From assembly GCA_958009085.1 (NCBI GenBank), contig OY253688.1, positions 62,001 through 126,000 on the forward strand: DNA of 64,000 nt, written 5' to 3'. A program made the translations under genes and the position numbers. Numbering within the stretch: the first letter of the stretch is position 1; each line of letters begins with the position of its first letter. Positions 1-64,000 of the stretch are shown here, one piece after another. Below the pieces are notes generated by a model. The model had not been told where the DNA came from. It saw nothing but the letters and a program-made list of their open reading frames with translations, and made no database searches. The DNA is from Protoeuglena noctilucae. Lineage: Eukaryota.

Positions 1-1219
1 CGAGGGTAAGCGAGGCGCCTGGCCCAGCTGCCACGACGGCGGGCCCGCCTTGCATGGGAGCAGAACAAAGCGCGACGCAGGAGCGCGACGGCGCGAAGGC
101 GACTTGCCTTAACCCCGTTTCGACATTGAGAGGGGATATAAACCACGGACATACCCGATGAGGCGGATACGAGCCCCGCACACATCGCCAGGCCCACGAC
201 TAGGGCACGCACAGTGAGGCCCCCGTTCGGGCCCCATGGAGGGGCGCCGCGGCCCCCGTGAGACATGGCCTGATAGTGGCTCGGTGATGAAGTCACAAAA
301 ACGCCATGTCTGGCAAGGCAAGGCTCATTCCGGTCGCGGCGAAGGCGGGCAGTGTGCGCGAAAGCCCCCCTCCCGCCGTGGGCGCCCGCGCGCGAAGGTT
401 TGGCTTCTGGCGGCGTCTTTGCGACGCATGCAGAAAGTTCTGGTCTTTCACAGCCTTGGTGGCGTAATGAGAAGGCCCTGGCACTCCGTCAGAGTCGCCA
501 GTCACCCACTGCGACTCACTCAGCAAGTTACTGGGCACTCTTCCTCCACGTGCGGCTCCAGCACATAAGATATGCTAAGCGTTTCAACAACTGGATGCCT
601 GGGGCACGTCACAAGCAAAAGTTCGCCCCTGAGGTGGTGCAAGCGCCAACGGGCAAAGAATAGGGAGGCAAACTGACAACCGAATGGAACTGGGATAGCG
701 CCCTGAGTCTCCTCCGCTTCACTGCACCTTCGAGGGCATCGCGCCCACCCCCTTCGTCACCGCTTGTGGCACGCGATGCTTGGGCGACGGGGGCACGTAC
801 TGCAGCACACGGTGGACCCAATCTGCCGTCGCTGCCCACCTTGCCGCGCGTGCACAGCATCCTCGAGGCCCAACCGTCCATCGTCAATGCACTCTCACCT
901 TTTCCGCCGGTGGGAAGAAGTCCCAAATGCCCATGTCACTAGGGCTCATGCAGACCTCTGCGGGCGTCGCGAAGCATTGTAACTGCCCACCCGCTTTCGC
1001 AACGCCAGCAAGCTTCTACTTGACCTAGCTCGGCCAGCGGAACTCACCGGGCGTGTGCTTGCCGGGCAACTCGTGCCCGCTCGCGGGGATGTGGATGGCA
1101 GCAGCCTTTGGCGTCGTGAGGGGGCCCGTGTACGCCCTCAGCTTGTTGGCGAAAGAACTCAAGATACCCTGCCCACCCTGCGACTCCATGCCGGCCCCTG
1201 GCCTCTTGTCCTCCGCCAT
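1..1219 (-). CDS. Hypothetical multi-exon protein, probably running off the left edge
   Basis: ATG at 1219 (MAEDKRPG...) with a GTGAGT donor near 1047. Further exon-like segments (VCMSPSDMGIWDFFPPAEK|gtgaga near 900-960) and an AG|GCAAGT donor near 108. No recognisable domain. Confidence 0.35.
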
Positions 1220-2012
1220 GCTGGACCTCGCCTGCAAACCGACATCAGCCGCGGGCGTTTGCCGGGCGCGTTCGACCCCGAGGGCGACACCGGAGCCGGT
1301 CGAAACGCAGCAGCTATACCCGGCAACGCGGCTTTCCAGGAAAAGGGCCGGGCGCGCTCCCCTCGGCGTCGATGCGAGGGCACTAGGGTAACGAGGCACT
1401 GCGCGGACGCCCGCCCCCGCCAGCGAGAGTCCGGAACCACGCCGGCCTCTCTTGCCTGCCCGCCATCGGCGACACGCACGAAAGGCCCGGGAGACCGCGT
1501 GCCACGGTCCCCAAGGGCGTTGACACACTATCCGCGCTAGGCCCGCCACGAGCCCCGGCGACGACGTCGGCAGCAGTTTCGAAACAATGCCGAGACTGCC
1601 CTCGGCAGGGCCGCGCACCTCGAGCTTGCTCAGAGCGTGACGAACCGGTTCTCTGCCGATTTCACGGCCTCGCAGCGGCTCCCGCACACCGAGTGGACTA
1701 GTCAGTGACTAAGTTGAGAGGATACGGCTCTCGTATATCAGATAGACGCTCGACAACCACGAAAAGCGGCTTCCAGCGAAGCTTTGACGGGAAAGCGACG
1801 GTCGGCAGCGCGTTAGCTAGTGCGGTCGTCCGTCCCGAGAGTGCCGGCTGAGAACAACTGCGGCAATTGATGAAAACTTGCTGTCAGAGAGTGCGTGTCA
1901 ACGAATCCACGCAGGGGCTGCGGAGGATTGAGCCAAAATATGACGTGGCGCTTGCTCACATGCAGGATGACGTCGGCGACGTGAGCATCTGCCTGGAGAG
2001 GCCCTGCCCGTC

Positions 2013-3455
2013 ATGCCTGTCCCGGTGCACTCGTTGGCGGGCGTGGGCGCGTCATGCCGCCCGCTGCCGTCACGCCATCGCCTGCGCATGTGGGCACGTC
2101 GATATGTGGGCACCGGGGAGCGAGCACTTGACGGCCACCGCGGGTCAGCTCGCGGAGTTGTGGCCTGCAGGGCCAGGAGCACGATCGGTGCCGCGAGGTG
2201 AGGCCGGGCCTGCTCCGCCATCCCCGCTATGAGCCCCGTCTTGTCCGCAAAGTACACCGCTCATCGTGGGGCTCGCGCTGCAGGGAGCTGGCTCGCGTGC
2301 GCGCGAGGGAGCAGGGCGCGACAGCCAAACTCTTCCTCGACGACCTGGCGCGCCTCTTCGACGACGCCGGCGAGGGTCAGCTCAGCGGCGATGAGAAAGA
2401 AACGAAGCCGCCTTACGTGGAGATCGCGACGCGCTTCATCGACGACACGGTGAGCGTGCACGAGATGCGGGCCGGCCACCCCTGCATTTCTGCCTGTGGA
2501 TAGGAAGACCCGCGCCCGGACCCGTGCCGCAGATCCTGACCCAAGTGGCTTTGGAGGAGACGCCGGTGAACGACCTGGTTTTCCGGCAGGTGGTGGTGGT
2601 GGGCGATGCGTCGGACACGCGCGCCTTCCGCCTCCCCTGGCCCGTCGGCACGTGCATCTACCACGTGGCCAGCGAGGAGGGCCACCGGTGGGCCGAGCGC
2701 ATCCTCAAGGAGACCAAGGCATACGTCAAGCGGGGCTGTCTCATGAGGAGGGTCACGGCGGACTTGCGGGCGGGGGACGAGGGGTGGACCGACCGCCTCG
2801 TCGCGTGCGGGTTCCAGCCAGACCGGCCCGCCGTGTTCGCCATCCAGGTGACGAGCCAGACTGGCCTCTAGCACGCAGGCGTGCTGAGGCAAGCCAACAC
2901 AAGCCGACGCTGTGGCAGTGGCGGAGTGGGCGGTCCGCCGGCAGCAACGGGGACCGCCCGGCTTGGACCGCAGGGACTGGCGGAGTTGGACGAGTTGCCG
3001 CTCTCGGCCCTGCACGCGCTGTTCGGGGAGCTGGCCGGAGTGGCGGCGCACCGGTCGGTGGTGGTGGGCGAGCTGCCGGCAATGCGTGGAGACAAGGCGC
3101 AGGAGCTCCTCGCGGCACACGGCTTCCTGGGCTGGCCGATAGCGTTCGGGAGCGAAGAGGCCGCGGACTACGGGCGGTGGCGCGGGGCGGGGCTGGAGGC
3201 GGAGGCGTTGGATGGGGAGCCTCGGCGGCTGCTCTTCCGCGCCCAGCAGACGCGCGCGAGCACGTACCAGGCGGATGTCATCATGCGGTTCAGGTTCGCG
3301 ATGGCTATTGGGATGGTGGTGCGCTGCTGCATCGGATGCAGGCAGGGTTGGGTACGCTGTCGCTGGCGAGCACCTGTTGTGACGTTCATCCTCCGCACGG
3401 CTGCAGGCGTGAGTTCGAGGACTTGGACGAGGACTTCACGGGGAATTTTTCATGA
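2013..3455 (+). CDS. SAM-dependent methyltransferase, LCM/leucine-carboxyl-methyltransferase-like family, with possible N-terminal transit peptide
   Basis: Spliced reading ...STIGAAR|ELARVRARE...IATRFIDDT|ILTQ...RQVVVVGDASDTRAFRLPWPVGTCIY...RRVTADLR...WTDRLVACGFQPDRPAVFAIQ|GL. This matches family motifs TRFxDD, QVVxxGxGxDTRAxRLxW and L..GF.P..P. Final exon ends in TGA at 3453-3455. Confidence 0.8.
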
Positions 3456-3539
3456 GCAGGACGTTGCTTCTGGACAGCGCTTGCGCATGGCCTTCGCTGG
3501 GCCCCCACGACAGCGCACGATTGAAGACATATAATACTG

Positions 3540-4206
3540 TCAGTTCCATGACTGCAGCTGATCCTGTCGACGCTGCAGGCCGTCCTGCACGTGCCGCGTC
3601 TCGTTGGCCAGGCGCTCTCGCAGTGCCGCCACCTCGGCACGCAGCAGCGGCACGGCCTGATGCAGGTGCTCCACCGTCACCATCTGAGCGGGAGGAACGT
3701 ACGAGGAAGTATGTTTAGGAGATAGGAGCAAACTGGCGCGGAAGCGGATGGGTCTGCGCGCAATTTCCGCCCGCCTGCTGGTCGATCTGGCGCTCCCGGA
3801 GCCGTAGCGTGAACTCGAGCTCGGGGATCGTCCGTTGGGCGTGCTCCATGCTTTCTTCCAGAGCTTGTACGGCTGCGAAAACTTACGTCCAGGGATCCGG
3901 CGCGCTGCATGTTGCGAGCCAGGCGTGCCAGCGGGCACCAGCACTCACCGGCACCCAGCGCGGCGTTGTCCTTGCGCAGCACCTCCGCTTGGTGTTGCTG
4001 CGCTTGCAAATCCTTTTCTAAGCGGTCTTTGCGCGCTTGGTACTCGTGGATCGCGCGGCTGTAGTCCTGAGAGCGTCAAATGCAGCCAGGTGACACTTCG
4101 TGAGGGTATGTCCATCGATAGGGGAAATACACTCCATCCCATTCAAAACACATCTTTGCCCTCCAGCAGTGGAAGGCCTCACTTCAGCTCCGAGGTTCGC
4201 AGCCAT
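3540..4206 (-). CDS. Small coiled-coil protein of unknown function
   Basis: MAANLGAE|DYSRAIHEYQARKDRLEKDLQAQQHQAEVLRKDNAALGA|AVQALEESMEHAQRTIPELEFTLRLRERQID...|MVTVEHLHQAVPLLRAEVAALRERLANE...QSWN*. Heptad-like composition with splice-site-like boundaries. Confidence 0.55.
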
Positions 4207-4384
4207 GTCGACCACCGTGCGAGGAGGGACTCGCCGTGTGGCAGGGTGAAAACGTCAGAAGGCCCACTGACACTGTCTCAGGCCTAGCCACAATGCAGGA
4301 GCAGCAAAACAGCCGGCCCTCTCACGCTAGGGCCTGCACCTTGCGGCTGGCACAACTGAATGACATCAGAAACACCAACTGTCC

Positions 4385-7300
4385 TCATTTCTTCTGGATA
4401 TCGATGCAGTTCCGGGGGATCTTGTACACATCCGTGAGGTGCGCGGCCAGGCGGTCCTTGTGGTCGCCCTGCGCGACGACCAGGTAGGCGCCCTTCTTGG
4501 CACCGGGGGCCTCCTCCGTGGTGGTGGCAGCCGCGAGGAGCTTGGACAGACTCCCGCAGAGAGCGACGGAGTCGATCAGGAACGTCTCGAGGCCCTGGAC
4601 AACCGTGACGCGCTTGTTGCCCTGCCTCCGCTCCGTCGTGATCCGGACCTTGCCCAGCTGGCCCCGCCGCACGTGCGTCTGCCCGTCGCGCGAAACGATG
4701 TTCTGGCGCGACATCCTCGCCAGGAACAGCTCCTTGATCTCCGCCTTGCGCAGCACCCGCGGCGTCGGGTCGCCCTTGCGCACCACGCCCTTGTACAGGC
4801 AGTCGTGCAATGCGTTGTCGACAAAGATGAACTCGCGGCTGGGGACGCGCAGCTCGGGGTCGTCGAGGCCCTCCTTCTGCGCAGCGGCGAGCGACGCGGT
4901 GAGAATCATGGTCGGGCGGCGCAGGTTGTGGTCGGAAGCGCACACGGCTCGTGGCGTGCGCAGCGACAGGGTCATCCCGCCACCAGCGGCACTCTCCGCG
5001 CAGCAAAGCCACTCACATCTATCACATAAGACTGCATTCAAGCATCGCAAGCAGGAGCAGCGCCGCTAACTCGTCACCTGCACGTACTGCATCAGGACGT
5101 CGTGCACCTCCCTCGCCGCGTAGAGCTGCGAGGGGTCTTTCCCCACCGCCAGAAAGATGCCCGCCGCGTTGGCTGAGGGACGGAAACGCTCGGCGATGTC
5201 CAGGTGCGTGCCGGAAGAGGCCTGGGGGTCATAGGACATGGGGGCTGTGACCGACGATGGCATCAGCTCAGCAAGAGATGCTGTAGTAACACCAGCAGTA
5301 ACAACCTCAGAACCAAACGCTTCCACCAACTCATGGCTGCAAAAGCACGCCATGCCATCAGCCAACATGAAACTTGCTTTCATTGGCCCCGGTCCCTCCC
5401 CACCTCCTCAGAAGGAGGCCCCGCGTCCGCCTGCCTTTTGCGCACGGGTCGGAATCGCGTGTAGGCCTCTCCCTGCCGGTTCACGGCCGTCACCACCCAC
5501 TCGCGCGCGTGCTTGTCTTGTTTGCCAGAAAGGATGCCTTCGGATGCCAGATGCTCCATCCACTTGCTGAGCTTCTGCGGGTGGCGAAAGCAAAGGCAGG
5601 CTGACACTCGCTGAGCTTCTCAGCTGGGTGTTGAAACACGCTTTGTCACCTTTGAACCGCCTGTGCATGATGTCAAGCATGCCCTCTCCCTCATCGCCCC
5701 TCACCTTGAACCGCGTGTGTTTGATGTCCAGGGACGTCCCCTCGGGCCGACTGGCCAGGATGGTCTTCCAGAGCTTGGACGCCGCTAGGGGCAGGTCCTT
5801 GTCTGACACGTGCAAGTGCAGCGCCTGAAACGGGACAGACAAGGGGGCATGCATCATCACCCATCGTCGCCACCCGCACCACACCCATCTACCCACCACA
5901 CGCATCCATGCAATCCGTTCACCCACCCCTCAACTGCATCATCACCCGTCATCACCACCCGCCCACCCACCCGTCACCTGCATCGTCGACCACCATCACC
6001 ACCCGCACCACATCCATCCACTTACAGTTACCGCATCCATCCCTCACCTGCAACGTCGACCACATCACTAACTCCTCCATTTCTTCCATCGAAACCTCCG
6101 GCCCCTTCCTCCCAGACGTCTCCCCACCCCCCTCAGCCCCATCCACTCTCACACCCCTCCCTCCACCCTCCTCACCCCCCTCACCCCGCCCCTCCCCAAC
6201 CCCATCAGCACCCCCAGCCCTCCCCTCGCTCTCCTCTTCTCCTCCCCCAGCCCCACTCCCCATCGCACCCTGCTCATCCCCCATTATTGCCCCCTCCACC
6301 TCCCCAGCCCCTTGCACCCCGCCCTCGCTCCCCCCGGCCTCCTCGTCACCCTCCCCCGTGCCCCCGGCCCCCTCCCCACCCTCTTCTCCCCCCATCTCCC
6401 CGTCCCAGTCCTCCGGCAGCGGCTCGCCATCCACGCCCAGCCCCAACGCATTCAGTGACACCACGATGCCATCCAAGTAGCCCGCGTTGGGCGGCTTGGT
6501 ATTGGTACCCGTCTCCCACAAGCAGTCGCCGTAGATGGTCAGCATCGAGAGCAACCTGCCCCGGCCGCTTGCTTTAATCGCGTCGTCTCTGCTCATCAAC
6601 GCGACGCCCACTCCCAAGGGGCACGGGTTGCCCGCCACTGAAACCGCCAGAACTGTTCCAGAGACAAAGGGCGGGAGGGACTCAGCACCGCCGCGCACCC
6701 CGGGGAGCATCAGATCGGCGCCCTGGGAGCAAAGGCAAAGCGAGGACTGACATGCGGCATTGCAAGCGGCACAGTACACAAGCACAGCGGACGGGGAGAT
6801 TGCAAACGGCACAGGGCTGTCTACAGGCACACAGGGCTGTCTACAAGCAGTGAACGGGGGGATTGCAAGCGGCACAGGGCTGTACATGAGCAAAGCAAAC
6901 GGGTCATGGTGACGATGACGCGCCAAGAGGGTAGCAGCTGTGCCGGAGAGGGCATGGCATGACATGAGATTTCATGACAAGGCGTTTGGAGATGGCACAT
7001 GCCAAGAGAGGCTGGGGGCATGTCACATGACTGCATGCGTGCATGATGTGCGCAGTGCCCCTCGTACCCCTCCCATCTCTCGCCTTGAGGAGGTACTGCG
7101 ACACGGCGTGGTGCGTGAGGACGATCGTGGGGACGAGGTCGGCTCGTCGGCACAGCGCGTGCGGAGTGGGGACGTAGTCATTCTTGCCGGTGGTGTCCAC
7201 GACGATTGGATCGCCGTCGTGGTAGTAAATCTGCGCGCGGCTGGGCGCGGTGACCTTGGCCAGCTCCAGAACACCCTCCTGCGCGACGATGACGACGCAG

Positions 7301-7497
7301 CCGTGGCAAAGGGAGCGGCGATCGAGGGAGGGCGGCAGAGTGAAGGCAGCTGCGTGCTAGCTCGCCTTTCCCGGCAGGAGCGCCTCGATTTGCTCATCGG
7401 TCGCGTTCCAGGCCTTCGCAAGCGCCTTCTTCAGCTTTTTGTGATCCGCGCCGGACAGCCGGTGGCGCTGCGACGTCGCGAATGGCTTCTTGAACAT
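4385..7497 (-). CDS. EIF2D: Eukaryotic translation initiation factor 2D (ligatin): PUA, SWIB-like and SUI1 domains
   Basis: Starts MFKKPFATSQRHRLSGADHKKLKK. PUA segment YLLK|GADLMLPGV...GNPCPLGVGVALMS...IYGDCLW; LDIKHTRFKKLSKWMEHL; SWIB-like AREVHDVLMQYV. C-terminal SUI1 RITTERRQGNKRVTVVQGLETFLID...QGDH...YKIPRNCI; TGA at 4385. Confidence 0.93.
6755..6890. repeat. Degenerate intronic tandem repeat (units GATTGCAAGCGGCACAG and CACAGGGCTGTCTACA)
   Basis: ATTGCAA(G/A)CGGCACAG occurs three times and CACAGGGCTGT three times inside eIF2D intron 2. Confidence 0.7.
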
Positions 7498-7797
7498 ACC
7501 GAAGACCGCCTCGCGTCCCTGGCCGGAGATACCGGCGTCCGAGTCGCCCGATCCCAGCGACCCCGCGTCAGGGAGTGCCGGCGCTCTCTCGCGCGGCTGC
7601 TGATGATCCCTGCAAGTCAGCGTTCTCCCAGAACATGAGTGACAGTGACGCCGGGAGTGCAGGAGCGCAGGGCGGGTCGCGGTTCATGGACCTGGGCATC
7701 CCTCTGATATGCAGTAATTCTGCGCAGGTGAATGCGTCGCTGTGCTTGCCGCTGTTCGGTTCTCCCAGCCCTGCCCCGCTAATCACCGCCACCCTCG

Positions 7798-9421
7798 ATG
7801 CCCCTGGTGGTCCTCTGCGGCAGGCCGTCCTCCGGAAAGAGCACTGTAGCGAAGGAGCTTGTGAAGGTAATTGCGTTTCCTCGCGACGCATCACGCGCGG
7901 GGCACTTGGCGTGCCTCAAGCCCTGGCATTCCGCCCTGACGCCTCTCGAGCTCTGCTATGCTGCAGGCCATCGGTACTTCGGCCGACACTTACACGGAGG
8001 TAATCCTCGTGGACGAGCCATCCCTGCGCCTCAGCCGTGACGCGTACCGGAGCTCTGCGCTCGAGAAGACGTCCCGGGGGCAGCTCAAGACGGCGGCGGA
8101 GAGGGCCCTGGCGAGGGGGGCCGTGGTCGTGCTCGATTCACTCAATTACATCAAGGGGTTCCGCTATGAGCTCCACTGCGCTGCTCGGGCGCAGGCGACG
8201 CGGTACGCAGTTGTGCACGTCGACACGGACCCCCAGGCGAGGGCGTGGGCTGCTTTTTGTCGGGATGGGATTTGTAATATGTATATTAAGAACTAAGCAT
8301 GCGTCGGATGCAGTGAGCGCGGCTCGGGATAGGGTCAATCGCGCGGGAGGCAGCGACTCGTGTGTGCTGGAGTGTTATCGCATCCTTCGGCGTCCCTGCA
8401 GGTGTGCGCGGCGTGGAACCGTGCGCGGAGAGATGCGGAAACGGAGGACGCAGGTGTCGCGTACAGGTCAGACACAAATAGGCTACGAGATGCCCACGCA
8501 ATGGGTGATGCAACACCCGGTGTGATGGGCTGGTGCTGGCGCTTGCGGCGAACATAAAAGGGTACGGGCCCTTCGCGGCAGTGAACTCATGCTCTCGCAT
8601 GTCTCGGCCCTCGCAGCGACGAGGTGATGGCGGACCTGCTGCCGCGCTTTGAGCGCCCTGATGGCCGCAACCGCTGGGACGATCCGCTGTTCGAGGTGCG
8701 GCCGGACCGGGACGATTCGAGTCACGTGGCTGAGGTCATCGTGGCCGCGGCACGCGCTGTGCTGGGGTGAGATGGGCGGGGTAGGGCAAGCGGGTGGCGC
8801 GAGCAGGGCAAATGCTTGGCAGGTTGTGTACTAGCTGACGCCCCTTGCCTCTTCACTGGCCCTCTTGCAAAGTAATTGACCCCTCCGCTTCCTCCCTACC
8901 ACCCCTCTGCAGCATCGCCGGCCCCTCTGGCCCTCCCAAGGGCGCCGACTTGCGCCCCACCTGCGCCACGTCTAACCCCGCCCTCTCCGACACCAATCTC
9001 CTGCATCAGCTCGACAGCGTCTGCCAGAACGTCATTGGAAGCATCCAGGCCCAGCAGGCCGCCGCAGCCGTGCCCGGGCCCACCCGTGTCAGGCGAGGGG
9101 CGCCTAGGGGTTATACCCTAATGCCCTGTGAGCATGACGTGGCTCTCTTGCTCTCTTGTTTTGTTTATGAGGTCCACATCCATCCATTCACATCGACGTT
9201 GTCATCCCCACGTACTCACCACCCCCACCTGCACCCTTCCCACCCGCAGCGTCGCGCCGGGCGCCACCCTTCATCTCCCCCGCTCAGTCAGCATGGCCGA
9301 GCTGCGCCGGCACAAGCTCACCTTCCTGAAGCTGGTGACGCAGAACCCCTCTGCACGACTAAGTACAGCTGACACGGCTCTCCCGCTCTTCCTGGACTAT
9401 CTGCAGAAGAACGTGACGTGA
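7798..9421 (+). CDS. KTI12: KTI12/DRL1 Elongator-associated P-loop protein
   Basis: MPLVVLCGRPSSGKST (P-loop); EKTSRGQLKTAAERAL...VVVLDSLNYIKGFRYELHCAAR; RFERPDGRNRWDDPLF; TNLLHQLD; SMAELRRHKLTFLK; LFLDYLQKNVT*. Confidence 0.95.
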
Positions 9422-9833
9422 TGAGACGCTGGTGGGTTCGCCATTTGAATTGATGCTAGTGAATGTGTGCGAGTTGATGTCTGAGTGGATCGAGTCAATG
9501 TCTTTGTGTTGACACCGCGTTGTCATCTAGCACATTTAGTATCTAGAGCACCAGGGGATGTTCAAGTCGATGAGCAGCTGAGGTTATGAGCTTGCCACAT
9601 GTCAGCTGTAGCTGTCATCAGTCGTCACCATCACATGAGCCATCGCCTATCGCCGTTGGGCAACAAGCGCCGCTGCACCCATCACCGCCCCCGCTATCAG
9701 CCAGCGGTGGCATGCACATTGCCCAGCTCCCTCCACCCATCACTAGTACTGCCCTCAGCACAACCCAAGCTCTCAGCGAGCGCTGCTGGCGTGCACGTCA
9801 CCCAGCTCCCTCCACCCATCACCCCACCAGCTC

Positions 9834-12800
9834 TCAGCCAGCGGTGGCATGCCCGGCCCCTAGCATCCGCCGCAGTGTGACCGCCCTCGCCGCCAGCCTC
9901 CCTACGGCAGCCTCTGCCAGGGCTCTGCGCTTGCCCTCCGCCCGCAGGGCGCACGCCTGGACGAACGCCAACGCCAGGCGAGGGGTGCTGCGGGGGTGAC
10001 AGAGGACTCATAAGCTTCGCTTAGTGACGCGCACAACGACGACAGCCAGCGATCAACCAGCCTTATGAAGGGGTCTTCTTACACACACCAAGTAAGAGTG
10101 ACTGACACCACCTGATCCTGTCTCACATACACACACCCATGCGAGCCCCACCCATACGAACCATCACACCAAGTCATGGCGACTCATCCCACCTGATGAC
10201 GACGTCTCTCCCCGCCGGCTGCACCCTGGGCGTGTCGTGTGCCCCCGTGAGGAGTGACTGGTGGAGGAGCAGTGCCTCGAATCCACGGGACGAGCCATCG
10301 TCGAAACGCAGAGACGCGCCCACCTGCGTTTTTAAGGGGAGTGGTATGGTCGGCATGGGCATGGGCAGGAACTGGCATGGTTGGGGTTAGTAGGGAAGCG
10401 CGATGTGAGCTTGAGGGACAGTACGTGCAGTGTGGCAGGGTCAGTAGGGAACGTGGTGAGCGTGACCGAGCATGCCTGCACCTGTGTTCTGCAGCTTGCA
10501 ATCAGCCCAACACACCTCTTCTAATCTCCCAGTCTCATCTTCTCTCAAGTATCACCTGGTCCGTCAGCCGTGCCTTGGGCAGCTTGCGGTCGGCCCAGAG
10601 CAGCGCCTTTCGGTCCGCATGGGCCGTGTCTTGCATGTCCTGCACAGTGCCGCCATGGGAAGCCACGGGGACCTGAGGGGCATAGGAGGAGTAGCTGGGG
10701 CTAGTGGGGCGTGGAGGGAGTGTATGGGCCATGCATGGAGTGAGTGTGTGATGTATGGTCAGGAGGGAATGTAAACCGTAGATGGTCACCCCGACACGTG
10801 CCAGACAGGTACCAGACTCTTGCCAGACACGTGCCAGTCTCGCGTGCCAGTCCCGCCCACCTCGTCGAGGGCGTGGAAGACGCCGAACTCGGGGAGCGGT
10901 CCGCGCGAGGGGAACGCCACGAGGGTCTCCCCATTACCATCGAGTGGCATGCAGTGGCAGGCGGGGCTGGCAGCCGATACGCCCCCGGGGGAGAGGGGCG
11001 GGCCGGCAGGCTGAGCCAGGAGCTGCGGGGGAAGAGAGGCACGGCTATGTCATACATGCATTGGCGATGGGTGAGGAGAGAGCGGCGGAGGGATTGCGTG
11101 GTGTGTGTGGTATGCATGGCATGTAGATACATGCTGTGTGTAACAAGTTCCTTGCAAATCAAAGCACACGTGTAACATGCCAAGCGCAGGCATTCACCCG
11201 CTGCGCGCCCCTCCTGGGCCTGCCCCTCCCCCTCGACGCCGCTTGCGTGGATGGGCCGTCCTCGTCGCCCTCGTCACCCGGCATCGCCAGCAGCGGGATA
11301 CTGCGCACGCGGACGCGCAGACAGCTATCATAAGCGGGCGGCAACACAGGCACGGTGTCAACACACAGCAGGGGTGCCACCATGCAGATGCACACGAGCA
11401 GAGGCCTTGTGCAACCCATCCCTCACTAACCACACCTCCAATCACCCATAATCCCTCACGAACCACACCTCCACTCCTCTCCCACCGACCCCTCACCTGT
11501 CCTGCTCCCCCTGCCCCTCCGCCATCGCTGCCGCGTCCTCCGCCGCTCTCCGCAGCGCCACCCGCGACGCCTCAGGCACACCCCTTCCCTCTCCCGCCCA
11601 CGAGTCCAGCAGCGCACGCACCTCCCCCTCGCTCCTGGCGAGCACTGCGTACGGTGCCAGTGCCAATGACAATGGCGTTAAGGCCGTTGACGTCTGCCCC
11701 ATCTCACAGTCCCCATCCCGGTCCATGTCTTGGTCACGATCCTCGTCATGGTCATCGTTCATGTGGTCATCGCTGTGACCGTCGCGTGCGTGGCCAGTGG
11801 CACGCTCGACGCCCTCCGTCTTGTGGCAGAGGAGCATGTAGTGGTGCCTGGGAACAACGCGGGGGTCTGTCAGGGGTGGTCATCTGCAGGTGATGGCTGG
11901 CATCAAAGAGGGTGGCAGGGGAGCGTGCAAGGTAGCCCATAGAGCATCGTCTCAAGTGCCATAGCAGACGCACATCATCGTCTGGTACTGACCCAATCAT
12001 CAAAGCGGCGAGTGGATGGCACATTGATGTATCCCACATGCCTCGCCTGAGGTTGGGCAGGCACACGCTGGCAAACGAGGCCCCAGTTTCCGGGTCAGCG
12101 TCGCTCCACTCGCAGCGACGGTGGAAGGGGTTCCCTTTCAGGGAAGCAGACGCTGAGCTGTTATCGGAGTCGCTGCTGTCATCCGAATCCTCCTCAGAGT
12201 CGCTGTCCGAGTCGCTGTCAGAGTCGCTGTCAGTGCCGCCATCCGCGCCCCGCGCCGTGGCGAGGGCGTCCCGGTAGACGGCATCTGCGCGGGAGATACG
12301 AAGACGTTTGAGCTATGCTTCGCGATGGCCCATGCGGCGCGCGCGACGGCCGCTCGACTGCACCGCTGAAGGAGGGGTCCTCGAGCACGGCATAGCAGAG
12401 GCACCGCAGCGCGCGGAGCCTGCGGGAGCGACGAAGCGACGGGCTGCGACATCCGCAGCGATCTGATGCGGTAGTTCAAGCAAGCAGACGCCTCTGGACG
12501 CTCGCCTCGCCGCGGCCGGCCACGTCGCCCAGCCCTGCTCGCGGGACAGCAGCTCGTGGGGCCGCCGGTCGAAGCCGACGCGCCAACTCTGCGCCAAGCG
12601 GTGCCTCAGGGACGACTCCCACTTGGAAGGCGACATGTTGGGCGAGAAATAGGCCAGGAGCTTCGTGGCGATAGCACCAACATGGTCCCCGGCCACCGAG
12701 TAGGCGAGCGCGACCAGGGCGGCGTCCGGGCAGATTTCGCCGGGCGCGATGCCCAGGAGTTTGCTGCGACGCGCGGAGGAGGCCGGAGATGGCCAAATGT

Positions 12801-13085
12801 CTCGAGAGCGCCCGCGTGGAACCGAAAGCGCCCGCGCACCGCCAGGCATGCCCAGGGCCAGCGAGGCCACGCCACGGCGACGCCCGTGGCCCCCGCGCAC
12901 CCATAGCGGTCGAGGAAGTGCAGGACCTCGATCCACTCGTCGCTCCGCGCCACCTCGCTCCGCTGCGCCTCCAGCTCCTCTGCGGAGAAACCGCGGCCAG
13001 GCGACACTGCTGCGCGCTGAGGCCGCGACTGCAGCGCAGCGAGAAGCTTCCCGGGCACGATGCAGTCCTGAACGAGGAACCGCAT
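9834..13085 (-). CDS. Multi-exon protein with a possible N-terminal DDT/WHIM1-like region and an Asp/Ser-rich tract
   Basis: MRFLVQDC...EWIEVLHFLDRYG|KLLGI...ALVALAYS...IATKLLAYFSPNMSPSKWESSLRHRL...GWATWPAAAR..RLLAL resembles plant DDT-domain proteins (from memory, not searched). Acidic (DS)n run at 12165-12235. Further spliced exons lead to TGA at 9834. Confidence 0.5.
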
Positions 13086-13933
13086 CGTCCCCAAGCCAGA
13101 AAGATAAAATATTAAAGAAACCGCGGCCACTGATGCTAAACAACTCGCTAATTCCTGCTGTCAGTTCGAGTTACAGGCACGCTGACGTCAACGATGAGAT
13201 CGAAGCGCGCCTGTCGCCCTGAAACGCCTGCTCACTGTCACCAAGGTCAGGCAGCTCATCACCCGCGCGAAGAGCGACGCATGGCAGAGCGACTGCTTTA
13301 TCGAGAGCCGAAAACCGCCGTGACGCCCACTGGACTCTGCGCGCGCGGCGAGATGCTGGGCTAAACGCGTCTTTCCCAGGACCGCGCATCGCGCGGGTTT
13401 GTGACGCGAAGGGAGAATGGGGGTGCTCGTGAGGAAGAAGAGGATCTCGGGGGGAGCCCCCTCGCTCGGCAGCGGGGTCCGTGCCAACGCGGTGGGGTGA
13501 GGCTCTGGGGACTCTGCTTGGCGGGCGCTGGGCCCGGGAGCGCCGCTGGGGGAGAGACGAAATCCCCCAGTCACCGCTGGTGTCATGGCGGGTCGCGTCC
13601 CCCGACGGGCAGGCGCGGCTCGAGCGATGGGAGCGGGCCTGCGTGGCGATGCGCCCCCCGACCGCGCGCCTGTCGGGGCGCATCTATGCAGTCGGGGTGC
13701 AGGACCGACTTTGTGGCGTTCGGTCGCGACCTTGCATGCGGGCCAGGGACCCCCACCCGCACGCCGGCTTGGGCGGACGCTTTTAGCGGCCAAAGCATTG
13801 CTCCGCCTCGCGGGGCCGTCCGGCCCTGGCGCAGAAACGCCTCCCGCGTCGGTACCCGCAGTCCGCTGGAAATGGCAGCGTCGTGAGATCACGAACCTCC
13901 CGGTGAGTCGCGAACGGCCTGCATTGGTTCCGC

Positions 13934-16900
13934 ATGCGTCATCCTGAGGCCCGCGCGCGCGCGCCGCGGCCGCAGCGCCCGCGCCCTCATCTTGCCCACG
14001 GCGTCATTTCGCGGCGTGTTTCGCAGCCCATGCGTCCCCGTGGCCGCCCGAGCGTCAGCCTCCGCCGTGCTCTGGAGGGGGCCCAGCGTGCCATGCAGCC
14101 CCTGACGTTCCCGTCCGCGATTCGTGAGGAGCCGGATAACGCGAAGGTTGCCAATCACGTCGCCGACGCGGCCGACGGCAAGCCCGCCGACTCCACGGAC
14201 TCGAAGCGGGGCGCTTCCCCGGGCCAGGACGTCCGCTTGGACCGGATCCTTTCAACCACCCACGCCTGGTCGCAGCCGCCGGAGGACATCGCCTTGTTCG
14301 AGGTGCGGGCGGCCGGCTGCACGGCATGGCTCGAGAGAGCTGCACTGAGGGTGTCGCGTCGTGTGTGACGAGCGTGGGTCGCCGGGTCAGTGTGGGCCCC
14401 TCGTGCTGGTCTGTCCCCGCAGGGCACTGCCAATGACCCGGAATGGGGCTCCGAGGAGGTCCTGAGGGCACCGCCGGGCTTCCGAAGGGCACTGCTGCGG
14501 GTGAGTGACCGCCATAGCGGCCATGTGCCGTACCACGCATGCGCGCTTGCCCCCGTCGCTTTCTCTCTGTCGCGGCACTGGACCCGCCCAGCATCTGTGC
14601 TCGCCCGCTCCGGTCGACGTCTGCCGGCCAGCACCCTCCGTGCCTGTCTCTTGTGGCACCCGCGCTCCGTCACCACAACCTCGCAACCTCCCGACGCACC
14701 GACCTTATCGTACCCACCCCCGCCCCCTCCAGGCCCGCATGTACGTGTGGGAGGTCCTGGAGCACCCCGAGCACTCCTGGCTGGGCCTGTCCATCACGGC
14801 AGTCATCATCCTGGCGATTCTGGCGTCCATCACGTCGTTCGTGCTGAGCGGCACCCCCAGCATCACCAGCCAGCCAGCCACGCGCGCGAAGTGGAACACC
14901 GCCTTCGCCGCCACGGAAATCACCACCGTAGCGATCTTCACCACGGAAATCGCGCTGCGGTTCTGGGCCAGGCGAGCGGACGAAAGACTTGCGACGCATC
15001 GACTCGCTTCCGCTCATCAGCGGAACAGACCCCGCTATTACTGACACCGGCTATTATATCAACATGTTTCTCTCTTTTCCTCACCCGCAGCAAGAACCGC
15101 CTGCGTTTCTGGATCACTCCGATGAACATCCTGGACGTGGTGTCGGTGCTGCCCTTCTACGTGGAGAAGGCGCTGTCGGGCAACAGCCACAACGGTGAGG
15201 AATGCTTGGATGCATGGGGGAGCGATGTCGCTGTGGCAGTGGCTGGGGAGTGCGTCTCATCTCACCCTCACTGCCACTCCCACTCTCACTGCCACCCCCA
15301 CCCCCACTGCCACCCCCACTCTCACCTCATCCCCACCCCCCCAGCCTCCACCGTTCTCCGTATCCTCCGCCTGGCCCGCATCTTCCGTCTATTCAAGGTG
15401 TCGCGCTACAGCATTGGCATCATCATCTTCACGAGGGCGCTACTCAAGTCCAGCAACGCACTCTTCGCGCTGGTGAGTCACAGAGTCGTTCTTTTTGAAT
15501 GCTGTGTTTGGTTCAGCCCTCACCCTGTTCCACCCCCACCCATCCACCCCGTCGCCTATCTGGTCATGCGCCATCTTCTCTTCAGTGTTACAACTAATGA
15601 TAAACACCCAGCCATCCACTCCCACCCAGGTTGTCTGTTTGGTCATGGGCACCACCATCTCGGCTTCCCTCTTGTGCTTCACTGTTACTAACAATAACAC
15701 TCATAAGTATTACTCATAACATCCCATTCACCCCATCCACCCAGGTCGTCTACCTGGTCATGGGCACCATCATCTCCGCCTCTCTCTTCTTCCTGGTAGA
15801 GACGGGGTCGTACGACGCATCGATCGGCGCCTACGTGATCCACGGGGAGGTCACGCAAGTGCAGTCCATACCGGACGCCTTCTATTGGGTGAGTGGTCGG
15901 GGGGCATACTGTGCTGTGTGTGTCTCATGATTGTGGGTGAGTGGGTCACGCAAGTGAAGTCCATACCCGACAGTCTCTCACTCCCACCCACGCCCACTCT
16001 CACTCCCACTCCCTCTCCCTCCTTCCCACTCCCCAGGCCATCACCACCATGTCCACGGTGGGGTACGGAGACATCGTGCCGCACACGGGGCTGGGGAAGC
16101 TCATTGCGGGGGTGACGATGATCGCCGGGCTGCTGGTGCTGTCCCTGCCCATGACGGGTGAGGGGGAGTGGATGGGTGGCAGTGTGTGTTGTTATTAGTC
16201 TATGATGGGGTACAGTGCGTTGCTGGCTATTTGTGACGATGATCGCCGGGCTGCTCGTACTGTCCCTGCCCATGACGGGTGAGGGGGAGTGGATGGGTGG
16301 CAGTGTGTGTTGTTATTAGTCTATGATGGGGTACAGTGCGTTGCTGGCTATTTGTGACGATGATCGCCGGGCTGCTCGTGCTGTCCCTGCCCATGACGGG
16401 TGAGGGGGGGTAGGTAGTGGTAGTGTGTTGCTGCTGACATGCGATGATTGGCGGCCGGGCTGTTCGCGCTCTAACTATGACGGCTAACTATGACGGGTGA
16501 GATGGGTGCGTTGGGGGTGGGGCTGGCAATGTGCCATGTGTCATCGGTCGGAAGGTCTCAATGCAGCACCAATGCACCCGCCGCCTACCTCAACCGCCCC
16601 CGTCGTCCCCCGTCGCAGTGATCGGTGCCAACTTCGCTGACGAGATGCAAGAGCTGCAGGAGATGAAGGAGGTGAGGGGACGGCTTGCTTGAATGTAACA
16701 ACTACTTCAATGGCATGTTCAGTGTCGAACCTTCCGCCAATCTGTGCTTGCCTCACCCACCACCCACACTGCACCCACCATCACCCACCCCCGTTCTCTC
16801 ACCCACCATCACCCGCCACCACCCCTCACCCCCCATCGCCCTGCAGCTCGAGCTCTTGGCCGCCCAGCAGCAGGACGGCGATGTGCTGGGCGTGGGCAGC

Positions 16901-19602
16901 GACATGCTGACGGCGGGGATGGCGGCGGCGGTGGGTAAGCCCTACAATGGCGGTGCGGGGGTGCAGGGGCCGGGATGGGGCAGTGGGGATGGGAGCGTGA
17001 GGAGGGGACTGGCGGCGGCGGCTGCGGCGTTAGAAGCTGCCGAAGCGTCGGGGAGGGGGCGCGAGGGGTCCGGGAGCGGGGTGCGGGAGGGGGCGGGGGA
17101 GGGGCGGGGAGAGGGGCGGGGCGGGCGCAAGGGCGGGGTGCAGTTCCGGAGTGGGGAGTTGGCGAGGGGCAGCGGGAGCTCGGGGGGCGACAAGGCGCTG
17201 AGGATACCCGTGGGGAGAGACGAGGAGGAGCAGATATGTGAGTCTCTATGTATGGGGCACATCGGAAGTGGCGTGGCAGAGTGGCTGGGTGTCACGCATG
17301 TCCGGTGATGGAATGCATCTGCATCTGCAATCGACGTGTTCACGTTTCATCACCCTGTAAGATTAAAAGTCTACTTTGCTTACACACGTCCTTATTCCCC
17401 TCCCCGCAGCGCTTCTGGATGCGATGGATGGGGACGACGATGGGGGGGACGCCACCAAGGCGAGACATGGATGGGATGAATGGGGTAGTGGGTGCTTATA
17501 GTGGGTACTTTGTATTGTGTGTTGGGTATTACACGGGATGTGGAGTACTTGTCACCGCCACTCTCACCACCACTCAACCCACCCCAGCACCCAACCCACC
17601 ACCCACCGCTCACCCCACCACCCACCACACACTCCACACCCACGACCACCCCATCTCCCCTCTCCCCAGGCCGTGGCTCCCCTCAGCACCCAGCCCCCCT
17701 CTGACGCCGAGGACGCCTATGTTTCTGACTCTGACGGTGCCAGAACGCCGTCATCAGACGGGGGGGGCGGGGGGCGGGGGCGGGAGGGGTGGGGCGGGAG
17801 CGGGGAGGTAGGCTCGCCTGCTATGGGGAGAAGGGAGGGGTCGCGAGCGCCGTCTATCGCCCCATCGATGGCCCCATCCGTGGCCACGAGGGGGGTATCG
17901 GGTGCGGGTGGTGGGGCGGGTGCGGGGCGGGCAGTGGGGCGGGCGGAGAGCGAGCGGGGTCCGACATCCACACGGGTGAGGGGATGGATGCGGGGGGAGA
18001 GATTGCGAGGAAAGTGTGAGATATGGTTACCTTATCGTGTTCACCATTGTCGCTATCTGATCCACATGTTCATCATCGTTACTGTCGTGTCAGTCAGAGC
18101 GCGGTGGGAGGGTGCGTTATCTTAGACTATCCACGTGTGTGTCAGTGTTACCGTCATCGTTACTGCACTATCGTGTTGGTTACAATTGCTATGCTATCCC
18201 GGTTGTGTCTGCAGGGCCCGGGAGAGGTGGCGAGGGAGACGGGGGTGCTGCACCGGGGGTCACTGGGGGACCGGCCAGGGCAGGCGGCCGTGGTGAGCGT
18301 AGAGTAGAGAATTGGTACATCATACGTGGTTGTGGATGTGAAGTACCAATGGTGGCTGCGGATGATGGTTTATCATGGTCTGTCACTGGAGTGTCTCGCG
18401 TGTGATCGCCAGCACCCACGCTGCCCGTCCCACCTCCGCTCCTCTCCTCGCTCTCCCCAGGGCCCGTCGGACCCGTCCATCTCCAGTGCTTATGTGGGGA
18501 TGCGGGAGGGTGAGGGCTGACTCTGCCGCAGCTGCCGCGAGGGGGGGGCAATGCGCGCGGTGGGCGGCTGTGGTGTCCGGCTGTGTAGCTGCTGCGCAAC
18601 ATTGCTTCCAACACGCGACGACCATCACCGCCACTTACCATTGCCATGCCACCCCCACAACCCCCATCGTTGCCCTTGCTCCCAGGGTCGGGTGGCGTGT
18701 CAGTGACAGAGTCCAAAGGCACCCCATCCAAGACACCCAGCCTCAGGTGAGAGACGTGCGGGCCCAGACATGGCTCATCTATGATTGGCTCGTGCTTGGA
18801 TGGCTCATCTATGATTGGCTCATTTTCACGACGCAGCTGCTGACGCCTTCATGCTATGGCTGCCCACCATGCCCACCCCTCCCCCACCACTGACCCCTTC
18901 CCACCCCACACCCCACCCCGCCACCCCTCCCCATCCCCCCCAGGGCCCGCATGGCTGCCCGTGGCCCCCCCACGGAGGACCACAGCGCCGTGCAGCAGCT
19001 GCAGATGGAGCTGCGTGCGATACGACTGGCGAATGAGATCCAGGAGACGATGGACCGACTGCAGGGACTGATGGCCGAGCACACGGAGGTGGTGGGGAAG
19101 CTGCAGGAGCAGCGGCGGATGTCGAGGCGCATGCGGACGTTCGTCAGCAAGATGCAGGCGAGTGGATTGGATGGGGGGTGACTGTGTGGTAATGGTATGG
19201 TAATGGCATGCGGACGTTCGTCAGAGCAAGATGCAGGCGAGTGGAATGGTGGCTGTGGGATGATGGAGGAGTGAGGGGTGGATGCGATGCGCACATTCAC
19301 CTTTCACCCGCACATGTGCTTTCCCCACCCTCACCCCTACATCCGCCACCCCTACCAACCCACCTCATCCATCACCCCTCCCACCTGCACACCCATCACC
19401 CCTCCCACCCACCCCTCCCACTTTCACACCCATCACCCCTCCCGTCCCTCTCAATCCTCACCCCTCACCTCCCACCCACCCCTGTCAACCCCAGACCACC
19501 CGCATCCGCCGCCCCCAAGAGGGCGAGCGTGGGAGCCACACCGAAGGGCCACCCCCCGCAACACGCCCCACCTCGCGACACGCATCAGAGGCAGTCGTGT
19601 GA
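13934..19602 (+). CDS. Voltage-gated potassium channel, 6TM Kv (Shaker/Shaw-like core)
   Basis: S2 [19 protein letters not shown]3 [17 protein letters not shown]4 [20 protein letters not shown]; pore [24 protein letters not shown]6 [27 protein letters not shown]. Start is uncertain (an upstream in-frame exon from 13585 is possible). Last exon 19495-19602 follows a GC-AG intron. Confidence 0.93.
16112..16500 (+). repeat. 121-bp tandem repeat spanning the S6 exon end and its 5' splice site
   Basis: The unit GTGACGATGATCGCCGGGCTGCT...CCCATGACGG|GTGAGGGGG... starts at 16112, 16233 and 16354. A degenerate fourth copy lies at about 16442-16500. Confidence 0.95.
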
Positions 19603-20607
19603 AGACAAGACCGGCCTCTCTGCTGTGTTGCCAGACGCTGGGGAGAAGCGCGACGGGTTTCTGGCGCACGCGGCCCGTATGAAACAGGGGGCCGCTCCTG
19701 GGCAGGGACGCGCTTCGTCGGCCCGGCCGTGTATATTTGACCCGTGACGCCCCTGATCCAACTTTATGGTGGTATTTTCTCAGAGCAGCTGCGTTGTGTA
19801 GCGTTACGTGACGTTTTGCGTAGGCATGCGTTTCATGCGTTTGGCGCGCCTCGACCCATTCCCCATTCACCCTGCCCTTGCATCTCGTCCATCGCACTTT
19901 CCAGCCTTGTGTGATCATTGCTGGACATACTGATGCAATGCCACTACTGGTGGTAGTGGTGAGGGACTGTCTGTGTTGCAGCAGATTGTGCCTTTTGGCA
20001 AGGCCTTCCCTCTCCTTTGGGGGTGCAACGCACCCCATGCAACCCACCAGGCAATCGAACATTGAAGGATGGTCGCCCGCGAGCTCGCCAGGTATGCCTG
20101 GCACATCATGCTGGCACAAGCCGGCTGCAACAGCATCACTCATATCAGCCATGCATTGCTTGCCCGTCTCGCGCACCACTAGCCTCGCATGCAACATAGC
20201 CACTAGCCCTCATTGCCGTCCAATGACTCTCTTCAAGCACCCAGCCGGTCATCGATCCTCACATGCCAAGCACAGCACACGCATGCCGCGCCAGCTACCA
20301 ACGTAATCTCATCCATCATCGATGTCACATGTCCACATGTCATCACCACATGCACAATTTCCGTGAGTATGTTGACGTCTCGCATGCTATGGCACCTGTC
20401 AAAGGCCACAACCACAACCTTGTGCTTCCACGACACATGCACACAGCGTCAGTCTCAAGCACCCACCACAGCTGCAGCCTCAGCCATCCACCGAAGCCGC
20501 AGCCCCACAGCCGCAGCCCCACGGCCACCACCTCATCCGCCCACCACAGCCACCACCTCATCCACCCAGCACAGCCGCAGCCTCAGCTAACGCAGCCACC
20601 CGCCCCC

Positions 20608-23600
20608 TCAGGCGCTCAGCAAGGCCAACGCTCGCTTCCGCGACGCTGCCAGTCGTGCAATCGTGAAGGGGTTGCGCATCTCAAACACCCCGGCCCTCAG
20701 CAGCTGCGCTTGCAGAGCGCAGTCGGCCAGCTGACCCTCCAGCGCCGTCGCCTGTTCCCGGGCCATGGCCTGCGGGCGATGGCAAGGCAATCCATGGTGG
20801 GTGTTGTGGCTATGGGGTGTCAATACCCTGTGTGCGAGGCACTGGTAAGTCAACCGAGGCATGGGTGAGTGTAGCTATGGTCCTATCTCATCCATTGATC
20901 TCCACCAGATGGACCGCCCCTTGCCACGCCTTGTGCCATACATGCAGCCCATGGCACGATTGCCTGGCTGCTGTCAAAGCACCTGTTTGCATCTGCCACG
21001 ATGCCCTCACCATGACACGGATGCTCTCGGCTCCCTGGATGCAAAAGTCCCTCGACGGCAGCGCTGGCGAAGTGAAGGCCGTCTCCAGGTCTCGCCCACC
21101 GCTATCCACCTGTGCAACCCCATCCACCTTCGTCGCCACGCCTTGGCCCGGCAAGGCAGTGACTGCGTCATGATTGCCGCCACACACCCCATCTGTCCTA
21201 GCAGGCTCCGCAGCCATAGATGCGCCGGTCGCCGTGGCGCGGGGCGGGCGAGGGCTGGTCTCTCTGCGTGGCAGGGCAACAGAGGGCCAGTGAAGTGGGT
21301 GGATCTTGATAAAATAGATGAAACCACCAACTGCGCCAGCACATGACACGAGGTGCCGTCAGCGACGGTGCATGCTTGGCGCCAATGCATATGGTGACCA
21401 GAACGCTTGAAACATGCGCAAGGTCTCACGTTGCAGCTGGTGGTACCGACGGTGCCACACACAGCTCCCCCTCCCCCGTTGCTGGGAGCTGCGGTTCGCT
21501 TGATGGCGGAACGTGCTGTTCTCCCGAAGCTGGCCCTTGCGCCTCGCCCATGTCCACATCAACAACGCTGCAGTGTGCGCCACCCAGCAGAGGGCCCCTG
21601 TGGTTCGTTGGCGACTGTTGCAGCCCAGGCGGGGCCACAGCAGCATCCGCAGGACGCGTGCGGTGCACTGAACCGGGCCCGTCTGCGTCTTTCGATGCCG
21701 CAGCAGGTGGGGCCGTGTCATGAAGGCAGGGCTGGGGTCCAATCTGCACCGGGGGCGCCAGGAGCGGTCCCTTGGCTGGAGTAAGCGTCATACTCCGGCC
21801 CTCACACGTGCCATCCGGAAGGTGCTGCGGGGGCGGTGGCGGTGGCCCTTGAGACGCCGAATGCGTGCGTGGTGGCGAGGCAGTGCGAAAGCACAGTGAC
21901 GCTTTCAATCCCCGCACAAGCACCTGTCCACACCTGTGCTCTCGCCGATGCCATATGAGAGTCCGCAGGCGGTGCCGGGGCTCCCATGGGAGCCATTGTC
22001 CCAGCGCTGCAGGCACATGAGAGCGAACCGGGCATCGCTGCTCCCATGTGCAGCCACATCACGCGTGCAATCAGATCACGCCACATGCCCCTCGAGTGCA
22101 AGCGATGCGTACGTGGCAACCAAATCATCCCACCAATCTCTCTGCCACTCACCGCGAACCCCCGGTCGGGGCGTGGTCGGGACGGTCGGCGGCTGCAACG
22201 GCGGGCAGGCCCGTAGACAGCTTGGGCAATCCCAGACCCGTCCCCTGCAGGCGCAGGGGCTGCCGGAAGGACCGCAAGGAAGCGCTCTGGAAGCGTCCCA
22301 GCGACGGCGGGCCCCGGAACGGGGCAGGCGCGGGCGGGCGAGGGCCTGACGGTGCGGGCGACACAGGCGCTATGGCCGGCAGGGGTGCTGGTGCCTGGGA
22401 CGCTGGGGGCGGCTCAGAGCGCAGGGTGGCACATCCCTGTAGTGCTTGTTCAGACGTGGCGCCCACGGCCGGCGCCAAAGGGGCTGGTCCCTTGGCTGCG
22501 GGGGGCTGCTTGCTTGGCACAGCCGTCGGGCTGAGGCCTTGCGCCTGCCCCTGTGTAGGGTGAGGGGCCGTGAGAGGCGCCTGTGGCTGCACTGCATCTG
22601 CGAGATCGAGCATATCCACGTCCTCGCACGTCCCCGGGCTGTCAGTCGCAATGCCTGGCACGGCTGAGTCGGGGCAGGGAGGGGCGGTCGGGGTGGTCGG
22701 GGCGAGGGTGGTGCCAAGAGGAGGCCTGGGGGCACAGCCGAAAGGGACTCAGGACTGCTGTCAACCGGGACATCCAGCCATGGCACATGCCCATAGGATC
22801 TGCCGTCGCACACCCATGCAGCTGAATGCGCACGCAACACCTGCATGAGACGGGGGAGTGCTGCTCCGCGGGCGTCGCAAGCTCTGTCGTGACACCAGAT
22901 TTGCGAGCGTGGACGCCGTCGTCGATGGGGTGGTCCGCAGACGCAGACGCAGCCACCTCAGTGGTGGTGGAGGGACCGTGTCGGTCCGAGGGTCGCACAT
23001 CGCCAGCAACCGCACCCGTCTGCCCTGGGCACCCTACGCCGCCACCTCCCGCCCCGCTCGCCGCTTTCCGGGCGCAGGTACCGTCGCCGCTCCCAGGAAC
23101 TCCCTGCGCCTCGTGACCTGCGCGTGCAATGCCGGGTCCAGCATCGTCAACTGCTGCAGCACGCAAGCACACGGGGGGGCTGGGCCAGCGCTGGCAAGGC
23201 GACCAAAAACAGACGGACGTCGTTCCGTGTGCGCCACGTAGCCGCGAGTCCTGGCGCGGACGCGTGCCGGCGACCCAGCAATGTGCACATGCATTGCCGC
23301 ATGGTTGTCGGAACAGCAGGCCGGTCAAAGCATTGCCAGGCACCCACCCGGCGGACTCGGGGCGCTCTTCGTCAGCTTCAGCGTCGACGGGATCGCTGAG
23401 CCCTTTGACGCCGAGGATGCGACGCCCTTGGCCTTCCCCTGGCTGGGCGACCCCGGCACATCGATGTCATCAAACGTCTGCGGGGGCACACGCGGACCTC
23501 GAAAGCTCAGAGCTTCGGCGACGGCAGGACCCAACACATAGCCTCCGAGTGCCACCTTGAGCCTGACACCGGCGCTCGTGACGACCTGTCTCCCAGGGGC

Positions 23601-23920
23601 CTTGTGGCGAGGGCCTCCAGCCTCAGGCCCGTGCACAGCGCACGCCACGCCGGCGTCCGTCGCGCCAGGCATAGGCTATACACATGTGCGAGTCCTCCAC
23701 CCGCGTCGCTCCACCCTGGGAACGTCACCATGCCGCACAGGAGGTCATCCACGTCGGCGTCGCGCCGGCCCCGGGCCGCCGAGGCCGGGAGGGACAGTCC
23801 CGCCCGCTTCCGCCGCGGATCGGGGCCCCGGAAGGACTCCCGCCGTAAGTGCTTCGGGCATGAGGTGTCGCCATGGCTGAAGCGCCCCGAGGCGTCCTCC
23901 AGCTCGTCAAGCAGGCCCAT
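20608..23920 (-). CDS. Large low-complexity hypothetical protein
   Basis: ATG at 23920 (MGLLDELEDASGRF...). Successive P/A/G/S-rich open exons. Terminal helical exon AMAREQATALEGQLADCALQAQLLRAGVFEMRNPF...LLSA*. No domain recognised. Confidence 0.5.
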
Positions 23921-25577
23921 TGTCGTGCGCCGGCGCGGGAGGGTGCAGCTCCGCCGCGGAGGGACTCCGGACCCCTTTCGCACCGCCGGCGGTGGGCACC
24001 GGCAACTCCAACTCACGGTGTCGTCTCGGAGAGCGCCGTGGGCGCGATCCTGCCGCGGGACGTCGGCGGGCAGCACCTCGGTGCCGCCGCTGACGACCAG
24101 GGGCCGGTCGGGGCCGCGCCGGGCGTCACCTGCGCAACGATTGAATTTACGATGAATGGACTCGGAACATGACGCGTTCACGGGCCTGCAGGGCCGGCGC
24201 CGGGGTAGGGCCGCCCCAGCCCGTTCCGCCGCCCCATCCCGCGAATCATCGCAATAGAGCGCCGATATGAAACGATCGCGATGTCGATACGTCGCGCCCC
24301 GGCCGCCCGAGGCGCAGGGGACGCGCCTGGCGCCCGCGCAGCTCGTACCTTCGCTTCGACGCTGCAGCCGCGGCCGAAATCCGACGAATGGAGACGGTCG
24401 ACAGCGCCCCGATGGCGTCGGGCACCGTCGTCGGCAGCCGAAGCGCTGACACCGAAACTGCCGGGGTCGAGCCCTTCGACTCGCCCGCGCGGGCCCGCAT
24501 GCCCCCCAGTCCCACGCTTCGAGGTGCAGCGGGCCGAATCGGAAGCCCGGCTGCTAGTGCGGTGGCGGCGGGGCTCGCCGACGACCGGCAGCTGGCCGCG
24601 GCGACCCCGGGAGAGCGGCGAAGGTGCTTCGTCGAGCGCAATGGAGGCCAGCGGAAGCCCCTCCCAGCCCTGGGGCAGCGGGCCGGCGGTGAGCTGGCCG
24701 ACCGTTCCCGCGGCAGCACCTTTTCCGGGCGACGACCCGATTTCCCGTGAGCTGTTTCCGCGAACTCGTCCGGTTACTGTGAGGAGGGCGTCGACGGCCC
24801 GCGGGGTACTTTCCTGCCCGCCCCTTCGGTTCGCTTTTCTCCCCGGGCGGGCCTCCTGCCCCCGGATTCGATCCCTGCTGTCGCCCTTCGCTTCTCTTTC
24901 GGCCCGCGACCACCCCCCGCTGCCTCGGCGCGGCGACAGCCCGGGAATTTCGGGCTGCCCCCGCGCGCCCCGGCCTGCGGGTGACGAGCCGTGCCGTGCT
25001 CGACCTCCGCGTTCAAACGCTGCCCTGGTGCCTCCCGCGACGCCAACCGACGTGGTGCGCTGTCCCCCGGGCGCGGCTCCCCGTCTCCCCGCGCGGCCGG
25101 CCCCGATCCCTTGCCTGGATCGAGTGCGTGGTTTTTCATGGCGCAGTGGGGTCGTCTGTGCCCGCATCCGGCCTCCTGGACGTCAGGGCGCCGCCTGGGG
25201 CGCGGGAGATTTTTTCCGAGCTTTTGTGCGGCAGCCGGGGACTTCTGCCCCGCGCGGTTCTCGCACCGGCTCGTGTATCCTGTCTATGTAGGCCGCCGAC
25301 CGCGAGCGCGTCACGCGCGCGGGTGCTCTGGTCGGCGAGTCGGCCCTGCAGCGCCCGCCAGAGGCCTGCGTCCCAATATCCTCGATTCCAGGCCGAAATT
25401 GACGTCGTGTTTTGCCTGCGACGCGCGCCGGAGGCTGCGGCGGGCGGCCTTTCGGGGGAACGGCTGCCACGTACCCGCGCGCACATGTGCCGCCCGCCCG
25501 CCGGGCCCCCCGGTGCCTTCGTCGCGCCCTGGCCACGGGGCCAGCAGCCGAGGTCCCGCCGCCCGTTGCGCTCGCAG

Positions 25578-28350
25578 ACGTCGACCCCGGCGGACCCGGG
25601 CCAGGTCTCGAACCGCGACAACATTTAAATGAAAGGCCTCCCGAAGAAGTGGACCGCCGAGGATCTGGAGGTGTTCATGAGGCCGTTTGGCAGGGTGCTC
25701 TCGTGCCGGTGAGCTTTCTGCCCGATCGGGGCGCGCAAGGTCACTCATTGGTGGCGCCGGCGCGACGGCTGCCCTTGCCGCCCCGCAGGGTCATGATGGT
25801 GCCGGCCCACCGCCCGGGGGGCTGCAAAGTCGGCATGGTGCAGATGAGTTCGCCGGATGAGGCCAGCCTCGCCATCGCGGCGCTCAACGGGACGATCCCT
25901 CGAGGCGCCACCAAGCCCCTGCAAGGTGCGCATCGACCCTGGCCGCCCCAGGCACGCAGCGCCGCCGTCCCTGCGGCCGGCGCCACGGCCCCCTCATCGC
26001 CCCGCCGTCTCACCCGCGACCGCTCACGGCATCGCCCGCAGTGCGCCTGGCCCGCAACGCACCCCGGCAGGGAGGCGAGGCGCCCCCTTCCCAGCTGGCC
26101 TACCTCCCCCTCCCCGTCGGTTACTCGCTCAACCACCCCGTGGCCCCGTCGGCTTACTACATGCAGCAGGCAGCCAGCAACCAGGGCCCGCTGCTCGCCC
26201 AGCTGCGCACCATGGTGGGTGGCCGCCCACGCCAGCCGACCACGCCCCGCAGCCTGGGCGCTGACCCTGCCATCTCCCACCTCCGCGCCCCCAGCAGCAA
26301 CTGGCATCGCAGTGGCAACCGGGCATGGCAGGGACGATCCAGGTGCCTTATGGGGGCCTGGTGGACCCATTGACCGCCCAAGCGCAACACCTCGCCCAGC
26401 AGCAGCAGCAGCAACAGCAGCGATTCGCCATGGCGCGGGCGGCGCCCTCCGCCACGGTGTTTGGCGCCTCCGTCGTCGCGATGCCCTCCGGGGCGGCGGG
26501 CGCCCTCCATCCCACACAGGTGAGCAGAGACCAGAGGCGATCGCCAGCACCGACTATGGGACATGACGGCGCAGCCCGCCGTGGCGCGGCCGCTGGGCTG
26601 GAGCTGTTTTCATAGACCCTTTAGACACGCACCAGATGACAGACAGGTGGCTGCCACCCCAGCCTCGCTCGCCACCCCACGCGGGGTCCCGACCATTGCC
26701 GGCGTGTTGTTTGCTCGCAGCAACAGGTGCCATGGCACCCGCAGGCCCAGCCCTCGGGTGCAGCGGCCCAGGCGCAGCTCATTAACGTGCAGGCCGTGCC
26801 GAGCATGCAGCCATCCACCTGGTGAGGGCGCCTGGGCCGTGACACAGCCGTGCATGCCGGTGCCGATACTTGCTGTCGTGCAGCGTAGCATTATTGAATT
26901 AACGGCCCCAGGAGCTGCGGCTCCCGCTGTCCCGCATGTTACAGCTCTGATTACCGCCATCTGCAGCCCTTGTCGTGCCAATCGGCAACTCTGTGCCATT
27001 CCTGTGGTTGATGCTGCCCCTCGCCCTTCCCCCAGGCTGGCCGCCCTGCCAACCAGCCCGCACGTCGCGGACATGGACATGGCGACGCTGCAGCAGCTGA
27101 TGATCCTGCAGTCCCAGCGCCAGCTCTACGCGGCAGACGTCTCTGGCGTGGACAGCACGCTACCTGCGTCTACGTGGATGGCGGCGCAGGCCGTGCCGAC
27201 CGCGCAGGAGGCGACCGACCCATCGGACGCACGGAACGCGCAGGTGGGGAAGCGACGAATCGCACTCGCCATGCCACGACCGCCATTGCATATTAACGTA
27301 CCACTTTGCCCAGTCCAACTGCGCCCATGCGCACTCGCACTCCTGGCCATGTCATTGCCTGCCATGTCATCGCCACCCAGGCCGGGAGCGTCTCGCAAGC
27401 CCCCCTCCCATCGTCGCTGTGCCATTTGCTCACCTCTGTTGTCGCGGTGCGCCCCCCGCAGGTCGACCAGCAGCTGCTGATGGCGATGGCGGCGGTGAAC
27501 CTGGGAGCCACGGTGCCCTCGGGCTACGGGGGACTGCCCGAGACGGCATCGGTGCAGGGAGGGACCGCGGGCGGGGTCGGGGGGTGGGCGGAGGACGCCG
27601 GGGCGAGGGCGGGGGTGTCTGGGGTGTCTGGGGTGGCAGGGGTCGGGTCAGCGATGCGCCCAGGGCAAGACACGGGGGCCGGTGATGGTGAGCCCCTCGT
27701 CCTTGTCGCTGCTGCCGCGGGTGTGATGTCTGTTTATGGATGCTTTATTGTTATAAACCGGCCCTGTGCCTGTGCTGTCGCTGGGCAGGGAGGCGGGTGC
27801 AATGGCAGTGACACGGCGGCCCCAGTGACAGTGGGCACGGCACAGCGACGACCGCCACAAGGGATCCTCTTTTCCTCTCACCTCGCACCTCCACCTGTTG
27901 CCATTCTCGCACGGGGAGCAGCTTCGACCGCAACAGCTCTCTCCACCCTTCCCGCCCTCGCAGGCGCTTCCGGTTCCCACAACATGGGTCCGTCCCAAGC
28001 CTCGGCAGATCACAAGGTGGGGACGGATGCGGTGCTGGAGCTGTCGTGAGGCTGGCACAGTCGCACTGACGGGGGCTGTGCTGACTGTCAGGTACATCAC
28101 TTACGCATGCTCGCTGCTGCCCCGGCATCGCCCACCGCCGCCTCTCGCAACCCCCGCTGCCACCACACTCCCTCCGCTCCATTCGCTCCATTCATGCGAT
28201 CTCTGCTGCTGATGGCTGACAGGTGTGCTGCCGTGTGCCTGTCAGGCATCATCATCCTGCACCCCACCTCGCTTCTGCCCCCAGGGCCCTCCCCAGTGAC
28301 TACCAACGGCGGCCAGATAACACGTGACGCCGCCACAGCCGTAGCCCAGG
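25578..28350 (+). CDS. RRM RNA-binding protein (ELAV/CELF-like RRM) with a Q/A/P-rich tail; in-frame TAA within RNP2
   Basis: SNRDNI*MKGLPKKWTAEDLEVFMRPFGRVLSCR|VMM...KVGMVQMSSPDEASLAIAALNGTIPRGATKPLQ|VRLARN, followed by polyQ-containing exons. The 5' end (possible first exon 24388-24688) and 3' end (TGA at 28049, or further exons from 28285) are uncertain. Confidence 0.75.
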
Positions 28351-30563
28351 TCAGATCGCCCCCTCTCCCGCCTCTCACGGGCTCAGGGACGGCAGTGCGC
28401 CCTGAGCACCGCCCCACCGACATCCGGCGCGCCCAGCCGCGCGCCCCCTTCCCGCCGAGCAACGAAGGGTTGACTCCTGCCACCCTCCACCCTCCATCCT
28501 CCACTCCCCATCTCCCATTCGTGGCCTCTCAGGGGTCGTGCCAAGTACGGCCCCCGCCCACGGACCCTGCCGTTCACCGCACCGCCGGCCAGGCCCCACG
28601 CTACCCCATCCAGGGACCGATTCCGAGGCGCCCCGCTTTTTTATCCACCGCGGGCGGCACCCGGGGCGTCGCGCGACGGGCAGCCCGCCCTCTCCGCGTG
28701 CACCCCCGTGTGCGGCCACCATCCCATCACTGGGCTGCCGAGGGCTGTGCTGCACAGGCGGGGCGAGCGGCCCGCGTCTCCCGTGGCTGCCAGAAACACT
28801 GGCATCGCTCAGTGGAGATGCGGCGCTCTCTGCCCCGCGCCCGGCCTGGCCCTCGGCCCCGGCCGACCGCCCCTTCCTCCCCCGCCATACCAGCACCCCT
28901 TTGGGAAGCCGCAGCTCAGCCGGCTGCTACCACCGGCTGCCGCTGACCGGCCTTTCTGATCGAGCTTCGTTCAGGTGCCAACGGTTCAGGGACCAACACC
29001 CACCCACCCTTTCACGCACGCCACGTTCAGCAGCAGCGGGCGTGGCGGTGGGGGGTCGCGACGCAAGGCACCGCGCCTCGGTGCGGCCGCACCGCCGCTG
29101 CCCCGCCCGCCGCCGTCACATCGGGCTGCCAACAACAATACGGCCCCTCACATCCGGACTTGGCCCCTCACATCCGCCACAGTCCCATCCGTCCCGTGCC
29201 TCGCGCTCCCTCGCCCCTTCGCCGTCGCTTCCCCGTCGCACCCGCCGATTGCCCCAACCCTTCCCTGTTGCTAACCCTCGGTTGCCACCCCACGGCGCCT
29301 CAGACCGAGCGACGCCGGGCCCGCTAGCTCGAGCTCCCTTTCTCCGTTGGCCCACCCCATTGGCCACACGTGTGCGCTGGCCTCTCGCGCCCCGGGACCC
29401 TCCCCTGCGTGGCGCCCTGCGCTGCCACCCACGCCCGTCGTCTTCTGGTGCAGGCGGCTGGCGGCCCGGCGCGCGCCTGGCCCAGCGTGCCGCCCGCCCT
29501 GCCGCCCGGCGATCGCGCGAGGTTCCTCGTTTTACTCTCGCCAGGTGTCCTGCCGTTGTGCCGTTGCGCGCCCCGTTTCCTACGCGTTTCCTACGTACCC
29601 GTGAGGACGCAGTTGCTCGGCCCGCGCCCCGTGCCCGTTGTCAGGCCCGCCCGCTCACCGCCGCGCGCCGATGCCACCCCATCGGCGCCGCGCGTGCGCT
29701 CTCAGACTTAGGTGCCCCCACGCACACGCACGACCGACTCGAATTGCACCCTCGCGCACGGGCGGGCGCCACCGGAAAGCGCTGCGCACGTCCCCACGTC
29801 TTGCCGCCTGCCTTGTTGCTTGCCACGCATGCCGCCGGCCCGGCGTTTTCCTCTGACCCCGGCCCGCTCTCACGGGCCGCGGGGACTGTACCTCTACTGG
29901 GCTTGCCCTGGCTCCCAACCGCATCGGTGTTTGGGGCTCGTGCAAGCTGTAACCTGCACCTGCGCTGCCCGAGCTTGCTGACCAGGCCCCTCCCTGCCGA
30001 GGGGCCAGCTGTAGGATCTGTCGCGTGTTATGCATCCCTGCAATGACTGTTGAAGAGATCCCGGGGTGCCAACCAGACTCATCGAAGCATGAAGCACGAA
30101 TGATGCCTGTGCCTGTGGCCAGTGCTTGACTCGAGAATTTCGCACCCCTCATTCCCACACGTCTTGCTCTCTCGCACCTCTCACTCTCTCACACTCTCAG
30201 TCTCACGCATTCCGCGACCGCACAGTCATCGCTGGCGGCGGCACCAGTTACCACATAACGCCTCTGGGTGGGTGCGTGCTAACCCTGAGCACATTGGCAC
30301 GTGGACGGCGCCATCGTTACGCTGAATCGACATAAGCATGCCCGTGGCAGGCACTGTAGTCTTCAATGCACGGTCTTCATGACTGGGTGCATGCGCTTGG
30401 CACCCGCTGACCCATACACGTGTGCACCCAGCTCTGCAGAGGAGCACTGCGCTTCCCGCCCTCTCGGCACGCTCTCCGCACCCGCCTGCGATGCGCCATG
30501 CGCACCTCCCATCCACCTCCCTCCCATCGCATGAGAGTGCTTGCATGGCACGGTGAGGGACAG

Positions 30564-32114
30564 CTAGGCCGGGCTGGGGGGTCGCCGGAACAGCCGCCGC
30601 CGCACGTCCCGCAGTGGCCGGCCCACGGCTCTGTATCCCCTTGTCCACGGCTCCACCACCGCGTCCTTTGCCCTCGTGGCGTCGCCCGGCCTCATCGCCA
30701 GCCACCCCGCCAAGGCCAGGGGTGCGTGGAGGACGGTGGCCGTGACCCATACCCAGAACGCCCATCCCACGAAGGCGTAGTATGAGTTGGTGCCATTGGT
30801 ACTCAAGTCCTGAAAGCAGCAAGAGTCGGTGACATTAGAGCGAGTCGGTGCCATTGGTACTCAAGTCCTGGAAGTGATGGGGTAGACAGGGACACCCTGG
30901 TCACAACAATGGGCGTCTGTGGCGTAAGACAGATAGCTGGTGGCCAGTCTTTTTCAGCTATCGTCACGTCACCACCACCATTACGTGCTGCAGAGCGAAG
31001 AGTCCCAATAGTGATGAGAAAGCACCATCACCTGCACGAGTGGGTCCCCCGCGGAGTTGTTGTAGAAGTAGCCCCAAATGGCGCAGACGGTGATGGCGGC
31101 GAGCGTGGATAGCCCTGCCATGGTCATCAGAGCCGCCAAGAGCCCCAATCGCCAGCGGTTATCCATCCCAGCGATGCCCTGGAAGGCCAGGGGTCCCTCG
31201 ATCATCAGCTGCAGGAACACCAGCCCCGCCACAGCAATCGCCAGGCCTGCAGACACAGACAAGGGGCGCCGTAAGAGCTGGGCCAACCGGGGCGGTGTCA
31301 CTGACACAGTTACTCCCCAGACGGGGTCGAGTCACCAATCCACACCGCACCGCGAATGCTCTAGATGGGCCAGCTTGTGCTGCAGCGACACACGGCGCAA
31401 CCCTCGACATTCACAGTGACGTGCGCCCGCAGCAGCAAAGCTCAGGGCCACTCGCCATACGCGGCGCCCACGGCATGGTGGTAGTCGTTGCTCCCGAAGT
31501 GCTGCCAGTGGTCCTCGACTGTCAGTCGGTCGTCTAAGCATCCGTAGTCTGCAGGCGGGAGGAATGGTGATCGATGTCGAACATGCGCTCCCTGAATGCG
31601 CGTATGCCTGCCTTCGGAACGCAATTGTGTAGCTTCTCGCCTGTCCCGGATCCGAGGATGCTGCCGAAGCGAGCCTGGGCGCCTTTGCTCGCATTGAGAC
31701 CCCCGCCCACGAAGCTCGCTGCCCGAGACGCCCCCGGGAGCGCCGTAGCGCGGACGCACACCTCCCTGCTTGGAAGACGCGGGTAATGGAGAATAGAAAG
31801 TGCGTTATGCGCGCCCACAACGGCGCGGGGAGCGCGCCTCACCACAGACCAGCGCTGCTGGCCACGGCGTAGCGCCGGCTGTGCGGAAGGGGCGTGATGG
31901 GGACTAGGACGCCGTTCTGGACGTGCAACCAGTCGGGGGAGAGGATGGGGATGAGGACGAAAGCGAACGTGACGAGCCCTGCGAGGGAAATGAGCGCCGT
32001 CGCTCTCGGCCCTGAACTCGCCGCTCCAGCGGCGCTCGAGGACCGGCCCCGGCCCCGGTACCGCTACAATATCTGACCTGTAGTTATCACGAAGCTGAAC
32101 AGCGCCGCTCCCAT
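30564..32114 (-). CDS. Claudin/PMP22/EMP/MP20-like four-transmembrane protein
   Basis: Five exons: MGAALFSFVITT|GLVTFAFVLIPILSPDW...SSAGLW|EVCV...GSGT|DYGCL...GAAY|GLAIAVAGLVFLQLMI...LGLLAALMTMAGLSTLAAITVCAIWGYF...LVQ|DLSTNGTNSYYAFVGWAFWVWVTATVLHAPLALAGWL...*. Shows the W...GLWxxC...C loop signature and GWxF before TM4. Confidence 0.75.
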
Positions 32115-32290
32115 CGCCGTCCCGCGACCTGCCCACCGGGACGCGGGCCTCGCGAGCGAAGCTCCTTGTTTGGCCAGTTAACACGCTTATTTGCTGCTGA
32201 TTTCGCGTTTAATCGACATGCGGCGCCCGAGCGCGCAAGACCGCGACGAAAGCGCGAGCTCCAGCACCAGATGTGTCGAGCCCCTACGCC

Positions 32291-35200
32291 TCAAGCGCCC
32301 CAAGCCGCGGCCATCTTCGCCTCCATCGAGCTCACGATCCCTACGAACATCTCCTTCGGGCTCCACTCGATCGCGAACCTCGCGCAGACTGCGGCCGGGC
32401 AGCATGCGCATGTCTCGGCCCGCTGCGAGGCGCCCCGCGCGGCTCGCCCGGCGCGACGCGTACTCACTCGAATTGCTGGGCGGGACGAGGTATAGCACGC
32501 GCGGCCCGCCGTGCCCGCCGGCCGGGGGCAGCCGAGCCACTCCTGCACGCCCCTTCTGCGCCATGTCGTTCAGAAGGTCCACCAGGTTGCGGCGGTCGTT
32601 CTTGAGAATGCTCGTGGTGAGCGAGATGACGTGCATGCCGCGCTGCTCGAGCCGCGGGACCTCCCTGCGATGATCACAGGCCGGGGACGGTCGACGAAGC
32701 AAGGGCAACAATGACCCGGCCACAAGGCGCTCCCGTCCGCCACCCGCGCGCTCACCGTTCCAGGAAATGCCCCAGCTGCACCCACATCCGGATGTCCACC
32801 TTCCCTGGCCACGAGGTCGGTTCGGCCCCTGATCGCGACCGGGTGCGGCAGAAGAGCTGGCAAAGCGGCGCGCCCGTGCGTAACAGCTGCCCCTCCCACT
32901 CCACGCCGACCGCGCGGGCCTCGGGATCCGGGCCTGCGGGCGAGTGACGCGGCACATCGTGGCAGCAACCTTCCAGGTGCTTGCAGCGGATGTGCGGTAC
33001 CCGCATCTCCACACGATACACAGCGCACTGCTGGTGCGACTACCAGTGCTTTCATCGACACATATTAGCACCATTCGCATTCATCACCGGTACTCACCCG
33101 CTTGGCTCGCGTCCCGCGCACTCTCCGCCCCCGCCACCCCCTGCGACATCGCCACCTCCGCCCCCGCCCCCTTCTCCCCACCCTGCCCCTGCGCCGCCGC
33201 CCCCTGCGCTTGCGTCCCAGGCTCCGGGGCGTCCTCCCACACCTCCACCTTCAGCAGCCCGCCCCCCAGCCCCCGCATGTTGAGCGTGGCCACAGCCATG
33301 GCCGCCCCCAGGGGCGTGGTGAACTCGAGGATCGCGAAAGGGCACAGCCGCTGCATGCGCTTCAAGCGCAGACCGAGGTCCTTGAACAGCGCCGCCACAT
33401 CGTCGCGATTGGTGGCTGGGCGGAGGCCAGAGACTTTGACTTTGGAAGGCGGGTGCTGCTGAGGGCTGCGGGTGGGGTGGGGAGAGGTGGTGTGTGGTGG
33501 GTGGATGTTAAGAGCTGTGAGTAAGGGTTGCGGCTGGGGATGGGCGGGATGATGGTTGTTACTGGGTGCGGCAAGGGTACTGGAGGGCGGGTGTGTGGTT
33601 GTGTGGGTGTGTGGCAAGTCGCTCCTTGCATCGAGTATAGGGCTAACCCTGTCATCTGTCGTCTCCCTGCTGTAACCCGGCACCCCTCTCCCTCACCGCA
33701 GCACGCGCAGGGTGCTGGTGACAAGCGACTGTGCCGCTCTCTCCGCCTCGTCCCGCCCCTTCATCCGGAGCAGCACGCTGGGGCGGGGCATACCCACCCG
33801 GGTCACTTCAAAGGAACCCTCAGGGAACCCCGCCTCCTCCAACTGCCGAAGAACGCCTGACAGAGCCTTGGAGGACGTCACCTGAGGGCAGGGGCGACGG
33901 GACTTACTTGCTCCCTCACTCTCCCTCACTTGCCCCACCCGCAGGAAGTGCATTGCCTGTCACCCTCCCTCACTCCCTCACCTGCCCCACCCACAGGAAG
34001 TGCCCCGCGGGGTCCTCCGGCTGCCGGGCCGCGTCGGCGGGGTCGTGGGCGACGAAATCCACACGGAATCCGGGACCCTTGCGGCCGATGCGCTCAAAGA
34101 CACTCAGAGCAGCGTCGATGGTGCTGCAGGTGGGAGTGGAGTGGAGCGGAGTTGAGGTGACAGGAGGTGAGAGGGGAGTGGAGTTGAAATGACAGAAGGT
34201 GAGAGTGGAGTGGATTAGAGTGACAGCAGTGGAAGTGATCACGTGAGGGTCACGGTGGTTGTCTACGCATCATCACTCACGTGAGGGTCACGGTGGCCTC
34301 GTGGTGAGGCCCCGGCAGCGGCTGGATGTGCAGCACGGCGCCACGATCCTCCGCGATCGCATTGCACGTCTCCCAGACACTCTCCCAGGGCAGCTCAGAG
34401 GGGGCGCTGACCAGCAGCGTGCACGATGCCACGCGGATGTCCAGGGGCGGGGCGCGGGGGGCGTCGGGAGTGGCGCGCAGACGCTCAATGAGGGCCTCGG
34501 CCCAAGGGTGGCGACTGCGGGGATCAAGTGAACAGGCGAGTGGTATGCAATTCAAATGCTCAATGAGGGCCTCGGCCCACGGGTGGCGACTGCGGGGGTC
34601 GGTGAACGGGCGAGTTGTAATCAGTGCACAGTCGAACCGTGGTGGGGGGGGCAGGCGGGGTGGCGGTGACCCAGTGAGGCTTAGAAAGGCGCTGCGACGT
34701 GCAAAGTTAGTTTCGATAACCACTTCGCAACGCACGGCATCTCCATTCGCATCGCATCCATCGACATGGTCTGCACCCCGTCTGCACCCCCCAGACGACC
34801 TCCCCAGGATTCAGACCCTTTCCCCAGGACCAGCTCACAGCTCACCTGGGCTTCTTGAGCCCGGCGTACCAGAGCTCCAGAGTGGCGCGAATCCACTTGA
34901 CGGTTTCCGGCCTCTGCTTGCCAGCCATCGCCACCAGATCCCAGTCGGGTCGTTTGGAAGCAGTCGCCTCCTCACCGCCACCCGCACACTCGCTAAAGAG
35001 CTGCACCACCGCCTCTGCGGTAGGGAAGGCCATGAAAAGGAGTGGCTCAGCAAGAGGGGCTCAGTGGCAGCAACAGCAGAGCATGATGGTGAAGAGAGTG
35101 GCTCAGTAGCAGCAGAGCATGACCACGGCAAGGGCAATGACGACCATTGAGTGAGGCAATAGCTTGCTTGTTGAAAAGCATCACCACCGCCTGTGCAGTG

Positions 35201-36582
35201 ACGCTGCCCCCCACTCGCTCACCTGCCCTGCACAGCCCACCACTACCCCTCCCGCCCCTCTCGCTCACCTGCCCTGCACAGCCCACCACCACCACCGCCG
35301 CCCCTGTCGCTCACCTGCCCTCGACTGCCCCTCCCGCTCGCCCCGCTCCACCGCCCGCAGCATCGCCGGCAGCACCGCCTGAGGGCACATGGCCAACGCC
35401 CGCACCACCGCGCCCCTCGCGAGCGCCCATCCGCCCTCAGGGTCACTCGGATCGAAACACGACCCGTCCGCCGGACCCGTCTCCACCTCTCCCTCCACCA
35501 ACTTCAAAGCCTGCTCTAGGCGCCTGGGGGTGATCAAGGCGTGGTATGGTGAAAGTGAGGGGGAGCGAGATGGGAAAGGGTCCCAAGTGCAGTTGAGGTG
35601 CTATCTTGCTATCTGATCACAGCACACATCGTCGTCCAAGCAGCAGGCGACTGCGACCCACACCGCGCCCCGCCTTGCCTCAGCAGGACGTCGCATGCCT
35701 TGGACACGATGGCCGATGTGTCGACGACGCCCATGGCATTCCGAGGGTCCATGGCTACTTGGCACAGCTGGCTTAGGCCTTTCAGCGCCTCCTGAGCCGT
35801 GGCGCGCCCGAAGCACTGCGGCGGCGACGGGACGGGCGAGCTGCTGCAGAATGCACGAACGCTTGTTGCTGCTGCGAAAACAGAGCCAGCGCTGCGGCAA
35901 TTTCGCGCAGCACACTCGCAACACGGTGCGCGACAATTGCACGACAATTGCGCGCAAGGAAGGGGGCTCCAGTACTTTTGGCTCACTCGGTACTCGTGTT
36001 CATCTTTTGAATGTTCTGCTTCCGACGCCAGCGCCACCAAAGCGTCCGCAGAACGCGAGAGCAGGCCCGGGAAGCGCCCGCAGTGCCGGGGGATCAGGTG
36101 CGAAGCCAGATGGCGCGTCCCGCAGCTGCGTGGCGTGGAAACGGATGGCTTTAACTACTCGCCAGGCGCGGCAGCATGGCATCGCGACATCGCGCAGCTG
36201 TGGCACACCGAAAGGGGGTGCACCAGCCCGCGTGCGATGCCGCGCAGCCCCGAGACCGACCTGAGACCGGAGAGCGCCACGGAGAGGATGTATAAGTAGC
36301 TATCTTGCGCGGTGGCCGAAGTGGAGGGTACCTCGGCCTCGAGCGCCTTCGATGCGTCGTATATCGCCCGCACGTCGGAGCGGTACCGCTCCGCAGCCTT
36401 GGCTGCCGCGCGCTTGGCGCCTCCGCGCACATCGCCGCCATCACGATCACGCTGGAGAGCAGGCAGAGAGAGGGGGATGATTGGTTGCGCGCATTCGCTT
36501 GCTTAACGGGCACGCGGCGCTCCCTGGGCTCCCAGCTGCGACCTATGCTCGCATCAAAAGCTAACCTCACCTTCCCGAGCAT
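32291..36582 (-). CDS. RRM- and SPOC-domain protein (Spen/FPA-related architecture)
   Basis: Start MLGK|RDRDGG. RRM-like exons include SKVKVSGLRPATNRDDVAALFKDLG...FAILEFTTPLGAAMAVATLNMRGLGGGLLKVEV. SPOC segments EWEGQLLRTGAPLCQLFC...WPGKVDIRMWV and LVDLLNDMAQKGRAGVARLP...RVLYLVPPS; TGA at 32291. Confidence 0.8.
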
Positions 36583-36903
36583 GACCGTCTCAGGGCAGTG
36601 CACGAAGGCGGCCCCAGCGCCTTAGATGTCGGCCACTTTGTCCCCCTCGCTGGCCAGGTCAAGAACACGACCGAAAGCGCGAGCTTTGGGCCGATGAACA
36701 GTTGCGCAGTCAAGAACTTGACCGGATGCACATGTTGGCAGAGCAGCGGCCACTTGAATTGGGTCGAATTTGAGCGCCAGAGCACCGGGGCTTCCCCTCA
36801 GTGCCTGAATCGCTGACGGAATTGCTTAAGAACCAAGGCTGTCATAGCATTCTCTACTCAGCTGCCAAAGGAAGCGGCTGAGGGGGCTGCGACGGTCGTG
36901 GGG

Positions 36904-38975
36904 ATGAGCGCCGAGGCGCTGATTGCGCGTGCGCGAGAGGCCATCGCGCGCGCGCGGCTGTTGACCGACGCTTACGAGCTGGGAGGTACCTGTAGCAGTC
37001 AGGATCGGTCCCACCAGCGACTGGCGCCAGCGCAGCGAGACGGGGGCGCGGCGTCGGGGTCCACGTCCGCTGCGCCAACACAGTGGGCAGCGCAGCGCGA
37101 CAGGTGCGTCCGTTGCTCGGACAGCTGACGGCTTCCGCGCAATCGGGTCACGAAGAAGCGCCTATGCGGGACAGGCCATCCCGTCTCGTCCTGGGTGACC
37201 TTGAACGCAGCCACAGTTGCTGGCCCCGCCCTTGGCTCGGACCAGCGCTCTTGCTGCCACGACGAGGCTGCGTTTGCTGCGCCCTGATCAGTCATCATGC
37301 GACAAACTAGCCCCTCGCCTTGCCTATCCCTCTTCTCTCTTGCCGCTGCAGGGCCTCAGACGGCGGTTTTGACGCGAGCGACAAGACAGACGCGCGCGGC
37401 GTGACCGGGGCGTCCGCCTCGCTCCTGGAATGTGACGGGTGGGCGAGAGACTCTGAAGAATGCGTCGGTCACGGGGAACGTCAGGTAACGCGGGTGCAGC
37501 GGCCGCACAGAGGGCGGTGTTCCCATCGGCAGCGCTTTGTCACCCGGCGCTGCCCGTCCCCTCGCAGGCAATCGAGTGGGATGGCGGCGCGCGTGACCGT
37601 GCGATGCGAGCGGTTCTCAGCGATCGCCTGGCCTCGCTGCGGGAGTCCCAGGCTGCCACGATGCACCAACTGCTGTCCCTGCGTCGCGACCAGCTGCGGC
37701 TCCGCGTACAGCAGCTCTCCGCGCTGCGGTGCCTCCTGCGCGCCGAGGCACTGCGGTCCGAGACGTACACGGAAACACAGGTGGGAGCTTTATCGGCACA
37801 CGCGTGGTACCCGGCACTGTGTATGGTACCCAGCACTGCACCCTGCACTGTACTCGACACTGCGTACCCTGCACGGTACCCTCTTCGATACCCTGCATGC
37901 TCAGTACCCTCTCGCGACAATCCAGCGTTGGCCACCTCTGCGCTCGCTCCCCCACTGCTGCAGTCGCTCCCTTCCACCGCAACGGTCGCCTCCCCACCCC
38001 CATCCTCAGGTCGGCACGATGCTCCAGGCCGTAGAGTTGCTGGGTAGTTGCCTGGGTGACGTGGCCCACGCATCGGAGGTGCTGTCGACTGCGGGCCCTG
38101 GGCAGGCCATGGCCATCAGCCAAGCGGTGTCAGAGGCGGATGCCAGGGCAGAGGAGGCGTCGGGGATCGTGAGGTCGCTGGTGAGAGTGGAAGCATATGA
38201 TGGGGAGAGGGGCAGAGGTTATGGACGCTAGCACACAAGCACGTCGACGATAGCTAGTACTGTGGGATTCTCCCACACAAGCACACTGAAAACGACGTGT
38301 GATGTAATGTGTCCCCACTCCTCACCATCTCCCCCGCAGCTGGACTTCGTGCGATCGTACGCGGCACAGGTGCAGGCGGCCGGGGGCGCATCCCCAGAAG
38401 GGTCGAGCCTGAGTCAGTCACAGATCGACGCGCTGGGAGAGGCGGTGGTGGGGCCACGGGACGCGGGGCTGGGGGAGCGGCTGGCGGGGGACGTGTGCTC
38501 GGTGTGCCTGGGGGAGTACCTGGAGAGCGACCGCGTGAGGGTCATGCCGGTGAGACCTAGTAAGGATGGAAGGTTATTGTGTGATGGTGGTATCTGGTGT
38601 GCCTGGGGGAGTACCTCGAATGCGACCGCGTGGGGAGACGTGGTAACGATGGTGGGGCTGGGCCTGGTGAGTTTGAGTGGGGTGATGTGATGAGAGTATG
38701 AAGGTACGAGCTGAGAAGAGTCAGGGGAAGAGAGTGGGTGGGCAGTGGGGCAGTGGGTGGCATGACCATGTCGTCCCGATCGTTGTCGCTCGCAGGTATG
38801 CCAGCATGCGTTCCACGTCGGCTGCATCGACGCATGGCTTCGGGTCAAGAGCCTCTGCCCCATGTGCAAGCGGTGTGTGCAGGGAGGGGGTGCGGCGGTG
38901 GGGGAGGGGGCGTTGGCTGGGGACGAGGTGCGAGGGGAAGGGAGGGGAGGGGAGGAGGAGGGTGGTGCTCCTTGA
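36904..38975 (+). CDS. RING-H2 finger protein (putative E3 ubiquitin ligase)
   Basis: C-terminal CSVCLGEYLESDRVRVMP|VCQHAFHVGCIDAWLRVKSLCPMCK (C3H2C3 pattern), preceded by SLSQSQIDALG. N-terminus MSAEALIARARE with coiled-coil-like exons. Confidence 0.88.
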
Positions 38976-39466
38976 TTGATTGTTAACAAAAGGGATGGGC
39001 CAGCGTTCTATGCAGCTGTCGGGCGTTGCTTGGTTGCAACGGGGTCGGAGCTGTGCGGTACCGTTGTCACTGTATAGTATTGCGGGTAGCAGTGTGGTAC
39101 GGACGTGCATGCCGACGTGCGCTTGAAGAGCGTATGGCAGTTCAAGGGTAAGTGAAGTTGAGTGAGCGGCCTGCTGTGCAAAAAGCGTGAGCAAGGTGGC
39201 TGCTGCGCATGGGGCAGGAACGGTGCGACTGGCACACGATGGTTCCACGTAAGAGGTGGCGACCATGACGTTGACACATGTAAGATGTGAGGCTGGTAAG
39301 GGAGCTAGCCAGCGACACACAGAGCGTGCGAGCGTGGCCGAAGTGGTGAAAGGGACGGGAGGTAGAATGCTCGCCAAGAGGAAAGGTGTGTACACGCATG
39401 GACAGCATGACATGACTAGCCACGCTGTCTTGGTGCGTGACTGGCCACGCCCCGTGCTAACCACCC

Positions 39467-40661
39467 CTAGTCGATGCGCTCGGCTGAGACGTCAATGACG
39501 GGGCCGTCGTCATACGGACCCCGCTTTGTTTGGCCCCGGTTTGGGCCCCCTGCACGCGAGCATTGCAACGCTGATAAGTAAGCTGGCCACATGCACCCCC
39601 TGCTCGTCACCTTTCTTCATCACATCACATTTCACCCCGCAAGCCGCATCGACCCTCACCTGCGCGCGCACCCCCGTTGGACCAGAACGCCGGGTCGAAG
39701 GGATTCCGCCTCGCTTTCCTGAGCTCCTCCTCCCGCAGCTGCGCCTCCAGGTCCCGCTTGGCCAGGTAGGACAGCAGGGGGGGCATTAGAAGAGGACCAA
39801 ACAGGAACGCGAGATACGCGACGTATAGGAGGCGGCTGCGGGCGAGAAACGCGATGGTAACTTGAGCGAATGCAATAAGAATAAAGATTGATACTTATCT
39901 TGCGGAATACCAACGACAATCGCCGCGATTCATGCAAATTGTCACCTCAGGACGCCGGTTGCGAGGAGCGCGGCCAGCAGGACCACCGCGGCGACCTTGC
40001 CGAGGGGCGTGGCGTAAAACTCCTTAGCCTGCTGCACCCATCGCGGCCACTTGCGCGCCGCGTCCTCCCTGCGCGGGGACGCGAGCACGGGAGCTTCTTC
40101 GCAAGTGGCCCAAGCAAAAGATCCACGGGCGGACTCGGCTCGAAAGCGTTTGCGCTCACCTGAGTTCACGGAACCGCAGGCTCAGCTGCCAGCGCTGGTC
40201 CACGTCCCGCGCCCACTCGACCACGCGCGCCTGCACCGTCTGATTCCGGCGCTCCCAGTCCACCCTGCGCGCGGCCTCCCCCGCAGCCCGCCGCGCCCTG
40301 TCGCTCACTCCCCAAGCCGCACGGTTAAACTCGTCCGCAGCGCCCCGCGCCGTCTCCCCGACCTGCGGCAGGCACTAGCGTGGTCTGTCCATATTCAGCC
40401 ACCGCTTCGCGACATCCCGCGGTTCTTGAGCAACCAGCGCATTCCGCATCGCACCTTTCGCTTCGCATCGTCACTCCACACCGAGAAACTCTCCGAGAAG
40501 CGGTCCCACGCGCTCCCGCTAGCCCTTCGGGGCCCCGCCAGACGAACCCGAACCCTAAGCGCCACCCATCTCGACGCGTGCACGTCGCCAGCGCAACCGT
40601 GACTCAAACCACATCCATGCGTATGGAGATGCGGCTGGCCGAGGCAGACCCGCGCCTGCAT
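39467..40661 (-). CDS. Conserved green-lineage putative plastid membrane protein
   Basis: R/A/S-rich transit-like N-terminus; VDQRWQLSLRFRELR|EDAARKWPRWVQQAKEFYATPLGKVAAVVLLAALLATGVLS|RLLYVAYLAFLFGPLLMP; C-terminal GPVIDVSAERID*. From memory it resembles an uncharacterised plant family (At2g44870-like); not searched. Confidence 0.65.
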
Positions 40662-41003
40662 CGGCCCGCCACGGTCGGCACAAAGCGCAGAAGCGCGTGA
40701 ACAGCGCGGAAGAACAAGTCCTCAGAGGGGCTGAGCGGCTGTTGTCCGTTCCTCCGCAAGAGCACTCGCCATAGTGGAGCAGTCGAGCTCCAATTTGAGA
40801 GCCCACCCAGTCTCACCGCGTCAGGGCCGTGGTCAGGGGCCGCAGCTGGACAAACCAGTGCCGCTTCGGCGCAGAGGGCGTTAATTTCGCATGTGCGTTC
40901 GGTGCCACCGGATATCGATCGCGAGGAGCGCCGAGGGTGCCGCGGACCAGGGCAGCCCAAAGGAAGCCTCATCAGCCGCCGACGCTTGGATGATGTTGCT
41001 GTG

Positions 41004-44000
41004 ATGTTCTCGAAGAACAAGAACAGAGGTGCCGCCGTGCACTTCGACTGCACCATCCGGGTGCTGGAGCTCTCCCCGTGGGCGGGTCCCGGTAAGGGCC
41101 CGAGGGCGCGCGCTGCCGGGGTCCGGGTGGCCTCGCGCCGCGCTCTCGACTCGCTGATGTGGTCTTGCAGCGTGTGGCGTTGGTGCGACCCCGCGAATCG
41201 ATCGCCTCGCGAGCGCGTCTTGCGTGCACGACGTCGGCGTTTGGATCGTGGGGCCGGACCGCCGGTGGCCGCGACCTGTCTCGTCCGTTGTGTCGGCGTC
41301 CGAACGCTCTTGCCGCGTGCCTGCGTCGCACCTTCACTCCCTGGTCCCCGGCGCCCGCAGCGGACCAGACACTCTGCATCGGATGGAAGCGCGGGTCCAA
41401 GCGCGGGGGCCAAACGCCTCCCGCGAAGGCGAAGGCAGGCGAGCTTCTGTCATATCTTTGCTCTGTCGTCACCCGAGCCACCAGCTGCGCCCGGATTCCG
41501 GCGCCCTGCGAGCTGCAACTCGATGCCCCTCGCGCGGGTGCTCCTGTGCCGCAGCGCACCCGCGGCGGTGCGCGCAGCTTGCGAGGACCTCTTATGCAGC
41601 AGTGTGATGTCGCTGACGTCGACCCTTGCCGCGTCCGATGCGCAGGGTCGGGCGGCTCGACGCGTTTTGTCTGGAATGAGGAAATTTCACTTCCGGTGAC
41701 GCTCTACCGCCCGAAATCCAGCGACTCGGGCCCGTTCCTGAAAAAGCCAATCCTCATTTACGTGGCGGAGGGAGGCAAGCGCAAGGAGGTCCAGGTCAGC
41801 GGCCGCGCGAGGCCGCGCATCCACGGCACGGTCGTTGCTGGGGCAATCCCATCTCACAACGCCTCTCCCATGCCGCCCCCGCAGTTGGGCAGCGTGGCAT
41901 TGGACCTCGCGGTGCTGGCCGCGCCGGACAAGGGTTTCCAGGAGATCAATGCCCCCATCGCGTGCTCGCGTGCCGTCATGGACGCCGTGGGGACGCCCAA
42001 GCTCGCCATAGCTGGTGAGGAGCTGCGGATAAGGGAGGGTCACACGTACACGGTGCATTATAGGGGCGCAGCGACGCAGTCATTCTCCTCTTTGAGAAGC
42101 AAGGCACCCCCACCCCATCGCATGCGCCTGTCCTGTCCCTCCCTCCTCATGTGTCTGTACTCACTACCACTTCAGCTGCCCACTCTGCCCCTCCCCCGCA
42201 GTGTCCCTGACGCTCAGCAAGGACCAGCGCGGTCGCTCGTCCGCCGACAGCGACGGCCGCAGCTCTGAGGCCGGCTCGGCCCTCTCCCGCCCCTCCTTCA
42301 CCTCGCGCATGGCGTCGGCGATGGGACTGCGCAAGAACGCATCCCGCGGGGCCATGGGAGCCGCCGCGGGGGCAGCCGGGGCGGGGAGCGGGGCGCGCAT
42401 GGGGGCGGGCGACGAGGCGGCGACCGGGGCGGGATCGTTCAACACCGATGCTTACGGGGCAGCGGGGGCCGCGGGGCACGGCGACGAGCTGCCGGGCATG
42501 GACGCGTTCGCTGCGGGGGGGATGGGGATGGGGATGGGCCGGGGTGCGCGGGGGGGCGGGCTGGCTGCGACCAGAGAAGAGGGCGGGGAGGGGGCGAGGA
42601 GTAAGGCGGATAAGGGCGAGATGTACGACTCGGATGGCATTTTGATCGAATCGGACGAGGACGAGGGTGAGGGACGGTGGGAGGGGGTGTTGGTGTATGT
42701 GGTGGTGCAAGGGGTGAGCGTGGTGTGGTAGAAGGGCGAGGGATAGTGCATGGACGGGCAGGGCGGGCTGTCATCACCAGGCATCACATGTTTGGTGCAT
42801 GACACCCCCTTTCCTCTCCGCTCTGCCCTCGCAGGCCCACCTGCAGCACCGGCACCCGCACCGCGCCCCGCCCCCACCGCCAACGCCAATCCCTTCAGCC
42901 AACAGCAGCCCGGCAACCGCTTTGGCCGTGGCGACCCCGATGCGCCCGACGGTGCGGGCCGCGGGTATCCCGGCAGCTCCCCCGCCCCCGGGTCCGCCGG
43001 GAGGGTCCCAGGGGGCCGCGACATGCAAGACCGTGACCCTCGTAACGCGATGCAAGCGCGAGACAGAGACAGGGAGCTGCCGTACGCCATGCCGCCCCCC
43101 GCGGCCCGCGCCCCGCCCGTTGACGACCGCCCCTCGTCGCTGGCCGCGCGCGTGGCTGCGATGCGCGAGCAGGCGGCAACCGGGGTCGTGGGGGTGGTGT
43201 CTGGGACGGGGGCGCTGGTGGCCCACTCCCGTGGGGCTTCGATCGCAGAAGCCCCGGGCGGCAGCGGCGGGGTTGAGATCGAGGGGAACGAGGAGGGGGA
43301 CTCTGCTGCGGGTCGGCTTGAGGCCATGCGTCAGGCGCGTGCCCAGAGGATGGCACAGTGGAAGGCCGGGGGCGGTAGGCGCGGCAGCCAGGCGTCGGAC
43401 GTTCAATCCGCGCGAAGTCTCGCGGTGCCCGGATCGTCGCTGAGCCGCGGGGGGGCGGCGGGGGCGGCGGGACGGTCGGGGTCGCGGAGGGGCGGGATGA
43501 GCGAGGCGAGCGGGGGGGCGCGCGAGAGGAAAGAGGCCCTGCGTGAGTTGGACGACATTGTGGAGGAGCAACAGCAGGAGAGGCAACAGGAGCGGCAACA
43601 GGAGAGGCAACAGCAGGAGCGGCCATCGCCCAAGCCCCTACCGTTCCAAAGCGGGGGTGTCGGTGCAGGGAAGGGTCCCGGGCCTGGGCCGGCGCGTGCG
43701 GCGTCGGGGGCTAGCAGTCTGAGCCTGGAGCGGATATCGGATGTCTCTGATGAGGAGCGAGACGAGGGCAGGAAGGATGCTGGGTCTTGGGGTGCGGGGG
43801 CGAGGGGCGGTGATGCGAGGGGCGGTGAGATGAGGGGCGGTGAGAAGCCGGCTGCGTTGGCCAAGGTTCCGTCTGGGGTGAAGGACGCGGGCCGGGGGCG
43901 CGTCAGCGGTGCGGGGGCGGAGGTGGCGCCGATGGCTGGGCCGGTGCGGGGGGCGGTGGGGGCGTCGGATGCGGGTGCGGGGTGGGGGGAGAGGGCGGGG

Positions 44001-47000
44001 GTGGATGCGGGGGAGGGGTCTGAGGAGGAAGAGGAGATGGCTGTGGAGCCGCGGGGTGGGCGTGGCGCGAGCATGAGCCCGAAAGCAGCGGCGGGTGCTG
44101 GGGTGGGTGCAATGGCGGGTGCGGGGGCAGGCAGGGCGGCGGTCAGTCCCAAGGCTGCCCCTGCCCCTGCGGTCGTCAGCCCCAAAGGTGGCATGGGCAG
44201 TGGTGGGAGAGGGGACGTGGGTGGGCCACCCATGCCGGCAGTGGTGAGCCCCAAGGGAGGGGCCAGTGCGGGTGCGGGTGTGTCTGCAGTGGCAGCAGCA
44301 CCAGCGCCTGGGCCGCAAAAGGGCCGCGACGTGGATCGAAGGGGCGACGTGGATGGCAGGAAGGGCGACGTCGACCGGCGGGGGGAGCAGGAGGCGGGGC
44401 GAGGGCTGTCCTTCACGCGCCGGGGTGCGGCGGGCGGGAGGCGGTGGGATGAGGGGCGGGCGCGGCGGGTGGTGGAGGGAGCCGTGGCGCCACTGCTGGC
44501 GTGGCGTGCGGTGGCGGGGGAGGGGCGGGCGGCAGATGAGGACCTGGCGTTCCCCGCCAGGGCACTGCTACGCACGATGCGGGCGCTGGGGGAGGTGGGG
44601 CCGGGCCGGGCGGCGGAGATGGCGAGGGGGGTGGCGGGGGCGGCGGCGGCGGCGGCGGGGGCGGGTGCGGGGGCAGCGGGGGCGGCGGCAGCTGCTTGGT
44701 TCACAGCGGCAGGTGCGCGGCTGGGATTGGCGTCCGCGGAGCTCCCCGGCCCGGACCGCGCCGACTGCGAGCGTGCTTTGGCCAGCATGGAGGAGGAGTG
44801 TTTCTGGCGTCTGGTGCGGGGGGCGTGGGAACCGGCGCGGCGGCAGGCCCCGGCATCGCTGGGGGACGCGGGGGTGGGGGCGGTGTGCGGTCTGGTGCGC
44901 AAGGCGGTGCAGGAGCTGCTGAGAGAGGTGGCGCAGCTTGGGTCGGCCGGGGCGTGCCTGGCATCACGCGCGGTGCCTGCGTTGGTGGCGGTGGCGGACG
45001 CAGCGATGGTCAACGCGGCGCTGGGGTGCATGCCCCCTGCAGCGGCGAGGGGGGCGGTCATGGACACGGGCCTGGGGGAGCAGGGTGAGTGATGGGGTGG
45101 GGAGATGGGGGTTGATTGTGTGTTGGTGTGTGTGTTTGCGTGATGTGATGGACACGGGCCTGGGGGAGCGGGGTGGATGATGGGATTGGGAGAGGGGGTT
45201 TGGTTGAGTATAGCTGCAAATGCTCCTAATGACTAAAACACCCATTCCGCATCTCAACCCCGCACCCTCCTCCTCACCCCCACGCTCACCTCTCATCTTC
45301 ATCCCCTCACCCCAACCCTCGCCCCCCCCCCGCAGCCCCCCGCCGCTCGGCCCCTCCCCCCGCCACCTCCCCCCTCACCTTCAGCTGGGGCATGTCAGCG
45401 AAGATGGAGATGACGCAGCTGATGGAGTATTTGAATATGGGCACTGCAGAGGCACAGGCACTCATCCCCAGGATGAGGGGGCTGGCGGACCTGATGGTGA
45501 GAGATGGAGGGGCATGTGTGTATGTGGGGTGTGTGGGTGTGGGTGTGTGTGGGGGTGGGGATGGGTGTTGTTGGTGTGTGGGTGGGGTAACCGGTGTAAG
45601 TGCAGACCAGCAGTGTACTGCTCGCCCTGTCTCACGCCTTCCCCACTTGCCACTTGCACTTCTCTCCACGTTCACCCACAACCCACCCCCACCGCCCACC
45701 ACTCTCCCACTCCCTCACCACTCACCTGTAACCACCCCCCACCCCCGCCCCCTTCCCCCCTTCCCCCCAGATGCTCCCGAAGGAGCTGGTGGCCGACCCC
45801 TCGGTGTTAGCCGAGGTGTGCCCGGCCCTGTCAGCCCCCCAGATCGCATGCGCGCTGGACCGATACCAGCCGGACGCCTTCTGCAGGGACCCCATCGGTG
45901 AGGATGAATGAGATTATGAGATGTGAATGGATGAATATGAGGTAATAAGCTATTCAATGTTCAGCAAGCTGCAGTATCGGATTGGCTCACCCCACGACTG
46001 TTCCACCCCCACCAATGCCACCCTCACCACCTCACTCAACCCCACCCCCATACCCCCCCCCCCCAAGACCCCGCCATTGCCGTGGAGGTCCGCGAGCTGG
46101 CCGCGGAGTCGGCGGGGATCGATCCGGAAGACCCCGTCGCCATGGCACGCGCCGCATGGGCCAGCTACGGGCCCCCCATGTCTCGCGGTGCCTATCGCCC
46201 CATCGCATCGCTTGACGAACTACGCGCACCCCTCTCCACCCCTCCCCGCCCCAACGCGCTCCCATTGTGGCGCGTCCCAGCCTCCGCCATGGCCCCGGCC
46301 TTCTCTCCCGCGTGGCTCGACCTGCGTGAAACCGAGGAGCCTGACGCGGACCTTCTGGCGACGGCCGCGGCCGTGTCGATGCCGGTGCAGGGGGCGGAGG
46401 CGGCTGGGGCGGTGCTGGAGCTGTGGGGGTGCGGGGAGGGGAGAGGTAAGGGATCGAATCTCGGGGAGTCGCGGGATGGGTCGGAAAATGAGAGCGGGAG
46501 CGAGGGGGAGGGGGAGCGGTGGGGGGCTAACAGGGGTGGGGTGGAGAGGGGCAGGGAGGGGAGGGGAGTGGTGGGGAGAGGGGTGGGGGAGGAGGAGGGG
46601 CAAGGGGATGACGAGGGGTGGGGTGGGCGGAGGGGGGTGGAGGGGAAAGGTGGCAGGGGTGCAGGTGCGGGCGTGAGGGCGGGCGATGGGTGGGGCAATG
46701 CGAGTGCAGGTGCGGGTGGTGGTGTGGGCGAGGCTAAGGTGCCGTTGCAGAGGGGAGTGGGCAGTGCGGGGTCGGGCGTTGCTGTCGGGAAGCGTGGGGT
46801 GGGTGAGGATGAGGGGAAGTGGGAGCGAGAGGGGGTGGTGGGGCGGGGTGGGAAAGGGTATGAGTATGAGAGGGGTCGTGGGGGAGTGGGAGGTGGAGTG
46901 GAGAGGGACGGAAGGGGCAGTGGTGGGGCGCAGGGTGGGTATGAGGATGAGCGAGAGGTGGGGCGTGGGGCGTGTGTTGGTGGGGAGATGAGAGATGGGG

Positions 47001-48568
47001 CCAGGCGAGGGGGGTGGGAGGAAGAGGTTGGGGATGCGAGGGGAGTGCGGCGTGGGGAGGAGTGGGGCAAGGGCGGGGCGAGGGAGGGGTTGCGAGCGGA
47101 GGGGCGGAGGGGTGTGGGAGCTGCGGGGTGGGATGAGAGGGGTTACGCGATGCCAGCGCCTGCAATAGGTGTGGCGGAGGGACGGGGGAGGAAGGCCGGG
47201 GCGGGTGCGGAGGGGCGGGGTTACCGGGGTGGCGGTGGCGGTGGCTATGAGGAGGAGGGTAGTGACGAGGGGGGAGTGGGTGTGGCCGACCGTGGTCTGA
47301 TGCCGCCTGAACGTGCTACGGGCGGCGTCGGCGCCGATCGCGGCGTCGGTCGCGATCGTGCTGTGCCCGACCGCGGTGCGGATCGTGCTTCGGGCAGCGT
47401 GGGACGCGGCGCCGACCGGGGCCCCGCGGATCGTGCTGTGGGTGCCGCCATGGACCGCGGCGTCGATCGTGCTGTGGACCGTGCTGCTCCCGATCGTGCT
47501 GTGGCCGACCGCGGCCGCGCCAACGGCAGCCGCGGCGAGGGTCGCGCCCCCCCCGCCGGCCCCCCTGCCCCCGGCTCCCGCCTGGGGTATACCCAGCCCC
47601 GCCCCGATTACCACGATTACCACGATGATCATGATTATGACGATCACAATTACGAGGGTCATGTTCATGGGGATGACAACGACAACCCCAGCCACGCCCA
47701 CCCCCACCCCCGCCCCGACAGTCGCGGCAGATACAACACTGACTATCGCTCGTCTAATTACGACTCCCACCACCGTTCATCCAACTTCGACAACTCTCAG
47801 TGCGGCTCTCAGTATGGGTCGAAGCCTTACGGTGGCCCAGTGGGCGACACCGCCGGCGTGCGTGGGGGCGAGGGGGGTGGTGAGAGGGGTGAGAGGGGGC
47901 GTGGGGTGGTGGGGCGGGGGTGGCGTGGGGAGGAGGAGGGCGATGATGAGGGGCGAGGGGGGGAGGGGTGGCGGGAGGAGCGGGGTGGGGCGAAGCGCGG
48001 TGCGGGTGCGGGGGTGGCAGAGAGGCGGGGGGGGTATGAGGGGAGGGAGGGTGGGTATGATCTGCCCCCGAAGGGTGGGTATGACCCACGGGGCGGGCGT
48101 GGGGTGGGTGGGGGGTACGGTGGCAGGGGCAGGGAGGTGGAGGTGGATGAGGGTGAGGGTGAGGGTGAGGCCATGGAGGGTCGCAGGGATGCCGGATTGG
48201 GTTACAAAAGCGGTGCGGGGAGGGCGGGGGATGGGTACGGGGCTGGGGTGGGGCGGCGGGGTGGGGCGGGCGAGGGGGAGGGGTATGAGGGTGGGAGGGG
48301 CGGTGGTGGCAAGTATGGGGATTATGACAGTGGGAGGTTGGGGGTGCAGGGAGGTGGTCGGCGCGATAGGAGGGGGGAGGAGGAGGGAGGGGGTTACAGG
48401 GGCGGTGGGTACGGTGGCGGGTATGGCGGGGGGTATGAGCGAGATGAGCGGGAGGTGCCAAGGGGGGTGCGTGGGGGTGGCCGTGGGGGCGAGACGCAAA
48501 TGCAAAACAGGGGCTACGAGGATTCGATCGGGGACCGCCGGGAGGGCAGGGGATGGGGCCGGGGATGA
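41004..48568 (+). CDS. NT-C2 (EEIG1/EHBP1 N-terminal C2) plus Dilute(DIL)-like domain protein with long disordered regions
   Basis: NT-C2: VHFDCTIRVLELSPW|..LCIGWKRGSKRGGQT..FVWNEEISLPVTLY..FLKKPILIYV..|LGSVALDLA. DIL-like: LGMSAKMEMTQLMEYL..RMRGLADLM|MLPKELVADPSVLAEVCPALSAPQIACALDRYQPDAFCRDP. G/R/E-rich terminal exon ends at TGA 48568. Confidence 0.82.
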
Positions 48569-48967
48569 GGGTGGGGTAGGGTGATGCGTGATGATGGCGT
48601 GCATGATGATCGTGCATGATGATGGCGGTGGGGTGGTGGGTAAGGCTGCGGTGCGGCCCGTGTTGCTGGAATGAGAGTTGCTGATGGGAATGGTATCAAA
48701 TGATATTAAGAAATGGGTGTAGTAGTCGCTATACTTCTGTGATGTGTTCAAAGATGTGTTCAAAGAGAGAGATGCGACCCTGGTCAGCTTTGCGAGGGCA
48801 CTTGCTACCTCTGCCTCTGCGCATGTTTCATAAATGACACACCATGTGCCAAACACAACACAGTACCGCTGCCCCTGCCTCTATGCCATCACCTACACAC
48901 TACCGCTACCCCTCCCCTTGTGCCTTCGCCACGGCCACGTCATCGGTGTCTAGCATCTGCACCGGCC

Positions 48968-51900
48968 TCACTCGTGTGAAGCGAGGCACGCCACGCGACA
49001 CCCACCCAGTGCCACTGGCCACCACTTTGAGCACCACTCTGGGCAAACAAGCAGTGGCTTGGGCGGAGGCGGCGGTGGGGGGCGGGTGGGGTGGGTCGAG
49101 AGGGGTGGCGGGGGTGGTGAGGGGGGGCCTGCGGGGGTGGGAAGAGTGAGTGGGGGTGAATGAGTGAGAGGGTTAGATAAGCGGCTCGGGTGTTGAGAGA
49201 ACACGGCAGCGGTTGCCTTGTGACCCTCTGTTGCACTCTCACCCCTTTCACCCCACCTCATCCTCTCACCTTCCTAATCAACATAAGAATCATATATCAA
49301 TAATCAAGTATAAACAATTATTCTCGCTTTCTACACAAGCCCCTCTCACCGTAGCCTCCTCCCCGGTGCCAACCCCATCGCCCCCTGTGGCGTCAGTGCC
49401 ACCGCGATGCCATCCCTCGCCTCCATCTCCACGCCCACCGCCACCTCCGTGAACGGCGCGTGCAGCGACAGCAGCCGCACTTCACCAGAAGGGTCCTTTC
49501 GCACAGCTGCTGGCATGTAGGCAATGACGGAGCGGGCGTGGAGGTGGAGGCGGAGAACGGAGGCCGCACGGGCCCAGTCCCAGGCATCGGGGCCCTGTGT
49601 GGGGTTGGGGATAAGGGGATAATGATATGAATGATAAGAGGATAAGGGTATAGGGAAAGAGGGATGAAGGGATGCTTCACGGCGGCACACCCACCCACGC
49701 CCACCGCCGGCCACATCACCCACACAACCACAGTCACAGCTAACAAGTACCACCAATCCAATCAGTCCACACCGTATAACCCGCCATTTAAATAACACAG
49801 CATTCCCACTCACCCTGAGCCCCGCCTGCGTGGCCGTGGCGTTGCGCCGCTTGGCCTCCCTCAGCGCCGCCGCCGCCCGCCCCGGGCTGGGGGGGTAAAC
49901 CCTGACACCGTCAGAGCCGCGGGAGCCGGGGGGGTATCCCCGCAGTTCCCGCTCCCACACGGCGCTGCGGTTGCCGGCCTCCAGGCCCTCGCGCGGCACC
50001 GGGGTTGCCTGACACGGCCGCTCTGGCGACGCCTGACGCGGTGGCTGACGCGGGGGCTGAGTCAAGCGGTGGTGCGGGTCTGGCGAGACGCCTTGGATGC
50101 TTCTGTCGTTCCACGGGCCCGCGCTTGCTCCGTTTCTTGCAACCTCACTGTCAGAGTCGCTGTCAGAGTCGCCCTCCCACGCTTGCGTGCGCCCCCCTCC
50201 CACGACACCCTTGGTTCTCTGTGACGCCACCCCCGACCCCGGACGGTCCATAACAACCGTTTCCGCCCCCAAAGCCCCAGTTGCCACCTGTCCCATCCCA
50301 ACCCCACGCCACCCCGCGCCGTCACCATCGCCACTCTTAACACCCTTCTCGCCCCCACTGCACCCACCACATCCCCTATCCTTGGCAAAGAACGTTGCAC
50401 GAAGCCCCAGCTGCGGCATGGGGTCACACGGGTGCACGGTCGTAGCACGTATCGCCCAAGGGTCACTCCAACCGACGCAGGGAGACGAACCGTCACTCGC
50501 TCGCAGCTTCTTATCCATGTCAGCCAGGAAACGACGCTGACCGGCCGTCGGGGGCCCAGCACAAGCGCTGGCGCTGGCATGGCCACAACCGCACACCCCC
50601 ACGCACCCACACCCGCACACGCCACGAGATTGTGTTACGAAAGCACTGGTCTCGCGGTGGCACATGCATGGAGAACTGCAGTCCCCGTTTCCGCAAGCCT
50701 GACACCCGCTATGCGCATCCTGACCACCTATCATCATGTCGCCTTCCCTACCCCTGGCCCCCCTGTCCCTCCCACCACCCACTGCACCCCCCACTGCCCG
50801 AGACCTATCCGCCCGCACTGCCACCCGCCCCGCTCTTGCGCGGGCATTACCACCCAAGCCCCCCCCGCCCCTGCCACCCCCACCACTACCACTACCACCC
50901 ACCGCCTGCCTCGCTCTCCCCGACCGCAGCCGCGATGTCTGCTGCCCCTCTCCCACCACCGCTCCCGTCGCCAGCTCCCCCAACACCCCACGAAACGCAT
51001 CCCATGCTTTCCTCGACCCCACAACACCCCTCCCTCTGCCCCCACTATCAACGCCACCATCACCGGTGCTGTCCTCCCGGTATCGACCCCCCATCGATTC
51101 TCTCGCACGCGCAGGGACGGCCGCATGGGTTGCCACCCCATGAGGCACCGAGAGCAGTGCACGGGGCAAAGCTGACCGTGGCCGTCGGTGACGGTTGTAC
51201 CCCGCCACCCCCGCATGCACGCCCACCCCCGCAGGCACCCGGGGCTGAGTTAGAGGGGCGTCGCTCCACCGCAGCACAGCCCCGTCACCGCTGTGATTGC
51301 CATCACTGCTGTGGCTGTCATCAGCACCACTGCGCCCCACGCCTTGCAGTGCGTGACGGCCAGCCCGACCCCCCCCACCACCACCCCGCCAGTCACCCTC
51401 GCTCCCATCACCGTCGCTGCTTTGGACATCCCTATCACGCTCTGGCTGCCCCACCAACGCCCTCCCATCTGCCCCCACCGGTATCACAGACATGTGCTGG
51501 TGCACGTAGCGACTCATTGCGTCAGGCTCCTCCCCCAATGCGTAGAGCAGCGAGTGTACCTGCAAACACGACCAATTAAGACGTGAGTGTCACTGTCGCG
51601 TCTGCCAAACCCATCTGCCCCACTATCACTTGCTTGTTGGTTGCCCAGTGCTAACATTGCCTGCTCGTTACTCAACAACACTTGTAACTCAACAGCAACC
51701 CCCATTCGTACTCGCCTGCTCGGCTCGCCTCTGCCACTGCGCCAATCGGTTCCCCCGCCTCTCCATCTGACCATCAATCGCACGGTCAAAGGCATCGCGG
51801 CGGGAGGCGGCTGCGGGGAGGGAGAGAGGTGAGGTGAGGCGAGAGGAGACGCATGCTGCGGGGAAAGAGAGGGGTGGGATTGTAAAAGATGGGTGTGAGA

Positions 51901-52084
51901 TGGGGTGGGGTAGAAGGCAGGCGAGGTGAGACGACAGATGGCGTAACTTGGCGATTCACCTAAACAGTCTCTTCGCATAAGAGGTTTATGAGGTCCATCC
52001 ATCCTCACCGCGGAATGCGACCCCCGCCGTCCTCTCCGGCACAAACGCCACGTCCCCATCGCTGCCGTCCTCCGATTCTGGCAT
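48968..52084 (-). CDS. Hypothetical protein, largely low complexity
   Basis: MPESEDGSDGDVAF...|AASRRDAFDRAIDGQMERR...AEQ|VHSLLYALGEE... then a long open exon (51565 to about 49813), then GPDAWDWARAASVLRLHL... and a final Pro-rich exon to TGA 48968. Splice phases are consistent; no domain recognised. Confidence 0.55.
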
Positions 52085-52731
52085 TCCCCCGATATGAGGA
52101 TAGACGCAGCGCTGCAAGCCAGCTCAGTCCCACTGCGCTGCTTGCCAGCCCCAGCGTCGCTTGCCACCCTTTGCGTTGCTCGCTGTACGTCGCTCACCAC
52201 CGCTCTCAGTGCCACTCTCAGCACGAGCCGTGCTTGAGTGTCGGGACTTGGTCCCAGTCACAGATACGTCACTCAGTCTCGGCAGCTCGACCCTGCAGGG
52301 GGAACAGAGAGACCGAGAGCGTCGCAAGCACATCACTGCCCGATTGCATGCGTGGCACAACCGCAGCTCTGCTGGCTTGTGCATGGGGTTCGTGAAATAG
52401 TCACACTGTTAGTAACAAGTAGCAGGTGTCGACTGATATTACAGGGAAAGGCACGTGGGAAAACGGCTCTGTGCATCCCAGGACGTCGCTGTCGCCTGGG
52501 CTCGGCAAGGGCAGCGAAACACAGAGCTGAGGGGCCAGGCAAACTGCCCCGCTTTTAAGTGTGGCTGTTGCAGCCGCCTAGCCTCTCTCTGCCCACCCAC
52601 GGCGCACGGTGCAGCGTCGCACCGTCAGCTGTCGATGACACTGCCTGTTGTTGACATGGTCAGAGCCCATGACTGCTGGCACCGTCACTGCCAGCGCCTC
52701 TCTGCCGACACCACTACTGCCACCGTTACTG

Positions 52732-54550
52732 TCAACCACCGCCGTCCGTAACCCCACCGCCCCACCCAGCCGCAGCCCCACCCCCCATTGCCAACGCCCG
52801 CTCCACCACCGCCCGCCCCATCGCCGCATCTGCAACCGCCGCCTGCCGCCTTCTCGGCTCCCCCGCCACCACCCGCCGGCCCGCCACGCACAAATAGGGC
52901 ACACGAACGCTTGCTGCCGTGGTCGCTCCTGCCACCCCCGCCATCCCCACCGCGGCCACCGCTGCCCCGGCCCCCTGTTCCGCCGTGTTCATCAGTCCCA
53001 TGGCCCTCAGCGCCCCTCTCTGCAGCGCCCGCAGCGCCAGGGGCCACGACGCAGTGAGCTGGGTGTCCACGGGGCCAGGGTCCACTGTGGCAAAGACGAC
53101 CTCACGGCGACCGTGGCGATTATGACCATGGCGATACTGATGGCGATACGTGGGATCAGTTTGACCATGATCCATGGGACCGGTAGTGTGGCCATCATTG
53201 TCCTCAGTATCAGGATGACCACGATCCATAGAATTGGAATGATGCTGGTCGTGATGGACGGTACCATCGGGCCGATCCTGGCGTGATGGTTGGCCGTGGG
53301 TGGTTGCGAAGTGCTCGGCCATGCAGTGAGCGAGGTATTTGGAGACGGCGTAGTCGCGGGCCGGGAGCCATGGCGTGGGAGAGGAGGTGCAGGTGAGCAG
53401 GGATGCACAGCAGGCGAGGTCGTTCCTGCAATGGCACAGCGGAGGTGGGGTGGTTCGTGAAACATGATGCAACACAGGTATACAATACAGGTTCTCTGCA
53501 CTGCTACTTATGGCATCCAATCTGCAACCATTCAGCGCACCTGGTGACGGAGCGGTGGACGAACGACCCCGTAAACACGACAGCCATGGGGGAGGCGACG
53601 GTTGTTGTAATTGATGATGCACCATCTGCTGTTGCGTCATCCATGTCCAGGAGGAGAGACGTCAGGAGCGCGGGGCCCAGGGCGTTGACTGCAGAGGGAG
53701 AGAGGTGAATGCAGTGGCGTCACACTCAATGCTGTATGTGAAATACAGCGACAAGGGTGCAACGTTGCTCACCGGTCAGGCACGGGGGCATGTCCATGGG
53801 TCCACCCTTGTTGCGCGTGGCAAGAGACGCACCACTCCCGATGACGCCGGCGTTGTTGATGAGGGCAGCGACGGGGGGACGGAGGGCGAGGTGACCCTGG
53901 GGTGCCACGTTGCCGGCTCTTTGTGTGTCTCTGCGTACACGAGGCAAGGGAGTGAGCGATGGATGTGCTGAGGGAAGGCAAAGCATGAAGCTCACTGCGG
54001 GTCATGCACAGTAGACCCATGGACGCCGCGCGCACGCCATCGCCGCAGCGCCGCACCTGGGGCTAGGGAAGGCGGTCCCGGAGAGGGCAGCCGCGGCGAA
54101 GTTTCGGACGGATCGGGGATCGGAGAGGTCGAGGAATGCGGCCTCGGCCGTGGCGCGGGGAAACGAGGCCCCGATGCCCTCTGCCGCGCGCCGGGCGCCG
54201 TCCAGGTCGACGTCGGCGATGACAACGTGAAAGCCGAGCTCGGCCAGCCGCCGGCTGATGGCCAGGCCGATCCCGCGCGCTCCCCCGGTCACGATGCAGG
54301 TGCTGCCCGTGGGCGTCGCAGAGCGGGCGCCGGCGCAGGCCGTGATCCTTTTCCGGATACTCTTGCATTCACCGTCCTTGCGACCTCCCCGGCGTGCCGA
54401 AGTCACCGCGGCAGGCGACGGGAGGGGCCACGCGGCAGCGGGCTGCATCCGCGCCCAGCAGAAGAGGAGGACGGCCGACCATAGCCAGGCGGCGTACCAG
54501 AGAAAAGAGGCTGGTCGGAAGAGATCGAAGCGCGACGCCGTGTGGGCCAT
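52732..54550 (-). CDS. Short-chain dehydrogenase/reductase (retinol-dehydrogenase-like) with N-terminal hydrophobic anchor
   Basis: CIVTGGARGIGLA (TGxxxGIG), FLDLSD, LINNAGV, AVNALGPALLTSLLL, VVFTGS, catalytic YAVSK and VDPGPVDTQL. Confidence 0.9.
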
Positions 54551-55145
54551 CGGGTCGGAGGCGGCCGCGGGTCCGCGACTCACGCAAAAAGGTTGTTGCG
54601 TGCGTGCTTATCTCTCCTCTATTGGACGGAGGGGCTCACATAGGAAACATGTACCACTGTCACTGCACGTCCGCGAAACCGCGCGACAAAATGAACAGCT
54701 GGCGGGATGGAAACGCCGTGCAAGCCACCGTCGCAGGGCAAACATGTGCGATGGTGGCACCGACCGCGTCCTCGCGGTACGCCACAGGTCACTGACGAGT
54801 CACCTGTCGTTGCTGTGAAACGACGCTGTCTCATATCATCGGCCCGGTCTACAGTAAGGCAACACACATCCTGCTAACAACGTGCACTCGGCTGGCCCTG
54901 CCCAGGCGATGAAGACGGCAAGTGGTCGCTGCTCGAGTTGCTAGTACCCGCGGAGGAGCTGGCGTCGAATGCCACGATGGTTGGTCTAGAGCAAAGTGTT
55001 CAAGCTGTCATCGTGCCGCACGATGTTAGAACGACTGCAGCTACCTCAGCAGCTAACAGATAGGCAAGCAAGCGTCTTGTGTCCAGACAGGTAGGTTGAC
55101 CTGAGCGTCACTGTCACCGCCGGCAGGGCGAAAGCCCAGCTCCCA

Positions 55146-57635
55146 TTACTCGCCCACGCACGCCTCCACTCCCACCCCCACCCCCCTTCCCTCTTCCCCG
55201 TCCCCGGCGCCGTTCCCTACCACCACCGCGTCGCCTATCCCGTGCCCTTCGCTCTTCGGCGACGGATGGATCGAGTCGCCTTCGCTGTCGTCGCCTTGCC
55301 CCGCTCCCCGCCCCTCGCAAGCCTCTCTCGAGTCAGACCCCTCGATCCCCGGGTCCTGCAGCGCACCGGAAAACAACAAAACATCGGCATTTGCAATCGC
55401 GGCGAGCGGCGGGGCCAATGGTGCTCCGCGCGGGCTGTTGCGCACCCCGGACGCGTCTGATGGGCTCTCTCCCTCGTGGTCGAGTCTCTCCACGTCAATT
55501 TCCTCATCCGACCCCGGCGCCTCCATGTCGTAGTAACACTGCGTTAGGAGACGACCCTCGATGCATTCGCAATATCCATGCTTAGAGAGACGCCCATGTC
55601 GCCACTTCCAATGCCTAACCCAACCCCACCAAACCCGCCCCTCCGCCCCTCCCAGCAATGCGCAACTCGCCTTGGCGGGTGGCCGCGGCAGCACGGCGTC
55701 GAACTGCACGTACTCCGGCTCTGCATACCCCGTCTCCGGTCGCAGCACCACGACGGCCCCTTTGTTGGACAGCCGCGTTTCTGTGTCTTGGAATTGAGGG
55801 TAGTCCGGGGCGGAAAAGACTGCATGAAAAGGGACACGTGCTGTCGTGCCGAGACGTGAGCGTGTCGTGTCACCCATCACAAACTCCCGATGCACATCAC
55901 CCATGCCCTGTCTCATCTCTCATCTCACCCGTCACGAGCTTCCCGGACGCGACCTCGTGGTCCACCGCGTACCCTCCCTCCATCCCCTTCATCCCATCGT
56001 CGCGGTTAGCCCTGGCATCGGGGCCCTCGTGAGACCGCACCACCAGCCGCACCCCGTTGCGTTGAAGGAACGTCTCCGTCACCTCGGGACCGAAGATGAG
56101 GCCCACCCCGCGAGAGTCGTTCAGCACGAGGCCCCCGGAAGGCGCCGGGTCGGACCACAGCACGTCTGTCGCCACAGCCGCCGCACCCATGCCGTCAGGG
56201 TCCAACCCGCCCTTGCGTGCAAGCCGCAGGTCATCCAGAGACCCCAGCTCCGCGGTGCCATGCAATTCGGACGTTGCAGCAGTCAATGCCACCCGCCGGC
56301 GCTTCCGGCTCCGGGGGCCCTTAGGTGCAGGCTTGCGGAAGAGGCCCCCGTGCAGCACGAGCGTCGTGCGGCACACCAGGCACGCCAGGGGCAGCGAGGC
56401 GAAGAGGCGCTTGAAACCTGCGTGTGTGGGGGTGCGAGGGGGTCATTGGAGAGGGGCTGTTGAGTCTAGGCTTTACACACACACCACTGCACCAGTCACC
56501 CCACCACGCCTCTCCATTACTATCAATACAGCTGCCGCTGACTGAGTCCCCACTCGCACACGTCTTACTAGCACGACGCCTGTTAGCATGCCCATTTGCA
56601 AACTTCTCAGTAACACAAAGCCTGTTACTATCCCCTCACCAGCGAAGAGTCTCTTGGCGTTCCTGGGCCCGTACTTGGCCTCGACCTCCCCACAGAAACC
56701 GTAGGTGGAAGCACAGTAGACGCTCTCGTGGTTACCGCGGAGCAGCAGGGCACGATGGGGCAGGGCCACCTTCCACGCTGCCAAGAGAACCAAAACTTCG
56801 AATCCCCACGCGCCACGGTCGATGAAGTCGCCATTAAAAACCATCAGGTGGGAGGACGAGGGGCGGCCGGCCACGGAGAGCAGCCTCAAAACGTCGTGGA
56901 ACTGACCGTGCGTGTCGCCCACCACTGGGGAGAGGGAGGGGCGCAGGGGCTGTGAACGTGCATCGATGCATTGAATGGCACAGGCGATTGATGCCATCGT
57001 GGGGAGCCCTGGTGCCAGCGCGGCGGCATCCTCACCGCTCACGCGCACGCCCTCGCTCGTATCGATGTCCACCTCGAGCATCGTGGGCTCGCGGGCGACG
57101 AGCGACGTGCAGTCGGCGGCAAGCGCCAGAACGTCCTCCGTGGCGAGCACCTGCTGCACCGCCTGGGGCCGGCCCGCCCACGTGCTGCGCTCTAGCTCCG
57201 CCGCGAGGGCATCGCACCATTCCGGCGTGCACCTGCGCGACGCAGAGGGCGGGGCGACGAATGGCAATGCCGCGACCAGGGTGCACGCACAGCCCGGCGA
57301 CATGGGCGTCCCGAGAGCCTGGGGGGAGGCTGCTGCGCGCTGTCATGCAAAACGAAAGATATGCGGACGCCCTGTCGGGGCACGCGCGCCGTGGAACAAG
57401 TCTCGCGCGGGATCACACCATCGGCGTGCAACGCGTGCCAGCGCATCGATCGGAGACCGCAGCCACAGAATCGAGGTGCTCACTTGGCGCGGGAGTAGGC
57501 GAAGCGTCTCAGGGGACCTTTCACCGCTTGCCCGGCGGCCTGGCCGGGATTCTTGGGCCCGACCGCACCACCGAGCGCATCGAGCGCCGCGGCCTCAGGG
57601 TCCCCCGCCGCGGGTCCCTCGGATCCCCCTCCCAT
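55146..57635 (-). CDS. PP7: Serine/threonine protein phosphatase 7 (plant-type PPP family)
   Basis: GDTHGQ, FNGDFIDRGAWG, LRGNHE, HGGLFR with a basic insertion (RSRKRRR), DVLWSDP, RSHEGPDAR, DHEVASGKLVT|VFSAPDYPQFQ. The RSHEGPDAR and SAPDYPQF motifs are PP7-like. The first exon (ATG 57635) is tentative. Confidence 0.9.
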
Positions 57636-58176
57636 ACTGCGTGCAACAAGGAGATCGCGGACGTGCGGAGGGGGTCAGAAATGGGCTGTGCGCGGTAGCA
57701 CATGATCGGGGCATTTTGCACGAGCGTCTGTGCGTCTTTTGCGGTCCTTCGAGTGACACGCAACTCCTGTACACTTGCGAGCCCTACCTCATCCACGTGC
57801 AATCTCGTCTGTCGACCCACGGGGCAGGAGTAGTCTTGGGTCGAGTTGCGCCAAAGTTTGCGATGGGCCGTGAGCAGCAGGGGCGGAGATGCACGGGCTC
57901 CTTGCCAGCGCAGAGCAAGGGCCTACCGAGAGTGACAAAGACAGGCACAATTCGCGACCCTTCGCCCCTCCGCGTCCAAGATCTGACACCCAGATGTGCT
58001 GCACGGCTTTGGCAGCCCGACCCCATGATAGCGGCGTCCTCTCACGCCTGCACGGACTGCTCTGCACCTTCAATTTTGACCCATCAACATTTCGCGATCG
58101 CCTGTGGATCGCTGGAGCCCTCCGTCGATTCACTGCCGCACCACAGCCCTTCCCCCCGCTCACCCCGCTCGCCCCG

Positions 58177-60758
58177 ATGAGCAGACGTGCGTCTCTCATC
58201 GGCAGCTTGCTGTGCTGCGCGCCTGGGGACCTGGAAGCCCTTGGACTCCGCTCGTCAGGTGACCCTCGCTCGACGGTGCGCTGGTAGAGAATCGGTCAGG
58301 CGCGATGGCGAGCTCCTGAGGGAGGGTGACGCGGTGCCTGCGTGCCTGGCCACCGGGCCACCGCCTGCGCCGGGCATGTGGCCGCAGCCATCGGGAGGGC
58401 CGCGCGTCGCGCCGACGCCACCGAGTGCGCTCCCCCGACGTTTCCCATCGCTCGTTACTGTCAATGCCATGCGCCTCCCATGCCCATCGGTCGGGGATCG
58501 ATCGCCGGGAGGCTGCGCGGGGCTCGTTTGCGCGGCCCGTCCCTGGGTAGACGCGCCCGCGCACCCGCGCCCACCATCTCGCGCGCGCGCTATCTGATCG
58601 ACGCCTCTGTTCCCTGTACTCGCAGCGGCACTGCGACAGGGCACCGCAGCGGGCGCGCTGGACGAGGCGGGGCCCGGGCCATGCAGCGAACGTGAGCGTG
58701 CCTCCCCCGCGCACCCCGGGCGGTGGTTCCCCGGCGCGCGGGATCCTCGCGGATCCAACGTCTTGCACTTCGCCTCTCTATCCTCTCGCCGGGGGACCCC
58801 GTCACTTCTCCGCGGCGCGCCCCGTCCCCGAGCGTCTGCTTCGGCCGCAAGCACCGCCGAGGCATCGAAGTCGCCGTCGCCCTTCGCTCTCGTCGACGCG
58901 GAACTCCGCGCGATCGCGGAACGGATGCGTGCCGTGCTCCTCTCCGAGGTCCCGCACCTCCACGCGGCCGCCACGCACTTTGTTGCCGACCCGTCTGCGC
59001 TGGGGAAGCTCCTCCGGTGAGCAGCGCCCACCTCGCGTCGCGCATGACACGTGTCAATCTATCGCCGATCGATGCCTTTCTCCGATGCCGTCCTATCCCG
59101 CGCATTCGGCACCCCCTGCAGCTGCCATCGCGAGCGTCTCGCCAGCTGCGCGTTGACCCCAACACACCCCTTCGCCGCCCCCAGTCCCTCCGTGGTCATG
59201 CTCGTCTCCTCCGCCCTCTCTGAGGCCGGGGAGCCCCGTGACTTCTTAACCACCGACGTCCGCCCCGTCACCGCGCCCGTCCCCGAGCCGCGGCGGCGGC
59301 AGCAGCGAATCGCGGAGACCACGGAGATGATTCATGTGGCCACGCTGGTGAGCATCGGCAGGGATGATGACATCGACACGGCTCTCAGTGCACAGTTGCG
59401 ATCAGGGTGCGGTAGCGGTCATGCCTTGGTGACCTTGCATCGCGTCGCGCTTGCAGATGCACGACGATGTGTTGGACGACGCCCTGACGCGCCGCGGCAA
59501 GCAGAGCGTGAACGCGGCGCTGGGCAACAAGCTGGCCATCCTGGGGGGCGACTTTTTGCTTGCACGGGCGTCGGTGTCGCTGGCAGGGCTGAGGGACCCA
59601 GAGGTCATGGAGATGCTGGCCACGGTGCTGGAGCATTTGGTAAGGGACTGGGGTGCTAGGGATTGATCGAAATGATGGGTGATTGGTGTTGGTCAGGATG
59701 GCTGGGTGGGTGGTTACTTGATGTGGCGGTCAGTGTGGGGCGGGTGGGTAATGATGCTGCTTCTGGCGCCGAGTCAAATAATCAGGCTTGACAGTAACGA
59801 CTGTCTTTCAATCACTAACGCCCCATTCCCATCATTGGCCGCGCAGGTGACGGGGGAGGTGATGCAGATGCGTGCGGATGGGGATGACCTGGTGGACATG
59901 CAGTATTACCTGCGCAAGACGTTTTACAAGACGGCGTCGCTCGTGGCGCACGCCTGCAAGGCCGCGGCCAAGCTGGGGGGGCAGGGGCCCGACGTGCAAA
60001 AGCTGGCGTTCCAGGCAAGCAATGCAGACGTGCTCATGTGCGCAGAAGACAGATGTGCGTACCAACACCAAGATGTAATGCGATGATCTGACCTGGTATC
60101 TGTTTGCACCTTACTCGCTGCTAGATGCTATCCAATACCTCGTCCGCAGTTCGGCAAGCACCTGGGCCTGGCCTTCCAAGTGGTGGATGACGTCCTGGAC
60201 TTCACGCAGTCATCCGGGGTGCTGGGGAAGCCGGCGCTCAACGACCTCAGGTCGGGGATCGCCACGGCGCCCGTGCTCCTGGCGCTGCGGCAGAGGCCGG
60301 AACTCGAGGACTTGACCAGGAGGAAGTTCAGGCGAGTGGCGTATATGATGCTACGCTGTGCTTGCTGCATGTGGGCAGCGCAGCACGCAGGATGCCGGTG
60401 CTTGGTGGGAATTTTATCGCATACTTTGACGAGTTTCGCGTATCTGCGCTCTCAGGGAGGTCGGGGACGTGGAGAGAGCGGCGGAGTTGGTGCGTGGGAG
60501 CGACGGCATCCCGCAGGCGCGGGTGCTGGCGGCAGACCACGCAAGGAGGGCCGCGCAGTGCGTCGCGGACTTCCCGGTAGCACAGGTGCGTTTTCCTCTT
60601 TGCGATAAGGCGCAGTGGAGGCGGCAGCTGGACGGATGCTGTTGCATGCTAATGCTCATGCGCTGGCCCCGCCCTGGTTGCCGCAGACCGTGTACGCCGA
60701 GCAGTGCCGGGCCGCGCTGATGGACATCACCCAGCGCGTCATCAGCCGAGAACACTGA
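58177..60758 (+). CDS. SPS3: Trans-polyprenyl (solanesyl/decaprenyl) diphosphate synthase, COQ1/SPS3-GPS type
   Basis: GKLLR|P; EMIHVATL|MHDDVLD (FARM) ..TRRG; GNKLAILGGDFLLARAS; EHL|VTGEVMQ; YKTASL; GLAFQVVDDVLDF (SARM); GKPALNDLRSGIATAPVL; TGA at 60756-60758. The N-terminus upstream of about 58850 is uncertain. Confidence 0.93.
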
Positions 60759-61030
60759 GGCATCCAGCAGCGATGCCTGGCGGCATTCATAGCTTTGCTC
60801 TGAGAGTAGCGTGCACTTCCCAGGCGTGCTACGTGCTGCAGTCCACTGGCAACGGCAGCACGAGGGCTCACACGTTGAAGCCGGTGAGCGAATCTGTCCT
60901 CTCGCGCTTCAATTGTCGATCAGCTCGTCGGGACCGGGCTCCTGCAAAGCCTTGCCCCGCGAGGGCGCTGCGGGATGAACAGGGTGCAGATGGAGGCGCG
61001 ATGCCGTCGCTTGTGCATGCCTAGTTCGCA

Positions 61031-64000
61031 ATGAGGAGTGCGAAGATGCAAGCCCGTGGCTGCCTGGCGTTCATATGCGCCGTCATTGCCTGCGCTGTGA
61101 GCCAGGCCAAGCGCACGCGCCGGTGCTCCGTGGGATGCTTGTATGGCGCGGAACGTTGCCCGACAACTGGCGTCTGGCTAAGCTATCCGGTGGGCCTTCC
61201 ACTAGCATGCATCGTGCCCGCGCGCGTGCTCGCAGGGGGTCTGGGCCGCAGGCGCTGCGACACTCGAGCCCCCCGCTCTCGATTCCTCAGAATGCGACGC
61301 AGCTTTGCGCGTGTACTTGTCGCGTGATCTCGACAGGTGCGATCGCGCTGCTTCTGCGCCAAGTCAGTCTCTCCAGGGCCGCGCAAGACGCCTTGGATGA
61401 CTTGCGTTCTCCCGTCCTTGCCCGCAGCGTCCGATTGGACGCGCCGATTAAGGCGGGAAGCGCGGAGAATGCTGGGGATACACTACTCTTCTTCATGCAC
61501 ATACCCAGGACAGGGGGGCGGAACGGTGCGGCCGGCTGCGCCCCGGTGATTCGCATGCCCGCACAGCATCCTCTCGCTCTCGCCCACGCGCCCCCGCCTG
61601 GCCCCGCGTCCGCAGCCATGTTGTGCCTCTTGCAGCAGGCGTTCGCCCCGTCGCGGCGGTGCCTGCGCTCCTACGACCGCCTGCGCCTGGAGCGTGGCTG
61701 TGAGCTGGTGTCGACTCACGATGACCTTTCCTCCGCAGCAGAGGCGTCCAGAGATCGGCACGGCCTGGCCGTGGTGACGAGTGAGGTCCATGCGTGGTGC
61801 ATGAGGTGCTAGGAGGCGTGCTGTGGGAGTGACTGAAGGGTGTCTAAGCTGCTGGTGGTGGGCTTGGGTGGTGCTTGTGGCGATGGATATTAGCCCTTCG
61901 CGTTCGCAGCGTTGCGTGACCCGGTGGACCGCGTGATCAGCGCCTACGAGATGGCCGTGGACAGCGGCAGCGCGCAGGTGAGCGAGAGAGGTGGGCGTCT
62001 GCTAACCACCCTCAGCGCACCTCGTGAGCGTGAAGACACACAGCAGAGCAGAGCAGAGTGGGGAACGGGCAAGTGCATAGTTCGCGTGCAGGTGATGCGA
62101 GATTTGAAAGACGCGGCGCCCTCGGAGCCTCCCAGCAGTGGCAGTGGCCGCCACACGGGGCGGCTGCCGATGCCGGTGTCGTCCATTTGGCCCTGGTCGA
62201 CCCTCACCCCTTGGATGGCCGAGGAGATGCGGAAGAGGGCGAGGTGAGAGATGTGCGTTGCTTGGCTGTGTACTGTCACTGCGACGTGAGACGGGGCGGG
62301 GGGGAGCTGAAGCGGGAGGACGGTGTCACCCGGCGCTGCGTCTGTGATTACACTAAAGGGTCTCGTAAATGCTTTCATGCAGGGCCGACCTTCTGCTCAG
62401 TGCACAGCTCCGTGATCAGCACACCTATGGCGTCTTCAATCCCTACGACAACCCCGCCTATCCGTCACGTGAGCTCACGCATTGCATGCATGTGGGGTGG
62501 GCTAGGATCATCACCTGGTTCTTTTGTATCAACATGCCTGCACACTGTCATGTTTGTGGCTGACACAGACCAGAACGGGCTCATAAGCATGACATGTGAC
62601 CTCTCTCGCCCATCTCCCAACACGCAGTGTCGGAGTTCATCGAGTCACATGAGGCGTCAGAAACAGTCCACGACGCCCAGGTGTTCCAGATCCTCGGACT
62701 GACGCCCCAGTCGCGGTTCGCTGAGGCCGACGTGCTGCGGCGGTGCGCGCGGGACAGGCGAGGGGCGGCGGGACTGGCAGCTGCGGGGCGATGTGTGTGA
62801 AACGGATCATGCAGTGTTTGTGGCTGTGGCTGTCGTTCGTTTTGATGCAGAAGTTTGTGTGTATATAGCTGCCCTCGCAGCCCGTGGCACGGCGAGGCTC
62901 TCCTGGCCCTGGCGGAGGCGCGGCTGCGTTCCCTGGCGGCAGTGGGGGTGGCGGAGAGGTCTGCCGAGTCATGGGCCGCCCTGGCTGCGGCGGTGGGGGC
63001 GGACTTAGAGCAACCGGGGTACCTGGTGAGTCACCAGATAGTCAGGCACAGCCACAGAAATGTCAATGGCGTTTGCGATTGGTGATAAAGCTGGGCAGCG
63101 ATGCTGTTGATATCACGATTCAATGACTTACCCGTTTATCTCTCTCTTTCGATCAATCATTCCAGGCTTCCTCGGTGGGCGTGACGTACGAGGGCGTGGG
63201 AGAGGGCGACGATGCCAGGCAGTGGTGGCTGACCGACGAGGAGATGCGACACGGGGAGCCGTTGGGGGTGTCGGCACAGGCGTGCTCGATCGCGGGGCGC
63301 AGGTGAGGGGTGGCTGGGGTTGTTGGGTGGTGTGGGGGTGCAGGTGAGGGTTGCTAGTGTGGGAAAGGGAAAGTCGAGAACCACGTCTTGACTTGACGCC
63401 TCGACATCTTGACACGTTGACATCTCAGCGTCCCACCATCTCAGCTTACTCACCATCTCCTCATCTGATTCCCTCTCACACAGGAAGGAGCGTGACGTGC
63501 GGGTGCAGTCTCTGAAGAATCTCTTTACCCACCATCTGCGCACGACGCCGCACCTCGAGGCACCGGACGCGGGGAGCCGAGGGAGGCACGTCTCCGCTCA
63601 GGGTGAGCAGCCGGGGCACGGAGATGGGACAAGGGATAGTAATGGGTTGAGGGGAGCATGTCTTCTTTGCCAATAGTGAGGTCGGTAATGTTCGGCTGCG
63701 GTTTTTCCTCAACATCCACAATTGTATCCATTCGCATCGCAGCCTGCGTATCAACTTCAGTGTCACTTCATCCTCATGCCCTCTCCTGCCCCCAGTCCGC
63801 CAGCGCATTGCGGATCTCAACCCCCTCGACACGCGGCTGCACGCGGCAGCCTCACGCATGCTGGACGATCGCCTGGCTGAGTTGCGGACAGCAGGTGCGT
63901 TTGTGGTGTTAAGAGATACAGCCGTGTATAGTTAATATAATATCTGTAGTAGATTGCATCACAGTCAAACCGACTGCGGCACACCCTCCCTTCTCTTGCC
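61031..64000 (+). CDS. TPST: Plant-type protein-tyrosine sulfotransferase (3' partial)
   Basis: Signal-like N-terminus; LLFFMHIPRTGGR (5'-PAPS binding); CLRSYDRLRL..CELVSTHDD; LRDPVDRVISAYE (3'-PAPS binding); IWPWSTLTPWM; NPYDNP; LSEFIE..VHDAQVFQILGLT; IADLNPLDTRLH. The window ends within an intron. Confidence 0.88.

Follow-up and report, generated by a model that had tools for sequence, protein, structure and literature searches.

Exon edges recopied with their splice sites into adjoining introns of the marine alga Protoeuglena noctilucae: a further case of junction-spanning tandem duplication

Gao and Lynch reportedly dealt with internal gene duplications in intron evolution, in PNAS in 2009. 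The closest known case to the pattern described here is intron 7 (IVS7) of the human F7 gene, which carries a 37-bp VNTR minisatellite, the first unit of which crosses the exon-intron boundary; according to the passages of that article drawn on here, identical pseudo-donors come after the authentic donor, and the most upstream donor is used while the rest are silent (Borensztajn et al. 2006, PMC1557585). Small tandem duplications within genes are described as frequent in the cited part of a review, their fate depending on the use of the duplicated splice signals (PMC3443670), and the literature treated there concerns new introns arising from exonic AGGT, whereas in our material existing junctions are duplicated and introns lengthened. 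In Chlamydomonas and Volvox, tandem-repeat density is highest in introns and U-shaped toward intron ends (Zhao et al., G3 2014, PMC3887541); the units given in the cited sections of that paper are of 1-50 bp and lie within introns, whereas ours include an exon edge and a splice site. Introners, as portrayed in the cited part of PMC9860276, likewise add sequence to marine-algal introns, but as dispersed families of many near-identical copies, whereas each repeat reported here is private to one intron.

We analysed a single 64-kb window (the whole stretch of DNA under study) of P. noctilucae, a marine alga with a GC-rich, intron-dense genome. About one in ten introns of the window holds a short head-to-tail copy of the adjacent exon edge and splice site, hereafter an echo, comprising 16-50 nt of one exon edge plus one splice site at 81-100% identity. 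The exon model came from our own two-strand gene finder and contains 132 introns, with some adjacent genes remaining fused; a single-strand gene finder had been dropped because it gave too many predictions on both strands and fused genes. Median lengths in this model are about 165 nt for introns and 144 nt for exons, and introns shift along their length from an excess of G (GC skew +0.3) to an excess of C (-0.3 to -0.6), their ends being of low complexity. DNA was compared with Logan contigs from an isolate run (X4) and from a metagenome run of another sample (X6). RNA splice support was taken from the joints listed, which cover the Kv and RRM genes; the coverage of RNA run X9 across introns (for example 34030-34360) was thin and therefore uninformative on splicing there. 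A metagenome scan with the Kv exon 15745-15888 as query yielded 596 pattern matches and no confirmed relative, and a homology search with the RRM/SPOC gene returned solely the window's own ORF product.

An earlier sequence-only reading had listed 16 pairs of exon edges and intronic copies, 15 of which aligned with local-alignment scores of 38-108 (match +2, mismatch -3); the remaining pair, PP7 55925/55870, scored 20, which is chance level. An ungapped diagonal scan returned 30 direct matches with a score of at least 36 at distances of 20-400 bp, against 6, 1 and 1 in the three equally wide distance bins that follow and none in the seven beyond; 20 block shuffles gave 0-3 matches each (mean 0.75), and no local inverted repeat reached that threshold. 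TRF arrays in the window had periods of 121, 79, 46 and 44. When the exon-edge self-alignment proposed in that reading was run on the 132 introns, with probes combining 40 nt of exon edge and 10 nt of intron, each compared with its adjacent intron, 13 of 264 probes matched their own intron compared with 0 of 5280 non-adjacent comparisons (score of at least 32; 16/264 and 5/5280 at a score of at least 28), and one echo absent from the earlier list emerged in eIF2D intron 5575-5704 (d=54). Locus specificity, as opposed to a dispersed introner family, was borne out as well: no diagonal match lay beyond about 1.5 kb, the cross-intron count was 0/5280, and no non-simple 14-mer reached four copies in the window. 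The copies also proved not to be assembly artefacts, the X4 and X6 contigs agreeing letter for letter with the window over 15450-16165 and 16379-35449 (the latter covered in X6 by several pieces).

Four of the echoes lie in the Kv gene:

15551 to 15795, plus strand: Kv acceptor-side echoes (alignment, diagonal scan; RNA joint)
15849 to 15971, plus strand: Kv exon-internal echo (alignment, diagonal scan; intron confirmed by RNA)
16112 to 16500, plus strand: Kv donor-side 121-bp array (TRF; RNA joint)
19129 to 19298, plus strand: Kv donor-side echo in a GC-AG intron (TRF, alignment; RNA joint)

The exon start at 15745, with its 3' splice site, has an upstream copy at 15622-15686 (d=115) and a weaker one at 15551-15590, and the RNA contig joint 15472>15745 uses the last acceptor. 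Positions 15849-15876 (28 nt, 12 nt before the donor) recur at 15944-15971 in intron 15889-16036 with 26 of 28 nucleotides identical, and a donor-like GGGTGAGTGG is repeated directly before this echo. For the 121-bp array, TRF counted 2.5 copies in the assembly with 98% matches: unit 1 covers the donor and the exon end at 16157, units 2 and 3 (from 16233, and 16354-16408) agree at 98% and retain the donor core, and a fourth unit at about 16440-16500 is older and degenerate. RNA joint 16157>16619 employs the first donor of the array; use of the second, as read from the sequence, would add 121 nt and shift the frame, with a TAG after 14 codons. Both X4 and X6 DNA contigs stop at 16165 and restart at 16379, inside the array, because short-read contigs must break there, and among the DNA joints listed none skips a 121-bp unit. 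In the GC-AG intron, which an RNA joint refines to 19158-19494, the exon end and CAG/GCGAGTGG recur 77-79 nt downstream, the GC donor being preserved (TRF period 79, 2.2 copies). The outermost authentic site was joined by RNA contigs in all four echo-bearing Kv introns.

Four more echoes fall in the RRM/SPOC gene, on the minus strand, whose SPOC label stands on weaker ground than had been claimed (22.7 bits, below the Pfam cut-off):

33921 to 34003, minus strand: donor echo (alignment, diagonal scan; predicted exon model; DNA from X4 and X6 contigs)
34239 to 34296, minus strand: donor echo (alignment, diagonal scan; predicted exon model)
34483 to 34616, minus strand: acceptor echo (alignment, diagonal scan, probes; predicted exon model)
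35209 to 35330, minus strand: donor-side 46-bp array (TRF, alignment; exon end approximate)

Intron 33882-33981 (100 nt) is made of two 52-nt units, the first of which begins 22 nt within the exon. At 34239, the last 16 nt of the exon and the GTGA after them recur without a mismatch (20/20) 38 nt into intron 34124-34280, and the sequence between and beyond the copies is unrelated. On the acceptor side, about 26 nt of the intron 3' end and 32 nt of exon start are recopied 75 nt upstream in intron 34515-34845 with the AG intact. The 46-bp array holds 2.5 units with 91% matches, its first unit reaching into the exon end at about 35315, and its echoes may have lost their splice sites; an RNA contig ending at 35296, which runs on into sequence absent from the window by a 17-base motif search, was left out when this exon end was set.

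The remaining echoes are spread over four other genes:

5850 to 6068, minus strand: eIF2D donor-side array (alignment, diagonal scan; predicted exon model)
5647 to 5731, minus strand: second eIF2D donor echo (junction probes; Pfam continuity)
30784 to 30874, minus strand: acceptor-side echo in a membrane-protein gene (alignment, diagonal scan; predicted exon model)
38501 to 38660, plus strand: donor-side echo in a RING-H2 gene (alignment; intron supported by Pfam)
45057 to 45209, plus strand: donor-side echo in an NT-C2 gene (alignment, diagonal scan; predicted exon model)

In eIF2D, the exon end at 6048 and its donor (intron 5825-6047) have a clear echo at 5964-5999 and degenerate units at 5920-5962 and 5850-5892; the neighbouring exons match WH_eIF2D in Pfam, and among the RNA joints listed none supports this array. 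The exon end 5705-5731 plus GTGA is recopied 54 nt deeper in intron 5575-5704 (26/31 identical), a junction at which WH_eIF2D positions 11-51 and 52-92 are split between the flanking exons. The membrane-protein gene, whose proposed claudin-like identity found no Pfam match, has YTTYCAG and 26 nt of exon start recopied 58 nt upstream in the transcript, within intron 30810-31031 (31/33 identical, AG intact). In the RING-H2 gene, 40 nt of exon are recopied 95 nt downstream in intron 38550-38795, the echo's donor being deleted by a gap of about 12 nt, and the next exon (38796-38975) begins at profile position 21 (zf-RING_2) or 32 (zf-rbx1). The NT-C2 gene, again more weakly labelled than claimed (21 bits, below the Pfam cut-off), has 28 nt of exon and 37 nt of intron recopied 88 nt downstream, with the donor weakened from GTGAGT to GTGGAT.

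Six of the 13 echo junctions thus have independent support (four from RNA, among the joints listed, and two from Pfam continuity), and the other seven rest on the predicted gene model. That introns are lengthened in this way, as the sequence-only reading proposed, is evident from the extra units, which make up 242 nt or more of the 461-nt Kv intron 16158-16618 and 52 nt of the 100-nt intron 33882-33981. Its suggestion of decoy or alternative splice sites held in part: several echoes retain an intact GT, GC or AG, but alternative use is absent from the RNA contigs, which drop rare isoforms.

Set beside F7 IVS7, the Kv array 16112-16408 has the same layout, built here of 121-bp units with three further donor cores, and the RNA contig joins at its first donor. 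A unit holding the exon edge and the authentic site is found at four Kv junctions with RNA support and at the RING and eIF2D-5575 junctions with Pfam support, and the copies adjoin head to tail except in the copy-filler-copy pairs at 34239 and 15849. F7, in the cited account, is one human locus examined through mutagenesis, whereas here 13 or more junctions in six genes are involved within 64 kb, including acceptor-side cases and mostly two copies, known from sequence and RNA contigs. Tandemly duplicated, mutually exclusive exons are a different matter, since these comprise a whole exon with both splice sites and its reading frame, which no echo does. The pattern is known in kind, as junction-spanning intronic tandem duplication of the F7 IVS7 type, and the present window adds a further case.

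We consider it probable that the echoes are ordinary small tandem duplications filtered by selection, with no special junction-seeking process. The repeats are direct and local, the outer site is used in four introns, and a survivorship null fits their placement; the molecular mechanism and the selective filter are what we infer from these facts. Small head-to-tail duplications and young minisatellites with units of 30-140 bp would arise in and around short, skewed introns, with replication slippage, unequal exchange or end-joining as the likeliest routes, and low-complexity intron ends would favour slippage. A gathering of tandem repeats near intron-exon junctions is already on record for two green algae (PMC3887541). 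Given median lengths of about 165 nt (introns) and 144 nt (exons), a 50-120 bp unit often extends over a splice junction. Exon-internal duplications would be purged unless they kept the reading frame, those within an intron would be neutral, and those over one junction would be nearly so, because the spliceosome would stay with the exon-continuous copy (the first donor or the last acceptor); the surplus exon edge and splice site would then join the intron and decay. Identities from 81 to 100%, together with the degenerate fourth Kv unit, indicate that the process is ongoing and has acted repeatedly. Plain tandem decay leaves unexplained the sharp edges of the echoes at 34239 (20/20) and 15849 (26/28), beyond which the sequence is unrelated, which suggests that these two pairs are copy-filler-copy repair products and not clean tandems. 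Templated insertion in either orientation was ruled out as the main source, local inverted copies numbering 0.

The strongest competitor, which we regard as unlikely, holds that duplication is truly biased to junctions, with DNA breaks or polymerase slippage clustering at the ends of introns, say in the G-rich tracts at the 5' end and the C-rich ones at the 3' end, or following a transcription- or splicing-coupled lesion. Under a null of uniform small duplications in which only wholly intronic or single-junction events survive, 13 of 19 events spanned a junction against 9.12 expected (P = 0.051), and among units of at least 50 bp the figure was 11 of 12 against 6.9 (P = 0.011; the split was made post hoc). 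Each of the six repeats confined to introns, most of them short (d=30-37, one 63), lies 15-62 nt from an intron end, the composition gradient along introns is strong, and green-algal tandem repeats are enriched toward intron ends in the cited sections of PMC3887541. However, junction-spanning pairs stay detectable longer because selection on the exon holds one copy, and with intron-intron pairs set at 0.5-0.67 times the detectability the excess vanished (P = 0.42-0.21); the junction-centred process advanced in the sequence-only reading is thus not borne out. Match rates were likewise similar for junction probes (13/264) and probes of intron interiors (13/363), nearly every 70-nt array is close to an end in introns of 100-460 nt, and the events are few. 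The 19 events treat eIF2D units 5850 and 5920 as one with 5964 and leave out 9673/9708 and 20454/20519 (not within predicted coding spans), the exonic 43564 and 44608, 47350 (whose intron, inside a coding repeat, is doubtful), the PP7 pair (score 20) and the borderline 57233 (score 30) and 63303 (score 28). The three repeats in predicted coding exons have periods of 24, 21 and 138, all multiples of 3, compared with 7 of 19 among the intron and junction events, in keeping with the proposed selective filter.

A functional role for the copies, as alternative or mutually exclusive exon pieces or as selected decoys tuning expression via nonsense-mediated decay, appears very improbable. The intact GT, GC or AG in several echoes speaks for it, as does the gene finder, which took the echo 16337-16399 for an exon and ran on through the RING one; yet no echo contains a complete exon with its two sites, the exon edge included being 16-50 nt long, their sites decay (the deleted RING donor, the NT-C2 GTGGAT), the second Kv donor would bring the 121-nt frameshift and early TAG, and only outer sites occur among the RNA joints listed. 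Somewhat less credit still, by our estimate, goes to new introns formed by tandem duplication of an AGGT-containing exon segment (the Rogers model) or to footprints of intron sliding: within-gene tandem duplication is the same kind of mutation, as the cited part of the review puts it (PMC3443670), but the model predicts an intron start equal to the downstream exon start and an intron end equal to the upstream exon end, which these introns lack, and the echo lies in mid-intron with the beginning of that intron repeated after it, which implies that an existing junction was duplicated. Least credible of all is an assembly artefact or a chance low-complexity match, since, although short-read contigs break within the 121-bp array, whose copy number rests on the assembly, and introns are rich in low-complexity sequence, the X4 and X6 contigs reproduce all other loci in 15450-35449 with no difference and the controls (shuffle mean 0.75 against 30, non-adjacent introns 0/5280) stayed near zero.

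As the evidence stands, frequent small duplication combined with purifying selection should yield such a pattern. Introns can here be seen growing in steps of 38-121 nt, and the loci are natural tests of how a splice site is chosen, in which the donor in use is followed by as many as three more identical cores, much as in human F7, the one such case that is well studied. The echoes misled our gene finder twice (the false exon 16337-16399 and the RING intron that was read through), and since they combine codon-like sequence with good splice signals, automatic gene models of such genomes may hold spurious exon pieces. Were the hinted excess of longer junction-spanning units to hold across the genome, a mutational bias at intron ends would be indicated. 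That the small duplications of this lineage concentrate at splice junctions, perhaps because of a lesion tied to transcription or splicing or of intron ends rich in G (5') and C (3'), is a doubtful proposition at present; if true, such a focus would be a main route of intron growth and a steady source of identical decoy splice sites, and the genome would be a natural library for how the spliceosome chooses the authentic site among exact copies.

Exon-edge echoes, the short diverged copies of an exon edge and its splice site within the flanking intron of the same gene, had been listed as 16 pairs by a sequence-only reading, and their existence is confirmed here. In local alignments, 15 of the 16 pairs aligned with scores of 38-108, and the phosphatase (PP7) pair, with an alignment score of only 20, was dropped. 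A diagonal scan of the window detected 30 direct matches with a score of at least 36 at 20-400 bp apart, compared to 6, 1 and 1 in three equal-width bins spanning 401-1543 bp and none in seven farther bins; 20 block shuffles of the window gave 0-3 matches (mean 0.75), and no local inverted repeats were found in the whole window at the same threshold. The arrays reported by TRF agreed with the echo loci, with examples at period 121 × 2.5 copies (98%), 79 × 2.2, 46 × 2.5 and 44 × 2.1. DNA contigs from an isolate run and from a metagenome run of another sample were identical to the window over positions 15450-16165 and 16379-35449, and the copies are therefore real; both sets of contigs break inside the 121-bp array of the Kv gene, the copy number of which is that of the assembly alone.

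The window DNA (64 kb) has a GC content of 60-72% and derives from an intron-rich eukaryote; near-identical sequence is present in sequencing runs labelled with one organism as well as in metagenomes and metatranscriptomes from the sea. The genes below were identified by Pfam hits within individual exons, and a Pfam search of the predicted exons of a membrane-protein gene, previously called claudin-like, returned no match.

Genes recognised by Pfam matches to single exons
Plus strand: LCM methyltransferase
Plus strand: KTI12
Plus strand: voltage-gated K+ channel, Kv (Ion_trans_2)
Plus strand: RING-H2 gene
Plus strand: polyprenyl synthase
Plus strand: gene with weak NT-C2 and DIL matches
Minus strand: eIF2D (Pre-PUA, WH_eIF2D, SUI1)
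Minus strand: RRM_1 gene with a sub-threshold SPOC match
Minus strand: PPP-type phosphatase
Minus strand: short-chain dehydrogenase

Contigs from an RNA run (X10) supplied 12 introns, refined to GT/GC..AG, nine of which lie in the Kv gene. These introns, together with the recognisable genes, served to train a two-strand Viterbi gene finder, which returned 16 genes with 148 exons, and mending at three places from RNA or Pfam evidence yielded a corrected exon model with 132 introns (median 164.5 nt, n = 132) and a median exon length of 144 nt. Most RNA-supported Kv exons were recovered, one exon start having been reset to agree with the RNA joint, and several predicted junctions are bridged by continuous Pfam profile positions. 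The gene finder was misled by echoes, calling the Kv echo at 16337-16399 an in-frame 63-nt exon and reading the RING exon through its own echo (38550-38666). GC-AG introns were unusually common, at 26 of 132 predicted and 2 of 12 RNA-supported introns (e.g. CAG|GCGAGT; sites 17460-17669 and 19158-19494). Past the last intron of the RRM gene, 1758 nt (28285-30040) lie under one RNA contig without a joint and with no clean frame throughout; this stretch probably represents a long 3' UTR or low-complexity tail. Another X10 contig matches rightward from 35296, its leftward part being sequence not found in the window, and may come from a paralogue or another organism or be chimeric.

Every exon edge was compared with its own intron, as proposed in the sequence-only reading. 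With probes that joined 40 nt from the exon edge to 10 nt from the intron, and a cut-off score of at least 32, 13 of 264 probes matched the adjacent intron, compared to 0 of 5280 in non-adjacent introns; the gene model, which fuses some adjacent genes, is the sole basis for seven of these 13 junctions. The matching probes fell at the previously noted loci in eIF2D, Kv (four), the membrane-protein gene, RRM/SPOC (four), RING and NT-C2, and at a new eIF2D intron (5575-5704), with 9 or 10 on the donor side and 3 on the acceptor side. Introns together with their junctions (24 kb) contained 19 repeat loci, compared to only two in predicted intergenic DNA (12 kb).

The majority of pairs resemble partly decayed tandem units, with similarity spanning 53-100% of the period. 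In the RING echo, a 12-nt gap has deleted the donor and similarity picks up beyond it. Two sharp-edged pairs, at 34239 in RRM/SPOC (20/20 identical, then unrelated) and 15849 in Kv (26/28 identical, then unrelated), look like copy-filler-copy repair products as judged from their edges. Layered arrays were also observed, with three young units and one old in Kv and 3-4 degenerate units in eIF2D, and therefore arrays go on growing once seeded. Extra units account for much of the length of such introns, with examples of at least 242 nt in an intron of 461 nt, 52 nt in one of 100 nt and 95 nt in one of 246 nt.

The strictly direct orientation, short range and recurrence of the repeats suggest that slippage, unequal exchange or end-joining, as opposed to a mobile element, may have produced the echoes. 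Read in the direction of transcription, the 132 predicted introns shift strongly in GC skew, from +0.29 over their first fifth to −0.32 over their last, and the 12 RNA-supported introns from +0.35 to −0.58, so that introns start G-rich, finish C-rich and have low-complexity ends; this gradient and these ends could alone promote events close to junctions.

Whether duplication is itself centred on junctions was evaluated with a null model in which duplications of the observed unit length are placed uniformly in genes and survive when wholly intronic or spanning exactly one junction. Given the shortness of introns and exons, a junction is expected to be spanned by 27-33% of units of 30-38 bp and by 54-74% of those of 70-121 bp. 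We counted 19 independent events, of which 13 spanned a junction (9.12 expected, P(≥13) = 0.051) and six were wholly intronic.

Wholly intronic events, with distance between copies (d)
6785, d = 63
11418, d = 33
15263, d = 36
18770, d = 30
19373, d = 37
34139, d = 32

Exon-anchored pairs remain detectable longer because, with the exon under selection, they accumulate differences roughly half as fast as intron-intron pairs, and weighting the intronic events by 0.5-0.67 for this decay gave P = 0.42-0.21 for a junction excess, in agreement with the match rates of junction probes (13/264) and intronic probes (13/363). Of the proposed junction-centred process that lengthens introns, the lengthening is upheld by the measured extra units, while the centring is not. 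Units of at least 50 bp leave one hint of a junction excess (11 of 12 events versus 6.9 expected, P = 0.011, in a split chosen post hoc). The periods of three repeats inside predicted exons (24, 21 and 138) are all multiples of three, compared to 7 of 19 elsewhere, which is consistent with a selection filter; these in-frame coding repeats (43564-43620, 44608-44692 and 47350-47514) fall within an extended low-complexity region of the NT-C2/DIL gene.

In every echo-bearing Kv intron, the RNA contigs use the exon-continuous site, i.e. the first donor or last acceptor (joints 15472>15745, 15888>16037, 16157>16619 and 19157>19495). The donor core ACGG|GTGAG is retained in the second and third units of the Kv array, and splicing at the second donor would insert 121 nt, shifting the frame to a TAG after 14 codons. 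Our literature search, far from exhaustive, found no genome-scale account of exon-edge echoes. In published work, tandem repeats gather toward intron ends, most strongly in two green algae (PMC3887541), and intron 7 of human F7 (IVS7) carries a 37-bp VNTR with the exon boundary within its first unit, the most upstream site being used and identical pseudo-donors silent (PMC1557585); the echoes here match that VNTR in layout, and the RNA contigs of the Kv gene likewise show use of the exon-continuous site. Within-gene tandem duplication is likewise recognised as one of the ways in which gene structures change (PMC3443670).
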